The notes beneath the pieces were generated by a model. It had not been told where the DNA came from. It worked only from the letters and a program-made list of their open reading frames with translations, and made no database searches. DNA of 64,000 bases, from the NCBI GenBank assembly GCA_016186425.1, contig JACPLR010000007.1:2838-66837 (forward strand), given 5' to 3'. Both the position numbers and the translations under genes were made by a program. Shown here piece after piece: positions 1 to 64,000 of this stretch. This DNA is from Candidatus Pacearchaeota archaeon. GTDB taxonomy: Archaea > Nanobdellota > Nanobdellia > Pacearchaeales > GW2011-AR1. Numbering within the stretch: position 1 is the first letter of the stretch; every line of letters starts with the position of its first letter.

Positions 1-432
1 ATAAGTGTTGCCATAACTGCTTTTATAGGAAGTTTATTTACATCTACTGAAGTTAATAGTGTATGGTACAATTCAATCAAGCCATCTATAACTCCTCCAA
101 GTTGGGTTTTCCCAATTGCCTGGACAATACTCTATATTTTAGTAGCTTTTTCAATATACTATGCATGGACCTCTTCAAAAAACATCAAGCAGAAAAAAGT
201 TATAGGAATTTTATTCGCGGTTAATTTATATTTTAATATTTTATGGTCAATAATATACTTCGGTCAGCAAAATATTAAATTAGCCTTAATTGATGCTATA
301 TTTATCTGGATTTCAATAGCTGTTTTAATAGTTAACACATATAAACTAAGCAAGAAATCAGCTTATCTACTAATCCCATATCTTATCTGGGTAAGCTTTG
401 CAATTATCCTTAATTATCTAAGCATTTATTAA
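1..432 (+). CDS. tspO: TspO/MBR tryptophan-rich sensory protein, C-terminal part (5' end lies outside window)
   Basis: Frame 1 is open from base 1 to TAA at 430-432. Translation ...WYNSIKPSITPPSWVFPIAWTILYILVAFSIYYAW...LIPYLIWVSFAIILNY fits the TspO/MBR multi-TM family. Confidence 0.75.
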   Translation: MSVAITAFIGSLFTSTEVNSVWYNSIKPSITPPSWVFPIAWTILYILVAFSIYYAWTSSKNIKQKKVIGILFAVNLYFNILWSIIYFGQQNIKLALIDAIFIWISIAVLIVNTYKLSKKSAYLLIPYLIWVSFAIILNYLSIY

Positions 433-453
433 TCAAGACATTTATTCAGAAAA

Positions 454-939
454 CTAAAAATTAAATGCTTTCATCATTCTCTCTTTTAGTGAGATAAGAT
501 TATATTTTTCACAATAAAGATCAATTATTTCTGGAGTAACATCAACTTCTCTTGGATCCTTTTGATGAAAATATGCCCAAAACCTTCTTAATTCTCCTTC
601 TAACCTAGAAAATTTTTCTTTAGAAACAAATGAAGGAAAAGTATTAGCTAATTTTTCATGCCATGCTTCATCAGACTCGTATACCCTTTGTGCTGTCATA
701 CCTCCCCTAACTTTAACATTAAAAATTAACGGCTCCTCCACATCCTCAAATAAATAAGCTTCAACTACTTCGGATCTAAAATCTTTTAAAGAGCTAAAAA
801 ATTCTTGATATACTGCATAATCCCTATCTCTTGTTAAAATATCATCAAATGCTTCGGGAGTTGTTACATGGCAACTTCTTCCAATACTTAAGAGATATTT
901 ATGTTCCGCCAAAGCTTGATTAACATCATTTGATTGCAT
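454..939 (-). CDS. hypothetical protein (161 aa)
   Basis: Uninterrupted ORF filling the gap between tspO and valS. No family recognised. Confidence 0.5.
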   Translation of the reverse strand: MQSNDVNQALAEHKYLLSIGRSCHVTTPEAFDDILTRDRDYAVYQEFFSSLKDFRSEVVEAYLFEDVEEPLIFNVKVRGGMTAQRVYESDEAWHEKLANTFPSFVSKEKFSRLEGELRRFWAYFHQKDPREVDVTPEIIDLYCEKYNLISLKERMMKAFNF

Positions 940-1035
940 AAAAAATTAACTTTATTCGGATATATAAATTTGTATATAATCCACTTTAAAACTTCTCCTA
1001 GTAAGTTTTTTAACCTGTCTTTTATTCATTAAAGC

Positions 1036-3396
1036 ATGCCAGAGATAAATATAAAAGAAATAGAAGAAAAGTGGAGAAAATACTGGGAAAAAGAAAAAAT
1101 TTATGCTTTTGACAAAACAAAAATTAAAGGCAAAAATAAAATTTACTCAATAGACACGCCACCGCCAACTGTTTCAGGAGAAATGCACATAGGCCATGCT
1201 TTTTCATATTCTCAACAGGATTTTATAGTTCGTTACAAAAGAATGAATGGCTCTGTATTCTACCCATTTGGAACAGATGATAATGGCCTGCCTACTGAAC
1301 GGCTTGTTGAAAAAATAAATAATGTAAAAAGTAAAAACATGTCAAGAAAAGAATTTATAGAATTATGCTTAAAAACTCTTAAAAAAATAACCCCAGAATT
1401 TATTGAAGACTGGAAAATTCTCGGAATTTCAGCAGATTACAATACCTATTATTCAACAATTGACAAAAACTCCCAAAAAATCTCTCAAGAATCTTTTGTA
1501 GAATTATTTAACAAAAAACAAATTTACAAGCAAGAATTTCCCTCAATCTGGTGTGTTGAATGCCAAACCTCAATTGCACAGGCAGAACTGGAAGATAAAG
1601 AGCAAAATACTTTATTTTCAACAATTAAATTCAAAGCAGATGGAAAGGATTTATTAATAGCTACAACCCGTCCAGAATTGCTTCCTGCCTGCATAGCTGT
1701 TTTTGTAAATCCAAAAGACAAGCGTTATAAAAATTTAGTAGGAAAAAAAGCTAAAGTTCCAGTTTTTAATCATGAAGTCCCAATTTTGGAAGATTCTTCA
1801 GCAGATATTGAAAAAGGAACAGGAGTTTTAATGATTTGTTCTTATGGAGATAAATTTGATGTAGATGCAATTAATCGTCACAAACTAAATGTAAAGATAA
1901 TTTTAAATCAAGATGGAACACTAAATGAAAAAGCTGGAATCTTAAAAGGATTAAGAATAAAAGAAGCAAGAAAAAAAATTCTTGAAGAATTAGAAAAACA
2001 TAATTTAATTACAGAAAAAAAGCACATTTCCAATAATGTTAATATTCATGATAAATGCGGAACAGAAATAGAATTTATACCAACAGCACAATGGTTCATA
2101 AAAATCCTCGATAAAAAAGAACAGCTAATTAAACAAGGTAAAAAAATAAAATGGTATCCCGAATATATGTTTAAGCGCTACGAAAACTGGGTTAAAGGTT
2201 TGGAATGGGACTGGAATATATCAAGAGACAGGCATTTTGGAATACCAATTCCTGCATGGCAATGTGAAAAATGCAAGAATATAATTGTTGCAGATAAAGA
2301 AGAACTGCCAATAGACCCTCTTCAAGTAAAAAAGAAATGTCCTAAATGTAAATCTGAGGTTAATGCAACACCAGAAACAAAGGTATTAGACACATGGGCA
2401 ACTTCATCATTAACACCCCAACTAGCCTCTTCATTAATTGACAATAAAATTATAATACCTTATTCTTTAAGGCCGCAGGCACATGACATAATTCGTACAT
2501 GGGCATTTTATACAATAACAAAATCATACCTCCATGAAAATAAAATACCTTGGGAAGATATTGTAATTTCTGGTTTTGTAACCCTTCAAGGTGAGAAAAT
2601 GTCAAAATCAAAAGGCAATGCAATAAAACCTCAGGAGATTATTGATAAATACGGAGCAGATGCTATAAGATACTGGGCAGCTTCTTCAAAACTCGGAGAA
2701 GATTTAGAGTATCAAGAAAAAGATGTTATAACAGGCAGGAAGTTTGTCACAAAAATTCTTAATGCAACAAATTTTGTATTCATGAATCTAAATTATCAGG
2801 AAAAAATGCCAAAGCTTCATGAAACAGATAGATTATTCCTAATTCAGCTAAATAAAGCAATATCTCAAGCAACCCAAGCTTTTGATAATTACAATTATTC
2901 ACAAGCTAAACAAATAGTGGATTCATTTTTCTGGCAGATATTTTCGGATAATTACCTTGAAATTGTTAAAAACCGAGTTTACAACGGAACTAAAGAAGAA
3001 AAAGCTTCTGCATTCTATGCTCTTTATAATTCTTTATTAGCCATAGTAAAAATGATGGCCCCAATAACTCCTTACATAACAGAAGAAATATATCAAAATC
3101 ATTTTAAAAAACACGAAAAAATCAACTCGATACATTTAACAAAATGGCCTGATGAATTAAAATTACCTGGAATAAAAGAAAGAAAAGAAGATGACAAACA
3201 ATGGAATAAATTGCTAGAAATAATAACTAAAGTTCGCCAGGAAAAATCACTTGCAAAAAAATCAGTTAAAGCAGATATAATCTTGCACATTAGCGGTGAA
3301 GATAATAAACTTCTAAAAAATCTTATCCAAGATTTAAAAACAGTTACAGCATCTAAAGATATAAAAGAAGGTAGTTTTAGAGTTGAGTTTCTATAA
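1036..3396 (+). CDS. valS: valyl-tRNA synthetase
   Basis: 786 aa. Class I HIGH-type motif (TVSGEMHIGHAF) and KMSKS (GEKMSKSKGN). The PPPTVSG...RYKRMNG...FGTDDNGLP pattern and the size are typical of archaeal ValRS. Confidence 0.85.
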   Translation: MPEINIKEIEEKWRKYWEKEKIYAFDKTKIKGKNKIYSIDTPPPTVSGEMHIGHAFSYSQQDFIVRYKRMNGSVFYPFGTDDNGLPTERLVEKINNVKSKNMSRKEFIELCLKTLKKITPEFIEDWKILGISADYNTYYSTIDKNSQKISQESFVELFNKKQIYKQEFPSIWCVECQTSIAQAELEDKEQNTLFSTIKFKADGKDLLIATTRPELLPACIAVFVNPKDKRYKNLVGKKAKVPVFNHEVPILEDSSADIEKGTGVLMICSYGDKFDVDAINRHKLNVKIILNQDGTLNEKAGILKGLRIKEARKKILEELEKHNLITEKKHISNNVNIHDKCGTEIEFIPTAQWFIKILDKKEQLIKQGKKIKWYPEYMFKRYENWVKGLEWDWNISRDRHFGIPIPAWQCEKCKNIIVADKEELPIDPLQVKKKCPKCKSEVNATPETKVLDTWATSSLTPQLASSLIDNKIIIPYSLRPQAHDIIRTWAFYTITKSYLHENKIPWEDIVISGFVTLQGEKMSKSKGNAIKPQEIIDKYGADAIRYWAASSKLGEDLEYQEKDVITGRKFVTKILNATNFVFMNLNYQEKMPKLHETDRLFLIQLNKAISQATQAFDNYNYSQAKQIVDSFFWQIFSDNYLEIVKNRVYNGTKEEKASAFYALYNSLLAIVKMMAPITPYITEEIYQNHFKKHEKINSIHLTKWPDELKLPGIKERKEDDKQWNKLLEIITKVRQEKSLAKKSVKADIILHISGEDNKLLKNLIQDLKTVTASKDIKEGSFRVEFL

Positions 3397-3454
3397 TATA
3401 TTCAGCAACATTATTAAACCTAAATCTCTTAAAATTATTAATAATATAAATAAC

Positions 3455-4549
3455 ATGACCGACGCAAAAACACTTGAATTTCAAGAGCTTGTTGAAAAAA
3501 TAACTGCCTTCAGAGGAAGGCATACAGAACTAGTCTCAGTGCTAATTCCGGCAGATTACAATGTTAATATGGTTGTCAAGCAGTTAGAAGCTGAAAAATC
3601 AACTGCAAGCAATATAAAAAGCAGAACAACAAGAAATAATGTTATTGAAGCATTGGAAAAAGTAATTCGTGAGCTGAAACTCGGACCACAAAAATACGAA
3701 AATGGAATAGCTATTTATTGTGGAAACATATCCCAGGTAGAAGGACAGGTAGATATTCAATTTTTTGCAATACATCCTATTCAGCCATTAAAAACAAGAA
3801 TGTATCGCTGTGACCAGACTTTTGTTACAGATCCTTTGAAAGAGATGACAGAAGTACAGGAAGTTTATGGCTTGTTGGTAATTGACAGAAAAGAAGCTGC
3901 AATTGGCTTGCTAGAAGGCACTCAAATAAAACTTCTTCACAAAATGACTTCAGGAGTTCCTGGAAAAATAAAAGCAGGAGGACAAAGTGCTGCTCGTTTT
4001 CATCGTATTACAGAAGGTATGGCAAAAGAATTCTTCAGAAGAGTTGCAGAATCAATGAAATCCTATCTATTCGATCTTCCCAAGCTGAAGGGAATTTTAA
4101 TAGGTGGCCCTATTCCAACAAAAGAAGAATTTATCCAAGAGGGAGAATTAGCAACAGCTTTAAAAAATAAAATTATCGCTGTAAAAGACATTGGCTATGC
4201 AGATGAGCATGGCTTGGAATTGTTAGTTGAGGCAGCTCAAGAAGAACTTTCACAGCAAGAAATAACAAAAGAAAAAAAGCTATTGGAAAGATTTTTTAAT
4301 ACTTTAGGAAAAAACCCGGATAAAGCAGCTTACGGATATTCTAAAGTAAAAAAAGTCTTGGAAATGGGGGCTGTTGATCTATTAATCCTTTCAAAGAAGC
4401 TTCAAAAACCAATTGCAAAAGAACTTTCAGATCTGGCTGGAAGCATGGGCACAGAAATTGAAATAGTTTCTGATGAAACAGATGAAGGATTACAGTTTCT
4501 TAATCTTAGCGGCATTGGTGCTTTATTGAGGTATGCTGCGAATGTTTAA
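3455..4549 (+). CDS. prf1: peptide chain release factor aRF1
   Basis: NIKS motif (TASNIKSRTT) and GGQ motif (KIKAGGQSAARF). Start placed at ATG 3455 (MTDAKTLEF...) because the 24 upstream codons of the tracked ORF overlap the valS 3' end. Confidence 0.9.
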   Translation: MTDAKTLEFQELVEKITAFRGRHTELVSVLIPADYNVNMVVKQLEAEKSTASNIKSRTTRNNVIEALEKVIRELKLGPQKYENGIAIYCGNISQVEGQVDIQFFAIHPIQPLKTRMYRCDQTFVTDPLKEMTEVQEVYGLLVIDRKEAAIGLLEGTQIKLLHKMTSGVPGKIKAGGQSAARFHRITEGMAKEFFRRVAESMKSYLFDLPKLKGILIGGPIPTKEEFIQEGELATALKNKIIAVKDIGYADEHGLELLVEAAQEELSQQEITKEKKLLERFFNTLGKNPDKAAYGYSKVKKVLEMGAVDLLILSKKLQKPIAKELSDLAGSMGTEIEIVSDETDEGLQFLNLSGIGALLRYAANV

Positions 4550-4593
4550 TTAATTAAAGATAAGTTTAAATAAAATAAAGTATTACATCTAAC

Positions 4594-4749
4594 ATGGTAA
4601 AAAAAGATGCAAAAATAGCGGGAGGAATACTATTATTGTTTGCAGGATTTTTTGTCATAGCTCAATCAAACAAGGAAATGTTATCATTATTAATAGGGTT
4701 AGGAATATCTGCTATTGGGGTCTATTTAATTCTTTCAAGTATAAATTAA
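4594..4749 (+). CDS. small membrane protein (51 aa)
   Basis: ORF absent from the supplied track: MVKKDAKIAGGILLLFAGFFVIAQSNKEMLSLLIGLGISAIGVYLILSSIN. It has two hydrophobic segments and ends 1 nt before the next ORF. Confidence 0.4.
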   Translation: MVKKDAKIAGGILLLFAGFFVIAQSNKEMLSLLIGLGISAIGVYLILSSIN

Positions 4750-4750
4750 A

Positions 4751-5005
4751 ATGGTTGATAAAAGTTTTGAAAAGAATAGATTAGATTTAGCTTATCAAAG
4801 ACAACTCCACTATCTAAATGGAATAATAGCATTAACAACAATAGGGATGATTTCATTCTTAGGAACTTTCATATGGAATAAAGATTATCTATTGGTTGGT
4901 TTGATAATTGTAACAATTTTTGTAATCATCGCTTATTACTTACATAGAAAAATAGATAGAAATTTAAAAGAAATTTCAAACAAAATAAAAGAACTTTCTA
5001 AATAA
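4751..5005 (+). CDS. small membrane protein (84 aa)
   Basis: ORF with two long hydrophobic segments (IIALTTIGMISFLGTFIW, LLVGLIIVTIFVIIAYYL). Confidence 0.5.
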   Translation: MVDKSFEKNRLDLAYQRQLHYLNGIIALTTIGMISFLGTFIWNKDYLLVGLIIVTIFVIIAYYLHRKIDRNLKEISNKIKELSK

Positions 5006-5855
5006 GAATTCTCCCAATCAACTCATTAACATAATCAAAACTTCCGTCATTTAAAATTATGACATCAAAAAACTTTTTATAAACCTCTAATTGTTCTTCA
5101 ACATTTTCATTAAGGAAGCCTATTTTAATTATGCCATCATAATTAAATCCCTCAATCATTCCTAAATCTCCTAAACTATCTCCTAACAACAAAACATTCT
5201 TTCTTGTTTTTATTTCTTTAAAAACATTAGGAAATTCTTCTAAAACAGATTCATCTTTATTAAAAACATGAACTATATGTTCAACTTCTTTAAAATTTCC
5301 TTGCTTGTCATAGCTTAGAATATTTGCAATAATATGCATATTCTTATCTAAAATTTTCTCCTGGCTTAAAAACGATTTAATTAAATCTCCAACACTTGAA
5401 GAAATAATAACTAGAGGTATTTTATTATTTTTCAAAATACGAAAAAATTCTCGAGCACCTTTTCTTAAAGCAATCTTTTCTCCATCTATCAAATCTTTAG
5501 CAACCTTTTCAACAATCTTTTTATTTAAGCCGCTTTCTCCAAGAAGTTTAAAATGTTCATACCACCATTCATACATCATCTTTTTCTTTTCACTCATTGA
5601 AATATTAGCATCTATTTCAATTGGATGATACTTATTATAAAGCTCATTTGCTTTCTTAGAATATTCTTTAGATAAATAAGGCCCATTTCTAATCCTGGAA
5701 ATTAAAGAAGGCATTTGTTCGCCATTTGGCAGAATAAATGTTGTGATGGTTTTATCAAAATCACTCAAAACATGCAGCTTTTCAGCTCCGCCTTTTTTAA
5801 ATTCCTTAATCTTTCTTTCCAGCTCTTCAGGATTAACAATAATAATATCTTGCAT
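4998..5855 (-). CDS. HAD-superfamily hydrolase, pyrimidine 5'-nucleotidase (UMPH-1)-like
   Basis: HAD motif I DxDxT (LSDFDKTIT) and late motif LLLGDSLGDLGM. The length and pattern resemble cytosolic 5'-nucleotidase III. Confidence 0.55.
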   Translation of the reverse strand: MQDIIIVNPEELERKIKEFKKGGAEKLHVLSDFDKTITTFILPNGEQMPSLISRIRNGPYLSKEYSKKANELYNKYHPIEIDANISMSEKKKMMYEWWYEHFKLLGESGLNKKIVEKVAKDLIDGEKIALRKGAREFFRILKNNKIPLVIISSSVGDLIKSFLSQEKILDKNMHIIANILSYDKQGNFKEVEHIVHVFNKDESVLEEFPNVFKEIKTRKNVLLLGDSLGDLGMIEGFNYDGIIKIGFLNENVEEQLEVYKKFFDVIILNDGSFDYVNELIGRILI

Positions 5856-5895
5856 TAAAAAGATATAAATAATAAAGATATAAATTTATCTATTT

Positions 5896-6687
5896 TTATC
5901 TGCTCTTTTTCATAAGCTTCTTCACTTCCGCCAATTGTTTCTCTAAATATTCATATAATCTTTCAGCTTCTTCAATACTTATCCCTTTCTTTTCTTCAAG
6001 ATTATTTTTTACAGCCAGATACCTCTCATAAGCATTCACACCTTTAGAAATATAATTTATTAATTTTATAAATTCTTTCTTTGAATAGTCTTGATTTTTT
6101 AGCAATTTTTTTATTATATGCAATGTCCGTATTCTCAAAATAAGAGTATAGGCAACTTTATCATTAATATATTTATTTTTATTTCTCTTAGTATTATCAA
6201 TTACTTTTTTTATTATATTTAATTTATCTTCTGTAGTGTCAAGATACCATTTTATATTTCTATCAGTTACATTTACTTCTAATTGGCTAAGATAATTAGA
6301 ATTTAAAAGAGGCTTAGCTTCTTTTATCATTTGACCAATAGGAAACAAATCATGATTTAATTTCTGTTCCAATAATTTTGAAGAAACTATTAATATATTA
6401 TAAATGCCTTCTTTAATTATCTCTTTATCAATATCATGAGTTATAACTAGAATATCTATATCGCTATTTCCGTCTTCTTCCCCCCTTGCATAGCTTCCAA
6501 CAAGATAAATGCCTATTACTTCATTTAAGATTATATATTTATTAAGAATGCCAATTACATCAGAGAGTATAATTTCAGGTGTTTTCCTCATAAGCTCAAC
6601 CCTAACTTCTCTATTAAGCCAAGCTCTTGGAAGTATCACTGCCGAAGAATTTCCTGCTTTAACCGTTTTTTTAATCTGAATTTCCAT
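5896..6687 (-). CDS. AbrB/SpoVT-like DNA-binding domain fused to a minimal nucleotidyltransferase domain
   Basis: The N-terminus KKTVKAGNSSAVILPRAWLNREVRVEL is AbrB-like. NTase motif LVGSYARGEEDGNSDIDILVIT. The C-terminal helical region contains RIRTLH (Rx4H, HEPN-like; weak). Confidence 0.6.
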   Translation of the reverse strand: MEIQIKKTVKAGNSSAVILPRAWLNREVRVELMRKTPEIILSDVIGILNKYIILNEVIGIYLVGSYARGEEDGNSDIDILVITHDIDKEIIKEGIYNILIVSSKLLEQKLNHDLFPIGQMIKEAKPLLNSNYLSQLEVNVTDRNIKWYLDTTEDKLNIIKKVIDNTKRNKNKYINDKVAYTLILRIRTLHIIKKLLKNQDYSKKEFIKLINYISKGVNAYERYLAVKNNLEEKKGISIEEAERLYEYLEKQLAEVKKLMKKSR

Positions 6688-6887
6688 TACTCATCCTCCA
6701 AAAAATCTTCATCTTCTTCAATTTGTTTTAAAAATTTATCATCAATTTCCTTTCTCCAATAATCTTTAGTAGTGTCAAGCCTGCCCTTCTCATTCAGAAT
6801 ATTCTCTTCATGCTTGTCAATTTGTTTCTTAATCGCTTTTATTCTTTTCTTTCTTAGCTTCTTCATATGTTTTCTGTCTTTTCCCAT
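6687..6887 (-). CDS. small charged protein (66 aa), translationally coupled to the AbrB-NTase gene
   Basis: Its stop TAA overlaps the downstream ATG by 1 nt (TAATG at 6685-6689). Lys-rich N-terminus and acidic C-terminus. Confidence 0.45.
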   Translation of the reverse strand: MGKDRKHMKKLRKKRIKAIKKQIDKHEENILNEKGRLDTTKDYWRKEIDDKFLKQIEEDEDFLEDE

Positions 6888-6930
6888 GTTCTAACATGTA
6901 CTTACATATTTATAAAGGTTTCTGTAGATA

Positions 6931-6994
6931 AATTTCAAAAATGCTCTGAAAACATGCAATATCTTTACCTGATTTTAATGAGTAAGCTACTGAG
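6931..6994 (+). repeat. IGR-A element, 3' half
   Basis: AATTTCAAAAATGCTCTGAAAACATGCAATATCTTTACCTGATTTTAATGAGTAAGCTACTGAG. Confidence 0.8.
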
Positions 6995-7020
6995 AATAGA
7001 TTTAATTTAATCCAACTTAA

Positions 7021-7127
7021 ATCATGCTAAATTTTTCTTAAATGAAAAATTTTATATTACATATTTTAAAAAATGTTCTGAAATCATGCCATATTCTTCC
7101 CTAATTTTAATGTGAAAGTTAGTGATT
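7021..7127 (+). repeat. IGR-A element, full length
   Basis: Hairpin 1 AAATTTTTC-ttaaat-GAAAAATTT (7029-7052). Core CTGAAATCATGCCATATTCTTCCCTAATTTTAATGTGAAAGTTAGTG. Confidence 0.9.
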
Positions 7128-7213
7128 TCTTGCCAGTTTTAATTGCTCAATATAATATTAATTCAATAGTTATTTTTTTACATTTCAAGATAATTTTATA
7201 ATAAAAATAAAAA

Positions 7214-7774
7214 TCACAGCGCCTCAACTTCTTTTCTTGGCTTCATGAATCTCATCTTGTATTTATTGAAATAAATGCTTCTGTCCAAAGAAGGGTGTTT
7301 TTTTCTTGGGCTTTTGTCTATTGAATAACCCACAGGAATAATTGCTTCAATGTAAATGTTATCTGGAATCTTTAAAGCGCTTCTAACTTGTTCTTCATCA
7401 AAAGCTCCAACCCAACAACCTGCAAGTCCCAAGTCAACTAACTTCAACAAAAAATTCTCAATTGCAGCTCCTGCCTGTTGTCTTACATACATTTCTCCTA
7501 ATTCTTTGCCGTAACTCCTTATAGTATCAATAGGATCACTGCAGACAACAGCAACATAACTTGCCTCAGCAACAAAATCTTGCTGGCTTGCCTCTGTTAA
7601 TTTGGCAATAATAACCGGATCATCAACAAGAATAAATCTAACGCTTGAAATATTGCCCGCAATTGGTCCTTGCAACCCAGTTTCAAACGCCTCAATAATA
7701 TGCCTCCAGTTTGGCTTCTTAGAATGAAACTTTCTGACACTTCTCCTTTCTTTTATTACCTTGTCAAAATCCAT
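7214..7774 (-). CDS. nitroreductase family protein
   Basis: N-terminal RRSVRKF motif. Size (186 aa) and overall pattern fit the FMN-dependent nitroreductase fold. Confidence 0.8.
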   Translation of the reverse strand: MDFDKVIKERRSVRKFHSKKPNWRHIIEAFETGLQGPIAGNISSVRFILVDDPVIIAKLTEASQQDFVAEASYVAVVCSDPIDTIRSYGKELGEMYVRQQAGAAIENFLLKLVDLGLAGCWVGAFDEEQVRSALKIPDNIYIEAIIPVGYSIDKSPRKKHPSLDRSIYFNKYKMRFMKPRKEVEAL

Positions 7775-7870
7775 AATTAAACAAGGAAAAAGCTATATTT
7801 AAAGTTTTATCTAAAACTTTAGAATCAAAAAAGATAACACTGATTAATCTATAAAGGTTAACACATCAAG

Positions 7871-7947
7871 CTAATAAATCATTTAAAGGTATCGTAGTAT
7901 TTTCAAAAAATTTAGTTAAACACACAATACTTCTAAGTTAGATCTGC
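7871..7947 (+). repeat. IGR-A element, degenerate
   Basis: CTAATAAATCATTTAAAGG...GTATTTTCAAAAAATTT...CTTCTAAGTTAGATCTGC is collinear with the consensus but diverged. Confidence 0.45.
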
Positions 7948-8037
7948 TATTTTCTTAATCTAATTATAAAATCTATAATTTTTTACATTTACATATTAAA
8001 CAATAGAATATTTAAACTTCATATTATTAAACAAATA

Positions 8038-8322
8038 ATGGCAAATGAAGATAAAAGAAAAAGCAGAATAATATCCCTTGATGATATTGACAGGCAAAAT
8101 AAGATAAGACAAAGAACGCAGTTTAGAGATGATATATCTGAAGATGTAAGTTATGTCATCAATAAAGTAACTGGAGGAGATAAGGAAAAACAGAAAAAAT
8201 CCCTTTTCAAGCGCTTTCTTATGATCCTTGGAATAATTCTGCTTATTATGATTATAATAAATATCCTCCTCGGAAACATCTGGCTTATTAAATTCTTTAT
8301 CAAAGAGTTTTTTGGATTTTAA
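8038..8322 (+). CDS. hypothetical C-terminally anchored membrane protein (94 aa)
   Basis: Charged N-terminal half followed by one long hydrophobic segment (FLMILGIILLIMIIINILLGNIWLI). Confidence 0.45.
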   Translation: MANEDKRKSRIISLDDIDRQNKIRQRTQFRDDISEDVSYVINKVTGGDKEKQKKSLFKRFLMILGIILLIMIIINILLGNIWLIKFFIKEFFGF

Positions 8323-8372
8323 AATAATAAAACTGATAATACCAAATCTATTAATTAATGCTTAACCTATTT

Positions 8373-8516
8373 AAATCATGCAAAATTTCTCCTATTAAAA
8401 GGAAAGTTTGATAAAGAAAACCATTGGTTGTCTTTATTATTTTCTATTGTATGAATTCAAAAATTTCTTGAATCAATGCCACATCTTTCCCTAATTTTTA
8501 CATCTTAAGTTACTGG
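8373..8516 (+). repeat. IGR-A element, full length with one nested B module
   Basis: AAATTTCTCCTATTAAAAGGAAAGTTT, then the B hairpin ATAAAGAAAACC-att-GGTTGTCTTTAT, then GAATTCAAAAATTTCTTGAATCAATGCCACATCTTTCCCTAATTTTTACATCTTAAGTTACTGG. Confidence 0.9.
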
Positions 8517-8541
8517 TTTTAATATTTTTAAATTGATTGTT

Positions 8542-9273
8542 CTATTTTCCCTCTTCCATCATAATATACTTCTCAACTTCAAGAATCTCGGCAAGTTCCT
8601 TAGCGAGTATTGCATAGTATTTACTGGGTTTCTCAATAACTCCCCATTCCTTCTTATAAGGCTGGTCTCCAACTTCTAAGTCATAATATTGCATTCCATC
8701 CTCAATTGCTTTTTCTATATCTTTCTTAAGTAGAAAAGTTGGTGTCGAAAGTGATTTATATTTTCTATTCCACCAGCAACCCATATAAAAAATAGTCTCT
8801 TTTTTTTCATTCTTCATTGCTATATGGACTGCAATTAACTCTCCATTAAGATACGCGCTTATTGTATAACACCTCTCCTTCCACAATTTAATTCTTCTTT
8901 GCAGGTCTTTCTTATCTTCTTTCCAAAGCTCTAAAAACCATTTCTTGCTTTTATCAAGAGCATCTTTTTCATTATATACTAATTTTATTTCAGCATTCTT
9001 TTTTTCAACCCTTCTCAAATCTTTTCTTAAATCATTGTCTAAATGCAATTTATCAAAGCTATCTGGGAGCTTTATTATATTTGTAAGCTGGTCTTCTTCT
9101 TTTGATTCAAAACCAATTTTACAATCTGGATGAATTTCCCATAAGAAAAATGGTTTAGGTAAATTCTTAATATCTTTCTCATCAAGCCAAGCATAAGGAA
9201 AATATGCAATATCTTTCCAAGTCCAATAAAAAAGTTTTTTATTTTTATCAATTATGATTTTTTCAAATTCCAT
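8542..9273 (-). CDS. putative GNAT/FemAB-like acetyltransferase
   Basis: 243 aa. The C-terminal part (FYMGCWWNRKYKSLSTPTFLL...YYDLEVGDQPYKKEWG) resembles the BioF2/CelD-like acetyltransferase family. Weak call. Confidence 0.35.
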   Translation of the reverse strand: MEFEKIIIDKNKKLFYWTWKDIAYFPYAWLDEKDIKNLPKPFFLWEIHPDCKIGFESKEEDQLTNIIKLPDSFDKLHLDNDLRKDLRRVEKKNAEIKLVYNEKDALDKSKKWFLELWKEDKKDLQRRIKLWKERCYTISAYLNGELIAVHIAMKNEKKETIFYMGCWWNRKYKSLSTPTFLLKKDIEKAIEDGMQYYDLEVGDQPYKKEWGVIEKPSKYYAILAKELAEILEVEKYIMMEEGK

Positions 9274-9274
9274 G

Positions 9275-9685
9275 CTAATGCTCTCCCATTTTATGCCAGT
9301 CCCAGAATACTTTTAATTCATGGCTTTTCCAGTTTCCTTTTGCACTTTCTAAATACTCTTTTTCTTTTTGCGTTGCAACAACATGTGCTTCTTCATCAAG
9401 CCTAAGCTTAAACTCTTTAACTAAAAAACTTTCAATTACTTCATGAATACATAATGCCCTGAATGATTTTTCCTTTTCTCTCTCGCCAAAATTTCTGTCT
9501 ATAAAAATTTCTTTCCTCTTCCTGCTCCATTCTGCCACATGATCTTCTCTTTTAATAGTAATCTTATCTGAAATTTTATGATTAAAAAAACTAAGTGAAA
9601 TTCTGTTTCCAGAAAACCTAATATTCTTTACAGGCATTTTTAAAAGAATTTTAACAAAATCTCTATTGCTACTCTTTTTTACCAT
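9275..9685 (-). CDS. hypothetical protein (136 aa)
   Basis: ORF separated by 1 nt from the downstream gene. Contains HEVIE, a possible degenerate metal-binding motif. No confident family. Confidence 0.4.
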   Translation of the reverse strand: MVKKSSNRDFVKILLKMPVKNIRFSGNRISLSFFNHKISDKITIKREDHVAEWSRKRKEIFIDRNFGEREKEKSFRALCIHEVIESFLVKEFKLRLDEEAHVVATQKEKEYLESAKGNWKSHELKVFWDWHKMGEH

Positions 9686-9771
9686 ATTATCATTAATAAA
9701 ATTAATTATTTAAATTAAACGCTTTAAAAAACAGTCCAAAAGGTAGAAAGGGAGAGACTGAAATTCTATTA

Positions 9772-10014
9772 TTATGGTTCTATTAATAATTCTCTTAAAT
9801 TACAGTAACTTAAATCAGTTCTATGTTTACCATCAACTACATAATAAGCTTGATTAGAATGAGACTCACGTTCAGTAAGAACACCTACAAAAATACCCAT
9901 ACCAGCACTTGTCACAATTGCCATTTTTCCGTAATTTCTATTTATACTCCCCTGTTTTTCTTCTGCAGTTGTCCCTATACCTACTTTAATATATTCACTT
10001 GCTAATCGTTCCAT
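9772..10014 (-). CDS. hypothetical protein (80 aa)
   Basis: ORF immediately downstream of tRNA-Asn on the same strand. No family recognised. Confidence 0.35.
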   Translation of the reverse strand: MERLASEYIKVGIGTTAEEKQGSINRNYGKMAIVTSAGMGIFVGVLTERESHSNQAYYVVDGKHRTDLSYCNLRELLIEP

Positions 10015-10069
10015 ATTATATTGTATAAATATTCTATTTTTAAATTTAATGATAGTCTAAAATATAAAA

Positions 10070-10214
10070 CGCCTCGGGGAGGACTCGAACCTCCGACCCC
10101 ACGGTTTCCGTTTGGTCTACCAAAGGCAGATACAACATGTAACAGCCGTGTGCTACTACCTATTGCTCCTTCTTTATGCCATTATCAGCTAAAAAAAGTC
10201 TGAGCTACCGAGGC
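10070..10214 (-). tRNA. tRNA-Asn(GUU) with two putative introns (D-loop and anticodon loop)
   Basis: Minus-strand read: acceptor GCCTCGG/CCGAGGC, T-arm GGAGG-TTCGAGT-CCTCC, anticodon stem CACGG/CCGTG. The anticodon loop CU-GUU-A is interrupted by about 34 nt. A further insert of about 36 nt lies within the D-loop (GCTCAGAC[...]GGTAGTAGCA). Discriminator G; no encoded CCA; 145 nt total. Confidence 0.75.
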
Positions 10215-10988
10215 AAATTCATCTAATCCTAAAATTAAATGATTATCTAAAATCCGATAATATCTATATAAACCTTTTGGGATGACAACAAACACTTTAT
10301 ATTTAGGCTCTAAATACGAAATTTTATCTTTCAGTTTATAAGATTTAACTTCGCCTCTCCACATCGTGCATTCAATAATAATTTTTTCGTTTATCAGAAA
10401 ATCTGGGAAAAAGTATTTATCTCCAGATTTAATCAAAGGTTCATACTGATAATCTAACCCAAGATTAAAAAAGATATCTGCAACTTTCTTCTCAAATAAG
10501 TTTCTTACTAATTCCCCTTTTTTAGTTTTATAATTATATCCTCCTATTTTCTTAAATCTATTATATTGTAATTTATAATATTCCTCGGGTTTGTTAGTTT
10601 TCATATAATGATGCCATTTTTTCAATTTCCTAGATTGTATATCCTGAAGCTTTTTCATATCCCTTTCAAAAGTTCCTTTTTCTTTCTTAGCTTTAACACA
10701 ATTTAGCCCTCCAGATTTTTGTCTAAAATTATCCTCGAGTTTATTAGTAATATATTTCTCAATATTTTTAATCCCAATAAAACCTAATAATTTACTAACT
10801 CTCTCGTCTGGAATAAACCCACCAACCAAATATCTATCAATAGAAGAACTAGGGACGTTAATCTGTAAAGCTAATTTTCTAGAAGAACCTGCTTTCTTAA
10901 CTGCTTTATTAATTAATTGTTTTTGATTATTTAATTTAAGATACATATAATAAATAATAAAACATAGTTTAAATACTTTTCCCTCCAT
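10185..10988 (-). CDS. HTH domain plus PD-(D/E)XK-like nuclease-fold protein (hypothetical)
   Basis: 267 aa (alternative start ATG at 10946). N-terminal HTH-like segment (SSRKLALQINVPSSSIDRYL). C-terminal YFFPDFLINEKIIIECTMWRGE...K resembles a D...E-x-K nuclease core. The last 10 codons and the stop lie inside tRNA-Asn exon 1 and intron 1. Confidence 0.45.
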   Translation of the reverse strand: MEGKVFKLCFIIYYMYLKLNNQKQLINKAVKKAGSSRKLALQINVPSSSIDRYLVGGFIPDERVSKLLGFIGIKNIEKYITNKLEDNFRQKSGGLNCVKAKKEKGTFERDMKKLQDIQSRKLKKWHHYMKTNKPEEYYKLQYNRFKKIGGYNYKTKKGELVRNLFEKKVADIFFNLGLDYQYEPLIKSGDKYFFPDFLINEKIIIECTMWRGEVKSYKLKDKISYLEPKYKVFVVIPKGLYRYYRILDNHLILGLDEFASVAQTFFS

Positions 10989-11010
10989 AATAAACTAGCG
11001 GGGCAACTAA

Positions 11011-11499
11011 CTAATACTCTCTTTTATGACTCTTCTCAAGTCTTGCATAAACATTTCCCTGCTTGCTTCCTTTTATTAATGAAATAACCGCTTGCCTTGC
11101 ATTCTCAAAATCACTGCTTTCAGCAATAATTGCAACATCATTATCTTTTACAGCAATAATAGCATTTGATAAATCCTGAAGAACCCTTAATGTTTTCCCT
11201 TGAGTTCCAATAATTCTTCCTTTTATTACCTTTAGATCATGCCTTTTTGTATGGTCTTTAATATGAATCGCCTCAAACAAATAATCCTCATTCAGCAAAA
11301 GCAAGGCATCTTCAATTAAAAATGGATAATCCAAGGCAAGTAAAACTCTCTCTGCAAAATACTCATCTACCTCATTATCAAAAGCAGAAGTTATAGAAGT
11401 ATTCTGGCCCTTAACAGTAATTTTAACTTTGAGCTTTTTCTCCAACTCATCTTTATTCTGAAGGATTTTTCTTGCAGATTTAATATAGAGGCTTTTCAT
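11011..11499 (-). CDS. KH-domain RNA-binding protein (Dim2/Pno1-like)
   Basis: 162 aa. KH-like GxxG region RIIGTQGKTLRVLQDL and the pattern of a second KH. Typical archaeal neighbour of translation genes. Confidence 0.55.
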   Translation of the reverse strand: MKSLYIKSARKILQNKDELEKKLKVKITVKGQNTSITSAFDNEVDEYFAERVLLALDYPFLIEDALLLLNEDYLFEAIHIKDHTKRHDLKVIKGRIIGTQGKTLRVLQDLSNAIIAVKDNDVAIIAESSDFENARQAVISLIKGSKQGNVYARLEKSHKREY

Positions 11500-11590
11500 A
11501 TAAAAATTAGTAAATTTAGGCTTAAATATATTATGAATATTAAAATTAAGGAATATCCAGATTATTAATTCAAATCAAATTTAAAAAAGA

Positions 11591-11703
11591 CTAATAAATT
11601 GTGCTAAATTTTTCACATAGAAAAATTTTATATTGTAATGATTCAGAAATTGTTTTGAAATCATGCCATATCCTTGCCTGATTTTAATGAGTAAACTAAC
11701 GAT
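11591..11703 (+). repeat. IGR-A element, full length
   Basis: CTAATAAAT...AAATTTTTC-acata-GAAAAATTT...GTAATGATTCAGAAATTGTTTTGAAATCATGCCATATCCTTGCCTGATTTTAATGAGTAA. Confidence 0.95.
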
Positions 11704-11744
11704 ATTTTATTAAACAATTAAACTTGCATAATTCATTGTATAAG

Positions 11745-11825
11745 TCAGGTAAAAATATTGCAATATTTTCAAAATAAAGTTTAGCTAAATATATAATATC
11801 CCTATTTTACTTACATTGAAAAGCC
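11745..11825 (+). repeat. IGR-A element, degenerate (no hairpin 1)
   Basis: TCAGGTAAAAATATTGCAATATTTTCAAAATAAAG...ATATCCCTATTTTACTTACATTGAAAAGCC parallels the copy at 54475. Confidence 0.5.
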
Positions 11826-11871
11826 ACATAACAATTTATACTTTAATTATCTTTATCAACGTTTAATATTA

Positions 11872-12183
11872 TTAAATCAGATTCTCTATTCCCTTTAAAT
11901 ATCCTCTTTCTTTTAAGAACTGAGCTTCTGAAGGATTATATTTGAATAAAAGATCTCCTTTCTCATTGTCAAATTCCCATGGCTTTACAATAACAATATC
12001 TCCTTCCCTAATCCACAAACCCCTTTTTAACCTTCCAGGAACTCTGCAGTTTCTTGTCTTGCCATCACTGCATTTAACAAGCATTCTGCTGCCTCCAACT
12101 CTCTGATCTATCATTCCTAGAAACTCTCCATGTCTGGGAAGTTTTACTCTTACCTTTTGAAATTGATTATTTGGATTTTCCAT
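11872..12183 (-). CDS. eif1a: translation initiation factor aIF-1A
   Basis: VRVKLPRHGEFLGMIDQRVGGSRMLVKCSDGKTRNCRVPGRLKRGLWIREGDIVIVKPW is the canonical aIF-1A/eIF1A S1-like OB fold. Confidence 0.9.
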   Translation of the reverse strand: MENPNNQFQKVRVKLPRHGEFLGMIDQRVGGSRMLVKCSDGKTRNCRVPGRLKRGLWIREGDIVIVKPWEFDNEKGDLLFKYNPSEAQFLKERGYLKGIENLI

Positions 12184-12248
12184 TTAAAATAATAATAAAA
12201 TAGAATTAAAAACCTTGCTATTTCTAAAAATAGTAAAAAAATTTAAAA

Positions 12249-12437
12249 CTAAAATGATTTTTTAGCGCCTTCCTTAATAGCCTTCATTGCATTGTCTTCA
12301 GACATCATAGCGCTCATTTTTGTTCCGCAGCTTGTACAATTTCCTTGAGCCATAAATCCTCCTCTAGAAGTCTTAAGAACTGTGGGATTTTTCATCTCAC
12401 ATTTTGCTTTGCACTTAACGCAATATCCTTGTACCAT
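12249..12437 (-). CDS. small zinc-ribbon protein (DUF5679-like)
   Basis: 62 aa with CVKCKAK...C-x2-C (CTSCGTK), a four-Cys ribbon. AGGAGG-type RBS (AAAGGAGGAATAT) upstream of the ATG. Confidence 0.5.
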   Translation of the reverse strand: MVQGYCVKCKAKCEMKNPTVLKTSRGGFMAQGNCTSCGTKMSAMMSEDNAMKAIKEGAKKSF

Positions 12438-12554
12438 ATATTCCTCCTTTACAATTATTAATAAATTTATTTGATTTACTAATCTAGTTTAAGAGGTTTT
12501 TAAATGCTTTTATTAATAAAATATTACTAAGAAGGAACAAAGAAAATATAAAAG

Positions 12555-12606
12555 TTACTGAAATTATAATCTATTTTTACTTATTTATTAGAGAAAGTAA
12601 CTAATC
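12555..12606 (+). repeat. IGR-A element, degenerate 3' half
   Basis: TTACTGAAATTATAATCTATTTTTACTTATTTATTAGAGAAAGTAACTAATC. Confidence 0.45.
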
Positions 12607-12698
12607 TTTATTAAAAATATTACCAATGTTTAAAATTAATTAATATAATATTACTTAACTTAATAATCTGCATATCATATTTTCAAAATATTTACAAA

Positions 12699-13115
12699 TT
12701 AAATCTTAGCCCTCACAGAATGTTTTGCTCCACAAGCCAAGCAATGTAAAAATAAAAATTCGCCTTGCTTGATTAATTCTGTATCCGGTTTCTTACATTC
12801 TCTGCACATAACAAATTCCTCAACATAAAATATAATTTTATCATTTATTTGCTGCGATTGAATTTTCCTATTCAAAACAAGCCTTTCATTTTCTATTTTT
12901 GAAAAAGCAGCAAGTTCACGGGAAAGAAACTTGGCTAAATGAAGGCAATCCCTTCGCAAATAAGAACATATTTGCAAAAAATTAGAAATTATGGTTTTAT
13001 TCCCTATAACTTGTGCATTTGCTTTAGGAATTTCAAATCTTTCAGCATAAGAACTAACGCTAACGGGCTTTACTTTTTCATATGCTTCGTTTAATAGTTC
13101 TTCGTAGCTCTCCAT
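12699..13115 (-). CDS. eif2b: translation initiation factor aIF-2 beta subunit
   Basis: MESYEELLNEAYEKV...FVMCRECKKPDTELIKQGEFLFLHCLACGAKHSV (C4 zinc ribbon). Start moved to ATG 13115; the 50-codon upstream extension in the track overlaps the neighbouring gene and is atypical. Confidence 0.85.
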   Translation of the reverse strand: MESYEELLNEAYEKVKPVSVSSYAERFEIPKANAQVIGNKTIISNFLQICSYLRRDCLHLAKFLSRELAAFSKIENERLVLNRKIQSQQINDKIIFYVEEFVMCRECKKPDTELIKQGEFLFLHCLACGAKHSVRAKI

Positions 13116-13175
13116 AATTCCTATACCATAATACCCTTTAAAAAGGTTTATAAAAACAATCTTCTTATAATAAAC

Positions 13176-13772
13176 ATGTTTAGAATAAAAAATTTTATCA
13201 TAGGAATTGCAATTATGATACTTACAAGTTTTGTTGCAATCTATGGTATTCAGACATTTTATCAAGAAGAGCCTGCTTGGGAGAATTATTGCGGAAATAT
13301 AACTTCCCCACCTTATGAATTAAACATAACTTCCCAGCAATGCGAATCTCTAGGTGGAAAATGGAATCCAACTTATATTGATAGAACCTATCCAGTGCCT
13401 GTAAAAGGAACTCCTGAAGGATATTGTGATTATTACTATGAATGTAATCAAAAATTGACAGAAGCTCAAAAAATCTTTTCCAAAAATGTATTTTTAATAT
13501 CTGTTCCAGTAGGAGTTATATTAATTATAATTGGTGGAGCATTATTTGGTCTTGAATCAGTAGGGGCAGGAATAATGCTTGGAGGGATAATAACCTTAAT
13601 TTATGGAGCAAGTAGATACTGGCCAAATGCAGGAAACAAGTTTAAGTTTGGTATTTCTCTAGTTGGTTTAATAATTGTAATAATTCTTGCATACTGGCTT
13701 AATAAAAAAATGAGCGAAGAGAAAAGCAAGGGAAAATGGAACTCTTTTGTTGATAGGTTTAAGAGGAAATAA
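13176..13772 (+). CDS. hypothetical membrane protein with Cys-containing extracytoplasmic loop
   Basis: 198 aa. N-terminal TM, a Cys-bearing segment (CGN...CESLGGKW...CDYYYEC), then 3 hydrophobic segments. Confidence 0.5.
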   Translation: MFRIKNFIIGIAIMILTSFVAIYGIQTFYQEEPAWENYCGNITSPPYELNITSQQCESLGGKWNPTYIDRTYPVPVKGTPEGYCDYYYECNQKLTEAQKIFSKNVFLISVPVGVILIIIGGALFGLESVGAGIMLGGIITLIYGASRYWPNAGNKFKFGISLVGLIIVIILAYWLNKKMSEEKSKGKWNSFVDRFKRK

Positions 13773-13803
13773 ATTTTCTAAAAAAGCTATAATCTAATAT
13801 TAT

Positions 13804-13872
13804 ATTATTTTCAATAATATTCTGAAATCATACCGTATCCTTGCCTAATTTAAAGTAGGTAAGCTACTAACC
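13804..13872 (+). repeat. IGR-A element, 3' half
   Basis: TTTTCAATAATATTCTGAAATCATACCGTATCCTTGCCTAATTTAAAGTAGGTAAGCTACTAACC. Confidence 0.85.
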
Positions 13873-13979
13873 ATTAGAATAATCATTTAATCTATATTTA
13901 ATTCTCTTTTATTATTTTCAAACCTATAAAATAATCACTTTTAAAAACCCTCTCTTCCTCTTTATTCAATTAATTTAAA

Positions 13980-14732
13980 ATGTTATCAATTTGGTTATAC
14001 TCTTTAATAAGTGTTTTTATTGTAAGCTTGATTTCTCTTATTGGAGTTGCAACTTTATCAATTAAAACAGAAAAACTTGAAAAATTTCTTATTTACATGA
14101 TTTCGTTTTCAGCAGGAGCTTTGCTTGGAGATGCTTTTATCCATCTCTTACCAGAATCTTTTGAAAAAAGCGGTTTTGTTCTTTCAATTTCTTTGTTCAC
14201 TTTATCTGGAATTGGTTTTTCTCTAGCTACTGAAAAAATAATTCAATGGCGCCATTGCCACCATCCAACAACTCGCTCACATCCACACCCGTTAACAACA
14301 ATGAATCTTATAGGAGACAGTGTCCATAATTTTATCGACGGAATAATAATAGCTGCAAGTTATTTTATTTCAATTCCTGTAGGCATGGCTACAACCCTCG
14401 CTGTAATATTTCATGAAATACCCCAAGAAATAAGCGAGTTTGGAGTTTTGTTATACGGAGGGTATACAAAATCAAAAGCAATTCTTGCAAATTTTTTAAT
14501 AGCACTCACAGCGGTTTTAGGAGCTGCATTAACACTAATTATAGGAACACAATCACAATCAATTTTGACATTTCTCATACCTTTTGCAGCAGGAAATTTT
14601 ATTTATATTGCCTGCTCTGATCTTATTCCAGAACTGCATAAAGAAAGTGAGAATATTTCTAAGTCTATAATTCAAATATTTTTATTTATTTTAGGAATAG
14701 CTGTAATGGCTTTGCTTTTAATGTTAGAATAA
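13980..14732 (+). CDS. zupT: ZIP family divalent metal transporter (ZupT-like)
   Basis: His-rich loop HCHHPTTRSHPHP and the ZIP signature HEIPQEISEFGVLL. Multi-TM. Confidence 0.8.
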   Translation: MLSIWLYSLISVFIVSLISLIGVATLSIKTEKLEKFLIYMISFSAGALLGDAFIHLLPESFEKSGFVLSISLFTLSGIGFSLATEKIIQWRHCHHPTTRSHPHPLTTMNLIGDSVHNFIDGIIIAASYFISIPVGMATTLAVIFHEIPQEISEFGVLLYGGYTKSKAILANFLIALTAVLGAALTLIIGTQSQSILTFLIPFAAGNFIYIACSDLIPELHKESENISKSIIQIFLFILGIAVMALLLMLE

Positions 14733-14785
14733 AAAAGTGTCAAAATCATAAGAATTAACTCCTTAAACTTAAAACCCTATAAGCC

Positions 14786-14880
14786 ATTTATAAATTTTAT
14801 ATGATGAAAATTTATCATTGTAATAATTCAAAACTTTTCTGAAATCATGCCATAATTTTATATATTTTATTCTTTAGAAT
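14786..14880 (+). repeat. IGR-A element, full length with diverged tail
   Basis: Hairpin AAATTTT-atatgat-(G)AAAATTT at 14792-14813. ATTGTAATAATTCAAAACTTTTCTGAAATCATGCCATAATTTTATAT. Confidence 0.8.
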
Positions 14881-14927
14881 TAGAATTTTTAGATTATTTT
14901 TTTAATTTAAGATATATTCATAATTAT

Positions 14928-15533
14928 TCACACTCCCAACCATCTTAACAACCCGGGCCTTGGCTCGTATATAATTCCCTGCTCTAAAGCTTTCTTAATC
15001 TCTTGATTAATTAATTCAGGGGCTGAATGCAACTCCATTATCAATTTTTCAGAACTTATTCCTTCTGGTTCTGAATCCTTGATTCTTTGTTTTATCTGGT
15101 CTGTTAAAGCCAAAATTTCATTTTTATCAACAACTTTGGGCATTTCTTTTTCAAATTCTAACTTTCTTACCAAAAGGTATCTCGGATCCTGAATTTTCAT
15201 GATCTCAGGAGTGAGGTAAAGCTCATTATTATACCATCTTAATAAACCAACAACCATAATAGTGTCTCCCTGATTAATATTCTGGAATTTAGCAACATCA
15301 TCACCAAATATTTTAATTCTAATCTGCCCAGAAGCATCATCAATAGTCAGGCTAACATACTGTTTTTCGCTGGAATTATATTTTTCAACAACATTTGCAA
15401 CAATATTAACTCTAACAACTCTTTTATTATCTAGCTCAAGAAATCCGAATCTTTCATTATCCATAATAGGTTTGCCACTTAAGATATCTCCAACCCTTAA
15501 TTTGTAAGCTATTTGTCGTTTAAAATCTGCCAT
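14928..15533 (-). CDS. OB-fold ssDNA-binding protein, RPA32/RPA2-like with C-terminal winged helix
   Basis: 201 aa. OB-fold pattern (VRVNIVANVVEKY...LTIDDASGQIRIKIFGDD...GDTIMVVGLLRWYNNELYL) plus a C-terminal wH-like region. Confidence 0.5.
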   Translation of the reverse strand: MADFKRQIAYKLRVGDILSGKPIMDNERFGFLELDNKRVVRVNIVANVVEKYNSSEKQYVSLTIDDASGQIRIKIFGDDVAKFQNINQGDTIMVVGLLRWYNNELYLTPEIMKIQDPRYLLVRKLEFEKEMPKVVDKNEILALTDQIKQRIKDSEPEGISSEKLIMELHSAPELINQEIKKALEQGIIYEPRPGLLRWLGV

Positions 15534-15652
15534 ATTCCCTCTTTTTACTCTATATCAAATAAAAAAGAGAGTTTTTAAGTGTTTAGTTAGTAGATTAATA
15601 TTACATATTGAAGGATAATAATATTTATAATATAAATTAATTAAAAGAATAA

Positions 15653-16015
15653 ATGGCTGTAAATGAAAAATTAGAGAAGGTTGTTTTAGAAGCAATGGTA
15701 GATTTCTTAAATGAGCGTGATCCTTCATTTAACTCAATGTGTGATGGTGAAAAAGAACTTGGATTATCTTTACTTACTGAATTTTCAATGGCTAAAACAA
15801 TGGTGGATGAAATATCTAAAGTAAGGATACATGTTAATAATATTATTATATATGGCTATGATTTTAATCAAGAGCATGATGAAGAACCGGCTAAAGAAGT
15901 ATATGAAAGAGCTGTAAAAAATACCAAAGAATTTAGCGGACATCCTAACATGGAATCTTTTGTTTCATCGGGAATTGTTAAAAATAGATTTGGATGGTAT
16001 ATTACTCATATATAA
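15653..16015 (+). CDS. hypothetical protein (120 aa)
   Basis: Clean ORF with no family recognised. Confidence 0.45.
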   Translation: MAVNEKLEKVVLEAMVDFLNERDPSFNSMCDGEKELGLSLLTEFSMAKTMVDEISKVRIHVNNIIIYGYDFNQEHDEEPAKEVYERAVKNTKEFSGHPNMESFVSSGIVKNRFGWYITHI

Positions 16016-16133
16016 ATCAGGTTAAATTTTTCAATTGAAAAATTTATTATTGTAATGATTCAGAAATTGTTTTGAAATCATGCCATATCCTTGCCTGATT
16101 TTAATGAGTAAGTTTCAAATTTTTATTAATTAT
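16016..16133 (+). repeat. IGR-A element, full length, extended-tail subtype
   Basis: Hairpin AAATTTTTC-aatt-GAAAAATTT at 16024-16045. The core is identical to the 11591 copy. The tail GAGTAAGTTTCAAATTTTTATTAATTAT is shared only with the 20958 copy. Confidence 0.95.
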
Positions 16134-16162
16134 CCTGTAGATATTCCTTTTTTAAAGCAATC

Positions 16163-19100
16163 TTAAACCCTCTGAATATATCCTGATTTTGGAACAAAAA
16201 TATCTCCAGACATCCTAAGCTTTTCAATTGCCTCATCTAATTCAGCCTTATTTATTTTATTTTCAAGTTCTTTTTCAAGTTCTTCCATAGGAATTAATTT
16301 TCCCATTTTTGATTCTAACTTAATAATTGCATCTCTAACCTCAATAAACTTGCCTCTCTTGCTTGTCGTTACTCCAGTAACTATTTTATCAATGTCAAAA
16401 GTCTTTGTCTCATAATCATAACCTGCCTGCATTAAATAAAATTTCATCAGATTAATTGCCCTCAAAGAATCTTCTTTTTCAACAATAGGAGATAAGCGAG
16501 TTTTAGCAGAAGCCTCGCTTAACCTTACTAAAGCTTCTAATTGCCTTGCAGTAATTGGAATTGGCTTTAACGGAGAATCCGACGCTGTTGGTGCGTTTCT
16601 CAAGCTCACATAAAAATTCTTTATTTCTGCAACAGCTTCATCAGAAAGTTTAGGTATTATTTTTTGTTTTGCATAAGCAACATATTTTCTAAATAACTCT
16701 GGTTCTATACTCCCTCTTAAGATAGTATTTTGTTGTTCAAATAAAACATGAGACGCAATTGCTTCATCTCTCGCTTTTTCTGGCAAATCCCTTAACATAA
16801 AAATAACATCAAACCTGTTTAATAAAGTTGGCTGAATATCAATTTGCTGTGCAATTGCCTGATACGGATCAAATCTTCCAAATTTTGGATTCCCCGCAGC
16901 AAGAACACTTGTCTCAGCTCTCAAACTCGCCTGCACATTTGCCTTGCTTATTGTTACAGAATTATGCAAAACCATATTATTGGAAATAAAAGAATGATTT
17001 GGTTCAATAGTCACGTCATAAACCCATTTTATATCTTTATTCTTGATAATTTCAACAGATTTTATTTTAGACCATCTTATTTTGCCTTTCGAAACTATTG
17101 GGAAGGGATCTCCTTTTTTAGTTTTGATTGCCGAATTAGTAGTAATCTTTTTATTTTTTTTAGTCCAGCAAGGATGTTCTGGAGTAACAATAACCTCACG
17201 TCCATTATTTAAATTAATCTTAACAAATTTATTCGAGGCAATATGCCTGCTAACTTTATCAATTTTAACTGGATAAATAGATTCAAAATCGGTTGTTAAA
17301 ATTTTTAATCCATTATTTAAAGGTAATATCTCGCAATTTATTCCATTAATTACATTATTTTTATCCTTTTCAATTAAATTGTCAACAAATTCCCCTATTT
17401 TTATTTTAGAGCCATCTGCAAAACTTAAATTAAAATTAGGCAAATAACATTGCTGTTCCATTGCCTCATGCATTGCGCTTCTATCCTGCTCATCCATTTT
17501 TTCAATTTCATCAATGCAAACAATTCCTTTGTTGCTTAATACCATCGCCCCGGCTTCTAAACTCCATCCTTTTAAAAATTCATCTCTGACAACAGTTGCT
17601 GTTAACCCTGCACCACTTGCCCCTCTGCCCACAACGTAACGCCCCTTAGGGGCAATTTTAGAAACAAACTTTAGGGTTATAGAATTATGTACTCCTATAC
17701 CATTTGCTACAAATGTATTTGTGCCTGGAATAAATAAATCATAAACTTCTTCCTGGGTTTCAACCTCTTCAATCTTATCAATTTTAGACCATACTATTGG
17801 GCTATAAGCAATTTTTTTTAAAATATCAAAATCAGGCATTTTCTCTTTTGTTTTTTTCTGAAACATCTGAAGAATTTTCCTTAACCTTAACCTACCTATC
17901 TCCCCTCTTTTCTCAACAGTCCTCATTTCTGCAGCAAAGGTTCTATTTCCATCAATTCTTCGGTTATATCCAAGTTTCTTGGTTAAATCATAAACCAACT
18001 CTCCAACAGGAAGAAGATTATAATAACTGTACATAGGTTTATTATAAGATAAATATTCTCTTCCATAAAAATTAAAGCTATCCCTAAATTTTTGTATCAT
18101 TTGAGTCGGAACAGAAAGGGAATAATATTCTGTTTTCTTCCCTTTATATGTATAAACTCTTGAAATAATCCTGTTTAAAATTCCTATTGAGAATAATAAA
18201 TCAGAAGTTCCATGTGCAAGATCTTTTGATACTGTAATAAGTTCAAATCCTTTAATTCTTTCATCGTCTTTAATAAATCTCCCGTCTCCAGAGAAAATTC
18301 CAGAGATTAATCCTTTAATGAAATCTCTAGGGGCAAAATAAGCAAAATCCGGAATTTTCTTAATTCGTGAATAGTTTCCTTTTACTTTGCTTTCTCGTTT
18401 TTTATCAAGATTATAACAGTAATATTTTAATAAATTAGAAAGGCTTTTTGATGAAATTAAAATTCCGTCTTTAGTATTCTTATCAACATTAAGCCCAATT
18501 TCATCTGCAAAATTAATTAATTTTTGCTTAAATTTCTTATTTTTATTTGAAATATTAACAGTTTTATCAGATCTTATATATCCTTCACTTAAAAAAGCTC
18601 CTATAAAAAAACCAAATTGCTCATTTAAGAGTATTTCGCTCGGCAACTGCTTTGAGTTAGTTAAATAAGTATTAAATTTATCAGTTTTTAGTTTTTTAAC
18701 AGATTCATGGTGAAAATTAATAGGTAATGGCAAATAAGTGTTTTTATCTAAGTCGCTTCCTTTTATTGGAACTATTTCTCCTTCTTTAGATAAAGTGATA
18801 AAAGAATGATCTAAAGTAGCTATTACACTTTTCCCGTGTTCGGTTGTTACCTTTATAAGTTTTTTTTCAGGAGAGTGTTTTATTATTTGTTCAACTTTCT
18901 TCCATTTTGGAGCATGATTATTCATGTCAATGGTCAAAGTTTTTAAGCTATGCGGATATTTTCCAAATTTATTAAATAAACTTTCAATAGTATCATATCC
19001 ATATTCTTTATTGTTAAAATACAAGACTTTCTCATTCTTGCCCAAACTTTTGGCCACGCCTGGATCCCCCACTAAAAGTATATGTATGTCTCCTCTTGTA

Positions 19101-20035
19101 ACAGTTCCATCAACTTTTTGTTTTTTTATTCCCCCAAATAACTGAAGAACAAGTGACTGCTTAACTTCTTCATATCCATAAATGCTTGGAGCGATATTTT
19201 CAGTGAGCTTCCGGAAAATATTTTCATCCATTGACAATTCCTTAATTTGCATCTCATCTTCTTCAGAAATCTTTAATTCTTCATAGCTTTCTTCCAGTGG
19301 AATAACATTATTTGCATCAATAGCCAAATCAAATCTTGTTGAAACAGACCCTGTTTGCAAAGGGACAGGAACTTCACTTAATATTCCAATTACTCTTACT
19401 TTGCTTCCCGGAGTTGTTCGCTCTTCCATTTTTGGGTCAACTAAATCTTCCTTCAAAAAAACATTAAGTCTTCTCGGCTGTTCTCCTCCAATCAAACTTT
19501 CAGGACTTTCTTCAATTACAAGTCTTTGAGCATCAACCATTTGCTTGCTTATCAGTTTAAAAAAACCTTTTCTTCCGCAGGAACATCTGCTTGGCTCCTT
19601 AAATTTTTTCTCTAATTGCAGAACAGAAATAATAGTTCCGCAGGAAGGACATTCAAACCTTGCGCTGACAACCTGGGGCCTCACATCACTCGCCTGCCTG
19701 ACAATTCCCTCTATCCAGAGCATTTTATTCAAGTGCTTTGCCCTTATATTCCTTATTTTAACAAAGTTATCATCAGGCAAATCAAGCAGCCTTATCCTGG
19801 GATTTTTAAGAATGCCTATTTCCTGAAGCGAAACTTCTAGATTATTAAGAATCTCTTCAGGCTTGTCAAGCAGCATTTCCGCAATCACATGTGAAAAAGA
19901 AGCCAAATCATTAAAACTCATAAAAACTATATTTTCTCCAGACCTAGCTGCTTCTCCTATCTGTTTCTTATAAAAATTAAAAAAACCCTTTGCCTCTGCA
20001 ACAAATTCTTCTTGTTTAAGTTTATCCATTTTCAC
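16163..20035 (-). CDS. mcm: MCM replicative helicase precursor containing two inteins (672-aa mature extein)
   Basis: N-terminal Zn motif CPSCG...CSCG. Walker A GDPGVAK|S is split by intein 1. Walker B IVCIDEIEKM. HEAMEQQ| is split by intein 2. Arginine-finger region LNRFDVIFML. GAGGTGA RBS 5 nt upstream of the ATG. Confidence 0.95.
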   Translation of the reverse strand: MKMDKLKQEEFVAEAKGFFNFYKKQIGEAARSGENIVFMSFNDLASFSHVIAEMLLDKPEEILNNLEVSLQEIGILKNPRIRLLDLPDDNFVKIRNIRAKHLNKMLWIEGIVRQASDVRPQVVSARFECPSCGTIISVLQLEKKFKEPSRCSCGRKGFFKLISKQMVDAQRLVIEESPESLIGGEQPRRLNVFLKEDLVDPKMEERTTPGSKVRVIGILSEVPVPLQTGSVSTRFDLAIDANNVIPLEESYEELKISEEDEMQIKELSMDENIFRKLTENIAPSIYGYEEVKQSLVLQLFGGIKKQKVDGTVTRGDIHILLVGDPGVAKSLGKNEKVLYFNNKEYGYDTIESLFNKFGKYPHSLKTLTIDMNNHAPKWKKVEQIIKHSPEKKLIKVTTEHGKSVIATLDHSFITLSKEGEIVPIKGSDLDKNTYLPLPINFHHESVKKLKTDKFNTYLTNSKQLPSEILLNEQFGFFIGAFLSEGYIRSDKTVNISNKNKKFKQKLINFADEIGLNVDKNTKDGILISSKSLSNLLKYYCYNLDKKRESKVKGNYSRIKKIPDFAYFAPRDFIKGLISGIFSGDGRFIKDDERIKGFELITVSKDLAHGTSDLLFSIGILNRIISRVYTYKGKKTEYYSLSVPTQMIQKFRDSFNFYGREYLSYNKPMYSYYNLLPVGELVYDLTKKLGYNRRIDGNRTFAAEMRTVEKRGEIGRLRLRKILQMFQKKTKEKMPDFDILKKIAYSPIVWSKIDKIEEVETQEEVYDLFIPGTNTFVANGIGVHNSITLKFVSKIAPKGRYVVGRGASGAGLTATVVRDEFLKGWSLEAGAMVLSNKGIVCIDEIEKMDEQDRSAMHEAMEQQCYLPNFNLSFADGSKIKIGEFVDNLIEKDKNNVINGINCEILPLNNGLKILTTDFESIYPVKIDKVSRHIASNKFVKINLNNGREVIVTPEHPCWTKKNKKITTNSAIKTKKGDPFPIVSKGKIRWSKIKSVEIIKNKDIKWVYDVTIEPNHSFISNNMVLHNSVTISKANVQASLRAETSVLAAGNPKFGRFDPYQAIAQQIDIQPTLLNRFDVIFMLRDLPEKARDEAIASHVLFEQQNTILRGSIEPELFRKYVAYAKQKIIPKLSDEAVAEIKNFYVSLRNAPTASDSPLKPIPITARQLEALVRLSEASAKTRLSPIVEKEDSLRAINLMKFYLMQAGYDYETKTFDIDKIVTGVTTSKRGKFIEVRDAIIKLESKMGKLIPMEELEKELENKINKAELDEAIEKLRMSGDIFVPKSGYIQRV
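16961..17449 (-). mobile_element. MCM intein 2 (163-aa mini-intein, no endonuclease domain)
   Basis: Residues 863-1025. It starts CYLPNF... after HEAMEQQ and ends ...NNMVLHN followed by +1 Ser (SVTISKANVQASL restores the MCM consensus). Block B is VTPEHP. Confidence 0.85.
17684..19048 (-). mobile_element. MCM intein 1 (455 aa) with LAGLIDADG homing endonuclease domain, inserted in the P-loop
   Basis: Residues 330-784 of the ORF. It starts with Ser after GDPGVAK and ends ...GIGVHN followed by +1 Ser (SITLKFVSKIAP restores the MCM consensus). Block B is TLDHSF. The two LAGLIDADG motifs are FFIGAFLSEGYI and LISGIFSGDGRF. Confidence 0.85.
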
Positions 20036-20209
20036 CTCTTTTATTAACTTATAAACTATCCATTTATAAAATCTTTAATTAACCGCGGTATTTATATTCA
20101 TTTCTATTCAAGAATATATATTAAAAACCCTTCTGATAACTGAAAGATGACGAAAATAACTACAGAAATTTAAATAGATAGATTAATAAAATCGAAGAAA
20201 GATAATATA

Positions 20210-20677
20210 ATGAAAGAGAATATGAGAAATAAACCGCTTTGTTATGCATGTAAAAAACCTATATCATTAAAAACTGATTTAACTATTGGTAGCATATATC
20301 CAAGATTTCCTATATATAGAATGTTCCATTCAAAACATTATGATAATTTTATGCTAAAAGGAAAATGGCATAAGAATATTATAAAGACATGGAAACCTGC
20401 CAAATATTCTCCAAAACTTCTAAAAACATACGATAGAAAATTTAACAGACAAATTGGATTTACTTATATGAATTTTTTCCATAAATTAGGAATTTTCAAA
20501 CTAAATTCTATAAATCATTGGATAATGTCTTTAATATATGCTGGATTAGTTTATGTATTACTCTTCCCAATATCAAATTTAGGAAGAATATGGCTTTATA
20601 TGTTAGGAACTCTTATCATAATCGGTTTTATATATGAAATAATTGTACTTATATATTTTTATCAGAAATATTTCTAA
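20210..20677 (+). CDS. hypothetical membrane protein (155 aa)
   Basis: Basic N-terminal half with a CYAC motif and two C-terminal hydrophobic segments. Its 3' end runs into a repeat copy. Confidence 0.4.
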   Translation: MKENMRNKPLCYACKKPISLKTDLTIGSIYPRFPIYRMFHSKHYDNFMLKGKWHKNIIKTWKPAKYSPKLLKTYDRKFNRQIGFTYMNFFHKLGIFKLNSINHWIMSLIYAGLVYVLLFPISNLGRIWLYMLGTLIIIGFIYEIIVLIYFYQKYF

Positions 20678-20826
20678 TAAAAAGAAAACTCATAAAGAAA
20701 AACATTGGCTATTAAAAGGAAGCGCCATAAGAGAAACCTTGGTGTCTTTTATTATTTTATATTATATAATTCAAAATAATTATGAAATACCGCAATATTT
20801 TTACTTGGTTTATCAATTAAATCTAT
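20666..20826 (+). repeat. IGR-A element with two nested B modules, diverged
   Basis: Collinear with the 57212 copy: ATATTTCTAATAAAAAGAAAACTCATAAAGAAAAACATTGGCTATTAAAAGGAAGCGCCATAAGAGAAACCTTGGTGTCTTTTATTATTTT...AATTCAAAATAATTATGAAATACCGCAATATTTTTACTTGG. Confidence 0.75.
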
Positions 20827-20957
20827 TTAGTTTAAAATTTTTAATTATTATATATCAATAACTGTTCAGTTTGTTACAATTTCAAAATATCAAGATAATA
20901 TTAAAATCAACGAACTCTGAGTTGATTGAATAAACAAATTAAGAAGTATAATTAAAT

Positions 20958-21074
20958 TATTTTAAATTTCTCGCAAGTAGAAATTTAGTATTGTAATGAT
21001 TTAAGAATATTTCTGAAATCATGCCATATCCTTGCCTAATTTTAATGAGTAAGTTTCAAATTTTTATTAATCAT
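20958..21074 (+). repeat. IGR-A element, full length, extended-tail subtype
   Basis: Hairpin AAATTTCT-cgcaag-(T)AGAAATTT at 20964-20986. CTGAAATCATGCCATATCCTTGCCTAATTTTAATGAGTAAGTTTCAAATTTTTATTAATCAT. Confidence 0.95.
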
Positions 21075-21124
21075 CATGTAGAGATTAGAATGTTCTATAA
21101 GTTAATACCACAACAAGTTAATTC

Positions 21125-21670
21125 TTATTTCTCACTCAATGCCTGCTTGATATTCTTGTTTAAAATAACCATGCTTTCATCAAGCTGCTGTTTGTTTTTC
21201 GTGCCTGTGCACACTAATTTTCCGTTGCTGAATAATAAAAAAGTAGCATTCGGCTCAATTAGCTTGTATACCAGGCCAGGAAACTGTTCTGGTTCGTATT
21301 CAGTATTCTGCAATGCCAAAGCAAGATAATTTAAGTTTAGTTTTAAATCAATGCTTCCGCTTGCAACAATGTTTTGGACAGTTATCTTGGGCTTGTCAGT
21401 AATTTTAACATTAATCTTTCTTAGTTGTTTAATTACTTGGTTGATTACTTCTTTAACCTGTGATATTGATTTTGTTCCAGTGCATACTAAATTTCCTGAA
21501 GAAAAGACAAGAACAGCAGATTTTGGCTTTTTGATCCTTAGTACCAAGCCAGGAAACTGCTCTGGATTATATTCTGTATTTGTCTGAGTTCTTGCTAACT
21601 TGGTTAAACTAACTGGTTTTCCTAAAGAAGCAGTAGCAACAATATTCTGCACAGACAAATTACCTTTCAT
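21125..21670 (-). CDS. tbp: TATA-box binding protein
   Basis: Two direct repeats: QNIVATASL...EQFPGLVLRI...SGNLVCTGTKS and QNIVASGSI...EQFPGLVYKL...NGKLVCTGTKN. Confidence 0.95.
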   Translation of the reverse strand: MKGNLSVQNIVATASLGKPVSLTKLARTQTNTEYNPEQFPGLVLRIKKPKSAVLVFSSGNLVCTGTKSISQVKEVINQVIKQLRKINVKITDKPKITVQNIVASGSIDLKLNLNYLALALQNTEYEPEQFPGLVYKLIEPNATFLLFSNGKLVCTGTKNKQQLDESMVILNKNIKQALSEK

Positions 21671-21710
21671 AATCCTTTATAAAGGGGATTGCTTTATAAA
21701 CCTTTCTGAA

Positions 21711-21778
21711 TGAATTTTCAAGAAGATATTTTCTAAATATATCATATTTTTACCTAATTTAAATGTGAAAGTTACTGG
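21711..21778 (+). repeat. IGR-A element, 3' half
   Basis: TGAATTTTCAAGAAGATATTTTCTAAATATATCATATTTTTACCTAATTTAAATGTGAAAGTTACTGG. Confidence 0.75.
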
Positions 21779-21837
21779 ATACTATTATCAACTCAATTAA
21801 TTAACATAATCTTGCTTAACTTAATAATTTGTTTCTT

Positions 21838-21902
21838 ACATTTTCAAGATATGTTTTTGAATTAATGCAATATCTCTCCCTAATTTATCCATTTTAGCTG
21901 TT
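21838..21902 (+). repeat. IGR-A element, 3' half
   Basis: ACATTTTCAAGATATGTTTTTGAATTAATGCAATATCTCTCCCTAATTTATCCATTTTAGCTGTT. Confidence 0.7.
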
Positions 21903-21971
21903 ATTTTTAATATATTTTCAGTTAAATTCGTTATATAAATATAATTATAGATTACATAGCACAATAAGTTT

Positions 21972-22937
21972 TCATCGTCGAGAAAAATCCAAATTCCTGA
22001 AACTTTTATCTTCAGTTCCTTTGTTTTGCGTGGATTGTGAATTAATTGCTGTTCCAGATCCACTGCCTGGCGCTGGTTTTTGGAGGGTTTTCAAATTGCT
22101 AGTTTTGCCACTATTTCTCTTGCGATAAAGCACAACTATTATTGCAATAATAGAAATAATAATTAAAATAATTATAACAATCAATATGATAAGCCAAGTT
22201 CTGTTTAATTTCTGCGGTTCTGCAACAGGACACATGCCGCTGCAATCATAGCTGCAGGTATCGCAACTCTCTCCATTATCAGTATTGCAAACATTATCTC
22301 CGCAATAAGGAGCTTCAACAACAGGTGTAGGAGGTGTTGTAATAACTATCGGACAGGCTCTTATTTCTTCGGGTTTTCCACTATCTCTATTACATATTAT
22401 ATCTCTACATGTTCTCGTACCACAACTATAAGTTTTATTAGACCAAGTAGTACAACTCCATGTTGAATCACACCTGCCTCCCCCTCCACCTCCGCCGCCA
22501 CCAGGCGGCGGCTGTGATGGATTTGCCTGACACTGATTATTAGCATTGCAAAATTGTCCAGAAGGACAATCAGAACTTGCAGCACAACCACTTGCTCCTC
22601 CTGTAAGTAAATTAAGAATTTGCTGTAATAATGTCTGATTTAATGATGTATATCTTAATTTACATACTCCCTCAACACAAAGCGAATTCAAGCATTCATA
22701 ATCATTTAAACAATTTGAACCTCTCTGTCTCTGATTTAATAATGTGCCATTTAAACAATATTGGCTATTATTAAAAACATCTCCTTCATCAATGCAAATA
22801 TTCAGGCTATTAACATAACATTGCCCTTGATTAGGGCATGTCGAAGAAGGTTGAGCATAAACTGATTGAAAACTAAAAAATAAAATAAATAAAAAAAAGA
22901 AAGGCAATACAAGAAAAGGTAAAAGTTTTTTTACCAT
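21972..22937 (-). CDS. Cys-rich surface protein with N-terminal signal peptide, poly-Gly hinge and C-terminal TM anchor
   Basis: 321 aa. Signal LPFLVLPFFFLFILFFSFQSVYA. CLNDYECLNSLCVEGVC motif shared with the giant neighbours. PPPGGGGGGGGGR run. TM WLIILIVIIILIIISIIAIIVVLY followed by RKR. Its ATG lies 1 nt after the upstream stop. Confidence 0.75.
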   Translation of the reverse strand: MVKKLLPFLVLPFFFLFILFFSFQSVYAQPSSTCPNQGQCYVNSLNICIDEGDVFNNSQYCLNGTLLNQRQRGSNCLNDYECLNSLCVEGVCKLRYTSLNQTLLQQILNLLTGGASGCAASSDCPSGQFCNANNQCQANPSQPPPGGGGGGGGGRCDSTWSCTTWSNKTYSCGTRTCRDIICNRDSGKPEEIRACPIVITTPPTPVVEAPYCGDNVCNTDNGESCDTCSYDCSGMCPVAEPQKLNRTWLIILIVIIILIIISIIAIIVVLYRKRNSGKTSNLKTLQKPAPGSGSGTAINSQSTQNKGTEDKSFRNLDFSRR

Positions 22938-22938
22938 C

Positions 22939-25900
22939 TTAACCTCCTGCTGCTTGAATACATTGATTTCTTGAGTCTGAATTAAATGGATGTTGTATAA
23001 AGCATGAGATTGCAGCCCATATGCTTTTTAATAATCCTGTTTGTTCTTTAAATGCGCCACAAACTCCTTCTATACAAACATTGCTCTCACACTCATAATC
23101 ATTTAAGCAAGAAGCAGTAGAATTCCCCGCTTTTTTATATACAAGTGTCGCAGGATCACAATACCATACTTTATTATCATTTGATTTTACTCTGGTTTTT
23201 CCAGGCACTTCGCTTGAAATTCCATTACCAGTATTAGCTAAACATTTATTTCTTCCAGGAGGGCCTTCACAATTTGCGCTGCATTGTCCGTCTTCACAAC
23301 GAGTCTGCCCTTCTGGACATGCTTCTATTTTTACAAATGTTCTCCCATCAGAAGATTCATAAGCATCATCTCCATACCATAATACTACCTTATTATTAAT
23401 TTTCTCAACATATCCAACACTAGGCACTCCAGAAGGCAAACCGCTTAATTCTCCAATAACATTTATATAATTGCCTCCAGAACTTGAATTTGATTTATAT
23501 AATCCAATACTCATAGGTGCAGTTGCTGAAGAACCCGATGTTGCAGGGCTATTAATTGTTCCTACAATCAAATACCATAAATAAACAGCATCATCGCCAG
23601 TTAAATTAGAGTAATAACCTAAGTTTGGAATCTTATTTGTTGGAAGTCCTCCTTGATTAAACAGAACATTTGCAAAAGTTCCGTTTCCGTATCCAACATA
23701 TCTATCACTTCCATTCCATAAAACTATTCTTCCCCCATGTCCTTCTAATGGATGCCAATAAGCATCTGTAGGAATAAAATCTCCAGGTAATTTTCCTCCC
23801 TCTCCACTGCCTCCTCCTGTACTAGATGAAAGTCTTTGCATTTTCCCGGTAGTATTCCTGAAATATATTTCCCTGTTTGCATTCCATAATAAAATACTAT
23901 CATTTCCAGGAAATCCTTGATAATATCCTATAACAGGTTTAAAGTCTGCTGGCAAACCTTCTGCAACCTTAGTTGTAAATTGTGTAAACCTTCCTGTGTT
24001 TCCTCTATAAATAAATGCAGCTCCACTCTCATTCCATAAAACAATTGCTCCTCCGCCATACGGATGCCAATATCCAAATTTAGGTATGAATCCTGCCGGC
24101 AATCCAGGATAAGCTCTTACTCCTTCAATATCTCCGCCACCACCGCCAGTGCCTCCAGCACCACTTTGGCAAAATCCAGTAGCAGCATTACAAAAACTTT
24201 CTGTAGGACAATCTTGTCTTTCTGTTGCAGGAGCGCAAGGAACTCCAGGAAGGGTATTTGTTTGAGCAGTGCAAGCAGCATTAGTGCCACTGCCTGCTGT
24301 TAAAGTTATATATTTTACAATTGGAGAAACAGTTCCAGAATTAAAACTACATGCAGAACCATTCCAGATTTTATAACCTGTAACATCTTTTACAAGAATA
24401 TATATTTCTTTATTAGAAGGGACAGCTAAAGAAACTCCTGCTTCAGAATAACCTGCCATAATCTCATTAACCCTGCTGCTTATAATTAATTGATTAGTTG
24501 TTTTATCATAAACTTCAACTGTTCCTGATTTATCCACTGCAGAAGCGGGTATAAAAAAATGAACACTAAGAGTAGTAGTCCCTGCTACAACGACTCTTTC
24601 AACAGCTGTAAAAGTTGCTCCGTCAGTTGATTCATAAGCATCAGCTCCATACCATAAAACAATTTTCTTTCTTATATTATCAAAATAACCTGCAGTTAAC
24701 ACTTGATTTGTTGGCAAACCAGTAGGAGAAATAAGATTAAACTTGTTCTCTGACTGGCTCCAATTATAAAGTTTCAGCTGCCCATTAATTTCATACCATA
24801 ACTGAACCCCTTTCTGTGCAGTAGAAAATTCGTAATAATAACTGACTTTTGGAGTTCCTGTTCCTGGCAAATTATAATTTACAGGATTAATTTGTGAAAA
24901 AACACTATCGCTAGCTGCAATATACCATTTTGTTGCATCAAATAAAGAAACTCTTCCGCCGGTAGTTCCCAAATTATGCCAGTAACCTGTCTTAGGAACA
25001 AAGTCGTAAGGCAATTCTCCCGGCTTTGTATCTGCTGCATTGCCAATTCTATCAGAAATTTTAGTATATTTTCCTATTACATAACTCCAAAGATACATAA
25101 CCCTATTACTATCACTTAATATTATTGTTTCTTTTCCAGAAAATCCTTGATACCATCCATAGGTTGGCTTGTAATCTCGTGGCAAACCAACAATATCTTT
25201 TCCTCCAGCTCCAGCATCATTCCATAAAGCAAAATTAACTCCATTAGTTGAATAGTAAACTCTCCCATTTGCATCCCATAATACAAGAACCCCTTTATTT
25301 GTTGCAGGAGCTGAAGGATTTCTATGCCAATATCCAAACCTTGGAGTAAACCCTGCAGGCAAACCAGTATACTCTCCAGAAGTTGCTGGGCATGATTGTA
25401 TCTCACTTGGCTTATTAGTTATAACTCCGCAATTATTGGAATCTGTGCATGTTCTTGTTTTAACTCCATTTACACAATTTACATTATCCCATGATGCAGG
25501 ATTGCAAGTCCAGGACGGAGTGCAAGTAACCGAACCCGGACAAGGATCAAATTCACAATTCAAAGCAGGATTTCTTCCAACAGAACTTCCATCAGGACAA
25601 ATTTTAGCTTCCTTTGTACAAGCAGAAGTACATTGAGTTGTTCCAGTTCCTGTTTCTAATGTTATTGTTTTTGTAACAACGCCTCCACTTACAGTAAGAG
25701 TAAAAGGACAATTTATACCATTAAAATCTTTATAGCCATTAACATCTTTAATATAAATATAAATAGGAATATCAAGAATATTTGCGCTAGAAGATGAAGG
25801 AAATGAAGCTGAAAAAGCACCGGCAACTTGTAACCCCAACCTAACATTATTATTAGAATCTAAAACTTGATTATCAGACGCTCTTCTTATTTCTATTGTA

Positions 25901-26088
25901 GCAATATTATCTGCAGAACCCTGAGCATTTGCAACAACATCCAATCTTGGAGGAGAACTCAACTGCGGCTTACCTTTAAAAGAATCAATAAAATCAGTAA
26001 ACCAATTTGCAGAAACAAAACTCATCGCCAAAAGAATAAAAATGACTAATATTGATACTAAAATAAATGCGCTCACACCCTTTTTCAT
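22939..26088 (-). CDS. giant secreted Cys-rich repeat protein (1049 aa), paralog of 28146..30989
   Basis: Signal/TM then SFVSANWFTDFID. Two internal copies of [Ig-like beta domain - Cys-rich knot - five GLPxxFxPxxGYWH...LW units]. C-terminal CLNDYECESNVCIEGVC plus a helix. Confidence 0.8.
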   Translation of the reverse strand: MKKGVSAFILVSILVIFILLAMSFVSANWFTDFIDSFKGKPQLSSPPRLDVVANAQGSADNIATIEIRRASDNQVLDSNNNVRLGLQVAGAFSASFPSSSSANILDIPIYIYIKDVNGYKDFNGINCPFTLTVSGGVVTKTITLETGTGTTQCTSACTKEAKICPDGSSVGRNPALNCEFDPCPGSVTCTPSWTCNPASWDNVNCVNGVKTRTCTDSNNCGVITNKPSEIQSCPATSGEYTGLPAGFTPRFGYWHRNPSAPATNKGVLVLWDANGRVYYSTNGVNFALWNDAGAGGKDIVGLPRDYKPTYGWYQGFSGKETIILSDSNRVMYLWSYVIGKYTKISDRIGNAADTKPGELPYDFVPKTGYWHNLGTTGGRVSLFDATKWYIAASDSVFSQINPVNYNLPGTGTPKVSYYYEFSTAQKGVQLWYEINGQLKLYNWSQSENKFNLISPTGLPTNQVLTAGYFDNIRKKIVLWYGADAYESTDGATFTAVERVVVAGTTTLSVHFFIPASAVDKSGTVEVYDKTTNQLIISSRVNEIMAGYSEAGVSLAVPSNKEIYILVKDVTGYKIWNGSACSFNSGTVSPIVKYITLTAGSGTNAACTAQTNTLPGVPCAPATERQDCPTESFCNAATGFCQSGAGGTGGGGGDIEGVRAYPGLPAGFIPKFGYWHPYGGGAIVLWNESGAAFIYRGNTGRFTQFTTKVAEGLPADFKPVIGYYQGFPGNDSILLWNANREIYFRNTTGKMQRLSSSTGGGSGEGGKLPGDFIPTDAYWHPLEGHGGRIVLWNGSDRYVGYGNGTFANVLFNQGGLPTNKIPNLGYYSNLTGDDAVYLWYLIVGTINSPATSGSSATAPMSIGLYKSNSSSGGNYINVIGELSGLPSGVPSVGYVEKINNKVVLWYGDDAYESSDGRTFVKIEACPEGQTRCEDGQCSANCEGPPGRNKCLANTGNGISSEVPGKTRVKSNDNKVWYCDPATLVYKKAGNSTASCLNDYECESNVCIEGVCGAFKEQTGLLKSIWAAISCFIQHPFNSDSRNQCIQAAGG

Positions 26089-26240
26089 TCTTAATTAAGA
26101 AAAAAGGCATTTATAAACTTTATTGTAAAATTAAAAATTTGGCAATTCAAAGTGATAACAGAAAATTTGAAATAAAAACTATTTTTTGAATTAAAAAAAT
26201 AATAGCTCAATTAATTCAGCGTTCATTAATTTCACTATTA

Positions 26241-26300
26241 TATAATATGCTGAAATATAAAAGAAACCTTATAATTAATTTATTGGTTTAAGCTACTAAT
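26241..26300 (+). repeat. IGR-A element, degenerate 3' half
   Basis: TATAATATGCTGAAATATAAAAGAAACCTTATAATTAATTTATTGGTTTAAGCTACTAAT. Confidence 0.55.
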
Positions 26301-26333
26301 TATAAATAATCAATATAAGCTTATTTCATCCAA

Positions 26334-26400
26334 CTAATAAATTATTTTAAATTTCTCGTAGGGAGAAATTTAGCATTGTATTGTTTTCAAAAAAAATTTC
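26334..26400 (+). repeat. IGR-A element, 5' half
   Basis: CTAATAAATTATTTTAAATTTCTC-gtagg-GAGAAATTTAGCATTGTATTGTTTTCAAAAAAAATTTC. Hairpin at 26349-26371. The copy ends at the lig stop codon. Confidence 0.85.
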
Positions 26401-26411
26401 TCTTTCTCTTT

Positions 26412-28112
26412 TTACTTCTGTCTTTTATATTCTCTTTCAATATCTTTCAAGCTGGCAATCTCGCTTAATGGTTTGTCTATTCTCAAAGCAGTCACTCTAG
26501 GAAATCTTAAAGCATATCCCGAAGAATACGTCGGGGATTTCTGTATTTCCTGAAATATAACAGAGACAATTATCTTTGGCTTGACTTTCACTTCCTTGCC
26601 AGAAGATTTAATAATTAAAGGTTTAAGCAAATTAGTTAATTCTAAGAAAGAAACGCCTATATCTAATTTTTCTTTAATACCAGTGCCCACTCTGCCTATT
26701 TCTAAAAATTCCCCTTCTCCATGTTTATCAGATTTACAAGCCAAAATAAAACTGCTGAGCCAACCAGCCCTTTTTCCAGTCCCATACTCTGCACCAATAA
26801 TAACTAAATCAAGATCTCTATGTTCTGGCTTTAATTTTAACATGTAGCCGACTCTTGATCCGGGTTTGTAAACTGCATTTAAATTTTTAATCATCAAACC
26901 CTCCTGATTTAATTTTAAAGCCTGATTAAAAAATTCCTGCGCCTTTTTCTCATCATTAGTAATCAATTGCTTTGCGCAAACTAATTTATATTCCTTATTT
27001 TTAATAATTTTTCTTAGAGTCTTTGTTCGCTCTATAAACGGCTTGCTAATATAACTTTCTCCATCCAACATAAGAAGATCAAAAACATTAACTTCAACAG
27101 GAAAATCCTTAGCCATTTTTTCAAGGTCATACTTTCTTTTAATTCTCTGGCTGATTGACTGGAATGGTAGGTATTTTTTAGTCTTGGGATCATAACCAAC
27201 AACTTCTGAATCAATCATAAATGACTTGGCATTTACAAATTCTTTAACAAAAGAAACAACATCCGGGAATTGCTTTGTGACATTTTCAAGCCTTCTTGTG
27301 AAAAGGCTGATATTGCCTTTTTCATCCTTATTAATCATAAGCCTAAAGCCATCATACTTAAATTCAAATGCTGCCGGTTTTCCGACTTTTTCAAATCCCT
27401 CTTCAATAGTATCAACTTTCTGAGCCAACATTGCCCTAATTGGAGCGCCAGCTTTCAAAGTAACCTTTCCCAATTCCTTCAGCCCTTTTCTAGCTTTTTC
27501 AAATATTAAAGCCATATCTGGATTAAGATCATAGGCATGCTGAATTATTTCAGAGGCTGATTTTTTATCATCGTGGAAAAAAACTTCTGAAATAGAATCT
27601 CTAAGTGTGCTGTCCTGAACTCCAATTCTTAAATCAGCAAGTAATATTCTAACAAGATACTTAGCTTCAATTGGCTTGGAATTAGATAACAATCCAGCAA
27701 TTAAGTCTATTTTCTTCCCAACAGTCCCTTTTCCCTGCATTTTAGCAAGTTCACGCAAGTCTGAAATTATTTTTTCAGTTGTTAATTCCCCATGAAATAA
27801 TCCTGATTGTTTTTTTCCAGCTATCAGCAATTCAGCAACCTTTCCAAGATCCCCAATTTTTTTCCATTCCCCAACTATTTTCTCATCGTTAATTCCAGTA
27901 GCTTTAGCAAGAGCTTTAATAACTGTCTGTGTGCTTATTCCAATTTCCCTTGCATCATAAGCAGGATACAAGCTTCCCAGCAGCAAATAAAGAACATCTT
28001 TATCTTTCTCATTAATTTTCTTCAAGAACTCGGATAATATTGCAATTTTCTCAAGGCGTTTTGTCGTTCCGCCAAGTTCTTCATAAACTTTGCATAATTC
28101 AGAATATTTCAT
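26412..28112 (-). CDS. lig: ATP-dependent DNA ligase (Lig1 type)
   Basis: 566 aa. Adenylation motif I FEFKYDGFR, EGLMIKNL, and the LKLKPE motif. N-terminal DNA-binding domain pattern. Confidence 0.9.
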   Translation of the reverse strand: MKYSELCKVYEELGGTTKRLEKIAILSEFLKKINEKDKDVLYLLLGSLYPAYDAREIGISTQTVIKALAKATGINDEKIVGEWKKIGDLGKVAELLIAGKKQSGLFHGELTTEKIISDLRELAKMQGKGTVGKKIDLIAGLLSNSKPIEAKYLVRILLADLRIGVQDSTLRDSISEVFFHDDKKSASEIIQHAYDLNPDMALIFEKARKGLKELGKVTLKAGAPIRAMLAQKVDTIEEGFEKVGKPAAFEFKYDGFRLMINKDEKGNISLFTRRLENVTKQFPDVVSFVKEFVNAKSFMIDSEVVGYDPKTKKYLPFQSISQRIKRKYDLEKMAKDFPVEVNVFDLLMLDGESYISKPFIERTKTLRKIIKNKEYKLVCAKQLITNDEKKAQEFFNQALKLNQEGLMIKNLNAVYKPGSRVGYMLKLKPEHRDLDLVIIGAEYGTGKRAGWLSSFILACKSDKHGEGEFLEIGRVGTGIKEKLDIGVSFLELTNLLKPLIIKSSGKEVKVKPKIIVSVIFQEIQKSPTYSSGYALRFPRVTALRIDKPLSEIASLKDIEREYKRQK

Positions 28113-28145
28113 AATATTAAAGAAAAGAAAAAAGAATATTTAAGT

Positions 28146-30989
28146 TTATCCTAAAAAATTATTTATGCATTGCTCACGTTGTTCTTGACTAATTGGATGT
28201 GCAATTAAACAAAGGAGAGATATTGCGTACCTCTGAAATGCATTGACTTTATTAATTTCCTCTTTTATAGGCAAACACTCTCCAGATGAACAGAAATTGC
28301 TCTCACATTCATAATTATTCTGGCATTTTGCAACGCTTCCATCATAATCTTTTATTTTTTGCTCATTTATATTTCCATCATAATTACAATAAGAGTTTAT
28401 ATCTCTAAGGAAAGTCATATCAACATAATTTTCTTCACTATTTAAAGCAAGAAAATTGATCCCATCAATTCTCACAGGTATTTCTAAACCTTCAGAATCT
28501 GGATTAACAATTGTTATTCTATCACCTAAGAATAGATTATAAGTTATATTCTTTTCTTTTCCAATCAAAGTGAACCTTGCTTCATTATCTGAAAGAACAT
28601 CTAATATAAAATCGTCAACATTATTTATTTCATATAATCTATTTTTATCTGATTCTTCATAAATAAATCTAGTTCCATAAGGAATGCAAACATTGTCGCT
28701 GAATTTATAATCAGCCCACCTAGGAACTAAACATCCGGCGCAAATTCCAGGGCTGCAATAAGATTCACGAGTTACATCTGGGCTATTACAATCAGAATTA
28801 TCAATACATGTTGTTGTTTGTCTTCCGTGAGGCGGACAAATAATAGGCTCTGTCTTGCACTGGTAATAAGGTTCGCATGTTTCCAAACTAATTTCAGAAG
28901 AACATTGGGAAAGGCTAACTTCAATTTGACGGGACAAAGGATAAGGTATCTCAAAATCCTCCCAGTTAACAGAGTTAGCATCATTATTTTGCAAGGCATT
29001 GATAAAATCATTTAACTTATACTGTGAAAGCTTAAGCAATTCTTCATCAGAAAGTTTTTTTCCACTGCTTACATATACCACAACTGCAATATTATCTTTA
29101 ATCCATATTACCTCTCGCGTTTTATAATTATATTGGTCAAGATCCTGATTTCCATAAAATACATCCCAATTGCAGATGTAAACTTTATTTTCTTTATTAT
29201 CTGAACTCCAGTAAGTTCGTGGTTGACATATTCTTCCAGATATAGTAGAATCAATCCAAGAACTTAAATTCAAATCTTGATTATCAAAAACATTAAGATT
29301 ATAGTCAATATTATAATTCACATTATCATAATAAGTATGCCAAGAAGCATAATAATGAGTTGTAGGATAATCTTTTCCATTAATCCAAACACTGCTTCTT
29401 TCACTTGAATTCCACCCAAGGTTATATACTATATTATAATCAAAGAAACTAGCTGGCTGAGCTACTTTTTTAATCAGGTCAGGACAAACATTTGATGGCT
29501 CAATAATAATAATAGGACAGTAAAAAGTCATTACATCACTTCCTGTTGTTTGCGGAAAATTCAAAGTTACTTTTATTGCATCCATATTAAATGAAGGACC
29601 ACTATAAGTTAAGCCATATTCCATTCCACCAATTGAAATTGTTGTTAAACCTTCTATTGAGGTAGAAGCTGTTGTGTAAACTTCATTTGTAAGCACGTCT
29701 TTTAATTCGACTTTATCTCCCTCTCCCTGAGGATATGAACTATTTATAACAGTTTGAACTCTTAATAAATAACCAGGAATAACAACATAATTTCCTTTAT
29801 AAAATACCTCGCCTTCTTTTACTACCACAATCTTGCCTTGAGATTGTAAATTAGTTATATTTATTCTTATTTCATTATTTAAATAACCACAGCCATCAAC
29901 TTCTGTTAAGCCTCCAACAATACAATCACCATTACTACAACCATTAGGACAAAGATTACAACCTGCTCCTCCTGAATTTGCAATGCACTGCCCATTTTGA
30001 CATATATAAGTAGTAGTTGAAGTACAAGAAGAGTCTCCAGAACAATAATTCCTAGAAGTTGACGGACAATCACTATCACTAGAACATTGAGAAGTTGATA
30101 TTCCAACATTTACTTTATAGTAAATTCTTCCATCACCTGACTCGTAAACTTTATCATTAAACCATAGGATAACTTTCTTTCTTATCTTATCAAAATAAGC
30201 AATATTCGGAGTATTTGGGATTATTGTGCCATCAGACAATCTTGGCCTTACAGCCCCGCTAAATTTACCAGTAGAAGAATCATATCTATAATAACCTTGA
30301 GAGGACCATAAGTTAGTTGACTCAACCTCTCCTATAACATAATTAACAACTGCCAAAGGCAAATTTGGCATTTCTAATAAACTGCTCTGTGAAAATTTTA
30401 AATCACTTCCAGCACTATATTCTTTATAAGTTCCACTTGTCTGGCCCCAAAAGATTATTTTCCCGCCATTAAATTTATGGAAAATGCCTTTTTGTAAAAC
30501 AAAATCGCTAGGCAATCCAACAGCCACCATCATTTCATTTGTAAATGGTTCAAACTTTTTTGTATTCGGATTATAAACATAAACCATGCCATTACCATCT
30601 GATAAAATTATCCTTCCATTACCATCTCCAAAAGCATGATAAAAACCAACTCTTGGCTTGAAATCAGAAGGCAAACCAGAAGCAACTTTTTCTGCATCAC
30701 TCCACTTAACAAATTTCAAACCATCACTTGAAAAATAAGCCTGTCCATTTACATCCCATAAAATTATTTTTCCAACAGAACCAGCTGGAAAGGGATGCCA
30801 ATAACCAACAACTGGCTGAAAACCATCAGGCAACCCTTCAAATATTGTTGTCCCAGGGCTTAAAGAAACTTCTTTTCCACTTAGTTTATCAAAAAAATCA
30901 GTAAACCAATTTGCAGAAACAAAACTTAACGAAATAATAATCATTAAGAACACTATCGAAAATAAAAATAAATTCACCCTCTTTTCCAT
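28146..30989 (-). CDS. giant secreted Cys-rich repeat protein (947 aa), paralog of 22939..26088
   Basis: Signal/TM then SFVSANWFTDFFD. One five-unit GLPxxFxPxxG(Y/F)(W/Y)H...LW block (aa 51-293), Cys-rich regions, and C-terminal CQNNYECESNFCSSGEC plus a helix. Confidence 0.8.
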   Translation of the reverse strand: MEKRVNLFLFSIVFLMIIISLSFVSANWFTDFFDKLSGKEVSLSPGTTIFEGLPDGFQPVVGYWHPFPAGSVGKIILWDVNGQAYFSSDGLKFVKWSDAEKVASGLPSDFKPRVGFYHAFGDGNGRIILSDGNGMVYVYNPNTKKFEPFTNEMMVAVGLPSDFVLQKGIFHKFNGGKIIFWGQTSGTYKEYSAGSDLKFSQSSLLEMPNLPLAVVNYVIGEVESTNLWSSQGYYRYDSSTGKFSGAVRPRLSDGTIIPNTPNIAYFDKIRKKVILWFNDKVYESGDGRIYYKVNVGISTSQCSSDSDCPSTSRNYCSGDSSCTSTTTYICQNGQCIANSGGAGCNLCPNGCSNGDCIVGGLTEVDGCGYLNNEIRINITNLQSQGKIVVVKEGEVFYKGNYVVIPGYLLRVQTVINSSYPQGEGDKVELKDVLTNEVYTTASTSIEGLTTISIGGMEYGLTYSGPSFNMDAIKVTLNFPQTTGSDVMTFYCPIIIIEPSNVCPDLIKKVAQPASFFDYNIVYNLGWNSSERSSVWINGKDYPTTHYYASWHTYYDNVNYNIDYNLNVFDNQDLNLSSWIDSTISGRICQPRTYWSSDNKENKVYICNWDVFYGNQDLDQYNYKTREVIWIKDNIAVVVYVSSGKKLSDEELLKLSQYKLNDFINALQNNDANSVNWEDFEIPYPLSRQIEVSLSQCSSEISLETCEPYYQCKTEPIICPPHGRQTTTCIDNSDCNSPDVTRESYCSPGICAGCLVPRWADYKFSDNVCIPYGTRFIYEESDKNRLYEINNVDDFILDVLSDNEARFTLIGKEKNITYNLFLGDRITIVNPDSEGLEIPVRIDGINFLALNSEENYVDMTFLRDINSYCNYDGNINEQKIKDYDGSVAKCQNNYECESNFCSSGECLPIKEEINKVNAFQRYAISLLCLIAHPISQEQREQCINNFLG

Positions 30990-31150
30990 TTTACTTTAAT
31001 TAATCAAATAAAAATAGATTTATAAATCTTTATATAAAATTTAGAAAAGAAAAAAAACGCCGAAAATAAGAAAAATTGAGTTAACAATTGTTAAGTGTAT
31101 ATTTTAAAAAATATTAAAAGAAAAAATAAATTAAATGACTAATTAATCAA

Positions 31151-31260
31151 CCTAATAAGCCATGCAAAATTTTTCTAAATGAAAAATTTTATATTACACA
31201 TTTTCAAAAATGTTCTTGAAATATTACAACAATTCTTCCTACTTTATTAGCTAGAACTTC
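31151..31260 (+). repeat. IGR-A element, full length with diverged tail
   Basis: CCTAATAAGCCATGCAAAATTTTTC-taaat-GAAAAATTTTATATTACACATTTTCAAAAATGTTCTTGAAATATTACAACAATTCTTCCTAC. Confidence 0.85.
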
Positions 31261-31284
31261 TAATCTTAAAATTATCAATGATTA

Positions 31285-31418
31285 ATTTTTAAAATCATTG
31301 GCTATTAAAAGGAGATGTCATAAGAAGAACCTTGGCGTTTAAAAGGAGATGTCATAAGAAGAACCTTGGCGTTTAAAAGGAGAGTTCATAAAGAGAACCT
31401 TGGTTCTTTTTATTATTT
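31285..31418 (+). repeat. B-module tandem array (partial unit + 3 x 34 bp + closing T-rich tail)
   Basis: Units start at 31305, 31339 and 31373 with an exact 34-bp period: TTAAAAGGAGATGTCATAAGAAGAACCTTGGCGT twice, then TTAAAAGGAGAGTTCATAAAGAGAACCTTGGTTC, then TTTTTATTATTT reaching the rpl15e stop. Confidence 0.9.
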
Positions 31419-31932
31419 ATCTCAGCCCTCTCGACTTTCTTCCGGCAGAAGTCAACCCTCTGAAAACTCTGTGCCTGTTTTCAGGCCTGCAGATCCAGTT
31501 TATTGTTCTGTCATGTTTTATTTCTGGTTTTTCAGGATCAACTAAAATAACTTCAAAGAAATAATGCTCGCCATCTTTTCCAATCAAATATGAATTCAAA
31601 ACTTCAAGATTCTTGAATTTTCTTGCAGCTCTCTGCTCTGCAATCCACTGATAATTCATTGAAAGAGATTTTCTTACAGCCAGGCTTGCTCCTGATTTTC
31701 TTGCTTTGCTAGGCCTTGGCCTTCTATGCCCCCCTCTTTTCAAGTAAACTCTAGCAACAATAAAACCTTTTTTTGCTTTGTATCCAAGTTTCCTTGCCCT
31801 GTCTAACCTTAAAGGTTTTTCAACTTTAACAATAACATTCCCTCTTCTCCATTCAGTCATCCTGTCTCTAAGAGTTTTCTTTTCAGGGCTTTTCCATGCT
31901 TCTCCGATATAATGATACATTCCTTTTGCCAT
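31417..31932 (-). CDS. rpl15e: 50S ribosomal protein L15e
   Basis: MYHYIGEAWKSPEK...RLDRARKLGYKAKKGFIVARVYLKRGG...NSYLIGKDGEHYFFEVILVDP is canonical L15e. Confidence 0.9.
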   Translation of the reverse strand: MAKGMYHYIGEAWKSPEKKTLRDRMTEWRRGNVIVKVEKPLRLDRARKLGYKAKKGFIVARVYLKRGGHRRPRPSKARKSGASLAVRKSLSMNYQWIAEQRAARKFKNLEVLNSYLIGKDGEHYFFEVILVDPEKPEIKHDRTINWICRPENRHRVFRGLTSAGRKSRGLR

Positions 31933-31954
31933 TTTATTTTCTTTATTGGTTTGG

Positions 31955-31973
31955 GAACCTTTTCAAAAGGTTC
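31955..31973 (-). promoter_or_regulatory. perfect 9-bp-arm palindrome in the rpl15e leader
   Basis: GAACCTTTT-c-AAAAGGTTC lies 23 nt upstream of the L15e ATG (31932) and downstream of an A/T-rich TATA-like stretch near 32010-32022. Confidence 0.35.
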
Positions 31974-32078
31974 ATTGCCATTATTAGTGTTAGAAAAGAG
32001 CATTTTTAAATATAACTAATTCTAATTTTAAAAGCAAGTAGGAACACTTATAAATGATTTATTTCTTGTTTTTACAAT

Positions 32079-32152
32079 GAGCCTGTAGCTCAGCCTGGTA
32101 GAGCATCGCTCTGATAAGGCGGGGGTCCGCGGTTCAAATCCGCGCAGGCTCA
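32079..32152 (+). tRNA. tRNA-Ile(GAU), no intron
   Basis: GAGCCTG-TA-GCTC-AGCCTGGTA-GAGC-A-TCGCT-CTGATAA-GGCGG-GGGTC-CGCGG-TTCAAAT-CCGCG-CAGGCTC-A. 74 nt with a perfect cloverleaf. Confidence 0.9.
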
Positions 32153-32174
32153 CTCATAATTAAAAAATAGAATT

Positions 32175-32483
32175 CTAGGCAACAATCTTTTTTTGAGCTG
32201 CTGCCTCAGATAATTTTAAATCAATTGCAAATAATGCCTTAACAACCGGATTATCAAAGTTTATTTTAAATAATCTGCTTTTCCCTATCTTTCTTGTTTC
32301 CACCAAGATTTTTTGTTTTAGCAAATTAGGCATTAAGTCTATAAGAGTTGTATAAGCTACATTGCTTCCTTCAGCTATTTGAGGCAAGGAAAAATCTAAA
32401 GCAAAATTATCCATTAAAAAGTCTAAAACTCTTATTTTAGGATTATCTCCCAAATACTGCAAAAAAAATGATTTTTCTTCCAT
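32175..32483 (-). CDS. winged helix-turn-helix transcriptional regulator (hypothetical)
   Basis: 102 aa. The pattern KIRVLDFLMDN...FSLPQIAEGSNVAYTTLIDLMPNLLKQKILVETRKIGKSRLFKIN is typical of small archaeal wHTH proteins. Confidence 0.5.
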   Translation of the reverse strand: MEEKSFFLQYLGDNPKIRVLDFLMDNFALDFSLPQIAEGSNVAYTTLIDLMPNLLKQKILVETRKIGKSRLFKINFDNPVVKALFAIDLKLSEAAAQKKIVA

Positions 32484-32526
32484 TTTTCATTATTTATGAT
32501 TTATTTTTAGAGATTATCCCTTATTT

Positions 32527-33228
32527 TTATCTCGCCGCAAACTCAAGAATTAATTTCTCATCAGCAAAAGAATATCCAAGCAGGGGCATTTTCATCTTAA
32601 GATTTTTAGTAAAAACTTCCTTGTCAGAAACAGCCTTAATTTCCAATGCTTCTTCAAAATTAGCTATGTTAATGTTTTTTTCAGAGTTAACTCCAGGGAG
32701 AGAAATCTCATAAACAACCCTATCAGCTAATCTTCGGATATTTGTTTCAGGCTCTTTTCTCGAAAAATTCTTGGCCTTTTTTAAAGCATCTGGCTCAATT
32801 TTCGGCAGTTTAAAAGTTTTATTTGTTAAAGGTATTGTATTCTGCATATTTCCAATTTTTCCAAAATTTCCTCCTGTTCCGACAATTTTAATCGGCTTCT
32901 GCCCGGGCATGCCAATTGTAATATCAAATCTTGTGAATGTTCTCTCATTTGAAATATCTTTCTTATTTATTTCCCTTCCATCTTTTCTCGCTTCTCTGTC
33001 AAGCTCTGACATCTGTTTGCTAAGCTCTTTCATTAAAGGTTTCATCAGCATCTTAAATCCAAATGGCAGCTGCATTCCAAGCTCATCAAATTCTTTTAAA
33101 TCATCCTTGCCAAGAAAACCATAATCTTTTTCATTAAAAGCAGAGCTGGCATTAAGCCCGCAATGGGGGCAAAATTCATATTTCTTGCTTATTCTCTTCC
33201 CGCAATTTGCGCATTTCTGTCTGAACAT
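32527..33228 (-). CDS. zinc-ribbon protein with C-terminal HSP20/p23-like beta-sandwich (hypothetical)
   Basis: N-terminal CANCGKRISKKYEFCPHCG. The C-terminal VVYEISLPGVNSEKNINIANFEEALEIKAV resembles an alpha-crystallin-like fold. Weak call. Confidence 0.35.
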   Translation of the reverse strand: MFRQKCANCGKRISKKYEFCPHCGLNASSAFNEKDYGFLGKDDLKEFDELGMQLPFGFKMLMKPLMKELSKQMSELDREARKDGREINKKDISNERTFTRFDITIGMPGQKPIKIVGTGGNFGKIGNMQNTIPLTNKTFKLPKIEPDALKKAKNFSRKEPETNIRRLADRVVYEISLPGVNSEKNINIANFEEALEIKAVSDKEVFTKNLKMKMPLLGYSFADEKLILEFAAR

Positions 33229-33367
33229 TGTAATTAACTATAAAATTTAGTTATTATCTTAGTATTTTAAGATTTAAAAATGTTTGGAAAGATAAAAAAT
33301 GATGCCTAAAAAAATTATAGAATATACCAAAATATTAAAGATTTTAACAATTACTAACTTAATTGAA

Positions 33368-33475
33368 ATCAAGCATAAATTTTCCTAAAAGAAAATTTAT
33401 TTATTATGTGATTCAAAAAAAATATTCTTGAAACATCACAATATCTCTCCATAATTTATCATAAGAAAGTTTCTG
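33368..33475 (+). repeat. IGR-A element, full length
   Basis: Hairpin AAATTTTC-ctaaaa-GAAAATTT at 33377-33398. GTGATTCAAAAAAAATATTCTTGAAACATCACAATATCTCTCCATAATTTATCATAAGAAAGTTTCTG. Confidence 0.85.
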
Positions 33476-33539
33476 ATATTTTATTAATCAATCTTAATAC
33501 CTGTATTTTATAAAATATATAAGATAATAGCCAACACTT

Positions 33540-33854
33540 TCAAATCAATTCCATATTAATTAAAACCTTTTCCATCTCAATTTTCATTATATCAAATTTC
33601 GTATCGTCTATAAAATCTTTTTCTTGAAGCTCTTTTTTTAATCTTCTTATTAATTCCTGCTTTATCTTGGCTTTATCATAAATATTCCAGTTTTCTTTCA
33701 TAGCCATTTTTTTAGCCTCTTTCAACAGGACTTCGGCATCTTTTGCATATTTGCCGGCATAAATTTCTTCTTTATTAACAATACTGCCAATTTTATGCCT
33801 TAAAGCAACAGCTAAAATATTAGTCATCTCTTGAATAACTTGTTTTTTGCCCAT
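33540..33854 (-). CDS. small helical protein (104 aa) downstream of the AbrB-NTase paralog
   Basis: ORF 7 nt downstream of 33862..34665 on the same strand. Predicted all-helical and charged. No HEPN Rx4-6H motif seen. Confidence 0.4.
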   Translation of the reverse strand: MGKKQVIQEMTNILAVALRHKIGSIVNKEEIYAGKYAKDAEVLLKEAKKMAMKENWNIYDKAKIKQELIRRLKKELQEKDFIDDTKFDIMKIEMEKVLINMELI

Positions 33855-33861
33855 TTTTAGA

Positions 33862-34665
33862 TTATTTATGCTTTAAAATTTTATTAATCTTATCCAATTT
33901 ATCCTTAATAATATCTCTAAGCTTTTCAATTATTTTATCTTCTAATATTTCATTATTTTTTATATAATTAAATAAAAAATCTCCTATTAGCTCTTTTAAG
34001 TCAGTCTCTATCTCAAGAGGATTTAATTCTTTATTTTCCAAAAATCTCTTTATAGTTATAAGCCGCCTAATAGAATCATAAAAAACACGGCTATTTAGAT
34101 TAATCTTAAGCAAATCTTCCGGCATCATCAAAAGAAATTTAATATGCTTTTTATCAATTTCACTTTTATTTAATTTACTATCATTATTAATTTCAAACGG
34201 CTTATTTGATATAAAATAATAAAACATGCTTTTTGTTAATGGGCATATTTTAAGTAAGTGATTTAATTTATCTTTTGAAAGAATAATTATATGAAATTTA
34301 AGCTCAAATTTCTTTATTAAATCAATATAAATTTGTTTCTCATTTGCTTTTTCAGAAACAATAATAATATCAATGTCATTGTAATCTTCTTTTTTGGTTA
34401 GAAATGAGCCAATAATAAATACCTGGTTAATCTCCCTGAATTTAATAAGAAAAGAAAAAATATTTTGTATGAGCTTTTCTTTAAATGATCCAAGCTTCTT
34501 AGTATTTTCTGAATAATAAGCTCTAACCTTTTTTTCAACTAATCTGATTTCAACTAAATCTCCAATTTCAAAAAACTCTTCCATGCTGCCAGGAATATAT
34601 ATTTGGTTAAACCTGCTTCCTTTTGAAACTTTGTGTATGAATTTAATATTTTGTTTTTGTTCCAT
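33862..34665 (-). CDS. AbrB/SpoVT-like domain fused to a minimal nucleotidyltransferase domain (paralog of 5896..6687)
   Basis: The N-terminus KVSKGSRFNQIYIPGSMEEFFEIGDLVEIRLVE is AbrB-like. NTase motif IIGSFLTKKEDYNDIDIIIVSE. Helical C-terminus. Confidence 0.6.
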   Translation of the reverse strand: MEQKQNIKFIHKVSKGSRFNQIYIPGSMEEFFEIGDLVEIRLVEKKVRAYYSENTKKLGSFKEKLIQNIFSFLIKFREINQVFIIGSFLTKKEDYNDIDIIIVSEKANEKQIYIDLIKKFELKFHIIILSKDKLNHLLKICPLTKSMFYYFISNKPFEINNDSKLNKSEIDKKHIKFLLMMPEDLLKINLNSRVFYDSIRRLITIKRFLENKELNPLEIETDLKELIGDFLFNYIKNNEILEDKIIEKLRDIIKDKLDKINKILKHK

Positions 34666-34686
34666 AATACGTATTAAATACGTATT
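34666..34686 (-). promoter_or_regulatory. two tandem perfect 10-bp palindromes AATACGTATT (candidate operator) abutting the start codon
   Basis: AATACGTATT at 34666-34675 and again at 34677-34686 (11-bp register). They lie directly between the ATG (34663-34665) and a TATA-like CTTATAAATA (34686-34695, minus-strand sense). Confidence 0.5.
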
Positions 34687-34745
34687 ATTTATAAGCTTTT
34701 CGGTTACAATTAATTAGATTTTATATTATTATGCCAGAAGATTTT

Positions 34746-36197
34746 TTATTCATGAAAAATCTTTTCAGCCTTGCTCAATTGCCTAGAAGTCACAAATGGT
34801 ATATGCATTAAATGAGAAGACCTAAAGTTATGCAGCCCGTGATGTTCAAAGCCCCATAAAGGCCTTAATTCTCTTGTCAGCATATGCGGTTTCTTTTTAG
34901 TTATTCTTACTTCTCTTATCAGAGGAATAAAAATAATTGCAATAACCAGTCTCAAAATCCCAGAAACAAGGAAAATAAATAAAAATATATTTAATCCAAA
35001 ACTGCTTGCAGTGTTTACTCCATACTTTGCAATCAATCCGCCAATAGCAGAACCAAGAAATATTCCAATTCCTGTCAGTAAATTATTATATGTAACGCAC
35101 AAAGCTCTATGATTCTGTTTAGTTGAATCATAAACAAAATTAAAAGTTGATATTGCAAACCCTCCCCAAAAAATCCCTCCGATCAATGAAGGAACAAGAA
35201 TCAAATATAATTTAGAAGTTGAAAACATCCACAATATAGGAACTAAGGGAATGGCAAGACTGCTTACAACAATAACAAATCTATTCCCATACTTATCTGT
35301 TATTTTGCCCCAGAAACTATAAGTTAAAATAGAAAAAACACTTGAAGATAAATTAATTACCGTAAACCAAGTATAACTTAAATTTAATTCCTTCAGCATA
35401 TATACTGTAAAAAAAGGTGCAGAAATTGCAACAGCAAAGTACATAAGTGAAACAAATATTGTAAATTTTCCAAAATTAGTTTTCCTCATTCTTCCAAGAA
35501 ACTGCCAAAAAGAAAAATAATATCCTCTTCTCAATTTTAATGAAGGTTGGTATTGTCTGCTTAATAGCCTGCCAGAATAAAGCCTTGAGATCATGCCTAT
35601 TGAAAATAAAATGCTAAACCCAATAAAAACTAATCCTTTTGTTTTGAATAAATCAAGCAATAATCCCGCAGCGAACATTGAGAAGATGGCAATGCCCTCA
35701 ACAATTTTATTTCTTTTTGCAAAATACCATCCCCTATGTTTTTCAGGAACAAGATCTCCCATCCATGAAAACCATGCCGGACCGGGAACTGCACCAATGC
35801 CAACAAGCAATGAATAAAAAATAATTAATAATAAGGGAAGAGACTTCTGCCAGATATCAAAATAAAACATAACTCCAAGAAGCATAATTGGAATCCAAAT
35901 CAAAGCCTGTAAAATAACTGAAACAACAACAATTTTTTTTCTGGAATATCTTTCCATTAAATGTGAGCTTCCAAGTTGTGCCAGAGGGCCGATTAACCCA
36001 ACAAAACTTGATAAAAAACCAATCTGCAAATTGCTCGCCTTTAATGCAAGAGCATAAGGAGTGATAAAATAGCTGCTGGTGCCTGTCATGACAGAACTTG
36101 CCCCGCCTTCAAAAATACTTGTTTTTAGTGCCTCTTTTTTTGCTTTCTCAATCTCCCGTTCACTTAACCTAACCTCTTTATTTTCTTTATCAGCCAT
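34746..36197 (-). CDS. MFS-type transporter
   Basis: 483 aa with about 12 hydrophobic segments and a central loop. General MFS-like topology with a soluble N-terminal charged extension. Confidence 0.6.
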   Translation of the reverse strand: MADKENKEVRLSEREIEKAKKEALKTSIFEGGASSVMTGTSSYFITPYALALKASNLQIGFLSSFVGLIGPLAQLGSSHLMERYSRKKIVVVSVILQALIWIPIMLLGVMFYFDIWQKSLPLLLIIFYSLLVGIGAVPGPAWFSWMGDLVPEKHRGWYFAKRNKIVEGIAIFSMFAAGLLLDLFKTKGLVFIGFSILFSIGMISRLYSGRLLSRQYQPSLKLRRGYYFSFWQFLGRMRKTNFGKFTIFVSLMYFAVAISAPFFTVYMLKELNLSYTWFTVINLSSSVFSILTYSFWGKITDKYGNRFVIVVSSLAIPLVPILWMFSTSKLYLILVPSLIGGIFWGGFAISTFNFVYDSTKQNHRALCVTYNNLLTGIGIFLGSAIGGLIAKYGVNTASSFGLNIFLFIFLVSGILRLVIAIIFIPLIREVRITKKKPHMLTRELRPLWGFEHHGLHNFRSSHLMHIPFVTSRQLSKAEKIFHE

Positions 36198-36245
36198 CTT
36201 TTATAAAATATAAATAAAAAAGAAAGATAATGTTAATAAACTTAG

Positions 36246-36322
36246 CTATTAAAAGGAAAGTTTGATAAAGAAAACCATTGGTTCGCTTAAAAGGAAAGTT
36301 CATGAATTAAACAAACCATCAC
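36246..36322 (+). repeat. B-module, two free-standing tandem units
   Basis: CTATTAAAAGGAAAGTTTGATAAAGAAAACCATTGGTTCGC then TTAAAAGGAAAGTTCATGAATTAAACAAACCATCAC. Confidence 0.8.
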
Positions 36323-36342
36323 TTTAAATTAACAATCTTAAA

Positions 36343-36445
36343 TTAGGATTAAATTTTCTAAATGAAAATTTATTTATTGCTTATTTCCAAAATATTCTTG
36401 AATCTCACAATATTTTTACCTTATTTTTACATCTTAAGTTATTGG
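36343..36445 (+). repeat. IGR-A element, full length
   Basis: Hairpin AAATTTTC-taaat-GAAAATTT at 36351-36371. ATATTCTTGAATCTCACAATATTTTTACCTTATTTTTACATCTTAAGTTATTGG. Confidence 0.85.
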
Positions 36446-36478
36446 TTTTAATCGTTTTTATAAATTACATATTCCAGA

Positions 36479-36718
36479 TTAAATTTCCTTAGAAAAAAGC
36501 CCTATATCAATTGGCAGATTGAGCCTTATATCCTGTAAATTCTCAGATCTCTTTTTGAAACCAAGGATACCAATCCCAACTATATCATTAGTGACTTCAT
36601 CTTTAAACAAAGTTACCCCATCAGAAACTTCCTCCCCATAATTGGACTTAGGCTCGCCTACAAAAATCTCCAAATAATCACTTTCTTCATCATAATATAA
36701 ATTCATCTGTCCTTTCAT
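36479..36718 (-). CDS. DUF2283-like small protein
   Basis: MNLYYDEESDYLEIFVGEP...VTLFKDEVTNDIVGIGILGF matches the DUF2283 pattern. Confidence 0.5.
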   Translation of the reverse strand: MKGQMNLYYDEESDYLEIFVGEPKSNYGEEVSDGVTLFKDEVTNDIVGIGILGFKKRSENLQDIRLNLPIDIGLFSKEI

Positions 36719-36780
36719 TTTAACCTATATTTTTCACAAAATAAGACGTAATAACATATCCTTCTCCATTTAATATTTTA

Positions 36781-36934
36781 TGCGCCAGCCGGGAATTGAA
36801 CCCGGCTCTAAACCTTTTTCCACTGGTTGCAGGATTCTTTGAATTCATACAACGTGAATGGTTGCAGGATTCATAAAAACCCGCTGGTGGTTTTTATTTG
36901 GGAAGGTTTTATTCTGCCGATAAACTACAAGCGC
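36781..36934 (-). tRNA. tRNA-Gly(CCC) with 83-nt anticodon-loop intron
   Basis: Minus-strand read: GCGCTTG-TA-GTTT-ATCGGCA-GAAT-A-AAACC-TTCCCA[83 nt]A-GGTTT-AGAG-CCGGG-TTCAATT-CCCGG-CTGGCGC-A. The anticodon stem is a perfect 5 bp. There is one U:U mismatch in the acceptor stem (6:67). No encoded CCA. Confidence 0.7.
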
Positions 36935-37032
36935 ATAAACAAATATATAAGACCTTTAATTAAAAACCTTTATTAATCTTTTTAAATTGCTTTATACTAG
37001 GTAATTTATATTAAATAAATCATCAGAAAAAA

Positions 37033-38901
37033 ATGGCTAACAAAAAGTTTTACGTTACGACACCAATATTTTACCCTACTGCCGAACCACATATAGGAAC
37101 AGCCTATACAGTTATTGCGGCAGATATTTTAGCTAGATGGAACTCTATTCAAAACAAAGATGTTTTCTTCTTAACAGGAACTGATGAAAATGCGAAAAAG
37201 GTATTTCAAGCAGCTCAAGAAAGAAGAATTCCAATAAAAGAATTTGTAGACAAATTATCTCAGGATTTTAAAGAAGCATGGAAAAAACTCAATATAAGTT
37301 ATAATAGATTCATAAGAACAACTGATAAAGATCATGAAAAAACAGTTCAAAATTTATTAAATATAACTTATAAAAAAGGAGATATTTATCTTGGAAAGTA
37401 TGAAGGCTACTATTGCATTGCTTGCGAAGCGTATTATACTGAAAAAGATCTAATTAATGGATGCTGCCCAACACATCAAACAAAGGCAGAACTTATTAAA
37501 GAGGAAAGTTATTTTTTTAAATTAAGCAAGTATCAAAAGAAACTTTTAGACTTATACAAGAAAAACCCAGAATTTATCCAGCCCGCTTCAAAAAAACAGG
37601 AAATAATAAATAGAGTAAAAAAGGAATTAAGAGACTTAAGCATCTCAAGAAAAGATTATGGTTGGGGAATAAAACTTCCATTTGATAAAACTCATTGTGT
37701 CTATGTTTGGTATGATGCCTTAACAAATTACTACACTGCAACTAGAGAAAAAGGAAAAGAAAAATACTGGCCAGCCGATGTTCACTTAGTGGGCAAGGAC
37801 ATTTTATGGTTCCATAGTGTTATCTGGCCTGCGATTCTCTTTTCTGTAGGAATTAAATTGCCCAAAACAGTATATGCTCACGGATGGTGGACCTTTAACA
37901 ATGAAAAAATATCAAAATCAAGAGGAAAGGTAATTAATGTAGACGAATTAATCTCAATTGCAGGAGTTGATTCAGCTAGATATTTCTTATTCAGAGAAAC
38001 TCCTTTTGGAGAAGATGGAGATTTTTCAACAGAAGCTTTGATTAACAGGCATAACAACGAGCTTGCAAATAAGCTAGGTAACTTAATCTCAAGAGTTTCA
38101 ACACTCGCTGAAACTCACGGCTTGAAAAAAACACAAAACAAACTAATAAAGAAATTGAAAATTAAAGAAATTCAGAATTACATTGATAATTACCAGTTTG
38201 ATAAAGCCCTAAGCGAGATTTTTGCTTTCATAGACAAATGCAATTTATTTATTCAGGATAAAAAACCATGGGAAAATGCAACAAAAAACAAAAGTGAAAT
38301 CCTCTACGAACTGGCTGATTCAATAAAAGCAATTGCAATTTTATTATATCCATTCACTCCACAAACTAGCGAAAAAATTGCAAAGCAATTTCATTTTAAT
38401 ATAACCTTCAAAGAAATAAGCAAGCCCTTAACAATTAGCAAAATTAAAAAATCAGAGATTTTATTCAGAAAAATTGATATAAAAAATAAAACTGAAGAAA
38501 AAAATAAAAAAGATAATATTAATAAATCTAGTTTATCTAGCAGAATTGAAGGTATTGCAGCAATGAATACAATAAACTATAATGAATGGGAAAAACTGGA
38601 TTTAAGAGTCGGTCAAATAATAAAAGTTGAAGACATAGAAGGGGCTGATAAATTATACAAGTTAGAAATTGACCTTGGAAAACAACTCGGGAAAAGAACT
38701 GTCTGCGCTGGAATAAAACAGCATTACAAAAAAGACCAGTTAAAAAATAAAAAAGTTATTATTTTTGCAAATCTCGCTCCAAGAATGATTAAAGGCATAG
38801 AAAGCAAGGGCATGTTGCTTGCGGCAGTTAATGAAAATGAAAGCAAAATAATTTTAATTTCTCCAGAAAAAGATATTGAGCTTGGCAGCAAGATAAGATA
38901 A
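37033..38901 (+). CDS. metG: methionyl-tRNA synthetase with C-terminal EMAP/Trbp111-like tRNA-binding domain
   Basis: HIGH variant PTAEPHIGTAYT and KMSKS variant EKISKSRGK. The C-terminal LDLRVGQIIKVEDIEGADKLYKLEIDLG... is an OB-fold tRNA-binding domain. Confidence 0.9.
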   Translation: MANKKFYVTTPIFYPTAEPHIGTAYTVIAADILARWNSIQNKDVFFLTGTDENAKKVFQAAQERRIPIKEFVDKLSQDFKEAWKKLNISYNRFIRTTDKDHEKTVQNLLNITYKKGDIYLGKYEGYYCIACEAYYTEKDLINGCCPTHQTKAELIKEESYFFKLSKYQKKLLDLYKKNPEFIQPASKKQEIINRVKKELRDLSISRKDYGWGIKLPFDKTHCVYVWYDALTNYYTATREKGKEKYWPADVHLVGKDILWFHSVIWPAILFSVGIKLPKTVYAHGWWTFNNEKISKSRGKVINVDELISIAGVDSARYFLFRETPFGEDGDFSTEALINRHNNELANKLGNLISRVSTLAETHGLKKTQNKLIKKLKIKEIQNYIDNYQFDKALSEIFAFIDKCNLFIQDKKPWENATKNKSEILYELADSIKAIAILLYPFTPQTSEKIAKQFHFNITFKEISKPLTISKIKKSEILFRKIDIKNKTEEKNKKDNINKSSLSSRIEGIAAMNTINYNEWEKLDLRVGQIIKVEDIEGADKLYKLEIDLGKQLGKRTVCAGIKQHYKKDQLKNKKVIIFANLAPRMIKGIESKGMLLAAVNENESKIILISPEKDIELGSKIR

Positions 38902-38972
38902 ACAACTGAATTATTATTCTCAATTAAAAATATAAAACATAGTTTTTTAAATAGGATTTAGCTATTTTTATT

Positions 38973-39605
38973 ATGAAGGAACTTGATAAAATATTAGAGG
39001 ATAAAGAAAAAGTGTTCTGGGAAGGCAAGCCAAAATTCTGGCCATTTTTACTTGGAGGTTCAATAGTTACTACAATAATTGGATTATTCTGGATGTTGTT
39101 CTTAATTCCATTTGTAGGATTAGCTATCTATGATATTATTTGGGGTTCTCATATTTTAGGATTTGGAATTTTTTTACTACCTCACTTTTGGATTGGAATA
39201 ATATTGGTTTTTGGTATTCCAATTTATCAAATTCTTGTTTATAAGCATGTATATTATGCAATTACAAATAAAAGAATCTTATTCCAAAAAGGGTTAATTG
39301 GTAGAGATTTTGAAATAACTGATTTTGATCAAATAACAAATGCAGAGGTAAATGTTGGTTTATTTGACAAATTATTTGGAGGCAATTCGGGCAGTATTTT
39401 AATTTCCACTGCTGGATCTTTTACTTATGGAAGACACGGACAGCAAATTTCAAAACCATATTCTTTAAGAAACATAGAAAATCCTTATGAAGTCTTTAAA
39501 TTCTTTAAGAAAATTTCCCATGCAGTAAAAACAGACATTCAATATCCTAATAAATATAGACCTTCGACAAATCCAGGATATAATAGTAAGTATAATTCAA
39601 AATAA
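38973..39605 (+). CDS. membrane protein with bacterial PH (bPH_2/YdbS-like) domain
   Basis: Two N-terminal TM segments followed by YYAITNKRILFQKG...ITDFDQITNAEV, typical of the DUF304/bPH_2 family. Confidence 0.55.
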   Translation: MKELDKILEDKEKVFWEGKPKFWPFLLGGSIVTTIIGLFWMLFLIPFVGLAIYDIIWGSHILGFGIFLLPHFWIGIILVFGIPIYQILVYKHVYYAITNKRILFQKGLIGRDFEITDFDQITNAEVNVGLFDKLFGGNSGSILISTAGSFTYGRHGQQISKPYSLRNIENPYEVFKFFKKISHAVKTDIQYPNKYRPSTNPGYNSKYNSK

Positions 39606-39617
39606 TTTTAGTTATAT

Positions 39618-40385
39618 TTATCTTCCTCTCAAATTGACAAGAATCCTTTCCCATAAACTTTCATTTTCAGCACTGGCTTTTCTGCCAATAATCTTAGCAG
39701 CAATTTGCTTATAGCTCTTTGCAGCTTTGCTTCTTGGATGAGTGTGAATAACCGCATTTCTTAATGATAAAGACTCCTGTATTTTATCATCTTCAGGGAC
39801 AACTCCCAAGGTAGGCAATTCTAACATTTCTTTAATGCTTGCCAAAGACATTTCGCTCTTGCTTCCGGTAACCCGGGTAATTATAACTCCTTTAACGCTT
39901 TTACCCATATTTTCAGCAACTTTAGCTGTTTTCAGAGCATCGGTCACTGCAGGCATATTAGGATTTGTAACAATTATAACTTCATCAGCCAATTCCAAGG
40001 CACTAATTGCCTCACTGCCAAGTCCTGCAGCAGAATCAAAAATAACAATATCTGAAACTTTTCTTAGATCTTTTGCAAAATTCTTTAGCTCTTTAGTATC
40101 AGCACTGTCCAAATCCTTAATTGAAAGTGAAGCTGGAATAACTTTTGCTCCTGACTCATGCTCATAAATAGCATCAACTAGATCGGCCTTGCCTGAAAGA
40201 ACATGATTTAAAGTTACTGGCACAACAGGAGCTCCCAAATGCAGTCCAATATTTGGAGTAGTTAAATTAGCATCAACTAAAGTGACATCTTCATCAAAAG
40301 AACTTAAAGCAGCTGCAAGATTAACAGCAGTTGTACTTTTGCCAACCCCACCCTTACCTGAAGTAATTACAATAAACCTAGACAT
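39618..40385 (-). CDS. minD: MinD/ParA-family P-loop ATPase
   Basis: Deviant Walker A ITSGKGGVGKSTTAVNLAAAL. The Walker B region VIFDSAAG and the size (255 aa) fit archaeal MinD. Confidence 0.8.
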   Translation of the reverse strand: MSRFIVITSGKGGVGKSTTAVNLAAALSSFDEDVTLVDANLTTPNIGLHLGAPVVPVTLNHVLSGKADLVDAIYEHESGAKVIPASLSIKDLDSADTKELKNFAKDLRKVSDIVIFDSAAGLGSEAISALELADEVIIVTNPNMPAVTDALKTAKVAENMGKSVKGVIITRVTGSKSEMSLASIKEMLELPTLGVVPEDDKIQESLSLRNAVIHTHPRSKAAKSYKQIAAKIIGRKASAENESLWERILVNLRGR

Positions 40386-40433
40386 TTTAGATATTCCTCT
40401 TGTTGTTTCCTTTTAATTAGTAACCCTATAAAA

Positions 40434-40874
40434 TTAGGATGAAAGAAATTGTTTAAGATAATTTATAAACCTTTCTAACAAAATTGAGTATTCTTTCAGT
40501 TTATCAAGGTTAATTTTTATTTGATCCCCCTTGTAAGTTACCTTTAAAGCAACATTTTTCCTAAACTCGCCTTCAGACTCTTTATGCAATTCTTCGATTC
40601 TTCTGAACATCTCATAAAGATCAATAGTATCTAAAACTGCTTGTTCTTTCTTAAAAATGTCCTTAAGCAAATCTATTTTCTGCTTTGGAGAAGAAGGAAT
40701 GGATTTTATCATTTTCCTTTTCTTAGCATGCTCAAGGATTCTTTCAAACCCGTAATCAATCATAGTAGCCCACCTAAGAATAAGGTTTACAATTACCTCT
40801 GAGGTTTTTGTATACTTTAAACTAACATACAGCAGATGGTCTGCACTTATTTTTTCTTTAATAATTCGATCCAT
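40434..40874 (-). CDS. hypothetical helical protein (146 aa) downstream of minD
   Basis: Clean ORF on the same strand 48 nt from minD. No family recognised. Confidence 0.45.
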   Translation of the reverse strand: MDRIIKEKISADHLLYVSLKYTKTSEVIVNLILRWATMIDYGFERILEHAKKRKMIKSIPSSPKQKIDLLKDIFKKEQAVLDTIDLYEMFRRIEELHKESEGEFRKNVALKVTYKGDQIKINLDKLKEYSILLERFINYLKQFLSS

Positions 40875-41092
40875 ACACTAATATTCACTCTCTTTTTCTA
40901 ATAAAGATTAGATGCCTTTTGCAAAAAGCAGCAAAGGGTGCGTAAAATCCAAGCTAAACAGGTATTTATATTTTATGTTTCTTAATTTATTTTACAAAAT
41001 ATTATAAACTCAGAAATAGTAAAAGAAAATGAAAATAAAAGGCTAAACTTAATTAATTATTAATCAAAATAGTCCAAACAGATAAACCATGT

Positions 41093-41195
41093 AAATGCAT
41101 TGTTATATTTTCAAAACAATTTTCTAAACATACAATATTAAATTTTCCTAGGTGAAAAATTTATGGCTGATTTATATAAATAACCTGCTAATTAT
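41093..41195 (+). repeat. IGR-A element, rearranged (hairpin-2-like part precedes hairpin 1)
   Basis: AATGCATTGTTATATTTTCAAAACAATTTTC... followed by AAATTTTC-ctaggt-GAAAAATTT at 41140-41162. Confidence 0.5.
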
Positions 41196-41300
41196 TAAAA
41201 ATCTTATGTTTCTAGAACTAAAATACAAAAATTTAAAAGATAGATTAAATGATAAACTATATAATATAAAAAATCTACCTTAATACAATACACAAATAAA

Positions 41301-42704
41301 ATGTCAATGATTGGTTTGGAGATACACGGTTATTTAGCAACAAAAGAAAAACTTTTTTGCAGATGCAATATTAATCATGATAAAGAGAATAAAGAACAGA
41401 TCAAGCCAAACACAAATATCTGCCCAATCTGCACAGGCCAGCCCGGTTCAAAACCACTAATTCCAAACTCTGAAGCAATAAAAAAGTGCATTCAAACAGC
41501 TTTAATGTTAAATACAAAAGTAAATACTTCTGATAATACAGATGAAAAAAGTAAGAATAATAAGAAACTAGTCTGGCAGAGAAAACATTATAGCTGGCCA
41601 GATCTGCCAAAAGGTTATCAAAATACCCTTTCAGGAACTTATGCAATTCCTATTGCTGAAAACGGAAAATTTCTTGGAATAAGAATTAGAGAGTTACATT
41701 TGGAAGAAGATCCGGCTGCCTGGGATCCAGTAACTGGATGCATTGACTATAATCGTTCTGGTTCTCCGCTAATTGAAATTGTTACAGAACCTGATTTTAC
41801 TACAGCTGAAGAAGTCTCTAATTGGCTAAAACAATTAATCTTAACTTTATCATATATCAAAGCAATAAGCAAAGAAGCAGGAATAAAAGCAGATGTGAAT
41901 GTTAATATTCATAAAATTAGCGAAAGAACAGAAATAAAAAATGTTAATTCAATTTCAGAAATAGTTAATGCAATTAATTACGAGCTGAAACGACATGAAA
42001 AAGAAAAGCCAAAGCACAAAGAAACTAGAAGATGGAATGCAGAAAAACAAAAAACAGAGCAAATGAGAGAAAAAGAAGGAGCAGCGGACTATCGTTTTAT
42101 ATCAGACCCTGATCTTCCAGTAATAAAAATAAACAATAGACTAGTAAATGAAATAAATACAAAACTTCCAGAATCCCCAAAGGAAAAACTTGAAAAATTA
42201 ATCAAAAAGCATAAAATCGGCCAAAAAGACGCAGAAGTCTTAACAAATAACCTTGAGTTAGTTGAATTTTTTGAAGAGGTTTCAAAAAAAATAAATCCAA
42301 GCTTCGCTCTTTCATGGATTACAACCGAGTTATTAAGAGTTTTAAATTACAATAAAATAACTCTAGATCAAGTTTTCATATCAACAGAACATTTTACAGA
42401 GTTACTGCAAGCTGTAAAAGATAAAAAACTGACAGAATTAAAAGCAAAGCAAATACTTAATACTTTTATTCCAAAATCTCATTCAATAAAAAGTAAATTA
42501 AGCTCAAACCAAAGAATAACTGATAAATCTGAAATAAAAAAGCTTTGCGAACAAGCTATAAAGAATAACAAAAAAGCTACTGATGATTTTAAAGCTGGAG
42601 AAAAAAAGGCTTTTGATTTCCTTCTTGGAGAGATTATGAAAATAAGTAACAGGCGAGCTGATTACCAAATTGCCAAAGAAGAGCTGATTAAATTGTTAAA
42701 ATAA
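41301..42704 (+). CDS. gatB: Asp/Glu-tRNA amidotransferase subunit B
   Basis: N-terminal MIGLEIHGYLATKEKLFCRC. ELHLEEDPA. C-terminal GatB/YqeY tail FLLGEIMKISNRRADYQIAKEELIKLL. At 467 aa it fits GatB rather than GatE. Confidence 0.85.
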   Translation: MSMIGLEIHGYLATKEKLFCRCNINHDKENKEQIKPNTNICPICTGQPGSKPLIPNSEAIKKCIQTALMLNTKVNTSDNTDEKSKNNKKLVWQRKHYSWPDLPKGYQNTLSGTYAIPIAENGKFLGIRIRELHLEEDPAAWDPVTGCIDYNRSGSPLIEIVTEPDFTTAEEVSNWLKQLILTLSYIKAISKEAGIKADVNVNIHKISERTEIKNVNSISEIVNAINYELKRHEKEKPKHKETRRWNAEKQKTEQMREKEGAADYRFISDPDLPVIKINNRLVNEINTKLPESPKEKLEKLIKKHKIGQKDAEVLTNNLELVEFFEEVSKKINPSFALSWITTELLRVLNYNKITLDQVFISTEHFTELLQAVKDKKLTELKAKQILNTFIPKSHSIKSKLSSNQRITDKSEIKKLCEQAIKNNKKATDDFKAGEKKAFDFLLGEIMKISNRRADYQIAKEELIKLLK

Positions 42705-43880
42705 TCCTTTTGCTATCTCAACAACCTTATCCAAGAAACCCAATTCTATAACAATTGCAAGAATTAAAAGCAAAGAAACAATAACTATTATTATAAAATT
42801 ATTCTTAATCCAGTATTCGGGATTTCTCTCACTGTATTTCTTGGATTTATAATTCATCAGAAGAATCAAAATTCCGGTTAACCCTCCGGCAACAACTCCC
42901 CCAATGCCAAGAACTGTTTTAAAGTCAAGCAAGTCAAATAAGCTTATTAAAATATAAAGCGCTAAAGGCAGGACAGAAACAAGCCAAAAAGAACTTTTCT
43001 TCTTAAATTTTAAATCAATCATAAACATATCCTTTAATGCAAAGCTTAACACAAAATAACTGGTTAGCATTGTAAAAATCCCAAGAAAAGCAATTGTTTT
43101 TCCAGAAGATATTGTTGCAACTTCTTTTATTCCAATGCCTAAAGCCCCAACAAAAGCTAATGTAAAAAGAAAATAAGCAATTACAGGTATTATTGTGCCA
43201 ATTATCAGCGCTTTTTTCAGCTTATCTTTATTATATTTCATTATTCTTCCAACTTCAGGTATTGAACTAAATCCAAGAAGAGCAAATAAAACAGTTCCTA
43301 AAGGAAAGAAAAATAAACCAGTATTATTGTAAGACAAATTCTGCAGTTTTATTCCAGGAAGAAAATAAATAAAAATTCCTATAATCAAAACTAAAATAAC
43401 TGCCACCCCCCACGCCTCAACTTTCTTCAGGCCTTTCAGCCCTTCTCTCAAAAGCATTGTCATAACAAGCCAGAATAAAAATGCAAAAACAACAGCATTT
43501 TTTTCATGTCCAAAAACAATATAAGAAATACTCTGCCCCTCTCCAATTAGATAAGCAATTAAAGCAGAGTAAATTCCAAAAATCATTGCAAAAACCATGG
43601 CCCATTTTCCATACTTTCCAAGATACTTTTCAGCATATCCTGTCAGTTGATGATTTTCGTTTGTCCTTAGTATAATTTCTCCCATATATAAATGAATAAA
43701 CAGCATTAAAATTCCTAAAACAACAAGCCAAAATAATCCAATAAGAAACCCGGATTGAGAAAAAACATAAGGTAGTCCGAGTATCCCTGCCCCGATAATT
43801 GCTCCTGTTAAAGTAAATGTTCCATCTAAAAAATTCTTGCTCGCTCCCTTGCTAGCAAAATTAAACAGCCTCTTTTTCAT
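42696..43880 (-). CDS. amino acid permease (aromatic amino acid/Trp-Tyr permease-like)
   Basis: 394 aa with about 11 TM segments. The N-terminal GAIIGAGILGLPYVFSQSG motif is typical of this transporter family. Confidence 0.6.
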   Translation of the reverse strand: MKKRLFNFASKGASKNFLDGTFTLTGAIIGAGILGLPYVFSQSGFLIGLFWLVVLGILMLFIHLYMGEIILRTNENHQLTGYAEKYLGKYGKWAMVFAMIFGIYSALIAYLIGEGQSISYIVFGHEKNAVVFAFLFWLVMTMLLREGLKGLKKVEAWGVAVILVLIIGIFIYFLPGIKLQNLSYNNTGLFFFPLGTVLFALLGFSSIPEVGRIMKYNKDKLKKALIIGTIIPVIAYFLFTLAFVGALGIGIKEVATISSGKTIAFLGIFTMLTSYFVLSFALKDMFMIDLKFKKKSSFWLVSVLPLALYILISLFDLLDFKTVLGIGGVVAGGLTGILILLMNYKSKKYSERNPEYWIKNNFIIIVIVSLLLILAIVIELGFLDKVVEIAKGLF

Positions 43881-43939
43881 AAAATAGAAAATACAAGCAA
43901 GTTTTTAAATATGCATTATCGCTTTTATAATAAGCTAAA

Positions 43940-44033
43940 GGGCCTATAGTTCAATGGATAAAACATTCGGCTTCGGTTACCACCTATTAATAGGAGATAC
44001 CGGAAGATCTAGGTTCGAATCCTAGTAGGCCCA
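43940..44033 (+). tRNA. tRNA-Arg(UCG) with 22-nt anticodon-loop intron
   Basis: GGGCCTA-TA-GTTC-AATGGATA-AAAC-A-TTCGG-CTTCGG[22 nt]A-CCGGA-AGAT-CTAGG-TTCGAAT-CCTAG-TAGGCCC-A. The acceptor and T stems are perfect. No encoded CCA. Confidence 0.75.
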
Positions 44034-44104
44034 TTTTTTAATTAAAGTTTAATTAAAAAACAAGATAAAACAAAAAAATATTAATTTAGTTTAAATAAAT
44101 GTTA

Positions 44105-44172
44105 AATTAGGCATAAATTTTCCTCTTAAAAGGAAAGTTTGATAAAGAAAACCATTGGTTGTCTTTATTTTC
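44105..44172 (+). repeat. IGR-A element, 5' part with one B module
   Basis: AATTAGGCATAAATTTTCCTCTTAAAAGGAAAGTTTGATAAAGAAAACCATTGGTTGTCTTTATTTT. The B part is near-identical to the 8393 copy. Confidence 0.85.
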
Positions 44173-44209
44173 CACAACCTTAATAAATGCCTTAAACTTT
44201 TATCTGAAC

Positions 44210-45058
44210 ATGGGAAAAATACACATAACCATAACCTCAGTAACAATTGTTCTCCAAATAGTAATGATCGCTTCACTTGTATATTTAGTCATAAACATGA
44301 TTGAAATAAAAAATAGCATTGAGTTGACAATAAATAAAACAAAAACAGACTTGGAAAAGCAGATAACAGATAATCAAGTAACAAATCAGCAGCAGATTCA
44401 GGAAGTAACAACTAATTTAATGTCAACAAAAGCAAGCCTCTCAAATCAGATAAGCGAGATAAAAGCAGACACAAGCTCTGATTTTTCAGGAGTTATACAG
44501 GATGTAATTAAAGGAGTTGTAAGTGTTGGAACAGACATTTCTCAGGGATCAGGATTTATAATCAGCAATGAAGGCTATGTTATAACAAATGCTCATGTTC
44601 TTTCAGGAGGGAGATATGCAAGAGTTCTAACTTATGAAAGCGATTCATGGCGTCCAGCTCAGTTAATCGGCTATGACAATGACATGGATATTGCAATATT
44701 AAAAATACAGGGAAATTATGATTCTCTGGAATTTGATAATTCAGATGAAGTTCAAGTAGGAGAAAAAGCAATAGCTCTAGGAAATCCATTAGGATTGTCA
44801 TTCTCTGTTTCAGAAGGAATAATTAGCGCAGTAAACAGGCTTGGCCCAAATAACCAGCCAATTTACTTTCAGATAGATGTTCCATTAAATAGGGGAAATT
44901 CAGGCGGCCCTTTAGTAAATAAAAGAGGAAAAGTTATCGGAGTAAATAATTTCAAGCTTCAAAATGCTGAAAATCTTGGATTTGCATTGGAATCAAATTA
45001 TGCAAAAGAAGCCATAAATAAGATATTTGCTGAGCAGAATTTAAGCATTTCAATTTAG
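44210..45058 (+). CDS. membrane-anchored trypsin-like serine protease (HtrA/S1C-like, no PDZ)
   Basis: Catalytic triad contexts VITNAHV, DMDIAILKI and GNSGGPLVN. N-terminal TM segment. Start chosen at ATG 44210; the tracked start 44159 lies inside a repeat copy. Confidence 0.75.
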   Translation: MGKIHITITSVTIVLQIVMIASLVYLVINMIEIKNSIELTINKTKTDLEKQITDNQVTNQQQIQEVTTNLMSTKASLSNQISEIKADTSSDFSGVIQDVIKGVVSVGTDISQGSGFIISNEGYVITNAHVLSGGRYARVLTYESDSWRPAQLIGYDNDMDIAILKIQGNYDSLEFDNSDEVQVGEKAIALGNPLGLSFSVSEGIISAVNRLGPNNQPIYFQIDVPLNRGNSGGPLVNKRGKVIGVNNFKLQNAENLGFALESNYAKEAINKIFAEQNLSISI

Positions 45059-45081
45059 ATAAAATAATAAAATAAATTAAA

Positions 45082-46524
45082 ATGACAAAAGAAGAAAAAG
45101 TAACATTTAACATAGAAAAAAACAAAAATTTTAGTGAGTGGTATACTGAAATAATAAAAAAAGCAGAATTAGCAGATATAAGATATAATGTAAAAGGATT
45201 TATTGTATTCCAGCCATGGAGTGTCTTGGCAATGGAAAAAATGTTTAAACATATGGAATCGGCATTGCAAAATAAAGGCCACATGCCATATTATTTCCCG
45301 ACAGTAATTCCAGAAAAGAATTTCAAGAAAGAATCTCATCATGTTAAAGGATTCACTCCAGAGGTTTTCTGGCTTGAATCAGTAAAGGGAGAAGATAAAC
45401 TGGCTTTAAGGCCAACAAGCGAAACAGCTTTTTATCAGATGTTTTCTTTATGGATTAATTCGTATAAAGATTTGCCATTTAAAACATATCAAAGGGCAAA
45501 TGTATTCAGATATGAAACAAAAGCAACACGCCCATTTTTAAGAAGCAGGGAATTTCACTGGATTGAAGCTCATTGCGCTCATGCAACAGAAAAAGACGCT
45601 ATGGCTCAAGTTCATGAAGACATGGAAACAACAAAAGAAGTATTGCATGACATTTTTGGCCTGCCATTTATATTTTTCCAAAGGCCAGAATGGGATAAAT
45701 TTCCTGGAGCAAAAACAACTTACGCAGCAGATGTCTTAAACCCAGACGGCAGAGTTGTCCAGCAGCCATCTACCCATTTATTAGAGCAGGAATTTGCAAA
45801 AGCTTTTGATGTAAAATTTAAAGATAAAGATGAAAAAGAAAAATATGTCTATATAACCTGTTACGGACCGGCAATTTCAAGAATATTTGCTTCTGTAATT
45901 TCAATTCACGGAGATAACAAAGGCCTGAAATTCCCTTGGAAAATTGCTCCAATGCAAGTGATAATTATTCCATTCTCACTTGATAAAGAAGTTTTAAAAA
46001 AAGTAGATGAACTAAAATCTTTATTAATTAAAAATAATATCTCTGCACAAGCAGACATTTCTGACAAAAGGCCTGGAGAAAAATTTTATTATTGGGAAAT
46101 GAAAGGAGTCCCATTAAGAATAGAAGTTGGCAAGAAAGAAATTCAAAGCAAAGAATTAACCATTTACCGCAGAGACACTAATAAAAAAGAAAAAATAAAA
46201 GAAAAAGCACTCTTAGGTTATATAGAAAAAACTTCAAGTGAAATCGATAAAAGCCTGATAAAACAGGCAGATAAATTATTTGACAATAATATTATCAGTG
46301 CAAGCTCAAAAGAAGAAATAAAAAAAGTAATAGAATCTGGAAAAATAGCAAGATGCAATTTCTGCTCAATATCAAAAACTGGAGAAGCTTGTGCAGAAGT
46401 AATTGAAAAAGAAATCGGAGCACAAGTTCGCGGAAAGAATCTGAAAAAAGAATCTCCAAAAGGCAAATGTGTTATCTGCAACAAGAAAGCAGAGGAAGTT
46501 GTATATGTTGCAAGGGCTTACTGA
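45082..46524 (+). CDS. proS: prolyl-tRNA synthetase (archaeal/eukaryotic type)
   Basis: FSEWYTEIIKKAELADIRYNVKGFIVFQPWS, class II motifs, a C-terminal Zn-binding domain and a terminal Tyr (YVARAY). Confidence 0.9.
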   Translation: MTKEEKVTFNIEKNKNFSEWYTEIIKKAELADIRYNVKGFIVFQPWSVLAMEKMFKHMESALQNKGHMPYYFPTVIPEKNFKKESHHVKGFTPEVFWLESVKGEDKLALRPTSETAFYQMFSLWINSYKDLPFKTYQRANVFRYETKATRPFLRSREFHWIEAHCAHATEKDAMAQVHEDMETTKEVLHDIFGLPFIFFQRPEWDKFPGAKTTYAADVLNPDGRVVQQPSTHLLEQEFAKAFDVKFKDKDEKEKYVYITCYGPAISRIFASVISIHGDNKGLKFPWKIAPMQVIIIPFSLDKEVLKKVDELKSLLIKNNISAQADISDKRPGEKFYYWEMKGVPLRIEVGKKEIQSKELTIYRRDTNKKEKIKEKALLGYIEKTSSEIDKSLIKQADKLFDNNIISASSKEEIKKVIESGKIARCNFCSISKTGEACAEVIEKEIGAQVRGKNLKKESPKGKCVICNKKAEEVVYVARAY

Positions 46525-46547
46525 ATATTGAAATAAATAAATGCTTA

Positions 46548-46658
46548 ATAAATTATGTTAAATTTTTCACAGAAGAAAAATTTAGTGTTATATCATTTTC
46601 AAAATTATTCTGAAATCATGCCATCCCCTTGCCTCATTTTAATGTGTAAGCTGCTAAT
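46548..46658 (+). repeat. IGR-A element, full length
   Basis: Hairpin AAATTTTTC-acagaa-GAAAAATTT at 46560-46583. TTCTGAAATCATGCCATCCCCTTGCCTCATTTTAATGTGTAAGCTGCTAAT. Confidence 0.95.
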
Positions 46659-46897
46659 ATTTTATCAATAACCATTCAATACTTTAATATTATATAGGTT
46701 ATATGCTAAGGTTTAAAACAATAGAAGACCTTAATGATATAAGATTAAATATTAAAGATTTACAAAGAAAGGTATTCAAAAATGGCAATAAAAAGTGATC
46801 CTGTTGACATGATATTTGATATAATTAAAATAGCGATAATTGTAATTATAGGTTATATAATTATTAAAGCATTATTGTCTGTAATTTAATGTCTAAA

Positions 46898-47632
46898 TTA
46901 AATCCTAACAATCTCTTTTTGAATTGGCGTTGTAATAATTAATTTCATATTATCATCAATATAAAAATCTATCTCGCTTCTTATTCCAAATTTATTCTTA
47001 AGATAAATACCAGGTTCAATTGTATACCCTAAATTTCTAACTAATTGCGATTTGTTACTTAATCTAATATTCCCATAAATTCCATGAGGAGAAGTAAATC
47101 CTATACAATGCCCTGTTTTGTGCAATATGTTTTTTTCATATCCTGCTTTTATTATAACATCTCTAGCAATTTCATCAATTTCTTTTCCTATAGGCATTTT
47201 TCCTTTTTTTAATTCAGATTGAATAAATTTAATGCAAGAATCTCTAGCATTTACAACTATATTAAATACATTTAAAATATCTTTAGGAATATCATTCCCA
47301 TAATAAGCCATCCAAGTAATATCTGAAAAGGGAAAACCTTTTTTGTTAATTTTAGCCCATATATCAATCAATATCAAAGAATTATTTTCTAATTTTTTAG
47401 AATCTTTATTTGGAAAATAATGAGGAATAGCAGAGTTTTCATTAAATCCAACAATTGGAGGTTCTTTATCTGATATTATATCATTTTCTTTGAATTTTTT
47501 AAGAATAAATTGCTGAATCTCATACTCAGATGTATTTTTATTATTTCTAATAAATTCTATTATCTCATCTTTAACTTTAGATAGTAGTTTACAGGCAAGA
47601 AGATGCCTATTAATAATTTCTTTACTCCACAT
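46898..47632 (-). CDS. M24 family metallopeptidase (catalytic pita-bread domain only)
   Basis: LILIDIWAK..., HKTGHCIGF, IEPGIYL and IRSEIDF give the metal-ligand pattern of the Xaa-Pro/creatinase family. 244 aa with no N-terminal domain. Confidence 0.7.
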   Translation of the reverse strand: MWSKEIINRHLLACKLLSKVKDEIIEFIRNNKNTSEYEIQQFILKKFKENDIISDKEPPIVGFNENSAIPHYFPNKDSKKLENNSLILIDIWAKINKKGFPFSDITWMAYYGNDIPKDILNVFNIVVNARDSCIKFIQSELKKGKMPIGKEIDEIARDVIIKAGYEKNILHKTGHCIGFTSPHGIYGNIRLSNKSQLVRNLGYTIEPGIYLKNKFGIRSEIDFYIDDNMKLIITTPIQKEIVRI

Positions 47633-47673
47633 ATCAATATTAATAAAGCAACAATTAAAAATGTTTTGCTAAA

Positions 47674-48741
47674 TTAACTTCTCCTCTCAACTTCCCTCTC
47701 AAAAAACTCCTTAAACCTTGGAAGATCCTCGACTTTTAACTTAGCCCCTGTAGCATGTTCATGACCTCCGCCTGTTGCATCTTCTATCTGATTTATTGCC
47801 TTCAGTGTAATTTCCCGGACATTAACCCTACCTCTTACCGAAACATTTGCAATAGCTCCCTTAATATAAGCAACAATTATTACTTTTCCAGGAAACCTGT
47901 AAGATAATTCATTAGCTAAATCCGCACTCAAGCTTAACTCTCCTCCATACTGAAAAAATATTACTTTTCTCGGAGAGCGTGCAACTATTTTTGCTTTTTC
48001 CAATAATTTCGAATAAACCGCACTAACTTGCTGGTATCTTTTGTTTATTTTGAAATTTTTCTCATCTTCTTTTAAAATATCAAACGGCGAGTTTGCAGTA
48101 AAAAGTATATTAATCATTGAAACAACATTGCTTGTTCTGTCCTTCAATGCGAAGCTAAGCATCATAATCAGCTTTCCAAATTCGGTTTCATATAAAATTT
48201 CAAATGCAGAGTTTATGCTCTTGCTAAATAATTCAGGATATTGCTTAGTAACTTCTCCTAAAAATTCTGGCAAAAAGTTATCGGCCACACAGCCACTTAA
48301 TGCAAGCCATAAATCTTTTTTATTTCCTGCAATATTATAAGCAATATAACTTGTTGGCTCTCCTGATTTTTGCTTGGAAAAAACAGGGTTATAGTAACTT
48401 ACATTTTTCTCATTTAAAAATTCCAAATTAATCTCAATATCATGATGGTCAATCCAGACAATAGGCAGATTTTTTTGCTTGACTTCATCTATAAATTTTT
48501 TTGAAACCTGGGGCTTGTCCAAAATAAAGACATAATCTGCATTAAATTCTTCAATTTTCCTTATATAACTCTCATCAAGCTCTGGAAAAGACTTTATTGC
48601 AACGCCTTTTCCTCTTCCAATATACCTTCTAAGCAGAATAAATGCCATCAATCCATCACAATCATTATCAAAAAAGAAAATGGGATTTTGGCTTTTATTC
48701 AAGTGCTCTCTTATCTCTTCAATTTGTTCTTTGCTCAGCAT
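47674..48741 (-). CDS. DHH/DHHA1 family phosphoesterase (RecJ/NrnA-like)
   Basis: Motifs DNDCDG, VWIDHHD (DHH) and the DHHA1 motif GGGHEHATG. Confidence 0.7.
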   Translation of the reverse strand: MLSKEQIEEIREHLNKSQNPIFFFDNDCDGLMAFILLRRYIGRGKGVAIKSFPELDESYIRKIEEFNADYVFILDKPQVSKKFIDEVKQKNLPIVWIDHHDIEINLEFLNEKNVSYYNPVFSKQKSGEPTSYIAYNIAGNKKDLWLALSGCVADNFLPEFLGEVTKQYPELFSKSINSAFEILYETEFGKLIMMLSFALKDRTSNVVSMINILFTANSPFDILKEDEKNFKINKRYQQVSAVYSKLLEKAKIVARSPRKVIFFQYGGELSLSADLANELSYRFPGKVIIVAYIKGAIANVSVRGRVNVREITLKAINQIEDATGGGHEHATGAKLKVEDLPRFKEFFEREVERRS

Positions 48742-48988
48742 TAAATTCTCAAAAATAAGAGGTTAATAAACTTATTTATTCACAGATACTGTCAAGTTAA
48801 TGTGAGGTAATAATAATTTATCTTTAAAGGTTGAAATATATGAAGCTAGATTTTTTATTAAATTCAAAATTAAATAAATATATCGTTAATATTCCTAAAG
48901 TTAATATGATTTACAATCTATGATTATTTTTTTATAAACATATTTAGTCTATTAAAAAATAGGTATGTCCTGATAAGTTGACAATATC

Positions 48989-50332
48989 TTATTCACAAAC
49001 ATCGTTATCAGTACAAGAATCTATTTCCTTAGTAGTCTCACAAGTTAAATAAGTCCTGCCCATCTGATCTCCATTAGGGCGCAATCTAACCCACTCTTTT
49101 ATAAGATCTTGAGTGCATGAATTATAAGAACTAACTGTAAGATCTTTACAATAAGACATTAAATCATCTTTAATCACACATGACCTGCAATTAAAAGGAA
49201 ATAAATTTTTACAATAATCTTTAATGCCCATGTGATGTCCCGTCTCATGAATTATATTCTCGACAATTTTATCATCTGTCAACTCTTGATAATAAGATGC
49301 ATCAAATAAAGTAAAACTTGGAAGAAACCATCCAGCAATCTTGGGATTATTAACATAAATAAGTTTATAATTATTTGAATGAAAAGCCGGAATTCCGCCT
49401 TCACTTGGTTCTCCTATAACTATTAAGAGATCGAAATTATCTGGATTTGTATTAGAAGACTTAACCTTACTAAAAATTGCTTTTAAAAAATTTTGAATAT
49501 TTCTTTGACCTGATGATAAACTATATTCAAACCAAACTCTTTGTTTATTAATGGAGCTTAGCCAGGTTAATGGTGAACTATAAGTTACAGAGGCAATATT
49601 ATCCCAGACTCTAGAACCATCTGATGTATCCATTATTTTATAATCATAATTTGAAGGGATATCTGTACGTTTAAGATATTCACGATATACATCTGGATTT
49701 TCAATTATAAAATCCAAAGGAGAATCACCTACAGGAAGATCTGTAGAAATAACTTTATCAATTTTTAGTACCACCATACCTTTAGTGGCCTCATAAAACT
49801 TATCCTCTATTTTAGGTTTAAGGGAGTTTAACCTATTCAATGGTACAAGTGAATTTCCATATCCAAATAATAAAGCATTAATAACTGGTTCTTTGATACA
49901 ATCATAAGTTCCGCTTCCAGGTTGCATATTTATTATTCTTTTTATACTCTGACCAGAATAAATATCAAATCTGCAAGGATATCCATTCCAAGACTTATAA
50001 TTATCAACTCCTGCAGCGTAAATATAAACAGATCTTGGTCCAACATAATTTGTTGGAACATTAAAGATATAATACCCCTGATCCATTGAAAGATAATTGG
50101 CTACTAACTGCTTTCCTGTATTGGCATCAATAATCACAACACCTCCAGTTTTATCTAAAGGAAAAGTATCTCCTGGAACAGTTAATTTAACTGACACATA
50201 AGCAATTGGTGGAGGGGCAAGTTGAACATTTTCCTTGTCTTGGTAACTAAAATAAAGATTAACAGCACTAGCAACAATTATAATTAATGAAAGAGAAACA
50301 ATTAAGCTAGTCATCACCTTCTTTTTATTCAT
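48989..50332 (-). CDS. secreted metzincin-like zinc metalloprotease with N-terminal Ig-like domain
   Basis: N-terminal TM/signal. HETGHHMGIKD fits HExxHxxGxxD. A downstream DLMSY may be a Met-turn. The N-terminal 100 aa resemble the Ig-like domains of the 1049-aa protein (...YIYAAGVDNYKSWNGYPCRF...MQPGSGTYDC). Confidence 0.65.
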   Translation of the reverse strand: MNKKKVMTSLIVSLSLIIIVASAVNLYFSYQDKENVQLAPPPIAYVSVKLTVPGDTFPLDKTGGVVIIDANTGKQLVANYLSMDQGYYIFNVPTNYVGPRSVYIYAAGVDNYKSWNGYPCRFDIYSGQSIKRIINMQPGSGTYDCIKEPVINALLFGYGNSLVPLNRLNSLKPKIEDKFYEATKGMVVLKIDKVISTDLPVGDSPLDFIIENPDVYREYLKRTDIPSNYDYKIMDTSDGSRVWDNIASVTYSSPLTWLSSINKQRVWFEYSLSSGQRNIQNFLKAIFSKVKSSNTNPDNFDLLIVIGEPSEGGIPAFHSNNYKLIYVNNPKIAGWFLPSFTLFDASYYQELTDDKIVENIIHETGHHMGIKDYCKNLFPFNCRSCVIKDDLMSYCKDLTVSSYNSCTQDLIKEWVRLRPNGDQMGRTYLTCETTKEIDSCTDNDVCE

Positions 50333-50405
50333 AATATAATTAATTTAAACTCATTATTAAAGTTATCTAAAACCAAAAAAAACAATATTCAGACTGTTAA
50401 AAAAA

Positions 50406-51149
50406 TTATCTTAAACTATAAACAGCCTGAACACTTGCACTAACTTTAATCTCTCCGGGATTTACTTGTGTTGCAACTCTCTTGGCTTCTGCTGCATCTG
50501 CTGCTGCTCCTTCTGCTCTTGCATAAGCAACCCACGGATAGTATACAGGTTGGTTATTTGTAACAGAAACTAAACTTCCTAATTTCTTTCCAGCACCTTT
50601 TGCAATTGCTTCTGCCTGTGTTTTTGCATCTGCTGTTGCTTTCTCTAAAACTTGAGCTTTCAAAGTATTCTCTTTATCAGAGCTCAACTCAAAATTTACT
50701 CCGTTAACCAAAGCCCCATTATCTACAGCAGCATCAATTACTTTCCCGATTAAATCATTATCTGAAATTTTAATTTTTAACTGGTTAACAGTCTTATACC
50801 CATTAGATTCCTGCTGCCTATTTGCATAATTCCAGCTGAAATCTTCATAAATGTTAAAGTAAGCTGTTTCTATTTCACTTTCCTTAAATCCAAGATATTT
50901 TAATTCTCTAATTACATTCTCGCTTATTCTTGAATTCGCATTCTTTGAATCTTCAGCGCTTTTATTCAGTGTTTCAATATTAATATATACTGAAACCACA
51001 TCAGGACTTGCAGAAGCTTCAGAATTTCCTGTAACACTTATAGTCTGCTTGCCTAATCCTAAATTAGGAGTATTTACAAGAACATAAGCTCCAATTGCTA
51101 AAAAGGCTACTACCAAGATTACAAGCACTGCATTTTTTCCTAATTCCAT
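50406..51149 (-). CDS. SIMPL/DUF541 family protein with N-terminal TM anchor
   Basis: ISVTGNSEASASPDVVSVYINIET...GYKTVNQLKIKISD...PGEIKVSASVQAVYSL is the typical SIMPL pattern. Confidence 0.6.
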   Translation of the reverse strand: MELGKNAVLVILVVAFLAIGAYVLVNTPNLGLGKQTISVTGNSEASASPDVVSVYINIETLNKSAEDSKNANSRISENVIRELKYLGFKESEIETAYFNIYEDFSWNYANRQQESNGYKTVNQLKIKISDNDLIGKVIDAAVDNGALVNGVNFELSSDKENTLKAQVLEKATADAKTQAEAIAKGAGKKLGSLVSVTNNQPVYYPWVAYARAEGAAADAAEAKRVATQVNPGEIKVSASVQAVYSLR

Positions 51150-51246
51150 TTTTATTTTTCTTTGCCTCCTTTCACTATTTTATTTTTCATTTTATTTATT
51201 TTAAAAAATTTAATGTTTTAATTTAAAAATAGCTTAAATAATATTA

Positions 51247-51351
51247 ATCAGGCAAACTTTTTCTTTGAATGAAAAGGTTCTATTATGTATTTTCAAAATT
51301 ATTCTTGAATCATAACAATATCTTTGCCTAATTTTTCCATTTAAGCTGCTT
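51247..51351 (+). repeat. IGR-A element, full length, hairpin 1 with compensatory substitutions
   Basis: AACTTTTTC-tttgaat-GAAAAGGTT at 51255-51279. TATTTTCAAAATTATTCTTGAATCATAACAATATCTTTGCCTAATTTTTCCATTTAAGCTGCT. Confidence 0.9.
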
Positions 51352-51388
51352 ATTAATTTTTATCTTTATATAGGTTATATACAATAAA

Positions 51389-52003
51389 TTACATTTTTCT
51401 CCAATTTAATATCATGAAAATTATCAATGCAAAAACCCCGCCAAGCAAAAACCATATCCATATTTCAGGCATTTGTGAAACAGAATTAACTACATTACTT
51501 CCTGCATCTGGCATAATGCTCGGAGCAACTTTATCCAGAATTTCAGCACCCCCAGAACTTACCACTCCACTATCTGCACTTCTAACAGCCATATCTGCAG
51601 TTTTTTGTATACTTGAAGAATAAACATTAGAAGTATATAATCTAATTAGCAAAGCTCCAATTCCTGTTGCTAATAATGCTGAAAGCAAAGTTTTTGTATT
51701 TGAACTTGATTTCGGAGAAATTATTATTTTCTTATTAGCAACTTTATAATAAGGTATTTTCTTGCCCTTAACACTCCAGAAATAAGTTTTTGTCTTTTCA
51801 ATCAGCCCTGCTTCAAGCAATTTCTTGATATTATAATTAACAGTATTTGCAGGAAGTTTCAATGCATTAGATATTTCTGTCTCACTTGCCTCTTTATCAG
51901 CAAGATGCTCTAAAATAGCTTTAGAGGTTTTATTTGATATAACATCTGCTAAAACCTTTATCTTCTCATCATCCATTTCAAACATAATATATTTATTTGT
52001 CAT
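51389..52003 (-). CDS. ArsR-like wHTH regulator with C-terminal membrane segments
   Basis: ILEHLADKEASETEISNALKLPANTVNYNIKKLLEAGLIEK (wHTH) plus two hydrophobic segments (LLSALLATGIGALLIRLY and WIWFLLGGVFALIIFMILNW). Confidence 0.6.
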   Translation of the reverse strand: MTNKYIMFEMDDEKIKVLADVISNKTSKAILEHLADKEASETEISNALKLPANTVNYNIKKLLEAGLIEKTKTYFWSVKGKKIPYYKVANKKIIISPKSSSNTKTLLSALLATGIGALLIRLYTSNVYSSSIQKTADMAVRSADSGVVSSGGAEILDKVAPSIMPDAGSNVVNSVSQMPEIWIWFLLGGVFALIIFMILNWRKM

Positions 52004-52075
52004 AATTTACCTATGAAAAACATATATTTAAACCATTTCAAGCCTTCAATAGAAGTTGAAGTCTTGAAATATCTT

Positions 52076-52136
52076 TTAGAATAAAATATTCTGAAATCAG
52101 ATTATATCATCGCCTACTTTATACACTTAAGCAACC
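52076..52136 (+). repeat. IGR-A element, 3' half, diverged
   Basis: TTAGAATAAAATATTCTGAAATCAGATTATATCATCGCCTACTTTATACACTTAAGCAACC. Confidence 0.6.
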
Positions 52137-52209
52137 TATTTATTTAATTTTAACCTAAAAACTACTGAGACTTAATTAATTTAGCTGAGTATAACTAATT
52201 TAATAATTT

Positions 52210-52262
52210 GTTCATTACCTTTTCAAAACCATTTTTCCCCAATTTAAAGTAGTATAAAAAAC
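52210..52262 (+). repeat. IGR-A element, short degenerate remnant
   Basis: TTCATTACCTTTTCAAAACCATTTTTCCCCAATTTAAAGTAGTATAAAAAAC (compare the tail of the 13804 copy). Confidence 0.35.
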
Positions 52263-52316
52263 TATCAATTCAAGAACAAATATCTTTTTAAATGCGAAAT
52301 TCCTTAAAAAACTACA

Positions 52317-52520
52317 ATGAACAAGTGGGTTGAAATATTATCTGGATTAATACTATTGCTTGGAGCAATTATTATAGGATGGTATTCTGAACAATGGTTT
52401 GGAGCTTTCTGGGACTTTAAGGAAGCAGCTTGGCTTGTCTTAAAGGGCGGCGTTTTCTGGGGAGTTTTCTTTGTAGGTCTTTTATTTCTTCTTCTTGGAT
52501 TAAGTGATTTAAAGGGTTAA
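52317..52520 (+). CDS. small membrane protein (67 aa)
   Basis: Two hydrophobic segments and a clean ORF. Confidence 0.4.
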   Translation: MNKWVEILSGLILLLGAIIIGWYSEQWFGAFWDFKEAAWLVLKGGVFWGVFFVGLLFLLLGLSDLKG

Positions 52521-52584
52521 GAATTAATTTGATTTTATCTAATTTATAAATTTGCAGGATATTTCTGTCTCACTATTTACAAAA

Positions 52585-54357
52585 TTATTTTTTATTAAGC
52601 TTGCTAAAAGGCTTAATTTTTGCCATATTTTTCCTTCTGTAAAAATAAATAATTAATATTATCGCTAAAACTATCAGTATAATCCACATAATCACTCCTA
52701 ACCTATTCATAAATTTACTTTTAATCTTAGCTATAGATATAAATGGCAACTTATTATGGGTTTGTTCAGCATTTTCTTCTTGTGCTTTGCCAAGTCGCTC
52801 TATTTCTTCTGTAACTGTCTCATTGATATTAACAATTGAGATATTTGCTTTTCCATTAACTACTTCTTTTAGTGTAACTTCTATTTCATACTTTCCATCA
52901 CCATCAACATCAATTTTTCTTGTTTCACCTAGAACAAGAATAATTTCCTGAGGATCAGAAGAAATAATTATTTTAACAGTCTGGTTGGTTATTTCAAGAA
53001 CCCCAACATTATGATACTCTCCTTCAATTTCTAATTTTATCCTTTCCCCTCCAGAAAGAGAACTGCTTGAACCGCCGGATGATGAGCTCAATTGACTCTG
53101 GCTTAAAGATGCAACATCTTTCCAGTTTATTTCTCCAGGAGAAACACGAACTCCTCCAACAGAAACTAGCCCTCCACTAGTCCCGCCACCTCCTCCGCCA
53201 CCTCCAGATCCTCCACTTCCACTAGCTCCTCCAGAAGTAGTCGTAGTTACTGTGTTAGTTGTTGTGTTATTTGTCGTTTGATTATTAGTACCTGTATTAT
53301 TTAACAAAGTTGAATCATTAGCAGTTATATTATAATTATTCGTATCTGTCGCGTTAGTGTTATTTAAAACTATATCAACACTAGTATTAACACAGGCTCC
53401 ATTGGAACAATTTCCAGAACAGGCTTCAATACCTATACTTCCCTCTTGACAAAATCCAGACAGACATCTTTTTTGGTTAACATACCAAGTTTCCTGAGTT
53501 GTTTGAGAACAAAAAGGTACTCCACAATCAGAATCAACATTACAAGAAATCCTTGTATCATTAACTGTCACATTTGTATAATTTACAGGATTTGTAATAT
53601 TATAAGCACAATCAACTCGTGTTAACTGGCCATTACAACTATAATTTTCAACATCACTACAAACTCCATCTCCTTCATTAACACAGAAGAAAGCATTGCT
53701 CTCAACACAATCTCCCGCAACATTTTCAAAAGAATCATACACCCTTACAAGACCAGAACAACATTGAATAGTATAATCAGTCATTTCCCCTTCAGGAGCG
53801 CAGGTTTCATTAACTATCATTGGCTCTGATATTTTTATAATTTTAAAATAATCTAAAAAATATTGGCCATTTTCAACCACTGGCTCAAATGTATGTAATC
53901 CTAGTTCTAATCTAGATAAATTAACCCTAAGAGGATTTCCGCAATAAGAAAAGGCAGGATCGCTAAGATTTGCAAGAGTAGCATTTATTGAAAAAATATT
54001 TCTTCCATCAAGATAAAGATGAAGCGCATTTGGGATACTTGTATTGCTAGAAGGCCATAAAGAGTGAGAGATGTCTAAAAAATATTCAGCACTTTCGTTT
54101 ATATTAAATTTATAAGGATAAGGCCCTGGAGAAACATAATTTGGAGGATTATCTACAGTAAACAATTCTCTTCTAAAGCAAACAGAATCAAGATAACTCT
54201 TAGTATAATTTCCATCATAATAAAAAACAGTTTCCTCAGTTGGAGATAAATTGATTCTTGTTTCAAAAGAAGAAAAAAGAATAATAAGCAGTATAAAAGA
54301 CAAAAAGGCCAAGATACTTATTCCAGTTACCACACTTTTTTGCATATAAATTATCAA
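52585..54357 (-). CDS. Cys-rich surface protein with N/T-rich and Gly/Ser-rich linkers and C-terminal TM anchor (590 aa)
   Basis: N-terminal signal/TM and multiple Cys clusters. N/T-rich tract (NNTGTNNQTTNNTTTNTVTTTT), SGGASGSGGSGGGGGGGGTSGG, and C-terminal TM VIMWIILIVLAILIIYFY followed by RRK. Confidence 0.7.
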   Translation of the reverse strand: MIIYMQKSVVTGISILAFLSFILLIILFSSFETRINLSPTEETVFYYDGNYTKSYLDSVCFRRELFTVDNPPNYVSPGPYPYKFNINESAEYFLDISHSLWPSSNTSIPNALHLYLDGRNIFSINATLANLSDPAFSYCGNPLRVNLSRLELGLHTFEPVVENGQYFLDYFKIIKISEPMIVNETCAPEGEMTDYTIQCCSGLVRVYDSFENVAGDCVESNAFFCVNEGDGVCSDVENYSCNGQLTRVDCAYNITNPVNYTNVTVNDTRISCNVDSDCGVPFCSQTTQETWYVNQKRCLSGFCQEGSIGIEACSGNCSNGACVNTSVDIVLNNTNATDTNNYNITANDSTLLNNTGTNNQTTNNTTTNTVTTTTSGGASGSGGSGGGGGGGGTSGGLVSVGGVRVSPGEINWKDVASLSQSQLSSSSGGSSSSLSGGERIKLEIEGEYHNVGVLEITNQTVKIIISSDPQEIILVLGETRKIDVDGDGKYEIEVTLKEVVNGKANISIVNINETVTEEIERLGKAQEENAEQTHNKLPFISIAKIKSKFMNRLGVIMWIILIVLAIILIIYFYRRKNMAKIKPFSKLNKK

Positions 54358-54474
54358 AACCCTCTTTTTTATTATACTTTAAATAACTAATATGTATTTA
54401 AAAATATATGCTTAACAATTGTTAAGAAAATTTCCGGACACTACTCTATAAAAATTAACATATCAAACTTAATA

Positions 54475-54559
54475 ATCAGGTAAAATTGCTGCAGTATTTT
54501 CAAAATTATTCTGGAATCATGCCATATCTCTACATAATCTTAATATGAAAGTTACTAAG
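54475..54559 (+). repeat. IGR-A element lacking hairpin 1
   Basis: ATCAGGTAAAATTGCTGCAGTATTTTCAAAATTATTCTGGAATCATGCCATATCTCTACATAATCTTAATATGAAAGTTACTAAG. Confidence 0.85.
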
Positions 54560-54668
54560 TTTTACTAGTCTTAATTTAAGCTATATAATTTATTATTATA
54601 TATTTCAAAATAAATATAAATACTTCCATTATACAAATCTATTAATATTCTATTTTTTTCTTTTAAAT

Positions 54669-55850
54669 ATGTCCAACACATCTAATTATAATGAATTAGC
54701 TAAGCAATTCAAGAAATTTTCAGAAAAACTTGCGCTTAGCTCAAAAAAGCAATTCTCCGGAAGCACTCCACCAGAAATATTTGTTGGAAGAAAAGATTAC
54801 CCAAAAGTCTACACAGGTATTCTATCTCCAATCCAGAAAGGAGATACAGAATCTTTCAGCTCTCCAGAAGCATGGTTTAGAAAGCAGGCTTCTATTCAAG
54901 AAATACTTGACTATCGACAAAAACTGATTTATTCAAGATTTAAAACAAATGTAAAAGCCCCTTATAATAATAAAATGGTTTCAGCACTAAACCAGGTTGC
55001 AATGTCAAGCAAATCTCTAAGCGCAGAATTCTCATTGCATAAACCTCCAAGATTTTCAATTATAAAAGAACCTTCTATTCCAATTATAGGCAATCCAGCT
55101 CCTCTTAAATCAATTAAATTACAGGAAAATCCAAAAATCCATACAAAAGTTGATTATACAACCGGAGATAACAGGCTAAAAGCAAGTGAAGCAATTAAAA
55201 TATTATATAAAAACCAAATAGAAATAAGCAATATAACAAAAATTCTTTCAGCAGGGCTTTTAGGCCTAAAAAACAACAGAAAAATGGTTCCAACACGCTG
55301 GGCAATTACAGCAACAGATGATACTTTATCAAAAGATATGTTAAAAAAAATTAGGGAATTTAATGAGATTAATGAAATTCTTGTTTTTCACGGAGAATAC
55401 CTAGGCAACCACTATGAAATCCTGTTATTGCCAAGTAAATTCGAATTTGAAGTAATAGAAATATCCTCAAAAAGCCTTGATAAAAATAATCTTGGAGTAT
55501 GGCAGGATTATGAAGGATTTTATGGAAGAAAAACATATGCAGATGATGTTACCGGAGCTTATTATGTTAACCGTTTAGCCCTTTGTGAATACTTAACTCA
55601 GATTAAGAAACAATGCTCCTGCATATTTTTCAGGGAAGTAAAGCCTTCTTACACTTCCCCTCTTGGAGTAGGAATCTTAAGAGAATTATCAAGAAGTGCA
55701 TTTCAAAAGCAACCTGAAAAATTCCAAAGCATTCAAGAAGCAATAAACCATATTCAGACAAGATTAACCATCCCAGTTTCTCTATACACTAATAAATCCA
55801 AAATCTTAGCAGATTATGGCAAACAAAGAAGATTAAGCCAGTGGTCATAA
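54669..55850 (+). CDS. Nre-family DNA repair protein-like
   Basis: 393 aa. PPEIFVGRKDYPKVYTGILSP and MVPTRWAITATDD match my recollection of the archaeal Nre N- and C-terminal domains. Not verified by search. Confidence 0.45.
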   Translation: MSNTSNYNELAKQFKKFSEKLALSSKKQFSGSTPPEIFVGRKDYPKVYTGILSPIQKGDTESFSSPEAWFRKQASIQEILDYRQKLIYSRFKTNVKAPYNNKMVSALNQVAMSSKSLSAEFSLHKPPRFSIIKEPSIPIIGNPAPLKSIKLQENPKIHTKVDYTTGDNRLKASEAIKILYKNQIEISNITKILSAGLLGLKNNRKMVPTRWAITATDDTLSKDMLKKIREFNEINEILVFHGEYLGNHYEILLLPSKFEFEVIEISSKSLDKNNLGVWQDYEGFYGRKTYADDVTGAYYVNRLALCEYLTQIKKQCSCIFFREVKPSYTSPLGVGILRELSRSAFQKQPEKFQSIQEAINHIQTRLTIPVSLYTNKSKILADYGKQRRLSQWS

Positions 55851-55889
55851 GAATTAAATATTTAAAAAGCTTAAAGAACTAAATTAGAG

Positions 55890-56372
55890 ATGAATAAAAA
55901 GCATATTATATTCGGAATAGCTATACTAATTTTAATCGTTTTTATATTAATATATTCTTTTTCAATGGGTTACTACATTCCTCATTTAGATTACGCTTTA
56001 GAAACAGGTGGAAGGTATTTATTAATTCCATTAACTTTCATTGTATTCTTTATTTTAATTAGCATAAGCGGAAAATACTATATTTTCATAGGAAGAAAAA
56101 AAATTGAAGCAAATAAAATAATTAAATTTATCACATTTTGGAATATAATTTTTTTAATACTTTTATTAATAAGTATTATCCCTATAATTATAAGCTGTGA
56201 TTTATTTCCAAATAGTAAAAGTTTATTTTGTGGATTGACATTAAATGGTATTCTTGCAATATATACTGGACTATTCTTCATTGTATTTGTTTTAATGATT
56301 TATCTAGCAACAACAATATTTTTTATCATATTTATTTTAATGACTATCGGAAGATTTTTAAAGAAACATTAA
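55890..56372 (+). CDS. hypothetical polytopic membrane protein (160 aa)
   Basis: Four to five hydrophobic segments. No family recognised. Confidence 0.45.
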   Translation: MNKKHIIFGIAILILIVFILIYSFSMGYYIPHLDYALETGGRYLLIPLTFIVFFILISISGKYYIFIGRKKIEANKIIKFITFWNIIFLILLLISIIPIIISCDLFPNSKSLFCGLTLNGILAIYTGLFFIVFVLMIYLATTIFFIIFILMTIGRFLKKH

Positions 56373-56399
56373 AATAATATAAAACATAAGGTTATTTTA

Positions 56400-57140
56400 T
56401 CATTTCACCAGAAAAATCAAGCTCGTCTCAATAATCGCTGCAATAACCAGCAAGGGGACAACAACAAACAAAAAAACCCTCATTGAATTCTTGAAATAAA
56501 ATTTAAATGCCTTACTAGGGGCCCTATTAAATATAAAACTTCCAAACCTAATGCCAAGAGCAATTGAAATAAAAACAGCCGGCAACTCAAATATTCCATG
56601 GGGAACAAGCTTCCAAAAAACTCCCAGACCATCTATAATTATTGATTTTTGCAAGATAAACCCGATTACATAGCCATTAAATGCTATGCTTACTGCAGGG
56701 AAAATACTGAAAAAAAATCCCAGAATAATTGAAAAAAAAGACACAGAAGTGTTATTATAAAAAATAAACCACAACATTTCAAGAAAATTAAGGTCTTTAG
56801 TTTTTTCAAGAAGCTCTTCAATTATTTTTTTTATGGCTTCAATTAAAAAACCAGGTTGATACAAAAAACCAAGAATCATAAATCCCAAAAATAAAACAAT
56901 TGCAAAAAGAATATAATTTTTGGACTCTTTTAAAAATCTCCAAGATTTTTTGTAATTTTCTCCTTCCTTTGACAAAAAATACATCAATCCGCCAAAATAA
57001 GCAATAATAAATCCAAAAACATCTAAATAATTAATATCAAAAAACATATTTAAAATAATAATTAGAAAACCTACTGCAATAAGTAGAATTGCAAATATAT
57101 TAAAGTTATTTTTCTTACTTGATCTTACTTTTTTAGCCAT
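56400..57140 (-). CDS. SpoIIM/DUF95-family membrane protein
   Basis: KLVPHGIFELPAVFISIALG motif and topology typical of the stage II sporulation protein M family. Confidence 0.6.
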   Translation of the reverse strand: MAKKVRSSKKNNFNIFAILLIAVGFLIIILNMFFDINYLDVFGFIIAYFGGLMYFLSKEGENYKKSWRFLKESKNYILFAIVLFLGFMILGFLYQPGFLIEAIKKIIEELLEKTKDLNFLEMLWFIFYNNTSVSFFSIILGFFFSIFPAVSIAFNGYVIGFILQKSIIIDGLGVFWKLVPHGIFELPAVFISIALGIRFGSFIFNRAPSKAFKFYFKNSMRVFLFVVVPLLVIAAIIETSLIFLVK

Positions 57141-57211
57141 TTTATACTTTAGTAATCCAAGGTTAATAAAACTAATGTTGCAAAGGCATTACAACTGGTT
57201 AATTTAAACAT

Positions 57212-57388
57212 CTAATAAATCATTTTAAATTTCTCCTAATAAAAGGAAAGTTTCATAAAGAAAAACATTGGCTATTAAAAGGAGATGTCATAAGAAGAAC
57301 CTTGGTTCTTTTTATTATTTAGTATTGTAATGATTCAAGACTTTTTGAAATCATGCCATATCCTTGCCTAAGTTAAATGAGAAATCTA
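57212..57388 (+). repeat. IGR-A element, full length with two nested B modules
   Basis: CTAATAAATCATTTTAAATTTCTCCTAATAAAAGGAAAGTTTCATAAAGAAAAACATTGGCT + ATTAAAAGGAGATGTCATAAGAAGAACCTTGGTTCTTTTTATTATTT + AGTATTGTAATGATTCAAGACTTTTTGAAATCATGCCATATCCTTGCCTAAGTTAAATGAG. Confidence 0.95.
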
Positions 57389-57430
57389 CAAATATTTAAA
57401 CATTCTATAAGTTATATACTCAAATTAATA

Positions 57431-57495
57431 TTATTCAAAATTGTTCCGAAATCACACCATAGCTTCCCTAATTTTTACATCTTAAGTTTCTATCC
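57431..57495 (+). repeat. IGR-A element, 3' half
   Basis: TTATTCAAAATTGTTCCGAAATCACACCATAGCTTCCCTAATTTTTACATCTTAAGTTTCTATCC. Confidence 0.8.
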
Positions 57496-57497
57496 TT

Positions 57498-57590
57498 TTT
57501 ATTGGTTGTCTTTATTTGATATTGAAAGAATTCAAAAAATATCTTGAATCATTGCCACATCTTTACCTACCTTATTCGCTTAATATGTTA
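57498..57590 (+). repeat. B-module remnant plus IGR-A 3' half
   Basis: TTTATTGGTTGTCTTTATTTGATATTGAAAGAATTCAAAAAATATCTTGAATCATTGCCACATCTTTACCTACCTTATTCGCTTAATATG. Confidence 0.8.
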
Positions 57591-57624
57591 ATTTTTAGTG
57601 CTTTTATAGATTAATTATATAATT

Positions 57625-58344
57625 TTATTGTATCATCTTATTTAACATTACAACTTTCTTTTTATATTTGTTTCTTAGATAAACTCCATAAACAATTCCT
57701 GATAAAAAACCGCCAAAATGAGCTGTATTGCCTATTGGAAACCCTGTTCCAGCGCTGACAAGCCATGTTGCAAATAAAACCAAAGGAATCATAATATAAG
57801 CAGGAAGAGAAAAAAATGGCAAAAAGATTATTGAAAATTTTAGCTTAGGAGTTAGAATAACAAATAATCCTGCAATTGCAAATATTGCCCCACTTGCCCC
57901 GACTGCAGAAATATCCACACTTCCAAATATCTTAGCTCCTAACTCAGTATTGCCAAAAAAAACTGCAAAAATAACAAAAAATACTGAAGCAATCAATCCA
58001 GAAAGCAAATAAAACCATAAATACCTTTTTCTTCCGATTATTTTCTCGCAAAAACTTCCCAAAGAAAGAAGAACAAACATATTGACAAATAAATGCAAAG
58101 GCCCAGCATGCATAAACATGCTTGTTAAAAAAGTCCACAAATACTTGCCTTGAATAATAAAGCTTGGTTTCAAAGCAACATAATCCATATAGACAGGATT
58201 AATAAGATAAAGAATATAAAAAATCACAAAAAATAAAACATTAATAAATATAAGCCAAGCAGTAACACTTACATTGCTTAATAATAATCCAAAAATGCCT
58301 CTTCTTAAATTCCTTCTTGTATATGTTCTTAATTCTCTTTCCAT
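57625..58344 (-). CDS. rhomboid family intramembrane serine protease
   Basis: MHAGPLHLFVNM (H..N), catalytic GASGAIFA (GxSG) and AHFGGFLSG (catalytic His). Confidence 0.8.
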   Translation of the reverse strand: MERELRTYTRRNLRRGIFGLLLSNVSVTAWLIFINVLFFVIFYILYLINPVYMDYVALKPSFIIQGKYLWTFLTSMFMHAGPLHLFVNMFVLLSLGSFCEKIIGRKRYLWFYLLSGLIASVFFVIFAVFFGNTELGAKIFGSVDISAVGASGAIFAIAGLFVILTPKLKFSIIFLPFFSLPAYIMIPLVLFATWLVSAGTGFPIGNTAHFGGFLSGIVYGVYLRNKYKKKVVMLNKMIQ

Positions 58345-58422
58345 TTTTAAATAAGTATAAAATATTTATCTAATTTAAAATACCATTATAATTAATAAAA
58401 ATAGATTAATAAATCTGCCCTT

Positions 58423-59184
58423 TTATCTTTTTTTCTTGCTATGCTTCTTTTTTCTAGCCGTTTTTTTAACAGGTTTCTTAATAAATTTTTTCTTGATTTT
58501 TTTATGCTTTAAGAATTTTTTTGTCTTCTTGATTTTCTTAACTTTATGCTTCATTAATTTCTTCTTAGCTTTATTTCTTTCCAGCTGCGCTTTTCTTCTT
58601 TTTTCCATTTTTTCTTTCTCAATTTTCTTCCTGTCACTTTCAATTTTTTTCATTTTCTTTTCATCAATAATGCCTATTTCTTTATTTATCTCTTCCAATT
58701 GCCTTTTCAGCTTGTTCATAGAAGAATTTACCTCGGTTATCGCTTTTTTATTATCATTTAACTGATAAACTTCTCCACATTCAGAGCATATGAAATTATG
58801 GAGCAAAGCAGTTTCTTCAGTTACTTCTGTATGGCACGAGGGGCATATATAGAATCTTTTTTGTTCTCGGCTTTTTAACTGATGCTCTAGCTGCCCTATC
58901 TCTTTAAGAACATGTTTCTGCAATAAAACAAGGGCTTTGTCCGTATTAAAAGTCCAGAAATATGTATACCATCCTTTTTTCCTGTCTTTTTTCCTTATAA
59001 AAGAAACTAAACCCTCGTCAGACAATTTATAAAGAATATTTCTCGCTTGATTAATTGTTAACCCGAGTTTTTTCGCAATTATAAATTCATTAACGTTTTT
59101 TTTATCAAAAAGTGAGTCCGCTATCTGCCCGGCATTCTTGCCAGCAACCATAACCACAACATCTCTAAGAAGTTCGATATTCAT
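58423..59184 (-). CDS. tfe: transcription factor E (TFE alpha) with long Lys-rich C-terminal tail
   Basis: N-terminal wH (FIIAKKLGLTINQARNILYKLSDEGLVSFIRKKDRKKGWYTYFW). Zn ribbon CPSCHTEV...CSECG. The last ~85 aa are about half Lys/Arg. Confidence 0.7.
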   Translation of the reverse strand: MNIELLRDVVVMVAGKNAGQIADSLFDKKNVNEFIIAKKLGLTINQARNILYKLSDEGLVSFIRKKDRKKGWYTYFWTFNTDKALVLLQKHVLKEIGQLEHQLKSREQKRFYICPSCHTEVTEETALLHNFICSECGEVYQLNDNKKAITEVNSSMNKLKRQLEEINKEIGIIDEKKMKKIESDRKKIEKEKMEKRRKAQLERNKAKKKLMKHKVKKIKKTKKFLKHKKIKKKFIKKPVKKTARKKKHSKKKR

Positions 59185-59298
59185 ATTTTTTAATCATAAA
59201 AATATCATTAATATAGTTTTCTATTCTTCTCCTTCAAATAATGTTACTATTTTAAAGTTTAACTAAACATATAAATATAAAATTTCGGAATTAACTAT

Positions 59299-59922
59299 AT
59301 GGGTTTTTTCAGCAGAAACAAGGATAAAAAAGAGGATAAGGTGCCAGAACTTCCAAAACTGCCGCCACTTCCAGATCTTCCGCAATTGCCAGAGTCTAAA
59401 AGAGAACAGGATAATTTCTCACTTCCTTCATTACCTTCTTCAAACATAGGGCAAAGAATAAACCAGGATATGATAAAAGGAGCTGTTTCTGGCAGAGAAG
59501 ATGAGGAAAATGACCTAACAGATATGCCAACGCCTTCAGAACCATTGCAAAGGTCAAGAGTTCAGGAAATTTCTGGTATTAAAGGGATGCAACAATCAAG
59601 ATTCTCAATCCCAAAAGAATTAATAAAACCAAGAACATTGGAAATGTCTAACTCCTTCCCTTCAGGACAGAGAAATTTCGAGTTTCAGGAAACAAGAACA
59701 AAAAAATCAGAGCCATTATTCATAAAACTTGACAAATACGAAAGCACTCTCTCAACATTCAATGAAATAAAACTAAGGGTTGGCGAGATTGAATCACTGC
59801 TAAGAAATATAAAAGAAATAAAATCAAAGGAAGAGCGCGAGTTGGATGACTGGGAAAGAGAAATCCAGACAATTAAAGCAAGATTAGATCAGGTTGACAG
59901 AGAATTATTCAAGAATATCTAA
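59299..59922 (+). CDS. hypothetical protein with Pro-rich LP repeats and C-terminal coiled coil (207 aa)
   Basis: PELPKLPPLPDLPQLPE near the N-terminus. The C-terminal PLFIKLDKYESTLSTFNEIKLRVGEIESLLRNIKEIKSKEERELDDWEREIQ is predicted coiled coil. Confidence 0.5.
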   Translation: MGFFSRNKDKKEDKVPELPKLPPLPDLPQLPESKREQDNFSLPSLPSSNIGQRINQDMIKGAVSGREDEENDLTDMPTPSEPLQRSRVQEISGIKGMQQSRFSIPKELIKPRTLEMSNSFPSGQRNFEFQETRTKKSEPLFIKLDKYESTLSTFNEIKLRVGEIESLLRNIKEIKSKEERELDDWEREIQTIKARLDQVDRELFKNI

Positions 59923-59934
59923 TTATAAATTAAA

Positions 59935-60306
59935 ATGAATGACAATGTAGTTTACTCAAAAATTGAATATCAAGACGCTTTATTTGCAAAAAAGCATATT
60001 CTTGAGACGCAGATAAATTTGCTTAATGCAATGAATAGCATTGATAATTATAAAGACTTAAGAAAAAAAGAGTTACTATTAAAACTAAAGCTAAAGAACA
60101 ATTTAAAAAATATAAAAGACCATATAATTAAGCTTAATAATCATCTTCCACAAACAAAAGAGATGAAAAAGCATATTTCTGTAAAAAATATAAAAGGCTA
60201 TGAAAGAGGATATGAAGATAAAGAAAGCAAAAAGAAAAGGGAAAGAGCTTCTTCTATTGAATCAGAATTAGAAGACATAAGAAATAAGTTAAGCCAATTA
60301 GGTTAA
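59935..60306 (+). CDS. hypothetical coiled-coil protein (123 aa)
   Basis: ORF 12 nt downstream of the previous gene. Heptad-like, Lys/Leu/Asn-rich. Confidence 0.45.
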   Translation: MNDNVVYSKIEYQDALFAKKHILETQINLLNAMNSIDNYKDLRKKELLLKLKLKNNLKNIKDHIIKLNNHLPQTKEMKKHISVKNIKGYERGYEDKESKKKRERASSIESELEDIRNKLSQLG

Positions 60307-60365
60307 AAGAAAAATAAATTCAGTATTAACGAAAAACAAGTCTAAATTACTTAACCGCGTAGAAG

Positions 60366-60469
60366 TAGGTTAAATTTCTCCTAAAAGAGAAATTTAGAAT
60401 TATAGTAATTCAAGAATATTTTGAATCCATGCCATATCTCTGCCTAATTTTCATATCTTAAGTTACTGC
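60366..60469 (+). repeat. IGR-A element, full length
   Basis: Hairpin AAATTTCTC-ctaaaa-GAGAAATTT at 60372-60395. GTAATTCAAGAATATTTTGAATCCATGCCATATCTCTGCCTAATTTTCATATCTTAAGTTACTGC. Confidence 0.95.
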
Positions 60470-60541
60470 TATATCTTAAATTATTTCTATAATATATATA
60501 AGTCTAACAACTTTTTTAAACATACTCTTCCTGCTATTTCT

Positions 60542-62338
60542 ATGTCAGCTAACCAGATTAAAACAAGACAAGAATTAATAAAATCCTACTTGGATTTCTT
60601 TAAATCTAAAAACCATAAAATAATTCCTTCTTCCTCTTTAATACCTGAAAATGATCCAACTGTCTTATTTACAACAGCAGGCATGCATCCTCTTGTTCCG
60701 TTTCTGCTCGGGCAAAAACATCCACTTGGAAAAAGACTTGCAGATGTTCAAAAATGCATCAGAACTCAGGATATTGATGAAGTTGGGGATAATGTACATC
60801 ATACTTTTTTTGAAATGTTAGGTAACTGGTCTTTAGGAGATTATTTCAAAAAAGAGGCAATAAAATACAGCTTTGAATTCCTAACTAAAAATTTAAAAAT
60901 TCCAAAAGAAAATCTGGCAGTAACTTGTTTTGAAGGAGATAGAATAAATAAAATTCCAAAAGATGAAGAATCATCTAAAATATGGCAGAATCTGGGAATA
61001 AAAAAAGAAAAAATAGTTTTTTTAGGAAAAGAAGATAATTGGTGGGGTCCTGCAGGACAAACAGGCCCGTGCGGCCCTGACACTGAAATGTTTTTTTATT
61101 CAAAATCGAAAACACAAATACCAAAAGCATTCAACCCAAAAGACAAAAACTGGGTTGAAATCTGGAATGATGTTTTTATGCAGTATAATAAAACAAATGA
61201 AGGCAAATATATGCAACTAAACCAGAAAAATGTTGACACAGGAATGGGTGTTGAAAGAACACTTGCAGTATTAAATGGTCTGAATGATAATTATCAGACA
61301 AGCATATTTCAGCCAATTATAAAAGAAATTGAGAAAATCTCGCATAAGTCTTACTCTGAAGAAAAAAATAAAAAACCAATGAGGATAATTGCAGACCATA
61401 TAAGAGCCTCAGTTTTCATACTTGGTGATGATCACGGAATAAAACCCAGTAACACAGAGCAAGGTTATGTTCTAAGAAGATTAATCAGAAGAGCAATTCG
61501 CTATGGAAAACTTCTTGGCATAAAAGAAAATTTCACTTCAAAAATATCAAAAGCAGTAATCCCAATTTACTCAGATTATCAAGAACTAAAGCTAAATGAG
61601 AAAATAATTATTAATGAATTAGAACAGGAAGAAATAAGGTTTAATCAAACCCTTCAACAAGGTTTAAAAAAATTTGAAGAAATAATAAAAAATATAGAAA
61701 AATCAAAAAAAGAAATATCTGGAAAAGATGCTTTTTTATTATTCCAAAGCTATGGATTTCCAATTGAAATGACGCAAGAGCTGGCAAGGGAAAAAATCTT
61801 AAAAGTCAATTTGAAGGAATATAATTCTGAATTCGAGAAACATCAGACACTATCAAGAACCTCATCTGCAGGAATGTTTAAATCAGGCCTGGCAGATAAT
61901 TCAGAAACAACAAAAAAACTGCATACTGCAACTCATTTGCTAAACGAAGCTTTAAGAATTATCTTAAAAGACAAAAATATCAAGCAAAAAGGCTCAAACA
62001 TCACGCCAGAAAGACTGAGATTTGATTTTAATTTTCCACGTAAACTAACTGAATATGAAATAAAAGAAATTGAAGATCTTGTAAACAAAAAAATAAAAGA
62101 AAAGATTAAAGTAACTAGAGAAGAAATGCCTCTAAACAAAGCTTTATCATCTGGTGCTCAAGCAGAGTTTGGTGCAAAATACCCAAGCATTGTAAGCGTT
62201 TACACAATTGGCAGTTTCAGCAAGGAAATATGCACAGGCCCGCATGTTTCAAACACAAGTGAAATTGGCCATTTTAAAATAATCAAGGAAGAAAGTGTTG
62301 CAGCAGGAATTCGAAGGATTAAAGCTATTGTTGATTAA
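60542..62338 (+). CDS. alaS: alanyl-tRNA synthetase, short bacterial-type form (catalytic + tRNA-recognition + editing, no C-Ala domain)
   Basis: NDPTVLFTTAGMHPLVPFLLG and HHTFFEMLGNWSLGDYFK form a bacterial-type class II core. The editing motifs are HTATHLLNEALR (HxxxH) and CTGPHV (CxxxH). The ORF ends right after GIRRIKAIVD. Confidence 0.85.
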   Translation: MSANQIKTRQELIKSYLDFFKSKNHKIIPSSSLIPENDPTVLFTTAGMHPLVPFLLGQKHPLGKRLADVQKCIRTQDIDEVGDNVHHTFFEMLGNWSLGDYFKKEAIKYSFEFLTKNLKIPKENLAVTCFEGDRINKIPKDEESSKIWQNLGIKKEKIVFLGKEDNWWGPAGQTGPCGPDTEMFFYSKSKTQIPKAFNPKDKNWVEIWNDVFMQYNKTNEGKYMQLNQKNVDTGMGVERTLAVLNGLNDNYQTSIFQPIIKEIEKISHKSYSEEKNKKPMRIIADHIRASVFILGDDHGIKPSNTEQGYVLRRLIRRAIRYGKLLGIKENFTSKISKAVIPIYSDYQELKLNEKIIINELEQEEIRFNQTLQQGLKKFEEIIKNIEKSKKEISGKDAFLLFQSYGFPIEMTQELAREKILKVNLKEYNSEFEKHQTLSRTSSAGMFKSGLADNSETTKKLHTATHLLNEALRIILKDKNIKQKGSNITPERLRFDFNFPRKLTEYEIKEIEDLVNKKIKEKIKVTREEMPLNKALSSGAQAEFGAKYPSIVSVYTIGSFSKEICTGPHVSNTSEIGHFKIIKEESVAAGIRRIKAIVD

Positions 62339-62709
62339 ACAGCTTTTTCTAAGGTTAATGGTTGATATCCTAAAAGTTCTCTTTTTTCTATATCTTTCCT
62401 TTTATCTTCTCTAAAAGAAATATCTTCTTCACTTATATCAAATTCTGTTCTCGATTCAACTTCCATTATATGATACCAAAAATAAATATTATACTCTTCT
62501 TCCCATTTCAACCCTCTTGGGGATAAGTGTTCATGAAACTCTGGTGTAGGATTCCCTCCATTAAAAAACTGATCATTTCCTTTAAGATAATCTGCAGTTG
62601 CTTCATTACTAGTAACCGGCCTGTGTTCTTCTATACCCATATACCATTTATGAACATTTATCCAGTCCATTTGCCCTTCTAAATATCTTTTTTTCCATAA
62701 ACGAGCCAT
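62335..62709 (-). CDS. hypothetical protein (124 aa)
   Basis: Trp/His-rich ORF whose 3' end overlaps the alaS stop by 4 nt. No family recognised. Confidence 0.45.
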   Translation of the reverse strand: MARLWKKRYLEGQMDWINVHKWYMGIEEHRPVTSNEATADYLKGNDQFFNGGNPTPEFHEHLSPRGLKWEEEYNIYFWYHIMEVESRTEFDISEEDISFREDKRKDIEKRELLGYQPLTLEKAV

Positions 62710-62743
62710 AACTCTATCTAAATAATCATATATTTAAATTTAT

Positions 62744-63412
62744 TTATTCCTCAACCAAAGGCACAAACACAAATCCAGGGAACTCTTTTGTAATTATGGT
62801 ATTTTTCTGTTTCTTAAACTGAAAAACCGAGTTCTTCACACTTGCAACAAGTATCCCATTTTCATTCAGCTGTTCAAATAACTGTCTGGGAATTCTAGGA
62901 CAAGCTGCACTTATTAAAATTCTGTCAAAAGGAGCTTTTTCTTTCAGTCCATTAAATCCATTTCTATGTATTACAACTATATTTTTATGCTCTTTTAATA
63001 CATCTTGAGATTTTTCAGCAATCTCCTTAACTCGTTCAATTCCATAAATCTCTGAATTTTTATTAACTAACTCACTGATTAAAGCCAAAACATAACCGCT
63101 TCCGCTTCCAATTTCAAGAATTTTGAGTTTATTATTTTTAGTTAATTTATCTAACTCTAGCAAGTTCAACATAAAAGCAATTGTAAATGGCTGTGAAATT
63201 GTCTGCCCAAAACCAATGCTCAAAGTAATGTCTTCATAAGTATATTCTTTAAACTCTTCAGAAATAAAATTCTCTCTTTTAACTTTATTAAAAGCTTCAA
63301 TTATTTTTTTATTAAATCTCTGTTTCTTTAAACTAGCTAAAAGAGCTTGTTTTTTCATAATAAAACAAGGTATGAGAAATATAAAAATGTTAAGAATTTT
63401 ATTAATGTTCAT
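62744..63412 (-). CDS. pcm: protein-L-isoaspartate O-methyltransferase
   Basis: SAM motif ILEIGSGSGYVLALI. QTISQPFTIAFML and FDRILISAA. The likely true start is ATG 63358 (MKKQALLASL...). Confidence 0.8.
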   Translation of the reverse strand: MNINKILNIFIFLIPCFIMKKQALLASLKKQRFNKKIIEAFNKVKRENFISEEFKEYTYEDITLSIGFGQTISQPFTIAFMLNLLELDKLTKNNKLKILEIGSGSGYVLALISELVNKNSEIYGIERVKEIAEKSQDVLKEHKNIVVIHRNGFNGLKEKAPFDRILISAACPRIPRQLFEQLNENGILVASVKNSVFQFKKQKNTIITKEFPGFVFVPLVEE

Positions 63413-63465
63413 ATTTTAAATAATTTAAACATATACATTACTCTACTTAAATACTTAACCAACTT

Positions 63466-63570
63466 ATAAATCATTTTAAATTTCTCTAAACGAGAAATTT
63501 TATATTATATGATTCGAGATTCTTGAAATATATCCATATTTTCCCTGATTTTTTCGTTAGAGTTACTCAA
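63466..63570 (+). repeat. IGR-A element, full length
   Basis: ATAAATCATTTTAAATTTCTC-taaac-GAGAAATTT (hairpin at 63478-63500). ATGATTCGAGATTCTTGAAATATATCCATATTTTCCCTGATTTTTTCGTTAGAGTTACTCAA. Confidence 0.9.
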
Positions 63571-63622
63571 CTACTTATTCAATTATTCCTATATTAAAGT
63601 CTTACTTTTCTCTCACTATTTC

Positions 63623-63871
63623 TTATTCAGCCAAGAAAACCTTGTCATTTGGCCTTACTCTCTCGCTAACTTGCATGCCAACATCATCCCCTTTTTTTGC
63701 TGTCTGTATCGGCTTATGGTTCACCTGCATGCTATCAACTTCTTGTGTAAAGTCAGTTGTAGTGCCTTTTACATGTATCTTATCTCCAACCTTTAAATTG
63801 CCCTTTAACTGAATTACAGCAACTCCAATGTTGTCAAAATAGTGGGTTATTTTGCCTATTTCTTTAGACAT
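63623..63871 (-). CDS. small EF-Tu domain-2-like beta-barrel protein (translation elongation factor-like)
   Basis: 82 aa. IGKITHYFDNIGVAVIQLKGNLKVGDKIHVKG...GDDVGMQV matches the stand-alone GTP_EFTU_D2-like family. Confidence 0.5.
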   Translation of the reverse strand: MSKEIGKITHYFDNIGVAVIQLKGNLKVGDKIHVKGTTTDFTQEVDSMQVNHKPIQTAKKGDDVGMQVSERVRPNDKVFLAE

Positions 63872-63911
63872 TTTATATAATATTATAATAATCGCTAGTT
63901 TATAAATTTTA

Positions 63912-63980
63912 AGATTATTGAAATTTATCAGAATTACAACCTATTTTATCCAATTCATCACTTAAAACTGCTAAACTAAC
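63912..63980 (+). repeat. IGR-A element, degenerate 3' half
   Basis: AGATTATTGAAATTTATCAGAATTACAACCTATTTTATCCAATTCATCACTTAAAACTGCTAAACTAAC. It is followed at 63989 by CCTAATAAATC, the usual 5' boundary motif of another copy that runs off the window. Confidence 0.4.
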
Positions 63981-64000
63981 TTAATGGCCTAATAAATCGG

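Follow-up and report, generated by a model that had tools for sequence, protein, structure and literature searches.

A co-oriented intergenic repeat family of Pacearchaeota, possibly derived from a strand-specific mobile element

Closest described systems

Palindrome-associated transposable elements (PATEs), described in Haloquadratum and cyanobacteria, derive from IS200/IS605 and are defined by subterminal hairpins at both ends, which are recognised by TnpA, and by a left end placed invariably next to a fixed tetra- or pentanucleotide target. No IS family is more widespread in archaea than IS200/IS605 (PMC13343696). Most insertions of its elements, which have no terminal inverted repeats, occur in the lagging-strand template on the 3' side of a short target (PMC5027513), and in IS608 the right-end hairpin lies 10 nt from the cleavage site (PMC3201880). 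REP/BIME sequences have been linked to HUH enzymes acting on single-strand hairpins (PMC3333891), and attC sites act as folded single strands whose orientation is related to replication (PMC5371416).

We compared with these systems the IGR-A repeats of a 64-kb stretch (64,000 nt, hereafter the window) of a contig from Candidatus Pacearchaeota, a DPANN archaeon with 30% GC. Like PATEs, they are short non-coding intergenic repeats of an archaeal host, with neither terminal inverted repeats nor target-site duplications, strongly biased relative to the replication strand and with a subterminal hairpin whose distance from one end, about 11-12 nt, is of the same order as the 10 nt of IS608. Unlike PATEs, they have a supported hairpin at one end only, show no conserved tetra- or pentanucleotide at their age-blurred boundaries, are modular with an optional minisatellite insert, and have no TnpA/TnpB partner in the window. 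With RAYT-mobilised REP/BIME sequences they share the character of abundant extragenic palindromes at transcription-unit boundaries, in mosaic clusters of several motifs. REPs, however, measure 20-40 nt, bear a conserved GTAG-type 5' tetranucleotide and usually alternate as inverted pairs, whereas IGR-A is about 105 nt long, has little structure apart from one hairpin and is co-oriented, a single pair lying tail-to-tail; no RAYT gene was seen in the window. Its length, long unstructured core and co-orientation, and the absence of a GTAG-type motif beside the hairpin in the copy alignments, do not fit a REP/BIME identity.

Prokaryotic MITEs (Correia elements, Rickettsia RPEs, Sulfolobus SM1-4) are likewise small, non-coding, abundant and lineage-specific; they inflate spacers, decay with time and are homogenised by recombination. 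Terminal inverted repeats and target-site duplications are nevertheless part of their definition, and they insert in both orientations, whereas IGR-A shows neither feature above controls, is 89% co-oriented and does not fit a classical DDE-type MITE as defined. The attC sites of sedentary chromosomal integrons, for example the Vibrio cholerae repeats, are similar as repeats of about 60-140 nt that follow nearly every gene in one orientation. Between IGR-A copies, however, both strands carry syntenic housekeeping genes rather than promoterless cassettes. An attC array was discarded on the genes' own promoters, the absence of an integrase from the window and the unsupported R/L-box pairing, the end-to-end helix having 64% of cells paired and hardly any covariation. 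KOPS, Chi and Ter sites are skewed relative to fork direction to a similar level (about 85-90%), but they are functional, selected sites of 8-23 bp conserved across related genera, whereas IGR-A exceeds 100 nt, is absent from sister lineages and evolves near-neutrally.

Members and anatomy of the family

The IGR-A repeat family is real. By scanning both strands of the whole window with iterated nhmmer and then with a calibrated covariance model (CM) with filters off, we identified 24 loci on the + strand (E < 0.01) and 3 genuine loci on the - strand. The original prediction had counted about 32 loci; we recovered these 27 model hits and a small number of second-module fragments, and all eight of its best copies align to one consensus. 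The element is non-coding and makes up about 4.5% of the window. It had been claimed to occupy nearly every long spacer, and of the 26 spacers that reach 150 nt in the gene map about 20 do have a copy. Copies had also been described as up to about 95% identical (11591 versus 16016) or badly decayed. The decay is evident, with a median pairwise identity of 61%, but identity over the model peaks at 88%, for 11595 versus 16013. IGR-A is an old, decaying family.

The original prediction had named no described element with this sequence, and CM searches of Rfam 15 at gathering and permissive thresholds gave no element match at E ≤ 5, three tRNAs alone reaching gathering score. BLAST found no match in PLSDB plasmids or INPHARED phages, and thus no sequence similarity to described elements emerged from these three collections. 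Exact-pattern scans returned matches in Pacearchaeota contigs only, plus chance matches in much-higher-GC contigs. IGR-A is best explained as a lineage-specific family of one genus-level clade of groundwater Pacearchaeota.

On the + strand a copy starts with an 11-nt leader (TAAATCATGYT), followed by the A/T-rich hairpin 1 (9-11 bp, arms AAATTTTTC and GAAAAATTT, loop of 4-7 nt). After hairpin 1 comes, in some copies, module B, a minisatellite with a 34-37-nt unit. A weak second palindrome (hairpin 2), a conserved unstructured core (ATCATGCCATATCCTTGCCTAATTTTAATGAGTAAGYTAC) and an AT-rich tail complete the element, and most copies have a T4-T6 run after the core. The element had been called multi-hairpin. 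Hairpin 1 is robust (mean z = -4 versus shuffles, 92% of cells paired) and shows compensatory changes, on both sides in 7 of 9 pairs; it adjoins T-runs on both strands. Hairpin 2, by contrast, has z about -1 and a variable register, and the conserved 3' third is unstructured (z ~0), which leaves hairpin 1 as the sole statistically supported hairpin.

These structural data bear on the idea that IGR-A copies, transcribed from the + strand, are multi-copy small structured RNAs, the third of three explanations offered originally, or else small-peptide genes. The T-runs would suit such transcripts, as would the ratio of G·T wobbles to A·C mismatches in hairpin 1 (6 to 1, not significant) and a short hydrophobic ORF (MPYPCLILMSK...IFY*) present in about 10 copies, with the same end point in three copies from two genomes. 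However, this ORF is missing, shifted or shortened in most copies and in the orthologue of the relative L029, in keeping with the predicted lack of a conserved ORF. Neither strand shows positional enrichment of a promoter-like motif (2 of 21 copies versus 10% background). A single helix covaries, folding z-scores are equal on both strands, Rfam has no match, and the evolution of the family is near neutral (see below). We therefore disfavour this explanation, which is very improbable.

The boundaries of the element are fuzzy. Subsets of copies carry a semi-conserved 15-nt upstream extension, or the tail plus a further module downstream; the 5' end is better defined than the 3' end, where extensions vary, and the foot of hairpin 1 lies 11-12 nt from the drop in conservation. 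With boundaries blurred by age, the copy alignments show no conserved tetra- or pentanucleotide at either end; T precedes the 5' boundary in 16 of 18 copies and A in 12 of 18, and nothing is conserved beyond the 3' tail. Because the family is old, no fresh pair of filled and empty sites was found to define the ends. The claimed lack of terminal inverted repeats and target-site duplications stands: the best inverted match between 5' and 3' ends does not exceed shuffled controls (18 copies), nor are flanking direct repeats longer than in such controls (16 copies).

Full + copies lie at 7018-7126 (CM 101.6 bits), 11595-11703 (101.5 bits, with an orthologous copy in L029), 16013-16120 (97.5 bits, directly 3' of MCM), 20953-21061 (95.1 bits, 3' of the TBP gene), 31156-31264 (85.2 bits), 33365-33476 (79 bits), 36339-36445 (79.1 bits), 46549-46658 (101.1 bits), 51244-51353 (89.8 bits), 60361-60469 (93.6 bits) and 63467-63570 (80.6 bits). 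Other + copies are truncated, decayed or in tandem. Core-only copies without the 5' hairpin module occur at 6892-6994 (56.9 bits; nhmmer 6928-6990, model positions 42-104), in tandem with the next copy, and as a tandem pair at 21697-21905 (21697-21779, 40.4 bits; 21806-21905, 42.3 bits). Hairpin 1 is also missing at 13779-13871 (48.4 bits) and, in a divergent spacer, at 54472-54559 (56.3 bits). The 3' part is decayed at 14780-14887 (49.6 bits), and at 26338-26430 (36.4 bits; nhmmer model positions 1-55) the 5' half, with the hairpin 1 module only, is left.

Module B follows hairpin 1 in a long variant at 8372-8516 (55.2 bits), which aligns with the locus L003 and with 57218. The latter begins an array at 57218-57592, where a long variant with leader, two B units and core (nhmmer 57218-57388; TRF 57236-57305) precedes two tandem cores (57408-57493 and 57502-57592; CM 48.3, 42.8 and 37.8 bits). 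At 20678-20830 module B, matched by BLAST to other B modules, is followed by a decayed IGR-A (31 bits for 20718-20830), and at 44102-44169 a long-variant 5' fragment of leader and module B is 91% identical to 8371-8438. Further + strand B modules are found at 31291-31416 (34-nt unit × 3.1, TRF score 170, and BLAST) and at 36235-36306 (BLAST to 8392-8429, 44113-44160 and 57236-57291).

Orientation and strand asymmetry

All of some 30 copies had been thought to read in the + direction, with a probability on the order of 1e-9. The bias is strong but not absolute, and that figure was too extreme: orientation is 24:3 by copy (89% co-oriented, binomial P = 4.9e-5) and, counted by spacer, 19:3 (P = 8.6e-4). 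The clearest - copy is full-length and lies in a divergent spacer (41065-41174, 71.2 bits, nhmmer E = 2e-12). The second is weak and decayed, with the reverse orientation favoured (7857-7954, 33.9 bits on - versus 22.4 on + at the same place). The third is partial and tail-to-tail with 11595-11703 (11723-11809, 31.9 bits); it has an inverted BLAST match to 20759-20820 and is present in the L029 alignment. The remaining - matches are palindrome shadows of + copies.

We tabulated orientation against skew and gene strand. In the window, 68% of coding sequence lies on the - strand. GC skew at third codon positions is -0.04 in + genes and -0.32 in - genes and AT skew is positive in both, and therefore the + strand is C/A-rich. 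The + form of IGR-A occupies this C/A-rich, lagging-type strand here and likewise at L003, L008 and L013, which belong to relatives and are the only independent loci outside the window that support the link, with replication direction inferred from skew only. L004/L014 is neutral in this respect, and in L028 an orthologous spacer has a copy facing the other way. Between tandem genes of the window and the three supporting loci, IGR-A is antisense to 13 of 13 leading-type-strand gene pairs and sense to 4 of 4 lagging-type-strand pairs; according to the gene map, 13779-13871 and 60361-60469 are sense to both + strand neighbours. As originally proposed, the polarity of IGR-A goes with the chromosome and not with transcription; its orientation tracks replication-type strand asymmetry, not gene direction.

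This polarity could also mean that orientation switches exactly at the origin and terminus, IGR-A being no passive relic but either a replication-polar element retained by the host or a DPANN-specific mobile element with a strand-specific mechanism other than Y1/HUH. We regard this as a long shot; if true, IGR-A would be the first long, dense polarity marker for an archaeal chromosome.

Evolution in relatives and possible origin

A comparison of syntenic loci, as the original prediction had proposed, revealed a presence/absence difference. In the syntenic TBP-MCM-ligase-aIF regions of four related lineages, the IGR-A model has no match at E ≤ 1 and spacers are compact (1-165 nt). IGR-A copies thus enlarged spacers that sister lineages keep compact. 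In the same-genus relatives L021 and L029 we found orthologous copies, that of L021 corresponding to 16013-16120. Their identities (0.785, 0.673 and 0.722) are close to those of codon third positions in the same comparisons (0.789, 0.711 and 0.670), showing that IGR-A drifts at about that rate, near neutrally. A 62-nt block is identical in the paralogs 11595 and 16013 and differs in each one's orthologue. These alignments mark it as a gene-conversion tract, indicating that copies exchange sequence and are partly homogenised.

IGR-A might instead be a polar DNA element with a host function, for example a directional transcription terminator or insulator, or a binding array for a chromosome-organising or replication-associated protein, its orientation selected relative to fork movement. 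Its position at most transcription-unit boundaries of the gene map, its replication-type strand, its persistence in a streamlined genome and the compensatory changes and flanking T-runs of hairpin 1 would agree with such a role, as would one orthologous 60-nt stretch of core and tail with 3 differences versus about 9 expected. However, sister lineages with the same genes lack IGR-A and so can express and replicate these without it. On the whole, orthologous copies have diverged as much as codon third positions, truncation, tandem arrangement or decay affects many copies, and gene promoters lie outside the element. A host-functional element is thus unlikely, and the replication or segregation signal originally considered is disfavoured on the same gene order without IGR-A and on the near-neutral rate.

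The window encodes MCM with inteins, ATP-dependent DNA ligase, TBP, aIF1A, aIF2-beta and other archaeal core genes. All scanned genes flanking IGR-A are housekeeping, syntenic core genes on both strands, with their own BRE/TATA promoters. The Y1 HUH transposase (TnpA or RAYT-like) whose search had been suggested was not found among the approximately 50 window ORFs, nor were TnpB, another transposase, including the DDE type, an integrase or a Rep gene. Precomputed Pfam lists of the relatives' loci were likewise free of Y1/HUH, TnpB, other transposases and integrases.

Mobile relics could have spread by another mechanism, as decayed DDE-type MITEs or rolling-circle elements (IS91/Helitron-like), with the bias arising from selection against one orientation or from local copying instead of single-strand targeting of the lagging-strand template. 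Insertion polymorphism, near-neutral decay and recombination among copies are compatible with this, the age of the family could have wiped out short terminal repeats and duplications, and a 5' end more sharply defined than the variably extended 3' end, together with partial copies in tandem, recalls rolling-circle read-through. Yet neither terminal inverted repeats nor target-site duplications are seen even in the best-preserved copies, DDE-type MITEs are normally inserted either way round, and the window has no Rep or DDE transposase gene. Moreover, no selective force is known to couple neutral inserts of 100 nt to the replication strand, and sense and antisense contexts are both present, in step with skew. 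We consider these mechanisms doubtful.

Among the three original options, lagging-strand mobilisation of single-strand DNA fits best, because IGR-A has no terminal inverted repeats or target-site duplications, carries a subterminal hairpin, favours one strand, is polymorphic for insertion relative to sister lineages and decays near-neutrally. It is compatible with all the evidence but unproven, with no Y1/HUH gene in the window, no conserved flanking motif found and a solid hairpin at one end only. Tentatively, with a probability of about 0.4, IGR-A copies are old, lineage-specific relics of a non-autonomous mobile element, inserted strand-specifically by an IS200/IS605-like single-strand mechanism and now decaying. 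Under this IS200/IS605-like reading, a Y1/HUH transposase provided in trans would recognise the IGR-A hairpin, and the orientation bias would be set at insertion by a replication-coupled, strand-specific process of the 'peel-and-paste' type. In the lagging-strand template, the reverse complement of IGR-A would serve as the active 'top' strand, and the family would by now be largely inactive.

Beyond spacer lengthening, no host role of IGR-A is demonstrated; the copies possibly added T-runs. In the alignment, one divergent IGR-A-like copy on the + strand (52029-52139, 43.3 bits) has a hairpin with another sequence in place of hairpin 1. This copy lies in the upstream region of an adjacent HTH regulator gene (51389-52003) and may alternatively be the operator of that gene.

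Abundance and orientation of the copies

IGR-A, an intergenic non-coding repeat of ~105 nt, had been predicted to occupy about 32 loci, all in the + orientation. We scanned both strands of the window with an iterated nhmmer profile and with a calibrated covariance model (R1, 13 copies), filters off. The scan returned 24 distinct + loci at E<0.01 and three genuine - loci, at 41065-41174 (71 bits), 7857-7954 (34 bits on the - strand vs 22 on the +) and 11723-11809 (32 bits). Every other - match falls on a + copy and was rejected as a shadow of the internal palindromes. The family is real, and the eight copies originally named all align to one shared consensus, but the count is ~27 loci plus a few fragments. 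Likewise, a strong + bias is confirmed both by copy (24:3, binomial P = 4.9e-5) and by spacer (19:3, P = 8.6e-4), although the three - copies show that orientation is not absolute.

Overall, the copies sum to ~2.9 kb, which corresponds to 4.5% of the window and to about one-quarter of its intergenic DNA. They are found in ~20 of the 26 spacers of at least 150 nt, in agreement with the claim that nearly every spacer longer than 150 bp holds one, and none lies in the first 6.9 kb, where spacers are compact. Median pairwise identity is 61%, and the closest pair reaches 88%, short of the ~95% proposed for the copies at 11591 and 16016.

To separate strand-linked from gene-linked asymmetry, we relied on third codon positions. 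The third-position skew of the + strand is -0.04 (GC) and +0.16 (AT) in + genes, and -0.32 (GC) and +0.11 (AT) in - genes, so that C and A are enriched on the + strand irrespective of which way the genes point. The - strand holds 68% of the coding sequence of the window. In bacterial and single-origin archaeal genomes, the leading strand is usually G/T-rich and gene-rich. By this rule, + would be the lagging-type strand and forks would move right to left. IGR-A is antisense to the genes in 11 spacers of the window between tandem - genes, and sense in both spacers between tandem + genes (at 13779 and 60361).

In exact-pattern searches of GTDB genomes and JGI metagenomes, the only contigs with IGR-A belonged to Pacearchaeota and came from groundwater at Rifle and Hainich. 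The other matches, on contigs of 41-58% GC and with no significant model match, were discarded as chance, and collection scans detected no copy in viral contigs, plasmids or phages. Among the loci recovered from relatives, L003 carries its genes on the T-rich strand and IGR-A is antisense, L008 and L013 carry theirs on the A/C-rich strand and IGR-A is sense, and L004/L014 have no skew and are uninformative. When spacers are pooled across loci, IGR-A is antisense in 13 of 13 leading-type tandem gene pairs and sense in 4 of 4 lagging-type pairs, the types being assigned from base skew. Polarity thus goes with the replication-type strand and not with transcription, as the original prediction had it for the chromosome, with a small sample outside the window. 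An opposite-orientation copy lies in L028, a same-genus relative, in the spacer orthologous to 11500-11871.

Anatomy, structure and expression signals

Read on the + strand, IGR-A is composed of a 5' leader (TAAATCATGYT), hairpin 1 (AAATTTTTC, a loop of 4-7 nt and GAAAAATTT), a linker (ATTTWRTATTG), a weak palindrome around TTCARAA...TTYTGAA (hairpin 2), a conserved core (ATCATGCCATATCCTTGCCTAATTTTAATGAGTAAGYTAC) and an AT-rich 3' tail, often RATWTTTTATTAAT. Of these structures, only hairpin 1 is statistically solid. Its folding has a mean z of -4 relative to shuffles on either strand, 92% of its cells are paired, and seven of nine pairs show changes on both sides. The multi-hairpin organization initially proposed stands for this element but not for the remainder, since hairpin 2 is weak (z ~-1, with a register that shifts between copies) and the 3' third is structureless (z ~0). 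RNAalifold returned no consensus structure from a hand-made alignment and hairpin 1 only from a MAFFT alignment. The repeat folds equally well on both strands, and the excess of G·T over A·C mismatches in hairpin 1 (6 to 1) is not significant. A pairing of leader (AAATCAGGC) and core (GCCTGATTT) as a subterminal inverted repeat was rejected, as 64% of its cells are paired with hardly any covariation. The predicted lack of target-site duplications and terminal inverted repeats is borne out, as neither flanking direct repeats nor terminal inverted repeats exceed shuffled controls, and no flanking motif is conserved apart from A-T immediately 5' of the leader.

Not all copies are complete. Approximately 14 are core-only, with no hairpin 1 module, and several of these are in tandem (21697-21905, 57311-57592 and L008 9416-9634). 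Long variants (8372-8516, 57218-57393 and L003 697-835) carry module B after hairpin 1. This 34-37-nt minisatellite, with a unit of about TTGGCGTTTAAAAGGAGATGTCATAAGAAGAACC, is found alone, in arrays or inserted in IGR-A, with a constant direction in all copies. It occurs as a + array of 3.1 units at 31298-31403, at 57236-57305, 20678-20776, 36235-36306 and 44102-44169, and as an array in the same-genus relative L021 (9203-9456). Module B carries a BRE/TATA-like promoter site (score 9.3).

Roughly half of the genes whose spacers are 45 nt or longer have the promoter motif of the genome, AAAGGTTTATAAAT (BRE + TATA), with its end 20-21 nt from the ATG on the 5' side, implying mostly leaderless mRNAs. 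Gene promoters sit between IGR-A and the gene, outside the repeat. The BRE/TATA matrix first seemed to match the 5' end of some copies, but an internal promoter was rejected because, with the position fixed, no more than 2 of 21 copies exceed the promoter threshold, with a background of 10%; the - strand tail shows no promoter enrichment. In ~10 copies the core ATG opens a mini-ORF that would encode a short hydrophobic peptide, MPYPCLILMSK[LF]xIFY* (for example, at 11662-11712 and 46616-46669 in the window and about 770-820 in L008), and in three copies, drawn from two genomes, its stop falls at the identical tail position. The mini-ORF is absent, shifted or shortened in the other copies and in the orthologue from L029, another same-genus relative. 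A coding role was rejected on these grounds, and the mini-ORF is not kept in most copies, as expected from the original prediction of no conserved ORF. Rfam searches at gathering and permissive thresholds gave tRNAs only, consistent with the original remark that no described element with this sequence is known, and a C/D-box small RNA was rejected by eye, its boxes not being conserved. A family of small-RNA or small-peptide genes, to which the shared stop position could point, is highly improbable.

Insertion history and nature of the family

We compared the regions around close homologues of TBP and of the KH protein. Four sister Pacearchaeota lineages (TBP 93-96% identical, two of them from contigs 0.83 and 0.86 Mb long) largely keep the gene order, with L15e, ligase, TBP, MCM, OB-fold and, in most, also the ZIP and aIF genes. 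Their spacers in this region measure 1-165 nt, and their syntenic regions contain no R1 match even at E<=1. MCM and ORF120 overlap in one locus (L015) vs a 147-nt spacer in the window, and the aIF1A-KH spacer is 1-35 nt in the sister lineages vs 372 nt in the window. The genes of the same-genus relatives L021, L029 and L028 are 84-92% identical. Orthologous IGR-A copies are common to the window and L021/L029 after MCM, in the ligase spacer and in the tail-to-tail aIF1A-KH pair, so the family arose in the genus-level clade, before its internal splits. The suggested comparison of syntenic loci thus uncovered presence/absence between lineages but not exact insertion boundaries: there is no clean empty site, because same-genus relatives share copies or have rearranged spacers.

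Judged from sequence identity, orthologous copies appear to diverge essentially by neutral drift. The identities of IGR-A and of third codon positions are 0.785 and 0.789 in the aIF1A-KH region (window vs L029), 0.673 and 0.711 after MCM, and 0.722 and 0.670 upstream of TBP (both window vs L021). Two paralogues 4.4 kb apart, 11595-11703 and 16013-16120, are diverged except for a perfectly identical 62-nt block, which differs in each paralogue's orthologue. Since the block is confined to the paralogues, it reflects gene conversion between copies, which explains why the pair looks young with no need for recent transposition.

We argue that IGR-A is a family of non-autonomous mobile elements, now mostly relic, because its insertions are lineage-specific and lie in spacers that are otherwise compact, copies occur truncated and in tandem, drift neutrally and evolve in concert, and the repeat lacks a promoter of its own. 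An integron attC array was rejected because of the synteny with housekeeping genes. A polar terminator or binding element kept by the host could be reconciled with hairpin 1 and with the polarity; next to the drift of orthologous copies, it seems improbable. Given replication-strand bias and neutral evolution, the insertion mechanism is the simplest explanation of the bias, and would have set the orientation of the mobile element.

Lagging-strand mobilization of single-stranded DNA, as in IS200/IS605, had been put forward originally. The strand bias and the absence of terminal inverted repeats and target-site duplications fit this mechanism, but the hairpin at one end only and the lack of a conserved target motif and of TnpA do not. 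No other IS family is as widespread in archaea as IS200/IS605 (PMC13343696). In IS608, 10 nt separate the right-end hairpin from its cleavage site (PMC3201880); similarly, conservation in IGR-A drops 11-12 nt from the foot of hairpin 1, which is a resemblance only. None of the ~50 ORFs of the window has a transposase, integrase, TnpA or TnpB domain. Because of these differences membership is not established, and we assign a probability of about 0.4 to IGR-A working like an IS200/IS605-derived element. A different transposition chemistry would leave the orientation bias to another cause, and we consider it rather unlikely.

IGR-A is a real, previously undescribed family belonging to the replication-strand-biased intergenic repeats or non-autonomous elements of prokaryotes; it shows no evidence of function, and its copies are old and decaying. 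Full-text literature searching found no description of such an intergenic repeat family in DPANN or Pacearchaeota. DPANN archaea have tiny, streamlined genomes, thought to be repeat-poor. The density of IGR-A is notable for such a genome and indicates that non-coding insertions arrived in a burst in one Pacearchaeota lineage, which tolerated them. The strand bias of IGR-A is a possible practical marker of replication and fork direction in uncultured archaea with unmapped origins and, if a partner enzyme is found, the family would offer a new archaeal example of replication-coupled single-strand transposition.

Other features of the window and its relatives

Contigs of the closest relatives, among them L022, L023, L028 and L029, measure only 1-14 kb, and in several of them an IGR-A or module B copy lies at the contig end or close to it. 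These repeats probably fragment the short-read assemblies of the clade, explaining the size of the contigs recovered. At 52029-52139, a palindrome with 10-bp arms (CAAGCCTTCAA-TAG-TTGAAGTCTTG) takes the position of hairpin 1 and adjoins the BRE/TATA of an ArsR/TrmB-like HTH regulator gene (51389-52003, -). This palindrome could be an operator for autoregulation, or else a diverged copy of IGR-A.

The window (29-34% GC) encodes archaeal core genes (MCM helicase, ATP-dependent DNA ligase, TBP, TFE, aIF1A, aIF2-beta, aRF1 and ribosomal protein L15e), together with several aminoacyl-tRNA synthetases and tRNAs. Two tRNAs found by Rfam and missed by ARAGORN, at 43940-44033 (+, 94 nt) and 36781-36934 (-, 154 nt), are presumably intron-containing archaeal tRNAs, the longer of which would hold an unusually long intron. 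Gene content in the region between L15e, ligase and TBP differs from relative to relative. The MCM helicase of the window (16163-20035, -; 1290 aa) apparently has two intein-like insertions, and that of relatives is either intein-free (670 aa) or 1124-1185 aa long with Pfam intein matches; intein content is therefore variable within the clade. The genes at 22939-26088 (-, 1049 aa) and 28146-30989 (-, 947 aa) encode two large paralogues, secreted or surface proteins that both have a signal region with '...SANWFTDF' at the N terminus and the motif 'NDYECESN.C..G.C' at the C terminus.

Follow-up and report, generated by a model that had tools for sequence, protein, structure and literature searches.

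A tRNA-Asn(GUU) gene with two predicted introns, one of them in the D loop, in a Pacearchaeota-type archaeon

We describe a 145-nt locus of a Pacearchaeota-type DPANN archaeon and read it as a functional tRNA-Asn(GUU) gene, present in a single copy, that contains two introns of the bulge-helix-bulge (BHB) type; EndA would cut these out and RtcB would join the exons. We put the probability of this reading at about 0.87. It draws on motifs observed at the locus, on conservation and covariation among orthologues, on junctions given by intron-less alleles, and on the presence of EndA and RtcB genes. The gene lies on the minus strand of the window (the 64,000-nt stretch of DNA that was analysed), and the genome as a whole comprises 869 kb in 29 contigs, with ~30% G+C and a completeness of 88%.

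Gene structure and splice sites

The 5′ half of the locus reads, on the minus strand, GCCUCGG UA GCUC AG (ACUUUUUUUAGCUGAUAAUGGCAUAAAGAAGGAGCAA) UAGGUAGUAGC A CACGG CUGUUA, with intron 1 in parentheses, and the 3′ half consists of intron 2 (CAUGUUGUAUCUGCCUUUGGUAGACCAAACGGAA) followed by exon 3, which reads A CCGUG GGGUC GGAGG UUCGAGU CCUCC CCGAGGC G and does not encode CCA (Table 1). As the first-pass annotation had concluded, the gene has the makings of tRNA-Asn(GUU): the acceptor stem of 7 bp is intact, as are the T stem and the anticodon stem (CACGG/CCGUG), both of 5 bp; the T loop reads UUCGAGU and the discriminator is G. Taking out both introns leaves an RNA of 74 nt that ARAGORN calls tRNA-Asn(GTT); its cloverleaf has GUU at positions 34–36 and G73, and its exons match those of orthologous tRNA-Asn genes. 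The T-rich tract that follows the discriminator is a likely archaeal transcription stop, judged from the sequence.

Table 1. Features of the tRNA-Asn locus in window coordinates and, in the last row, loci with a group I intron in related genomes. Arrows mark cuts.
Feature	Coordinates	Strand	Basis
tRNA-Asn(GUU) gene, 145 nt	10070–10214	minus	
Exon 1, positions 1–15, GCCUCGG UA GCUC AG	10200–10214	minus	sequence, BHB scan; identical in orthologues
D-stem 5′ strand GCUC, within exon 1; also the 5′ strand of intron 1 helix H	10202–10205	minus	
Intron 1, 37 nt, between positions 15/16, relaxed HBh′	10163–10199	minus	fold, BHB scan, covariation, intron-less alleles
Intron 1, 5′ bulge AG↓A	10199–10201	minus	
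Intron 1, helix h′, 7 bp	10192–10198 with 10169–10175	minus	
Intron 1, helix H 3′ strand GAGC	10165–10168	minus	
Intron 1, 3′ "bulge" AA↓U, outer helix h absent	10162–10164	minus	
Exon 2, positions 16–37, UAGGUAG U AGC A CACGG CUGUUA	10140–10162	minus	
Extra U in D-stem 3′ strand, GGUAG-U-AGC; all relatives GGUAGAGC	10155	minus	
Anticodon GUU, within exon 2	10141–10143	minus	
Intron 2, 34 nt, canonical 37/38, hBH	10106–10139	minus	BHB scan; G009 allele
Intron 2, helix h = anticodon stem, 5 bp	10146–10150 with 10100–10104	minus	
Intron 2, helix H, CUGU/ACGG, one G·U pair	10142–10145 with 10108–10111	minus	
Exon 3, positions 38–73	10070–10105	minus	sequence; partial Rfam tRNA match; relatives 92–97% identical
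T-rich tract TTTTATATTTT, adjoining the discriminator	10059–10069	minus	sequence
Group I intron loci in tRNA-Asn of relatives	L009 975–1537 (G011); L015 (G004); L016 (G007); L021 (G014); L011 (G018, partial)		

Splice sites were located with a custom BHB scan, which used a 4-bp helix H and cuts placed two bases into each 3-nt bulge, and ARAGORN was then run on the spliced candidates. ARAGORN proved permissive and accepted many wrong splices too; thus, the choice among splices rests on BHB strength and on orthologues, with the comparative evidence decisive. On the unspliced DNA, ARAGORN with default settings made no call at the locus, and Rfam missed the gene at the gathering score for tRNA and in E-value mode matched no more than its 3′ part to tRNA, at 16.6 bits. 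The intron search of ARAGORN (-i), suggested in the first-pass annotation, was of no help: it returned tRNA-Gly(GCC) with one 60-nt intron at 26/27, and the Asn call was obtained only after both introns had been spliced out. That the locus encodes this glycine tRNA is scarcely credible. The ARAGORN output speaks for it, but its D-arm is only 2 bp long, its anticodon stem is mismatched, and its variable region runs to 24 nt, on which grounds we rejected this fold as meaningless, and intron-less orthologues with the same exons are plain tRNA-Asn(GUU) genes, so that the comparative data already refute it.

The junction of intron 1 reads GCUCAG↓ACUUUUUUUAGCUGAUAAUGGCAUAAAGAAGGAGCAA↓UAGGUAGUAGCA. 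In both the BHB scan and the fold, exonic GCUC (positions 10–13) pairs with intronic GAGC to form a 4-bp helix H. The strict hBHBh′ motif fails at this junction, with h = 0 on the 3′ side (AAU), which places the intron in the relaxed HBh′ class, a recognised class of EndA substrate (PMC3488258, PMC5829648). Bulge-helix-bulge structure at the D loop, which the first-pass annotation could not verify by eye, was found by the scan and also by folding: for the 49-nt D-loop junction, HBh′ was both the minimum-energy and the centroid fold, at −11.6 kcal/mol, with an ensemble frequency of 0.48 and z = −2.2. Splicing at 15/16 gives the D loop AGUAGGUA, which equals the AG(C/U)AGGUA of intron-less orthologues. 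The first-pass annotation was therefore right that the D loop carries an insert, but not about its size or boundary, as it had placed 36 nt after position 17 instead of 37 nt between 15 and 16; at its junction the 4-bp H cannot form, and the D loop would read AGACGGUAG, unlike that of the intron-less orthologues. Among the candidates of the BHB scan, the 15/16 solution ranked second; the top-ranked candidate would excise the anticodon and was rejected.

In the minimum-energy fold of the full pre-tRNA, a competing hairpin forms (window 10133–10167, minus strand). It joins GCAAUA-G-GUAGUAGC, which comprises the end of intron 1 and exon 2, to GCUGUUAC-A-UGUUGU, which comprises the anticodon loop and the start of intron 2, and the extra U of the D-stem adds one pair to it.

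Intron 2 accounts for the ~34 extra nt that the first-pass annotation had seen past position 37. At this site the BHB scan gave an hBH motif with a 3-nt 3′ bulge (AA↓A); an offset of 3 nt in the position of the inner hairpin, UCUGCC-UUU-GGUAGA, enlarges the 5′ bulge, and the number of contiguous h′ pairs is 0, so that the intron misses the strict motif and belongs to the hBH class. The local minimum-energy fold lacks helix H, with a z of −1.3 that is no better than that of shuffles, and intronic UGUU vies with the anticodon for ACGG. We therefore regard the BHB motif of intron 2, as modelled here, as possible rather than predicted. Its boundaries are confirmed by a congener (G009) that lacks exactly the 34 nt of intron 2, with query bases 1–75 and 109–145 abutting in the alignment.

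In the pathway that we propose, a pre-tRNA of ~145 nt would be transcribed from the locus. Within the D loop, GCUC of exon 1 and intronic GAGC would form the 4-bp H, and the AG↓A bulge would be closed by the 7-bp h′; EndA would then cut AG↓A and AA↓U, removing 37 nt from between positions 15 and 16. At the anticodon loop, CUGU (positions 32–35) would pair with intronic ACGG beside the anticodon stem, and EndA cuts at UA↓C and AA↓A would remove 34 nt at 37/38 from this hBH structure. RtcB would join the three exons into a 74-nt tRNA, to which CCA would be added later. We infer that cleavage and ligation occur and that the mature tRNA, with its extra D-stem U, is aminoacylated.

Orthologues, alleles and the extra U

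We searched the DNA of 40 related genomes and extracted their tRNA-Asn genes. Relatives have one tRNA-Asn gene each, at the matching locus and with the same upstream gene, and within the genus and order the alleles differ in intron content. Both introns are present in G005, G002, and G030, the last of which belongs to another family; the D-loop intron occurs alone in G009, the 37/38 intron occurs alone in G020 and G008, and neither is found in seven genomes (G003, G006, G013, G019, G023, G031, and G036). The intron-less genes read GCTCAG(C/T)AGGTAGAGC and CTGTTAACCGT, and have a normal 8-nt D loop; their sequences thus fix the junctions at 15/16 and 37/38.

We also ran the pattern GAGCAA↓Y AGGTAG(N)AGC....CTGTTA against 185,579 species genomes and found the 15/16 intron of tRNA-Asn at 82 loci, each in a species-representative genome. 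Nearly all of the record titles name Woesearchaeota, Pacearchaeota, or Nanoarchaeota, and two name Aenigmatarchaeota; several others read "uncultured Methanosarcinales", "uncultured archaeon", Omnitrophota, or Chthoniobacterales, and these odd titles probably reflect mis-binning or loose naming. A two-intron tRNA-Asn is thus ordinary for this lineage and routine in Woesearchaeota and Pacearchaeota. Multiple and non-canonical introns, which the first-pass annotation had associated mainly with Thermoproteales, are not confined to that group, as these 82 loci and an earlier survey (Kaneta et al., 2018; PMC5829648) show.

The 81 distinct introns from these loci range in length from 15 to 139 nt. 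A helix h′ anchored one base past the 5′ cut and ending before GAGC had a mean of 5.5 contiguous base pairs in this set, compared to 0.64 after shuffling, and other registers had 1.8 or fewer, except for one register, which is this helix without its first pair. When 59 sequences were aligned without gaps, 96.8% of all cells were paired, as were 94% of the h′ cells, compared to 39–58% for slid registers; all five of the five h′ pairs vary on both sides, and 0 of 500 shuffles matched the observed value. Helix H, which was 100% paired in this alignment, and the AA↓Y bulge were set by the search pattern, so that h′ alone constitutes independent comparative evidence.

These comparisons and the modelled junction support the view that the D-loop insert would behave as an endonuclease-spliced intron. 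One could suppose instead that only the 37/38 insert is an intron and that the D-loop insert is kept as an expanded D loop or removed by an enzyme other than EndA, an idea to which the missing outer helix h and a small alpha-type EndA without known specificity loops lend some weight. We consider it very unlikely: the inserts vary from 15 to 139 nt and yet hold a covarying cut geometry (4-bp H, 3-nt bulge, start of h′), alleles without the insert have a D loop of normal 8-nt length, and D-loop introns of the HBh′ type are spliced in Methanopyrus kandleri and Aeropyrum pernix (PMC5829648).

At eight loci in Woesearchaeota and related records (L039, L045, L051, L081, L084, L094, L098, and L104), a further insert in the T-loop/T-stem region accompanies the 15/16 intron, sometimes together with a 37/38 intron, giving up to three introns per gene; in L045 the D-loop intron reaches 139 nt. 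In G002 (locus L005), 24 nt of the tRNA 3′ end (GAGGTTCGAGTCCTCTCCGGGGCG) are repeated 39 nt downstream of tRNA-Asn, apparently as the remnant of an attachment-site duplication or through partial duplication of the gene.

The gene differs from its relatives in the 3′ strand of the D-stem, where an extra U means that the stem is not a regular 4 bp and has either a C13·U22 mismatch or a bulged U. The C:U pair that the first-pass annotation had noted at 13:22 is thus real, and one extra U is its cause. None of the 82 related genes has this base: they read GGTAGAGC where this gene reads GGTAGTAGC, and all matches are 28 nt long, none 29. Neither the locus itself nor any extra-base variant of it appeared in two metagenome scans. 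A lookup of the exact upstream protein (267 aa) led to two Logan per-run assemblies, SRR12113430 and SRR12113424, one of which may be the source data of this metagenome-assembled genome (MAG) itself; both agree with the window at all 201 bases spanning the tRNA, extra U included, indicating that the base is not an artefact of the MAG assembly. For the spliced RNA, the calculated energies were −30.0 kcal/mol for the cloverleaf with a bulged U and −28.8 kcal/mol for the cloverleaf with an open C13·U22, and the minimum-energy fold was a non-cloverleaf competitor at −30.7 kcal/mol. Removing the base in silico makes the cloverleaf the most stable fold, at −33.8 kcal/mol, so that the extra U costs ~3.8 kcal/mol.

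Could the extra U mark a loss of function in a decaying or pseudogene tRNA-Asn, with the working gene in the unassembled part of the genome? The U is unique among at least 82 orthologues, the cloverleaf loses ~3.8 kcal/mol in silico, and the genome is only 88% complete, all of which would fit; nonetheless, we judge this improbable. A search of the 869-kb assembly found no other tRNA-Asn gene, and hence no sign of the second intact copy that the first-pass annotation had raised in connection with a pseudogene, and each relative has a single tRNA-Asn at the same locus beside the same upstream gene. No damage is seen in any other stem, in either BHB motif, or in the anticodon loop, and two separate run assemblies carry the identical sequence. 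In tRNAs generally, 13:22 is the least conserved pair of the D-stem. As the gene is the only copy and is otherwise intact, we take it to be functional.

Splicing enzymes and known systems

The genome encodes RtcB (555 bits on PF01139) and a single EndA gene of 191 aa, which matches PF02778, PF01974 (105 bits), and, above the cut-off, TIGR00324. The best PDB matches of this EndA were 3iey_A (NEQ205) and 1a79 (M. jannaschii), with E-values of 3e-36 and 9e-37, respectively. Searches of the genome for an EndA beta subunit or a three-unit fusion found neither, as the beta-subunit model matched only the alpha gene plus noise. Exactly one PF01974 gene was present in 28 of 31 related genomes, including some that are 90–98% complete, and the open frames of these genes span 167–247 aa, mostly 170–225. 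The first-pass annotation had stated that introns of this kind need a broad-specificity endonuclease and had left the EndA type to be checked; profile searches and alignment identified one small alpha-type subunit, not an enzyme of the heterotetramer or three-unit type.

When 12 Pacearchaeales EndAs were aligned by sequence with NEQ205 and M. jannaschii EndA, none of the 12 had an insertion in a specificity loop (L1, L2, or L3) compared to M. jannaschii EndA, and the 6-residue insert of NEQ205 (the NEQ loop, residues 90–98, L3) was absent from all of them. The context of the catalytic Tyr, His, and Lys is conserved, as is a KG-x-(R/K)-PG-K-E-H loop, and a Lys-rich N-terminal tail is present. 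By its sequence, this EndA is thus without any feature that the literature ties to cleavage of relaxed motifs. In one congener (G012, C53:13119-13484), the match to the EndA catalytic domain falls in two pieces ~90 nt apart within one open frame, which suggests an insertion of ~30 aa in the catalytic domain.

Under the classical model, a small alpha-type EndA cuts only strict BHB motifs (PMC3488258). We tentatively propose, while holding it open to considerable doubt, that Pacearchaeota splice relaxed HBh′ introns with a single, loop-less alpha-type EndA, presumably a homotetramer, which would constitute a fourth basis of broad specificity. If this is true, HBh′ splicing at 15/16, and also at 26/27 and other sites in the genome, would proceed without CSL/L1, ASL/L2, or NEQ/L3, the three insertion loops to which broad specificity is credited at present. 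The Lys-rich N-terminal tail, the K-G-x-(R/K)-P-G-K-E-H loop, and a NEQ-like C-terminal Trp may be candidate bases for such specificity.

The arrangement itself is of a known kind, as a D-loop HBh′ intron combined with a canonical intron and the disruption of tRNA genes in DPANN archaea with an alpha4-type EndA have both been described. The pre-tRNA-Glu(UUC) of M. kandleri has an HBh′ intron in the D loop (20b/21) and a canonical intron at 37/38, and A. pernix tRNA-Thr has a D-loop intron (Kaneta et al., 2018; PMC5829648). The gene described here shares with that tRNA-Glu(UUC) its two introns, a D-loop HBh′ intron and a canonical anticodon-loop intron, and processing by EndA, which is predicted here; unlike it, the D-loop intron lies at 15/16 rather than 20b/21, in a tRNA-Asn, and in a DPANN genome. 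In M. kandleri the enzyme is an (alpha-beta)2 heterotetramer; here, only one alpha-type gene was found.

Multiple-intron tRNAs of Thermoproteales and other Crenarchaeota (Sugahara 2008, cited in PMC4033280 and PMC4090602) likewise have BHB introns at non-canonical positions, up to three per gene according to those citing papers. As described there, the EndA of these organisms is an (alpha-beta)2 enzyme with a Crenarchaea-specific loop, in contrast to the alpha-type enzyme found here, and their introns have paralogous copies that suggest transposition, whereas the genome described here contains no paralogue of either Asn intron (blastn-short, self matches only). Position 15/16 is absent from an open-ended list of intron positions that gives 20/21, 22/23, 25/26, 29/30, 30/31, 45/46, 53/54, 56/57, and 59/60 (PMC4090602).

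The closest parallel in lineage is the DPANN set of Kaneta et al. (2018; PMC5829648), in which an alpha4-type EndA accompanies many disrupted tRNA genes and which includes one Pacearchaeota and one Woesearchaeota genome; that study credits the "L3" loop (NEQ-EndA residues 90–98) for the trait. The present case resembles this set in combining an alpha-type EndA with non-canonical and multiple introns, but in the EndA encoded here and in those of 11 relatives the Tyr-to-His loop has the length of that in M. jannaschii and the 6-residue NEQ insertion is absent. Resemblance to NEQ205 (3iey_A) consists in a shared C-terminal SW(I/K)(R/K)P Trp and in the catalytic context, and, unlike in N. equitans, no NEQ261-like beta subunit was found in this genome. 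The Lys-rich N-terminal tail, ~24 aa here, has no counterpart in the M. jannaschii chain that was solved (1a79).

Introns in the genome and the genus

Other tRNA genes of the genome are disrupted in similar ways. Within a set of loci at C4:47752-47876, C4:55455-55611, and C23:15670-15787, the BHB scan and ARAGORN gave introns at 26/27 and 37/38 in tRNA-Thr(UGU), a D-loop intron and a 37/38 intron in tRNA-Gln(UUG), and a 43-nt intron in the anticodon stem of an initiator-like tRNA-Met(CAU). Many further tRNA genes have long canonical introns. With these other non-canonical or double introns and the long canonical ones, the Asn gene is typical of its genome.

A hairpin element, ATAAAGACAACC-N-GGTTTTCTTTATGA(AACTTTCC), occurs in at least seven copies in the genome (C2:18891, C11:119, C19:1263, C19:16173, C21:29049, C23:57403, and C24:3595). 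Of these, two fall within tRNA introns of the long canonical sort, those of Gly-GCC and Lys-UUU, and looser variants are found in introns of Glu-UUC, Tyr, and the Gly-CCC gene of the window (36781–36934).

Upstream, a 267-aa ORF (window 10185–10988, minus strand) ends within the tRNA gene, with its last 10 codons formed by exon 1 and the start of intron 1. It matched no Pfam family and gave only a weak HTH-like match, and its 3′ end is kept upstream of tRNA-Asn in G005, G002, G009, and G030. Because the ORF overlaps the 5′ end of the tRNA, either the tRNA promoter lies inside the ORF or the ORF and the tRNA are co-transcribed.

The tRNA-Asn(GUU) genes of five congeners (G011, G007, G014, G004, and G018) are split by a group I intron between positions 35/36 (Table 1). 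The intron measures ~490–500 nt in the four complete genes, in which RF00028 scored 72.6 (G011), 60.9 (G007), 44.5 (G014), and 43.4 bits (G004) in Rfam E-value mode; Rfam gathering mode missed these introns. G018 is represented by a partial contig and was assigned by sequence similarity alone, the Rfam match being absent. The last base is U in exon 1 and G in the intron. In G011 the intron carries an HNH-like ORF, whose Pfam HNH match has an E-value of only 0.019. In the literature searched, archaeal group I introns are placed in rRNA genes only (PMC6125680), and one case of a group I intron in a Pacearchaeota tRNA was set aside as mis-binned (bioRxiv 10.1101/2020.01.27.920355). Here, the G004 copy is on an 857-kb contig, which argues against mis-binning. 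All five group-I-bearing alleles lack a BHB intron. We speculate that group I and 37/38 BHB introns might exclude each other, because the homing site would be disrupted by a BHB intron at 37/38.

In this genus, the tRNA-Asn gene offers a small showcase of intron turnover, with alleles that have no intron, the 15/16 intron, the 37/38 intron, both, or a group I intron. Default tRNA finders overlook the gene described here, so that its genome appears to be without tRNA-Asn, and the same applies to more than 80 species of Woesearchaeota and Pacearchaeota. The 15/16 junction rule, GCUYAG↓N + hairpin + GAGCAA↓Y AGGUAGAGC, would recover such overlooked genes. The family of HBh′ introns and the lone alpha-type EndA encoded with them form a natural pair with which to test the "specific loop" model of EndA specificity.

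What the first reader, a model, noticed from the sequence alone, without database searches (positions are those of the whole stretch)
21972..30989. Paralogous giant secreted Cys-rich proteins flank DNA ligase: a candidate novel cell-surface apparatus
ORFs 22939-26088 (1049 aa) and 28146-30989 (947 aa) share a near-identical leader (hydrophobic segment, then SFVSANWFTDF(I/F)D). They also share the same repeat block and the same C-terminal module: C(L/Q)N(D/N)YECESN(V/F)C..GxC followed by an amphipathic helix ending ..C(I/L).HP(F/I)....R.QCI. Neither has a C-terminal TM. The 321-aa gene immediately downstream (21972-22937, ATG 1 nt after the stop) has a signal peptide, the same CLNDYEC.NSLC.EGVC motif, a Gly9 hinge and a C-terminal TM anchor, which would suit a membrane stalk for the large subunits. 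The essential lig gene is sandwiched between the paralogs. These three genes are visibly less AT-rich than their surroundings because they are rich in Gly, Pro, Ala and Cys codons. In small episymbiotic archaea, proteins like these are prime candidates for host-attachment or S-layer-like structures. I cannot assign them to any named family.
Basis: partly seen in the sequence, partly recalled or inferred. Interest (0 to 1): 0.8.

Follow-up and report, generated by a model that had tools for sequence, protein, structure and literature searches.

The report
Modular secreted binding proteins of Pacearchaeota
The two large genes are real paralogs from a big, unnamed family of exported, cysteine-rich, lectin-like proteins found only in Pacearchaeota and Woesearchaeota, most likely used to bind other cells or surfaces, but the proposed three-gene "apparatus" around DNA ligase is not a conserved unit.

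Summary
ORFs A (22939-26088, 1049 aa), B (28146-30989, 947 aa) and C (21972-22937, 321 aa) exist as described. A and B share the leader, a ~260-aa block (twice in A) and a C-terminal Cys-knot/helix module. The window is from a Candidatus Pacearchaeota MAG, and all three proteins are annotated "hypothetical".

What is new:
- The shared block is a predicted five-bladed beta-propeller.
- B's last ~450 residues define a large unnamed family: 513 cluster representatives, and 51 loci in species-representative genomes, almost all Woese-/Pace-/Nanoarchaeota. There is no Pfam, NCBIfam, PDB-sequence or Foldseek match.
- Family members keep the leader (SFVSA|xWFSDFWxKITG) and the C-terminal region but swap lectin-type heads (LamG in 24 of 46, F5/8-C, dockerin, propeller).
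- A carries only the leader and the last ~80-aa module.
- C is co-transcribed with A (1-nt gap, GGAGG upstream) and conserved only in one close lineage.

The ligase "sandwich" is local synteny. No partner gene recurs beside B-type genes.

Best reading: Sec-exported, disulfide-rich, fast-evolving surface or secreted binding proteins. The function is inferred, not shown. The family is new in its conserved chassis, not in kind.

The parts
28146..30989 (-). Gene B (947 aa; NCBI MBI2628743.1, 'hypothetical'): full-length member of the unnamed Woese-/Pacearchaeota family
   Evidence: ORF. Family profile A1 matches positions 7-483 of 484, E 5e-175. 513 cluster representatives at E<=1e-3 and 204 at E<=1e-30. 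Accession.
30879..30989 (-). B signal peptide plus conserved leader (residues 1-37; ...LSFVSA|NWFTDFFDKLSGK)
   Evidence: n-h-c organisation with V-S-A at -3..-1, read from the sequence. Leader signature conserved across the family. Amphipathic-helix moment 0.60. The cleavage itself is inferred.
30102..30872 (-). B beta-propeller head (residues 40-296), five blades
   Evidence: AF2 model pLDDT 83.9, pTM 0.84, 5 x 4 strands. Foldseek hits are all propellers, led by PknD sensor 1rwl (E 6e-7) and hemopexin-like domains.
29523..30101 (-). B Cys-rich linker modules and a beta-rich middle domain (residues 297-489), conserved in part of the family
   Evidence: Some representatives align from about B residue 313-367 onward. 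Cys positions.
28149..29522 (-). B conserved C-terminal region (residues 490-947): alpha/beta domain, Cys knot (CSPGICSGCYVPRW / CIPYGxRF), beta-sandwich, then YEC knot and helical hairpin
   Evidence: Alignment A1 with 20 invariant or near-invariant Cys. AF2 model pLDDT 79.5. No PDB or BFVD structural neighbour. No Pfam or PDB sequence match.
31019..31026 (-). TATA-like box TTTATAAA, 29 nt upstream of B's ATG
   Evidence: Read from the sequence. The same box is aligned upstream of A. Promoter function is inferred.
22939..26088 (-). Gene A (1049 aa; MBI2628741.1): 'short-form' relative with the leader, two copies of (beta-rich domain, Cys modules, propeller), and the terminal YEC/hairpin module
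   Evidence: ORF. Internal duplication E 7e-53. Family profile matches only residues 968-1045, i-E 1.2e-11. Few homologues.
25975..26088 (-). A signal peptide plus leader (residues 1-38)
   Evidence: 52% identical to B's leader. 33-nt perfect DNA identity with B over SFVSANWFTDF.
24589..25383 (-). A propeller copy 1 (residues 236-500)
   Evidence: BLASTP against B, E 3e-32. Aligned in A2.
23323..24135 (-). A propeller copy 2 (residues 652-922)
   Evidence: BLASTP against B, E 2e-32. Aligned in A2.
22942..23187 (-). A terminal module (residues 968-1049): YC..., CLNDYECESNVCIEGVC, then a helix pair with two Cys
26110..26117 (-). TATA-like box TTTATAAA, 21 nt upstream of A's ATG
   Evidence: Promoter function is inferred.
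21972..22937 (-). Gene C (321 aa; MBI2628740.1): type-I membrane protein with a signal peptide, a 24-Cys ectodomain with a Gly9 run, a TM segment (residues 248-271 = 22125-22196) and a conserved tail EDKSFRNLDFSRR. Co-transcribed with A.
   Evidence: 1-nt gap and GGAGG 8 nt upstream of the ATG. Orthologue directly after the A-like gene in L052/L056. Not detected by the family profile.

Best explanation
A and B are Sec-exported, disulfide-rich, modular extracellular binding proteins (adhesin- or lectin-like). They belong to a large unnamed protein family restricted to Woesearchaeota and Pacearchaeota.

The family chassis has three parts:
1. A signal peptide ending in an SPase-I-type site (SFVSA|), followed by a conserved aromatic amphipathic segment (xWFSDFWxKITG).
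2. An exchangeable ligand-binding head. Here it is a five-bladed beta-propeller; elsewhere it is LamG, F5/8-C, dockerin and others.
3. A conserved Cys-rich C-terminal region that ends in a Cys knot plus a helical hairpin.

B has the whole chassis. A has only the leader and the last ~80-aa module, around a duplicated propeller cassette.

I infer that the heads bind glycans or proteins on a host cell or particle. I also infer that the conserved ends handle export and then retention or oligomerisation at the archaeon's own surface. A is co-transcribed with C, a small Cys-rich type-I membrane protein that may tether A, but only in this narrow lineage. DNA ligase is a bystander.

Shown: paralogy, family size and taxonomic range, fold of the shared block, absence of known-family matches, operon structure, and synteny variation.
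Inferred: signal-peptide cleavage, disulfides, binding function, surface retention, and any A-C contact.
For: - Paralogy and motifs.
- Family size: 513 cluster representatives at E<=1e-3, 204 at E<=1e-30, nearly always matching at the protein's C-terminus.
- Range: 70 profile hits, all from Pace-/Woese-/Nanoarchaeota MAGs, and either 'hypothetical' or named after the head domain. 51 loci in GTDB species representatives, 49 labelled Woese-/Pace-/Nanoarchaeota or simply archaeon.
- Leader: conserved across genomes (40 strict and 67 loose matches among 135 full-length representatives). It is absent from the other signal-peptide-like ORFs of the window, including C. It is amphipathic: muH 0.60-0.61 for A and B, family mean 0.43 against 0.26 +/- 0.13 for shuffles.
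- Shared block: a five-bladed propeller (pLDDT 83.9, pTM 0.84) whose closest structures are extracellular sensor or ligand-binding propellers.
- Heads across the family are lectin-type: LamG 24/46, F5/8-C, pentraxin-like, sialidase-N, dockerin, WxxW.
- The same propeller block sits on proteins with N- and C-terminal TM anchors in other Pacearchaeota (P0003/P0004) and on an M64 peptidase with dockerins (P0005). That marks it as a portable extracytoplasmic module.
- Cys counts are even in all three proteins (30, 32, 24), and all of C's Cys lie in the ectodomain. One family member carries a DsbA/thioredoxin domain.
- Fast evolution typical of surface proteins: A and its positional orthologue P0002 are 37% identical over 42% of A, while flanking lig is 88% and TBP 99% identical.
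- A-C operon: 1-nt gap plus GGAGG, and the pair is conserved in L052/L056.
Against: - There is no experimental or expression evidence.
- No SignalP or TM predictor was available, so the export call rests on reading the sequence.
- How proteins without a TM segment or a known sorting signal would stay on the cell is unknown. They could simply be released.
- The conserved 450-aa region has no structural or sequence analogue, so its role as an anchor or oligomeriser is a guess.
- Pacearchaeota are thought to be anaerobes, so extracellular disulfides are not certain. The CxxxCxxC-type clusters could bind metal instead.
- The AF2 model of the C-terminal region is only moderately confident after residue ~250 (pLDDT 50-85).
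Confidence: 0.6

Rival explanations
1. First reader's model. A, B and C form one cell-surface apparatus. C is the membrane stalk on which both large subunits dock through the shared YEC module, and the genes are kept together around lig.
For: A and C are co-transcribed and share two Cys modules. The A-like/C-like pair is conserved in L052/L056. C is a type-I membrane protein whose cytoplasmic tail motif is conserved.
Against: B-type genes in 51 genomes have no C-like neighbour and no recurrent partner at all. C relatives were found only in one close lineage. The close relative L052/L056 has A and C but no B at this locus. L021 has a B-like gene and a different small Cys-rich secreted protein, but no A. 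The family profile does not detect C. Lig adjacency is confined to close relatives.
Confidence: 0.1
2. The B-type family is the S-layer or main envelope protein of Woese-/Pacearchaeota. The conserved C-terminal region forms the lattice or anchor, and the variable head is the exposed face.
For: It is a stand-alone gene among housekeeping genes, with mostly one locus per genome (55 ORFs in 51 loci) in the pattern-limited scan. It has its own TATA-like promoter box. It is exported, and the conserved region is lineage-wide. No S-layer protein is known for these lineages, as far as I am aware.
Against: No similarity to any known S-layer family or structure. The close relative L052/L056 lacks B at the syntenic site, although a copy elsewhere in that genome cannot be excluded. 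Cys-rich knots are unusual for S-layer proteins. Lectin-type heads and dockerins point to binding rather than lattice formation. Copy number per genome was not properly measured.
Confidence: 0.15
3. These are secreted enzymes. The conserved C-terminal region is a new catalytic domain (for example a glycan- or peptide-degrading one), and the variable heads act as carbohydrate-binding modules.
For: LamG, F5/8-C, PA14, dockerin and propeller modules are typical appendages of secreted carbohydrate-active enzymes. The first domain of the C-terminal region is a confident compact alpha/beta fold. Castelle et al. (PMC8204110) describe large extracellular enzymes in these same lineages.
Against: Apart from Cys, the invariant residues in that domain are Tyr, Trp and Asn. 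There is no invariant Asp, Glu, His, Ser or Lys. No structural match to any hydrolase. A keeps only the last 80 residues of the region, yet also keeps the leader.
Confidence: 0.08
4. The leader is a class III (type IV pilin-like) signal, and the proteins are subunits or tip adhesins of a surface filament.
For: A and many family members start with MK[KR]G followed by a hydrophobic stretch, which loosely resembles the [KR]G|hydrophobic prepilin site.
Against: B (MEKRVNLF...) and many other members lack the Gly. The invariant feature is instead the small-x-small site (V/A-S-A) after the hydrophobic core, which is the signal peptidase I pattern. No pilin-like domain, assembly ATPase or prepilin peptidase lies nearby.
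Confidence: 0.03

Closest known systems
Extracellular beta-propeller ligand-binding or sensor domains (M. tuberculosis PknD sensor domain 1rwl; hemopexin-like domains of MMP14 3c7x and vitronectin 7rj9)
   Same: The block shared by A and B is predicted to be an all-beta propeller of four-stranded blades. These are its best Foldseek neighbours (E 6e-7 to 1e-5, probability 1.0). They are extracytoplasmic binding scaffolds.
   Different: Five blades rather than six (PknD) or four (hemopexin). TM-scores are only ~0.4-0.5. There is no Pfam hit to NHL, hemopexin, WD40 or Kelch. The blade signature GLPxxFxPxxGYWH...ILW is its own.
'LamG domain-containing protein' and 'BspA family LRR surface protein' annotations in Nanoarchaeota and Pacearchaeota MAGs
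   Same: These are true homologues of B. They have the same leader and the same ~450-aa C-terminal region.
   Different: Their names describe only the exchangeable head. A and B carry a propeller instead, and the conserved chassis itself has no name or model.
Large extracellular lineage-specific proteins of Woese-/Pacearchaeota (module 98; fam00969 murein transglycosylase proteins; Castelle et al. 2021, PMC8204110) and SPEARE proteins of Nanohaloarchaeota (Hamm et al. 2019, PMC6642349; content from my own knowledge, listed but not read)
   Same: Lineage-restricted, exported, multi-domain DPANN proteins proposed to mediate cell-cell interaction. The general statement that many DPANN-specific families are extracellular and unannotated already covers this kind of protein.
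   Different: There is no transglycosylase, protease or nuclease domain here. The proteins are smaller (~1000 aa). The conserved leader and C-terminal chassis is not mentioned in the papers I could search.
Modular bacterial surface adhesins and S-layer-anchored proteins (variable head plus a conserved anchoring domain, such as SLH or the T9SS C-terminal domain)
   Same: The logic matches: conserved terminal targeting or anchoring elements, exchangeable lectin-like heads and rapid divergence.
   Different: No sequence or structural relationship. The partner for the conserved ends is unknown. This is an analogy only.
Archaeal C-terminal sorting signals (PGF-CTERM with archaeosortase A)
   Same: A conserved C-terminal element on secreted archaeal surface proteins.
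   Different: PGF-CTERM is a short motif followed by a TM helix and a basic tail. A and B end in a soluble Cys knot plus helical hairpin with no TM.

Membership tests
Unnamed Woese-/Pacearchaeota secreted-protein family (defined here by alignment A1) | Conserved ~450-aa C-terminal region (alpha/beta domain, CSPGICSGC / CIPYGxRF knot, beta-sandwich, CQNNYECESNxCSxGEC plus a helical hairpin with two Cys) | tested here: met
   B matches profile positions 7-483 of 484, E 5e-175. A matches only positions 396-480 (i-E 1.2e-11), so it is a partial or short-form member. C gives no hit.
Unnamed Woese-/Pacearchaeota secreted-protein family (defined here by alignment A1) | N-terminal signature: hydrophobic core, [LS]SFVSA, then [SNG]W[FL][ST]D[FL][FW]xK[IL]TG | tested here: met
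   A and B both carry SFVSANWFTDF. The position-specific composition comes from 44 family leaders. C has a different signal peptide.
Beta-propeller fold | Radially arranged blades, each a four-stranded antiparallel sheet | tested here: met
   AF2 model with 20 strands in five groups of four, pTM 0.84. 588 Foldseek matches at E<=1e-3, and the top 50 listed are propeller proteins. This is a prediction, not an experiment.
Named propeller sequence families (WD40, Kelch, NHL, hemopexin, FG-GAP, tachylectin) | A match to the family's Pfam repeat model above the gathering score | tested here: not met
   No Pfam or NCBIfam hit for A or B at E<=1 apart from noise. The A2 profile against PDB sequences gives nothing.
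Sec-type signal peptide cleaved by signal peptidase I | Basic n-region, 15-20-residue hydrophobic core, and small residues at -3 and -1 | tested here: inconclusive
   The pattern is present and conserved (V/A at -3 by the standard rule, Ser at -2, Ala at -1). No dedicated predictor or N-terminal sequencing was available.
Type IV pilin-like (class III) signal peptide | [KR][GA] cleavage site immediately before the hydrophobic stretch, present in all members | tested here: not met
   B starts MEKRVNLF, and many other members lack the Gly. The conserved site lies after the hydrophobic core, not before it.
PGF-CTERM / archaeosortase substrates | C-terminal PGF-type motif followed by a TM helix and a basic tail | tested here: not met
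   A ends ...RNQCIQAAGG and B ends ...REQCINNFLG. Neither has a C-terminal hydrophobic segment. The model shows a helical hairpin.
Known S-layer protein families | Sequence or structural similarity to a described S-layer protein or domain | tested here: not met
   No Pfam, NCBIfam or PDB match. Lattice formation cannot be tested with these tools.
Cohesin-dockerin systems | A dockerin (PF00404) or cohesin module in the protein | tested here: not met
   Dockerin occurs in relatives (P0002, P0005, P0138, P0091) but not in A, B or C.

The most novel reading that the evidence does not exclude
The conserved leader (a cleaved signal followed by an aromatic amphipathic helix) and the terminal Cys-knot/helical-hairpin module together form a previously unrecognised surface-protein targeting and anchoring system specific to Woese-/Pacearchaeota. 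It would be analogous in role to PGF-CTERM/archaeosortase or the T9SS C-terminal domain. The family it marks would be the main host- or particle-attachment, or envelope, layer of these uncultured ultrasmall archaea. The 33-nt identical leader DNA would mark a recombination anchor for shuffling head cassettes.
Probability: 0.15. Interest if true: 0.7.

Novelty: new variant of a known kind. Interest (0 to 1): 0.5.

Why it matters
Pacearchaeota and Woesearchaeota are abundant ultrasmall archaea. None has been cultured, and their hosts and envelope proteins are unknown.

A family present across the clade could be the molecular handle for finding what these cells attach to. It has a fixed export and anchor chassis and rapidly swapped lectin-type heads.

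The conserved ~450-aa region has no counterpart in Pfam, NCBIfam or the PDB. It is therefore a good target for structure determination, and for building a family model that would replace hundreds of "hypothetical" or misleading "LamG domain" annotations.

That said, unannotated extracellular families specific to DPANN lineages are already a recognised phenomenon (PMC8204110). This result sharpens a known picture rather than overturning it.

Tried and rejected
- Pfam, NCBIfam and PDB-sequence searches of A, B and C, and of the profiles A1 and A2: only noise or TM-driven hits.
- Foldseek of the C-terminal-region model against the PDB (best E 0.035, TM <=0.15) and against BFVD (three hits at E<1e-3 but TM ~0.1 and rmsd >24 Å): no usable neighbour. 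The weak TiME / LpqN / Mog1-like hints for the first domain were not pursued.
- The word-indexed homology search with B found only 3 proteins. The exhaustive HMMER search was needed.
- A conserved-operon explanation is rejected. Unbiased clustering of neighbours in 51 loci found no partner (best 8/51, housekeeping).
- A functional link with DNA ligase is rejected.
- An enzyme reading of the C-terminal region is made unlikely by the lack of invariant catalytic-type residues.
- A pilin-type signal is rejected.
- Codon bias alone does not explain the identical leader DNA (P about 0.001). However, the L052 lineage is close (lig 88%), so identity between genomes is less surprising than the identity between A and B.
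- Literature: four searches, targeted reading of two papers and one supplement look-up found no description of this family.
- Other exported ORFs in the window gave no disulfide-forming or sorting machinery.

Full report
**1. Observation**

The window is a ~30% GC archaeal segment from a Candidatus Pacearchaeota MAG. Its proteins are NCBI MBI2628740/41/43, all annotated "hypothetical". Three ORFs lie on the minus strand exactly as reported: C at 21972-22937 (321 aa), A at 22939-26088 (1049 aa) and B at 28146-30989 (947 aa). An ATP-dependent DNA ligase (26412-28112) lies between A and B.

BLASTP of A against B gives three separate significant matches:
- the N-terminal 46 residues, 52% identical, E 5e-10;
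- a ~260-aa block, 31-33% identical, E 2e-32 and 3e-32, present twice in A and once in B;
- the last ~60 residues, 38% identical, E 2e-10.

A is itself a tandem duplication of a ~440-aa cassette (E 7e-53). The three signature motifs occur nowhere else in any frame of the window.

C shares with A only two short Cys modules. C has a signal peptide, 24 Cys that all lie in the ectodomain, a Gly9 run, one TM segment and a basic tail. One nucleotide separates A's stop from C's ATG, and GGAGG lies 8 nt upstream of C's start. This is the arrangement expected for an internal gene of an archaeal operon.

The GC claim holds for A and C (0.36-0.38) but is marginal for B.

**2. The shared block is a beta-propeller**

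I aligned the three window copies with five copies from relatives. The alignment gave an AF2 model with pLDDT 83.9 and pTM 0.84. It has 20 strands in five groups of four, plus an N-terminal closing strand.

Foldseek returned 588 PDB matches at E<=1e-3, and the 50 listed are propeller proteins. The top hits are the extracellular PknD sensor domain and hemopexin-like domains. TM-scores of ~0.5 fit a different blade number. No named propeller sequence family matches.

The same block occurs elsewhere:
- on Pacearchaeota proteins anchored by N- and C-terminal TM segments (P0003/P0004);
- twice on a protein with dockerins and a precomputed Peptidase_M64 hit (P0005).

It is therefore a portable extracytoplasmic module.

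**3. B belongs to a large unnamed family**

An exhaustive HMMER search of 1.84 billion cluster representatives found 513 proteins at E<=1e-3 and 204 at E<=1e-30. Nearly all of them align to B residues ~500-947, at or near their own C-termini.

A 25-sequence alignment of this region (A1) has 38 invariant columns, including 16 Cys. Searching with its profile returned 70 proteins. All are from Pacearchaeota, "Nanoarchaeota", Nanoarchaeia or uncultured-archaeon MAGs. They are either unnamed or named after a head domain (LamG, BspA-LRR), and no Pfam domain is recorded on the conserved region.

A scan of one genome per GTDB species found 51 loci. Forty-nine are labelled Woese-/Pace-/Nanoarchaeota or simply archaeon. 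The other two are short contigs (5.8 and 2.4 kb) binned as Bacteroides and Patescibacteria, which I take to be mis-binning.

The AF2 model of B 490-947 (pLDDT 79.5) shows, in order:
- a very confident alpha/beta domain;
- a Cys knot;
- a beta-sandwich;
- the YEC knot and a helical hairpin.

It has no significant structural neighbour in the PDB or BFVD. The profile has no PDB or Pfam match. The non-Cys invariant residues of the first domain are Tyr, Trp and Asn. No Asp, Glu, His, Ser or Lys is invariant, which argues against an enzyme.

**4. The leader is a family signature, not a generic signal peptide**

Of 135 full-length representatives, 40 match a strict pattern and 67 a loose pattern of [VA]SA[SGN]W[FL]xD[FL]. 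The position-specific profile reads L-S-F-V-S-A | [SNG]-W-F-[STG]-D-[FL]-[FW]-x-K-I-T-G-[KN]-A-[VI].

The small-x-small site after the hydrophobic core is the signal peptidase I pattern, although cleavage itself is inferred. The segment after the site is a strongly amphipathic helix with an aromatic face. Its muH is 0.60-0.61 in A and B, and the family mean is 0.43 against 0.26 +/- 0.13 for shuffles.

In the window, the eight other signal-peptide-like ORFs, C among them, lack the motif. Across the fetched loci the motif goes together with the C-terminal YEC module.

The family profile detects A, P0002 and P0163 only over the last ~80 positions (i-E 1e-10 to 1e-12). It does not detect C. So there is a long form (B) and a short form (A) of the chassis.

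**5. The heads are exchangeable**

Of 46 full-length members, 24 carry LamG/ConA-like domains. Others carry F5/8-type-C, pentraxin-like, sialidase-N lectin, dockerin, WxxW, Kazal or CarboxypepD_reg domains, and one carries a DsbA/thioredoxin domain.

The B-positional orthologue in a related Pacearchaeota (L021) has a LamG head where B has a propeller.

A and its positional orthologue P0002 share 37% identity over 42% of A, and they differ in domain content. The flanking lig and TBP are 88% and 99% identical. Rapid divergence and cassette exchange of this kind are typical of surface proteins under diversifying selection.

**6. Genomic context**

The conserved backbone is L15e-lig-TBP-MCM. Three arrangements were seen:
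- this window: L15e-B-lig-A-C-TBP;
- L021: L15e-Blike-(NTase/HEPN pair)-lig-228-aa Cys-rich secreted protein-TBP;
- L052/L056: L15e-lig-Alike-C-TBP-MCM, with C intact in L056 and split in L052.

Among the 51 genome loci, lig is adjacent in only one, and nothing resembling C's Cys-rich ectodomain was found; the single weak hit to full-length C (L030, E 3.5e-6) covers only its TM region. Clustering all neighbouring ORFs gives no recurrent partner; the best is found in 8 of 51 loci and is housekeeping. A metagenome-wide search for C found only the L056 lineage, though that search is limited by its peptide patterns.

Three conclusions follow. The ligase sandwich is incidental. B-type genes stand alone. 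The A-C operon is real but confined to a narrow clade. TATA-like boxes (TTTATAAA) lie 21 and 29 nt upstream of A and B.

**7. Mechanism**

Shown:
- exported-protein sequence features;
- a propeller head;
- a lineage-wide conserved chassis;
- lectin-type head repertoire;
- fast evolution;
- the A-C operon.

Inferred:
- cleavage at SFVSA|;
- disulfide or metal stabilisation of the Cys modules (even Cys counts);
- ligand binding by the heads;
- retention or oligomerisation through the amphipathic N-terminal helix and/or the terminal hairpin;
- possible tethering of A by C.

I put 0.6 on the general reading: extracellular, adhesin-like modular binding proteins.

**8. Comparison and novelty**

The kind of thing is known: modular exported binding proteins, and unannotated extracellular families specific to DPANN lineages (PMC8204110).

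New here is the definition of a specific, large family restricted to Woese-/Pacearchaeota. It has a conserved leader and a ~450-aa C-terminal region with no sequence or structural analogue, and A and B are propeller-headed members of it. I found no description of it in the searchable literature.

I rate it a new variant of a known kind, with interest 0.5.

Noticed in passing
window 25990-26022 and 30894-30926 (minus strand); L052 4178-4209: A and B share a 33-nt perfect DNA match exactly over SFVSANWFTDF, although they are only ~33% identical as proteins elsewhere. The A-like gene of a related genome uses the same 32 nt. Codon usage alone gives about a 0.001 chance. This suggests gene conversion or a nucleotide-level constraint, possibly a recombination anchor for head shuffling.
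   Followed up: partly
window 16163-20035 (minus strand) compared with L056 9754-13317: The MCM gene carries two inteins here: one at the P-loop (GDPGVAKS) and a mini-intein after ...MEQQ. The close relative L056 lacks the P-loop intein and has a full-size LAGLIDADG intein at the second site. Intein content therefore varies between near relatives.
   Followed up: no
window 48989-50332 and 52585-54357 (minus strand); many family members: A short motif [VIL][QRK]L[SA]P (for example VQLSP, INLSP) recurs 10-20 residues after the N-terminal hydrophobic segment in many exported proteins of these archaea. These include two unannotated window ORFs (447 and 590 aa) with no Pfam hit. It may be a linker or a processing site.
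   Followed up: no
L021 7462-8427: A nucleotidyltransferase/HEPN-like pair (183 aa and 135 aa, a toxin-antitoxin type judged from the sequences only) is inserted between the B-like gene and lig in a related Pacearchaeota. The same spot in the window has only a 33-nt gap.
   Followed up: no
family members P0021, P0028, P0042, P0141 and others (C-termini): A subset of family members extends past the terminal hairpin with a Gly/Ser-rich tail that often ends in PP[AS]MP or PPxIP, with no TM segment. A and B lack this tail. Its meaning is unknown.
   Followed up: no
L052 8631-9583 compared with L056 7421-8374: The C orthologue is split into 61-aa and 218-aa ORFs in L052 but is intact (317 aa) in the near-identical L056. 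This is either an assembly error or a strain-level pseudogene.
   Followed up: partly
L034 (5.8-kb contig binned as 'uncultured Bacteroides sp.') and L049 (2.4-kb contig binned as Patescibacteria): Two short contigs assigned to bacterial bins encode family members. L034 even has the archaeal-type leader (SFASAGWFSDVF). This is most likely mis-binning in the public MAGs.
   Followed up: no
window 50406-51149 (minus strand): A 247-aa exported protein with a strong SIMPL/DUF541 match (E 1e-47) lies among the other unannotated exported ORFs.
   Followed up: no
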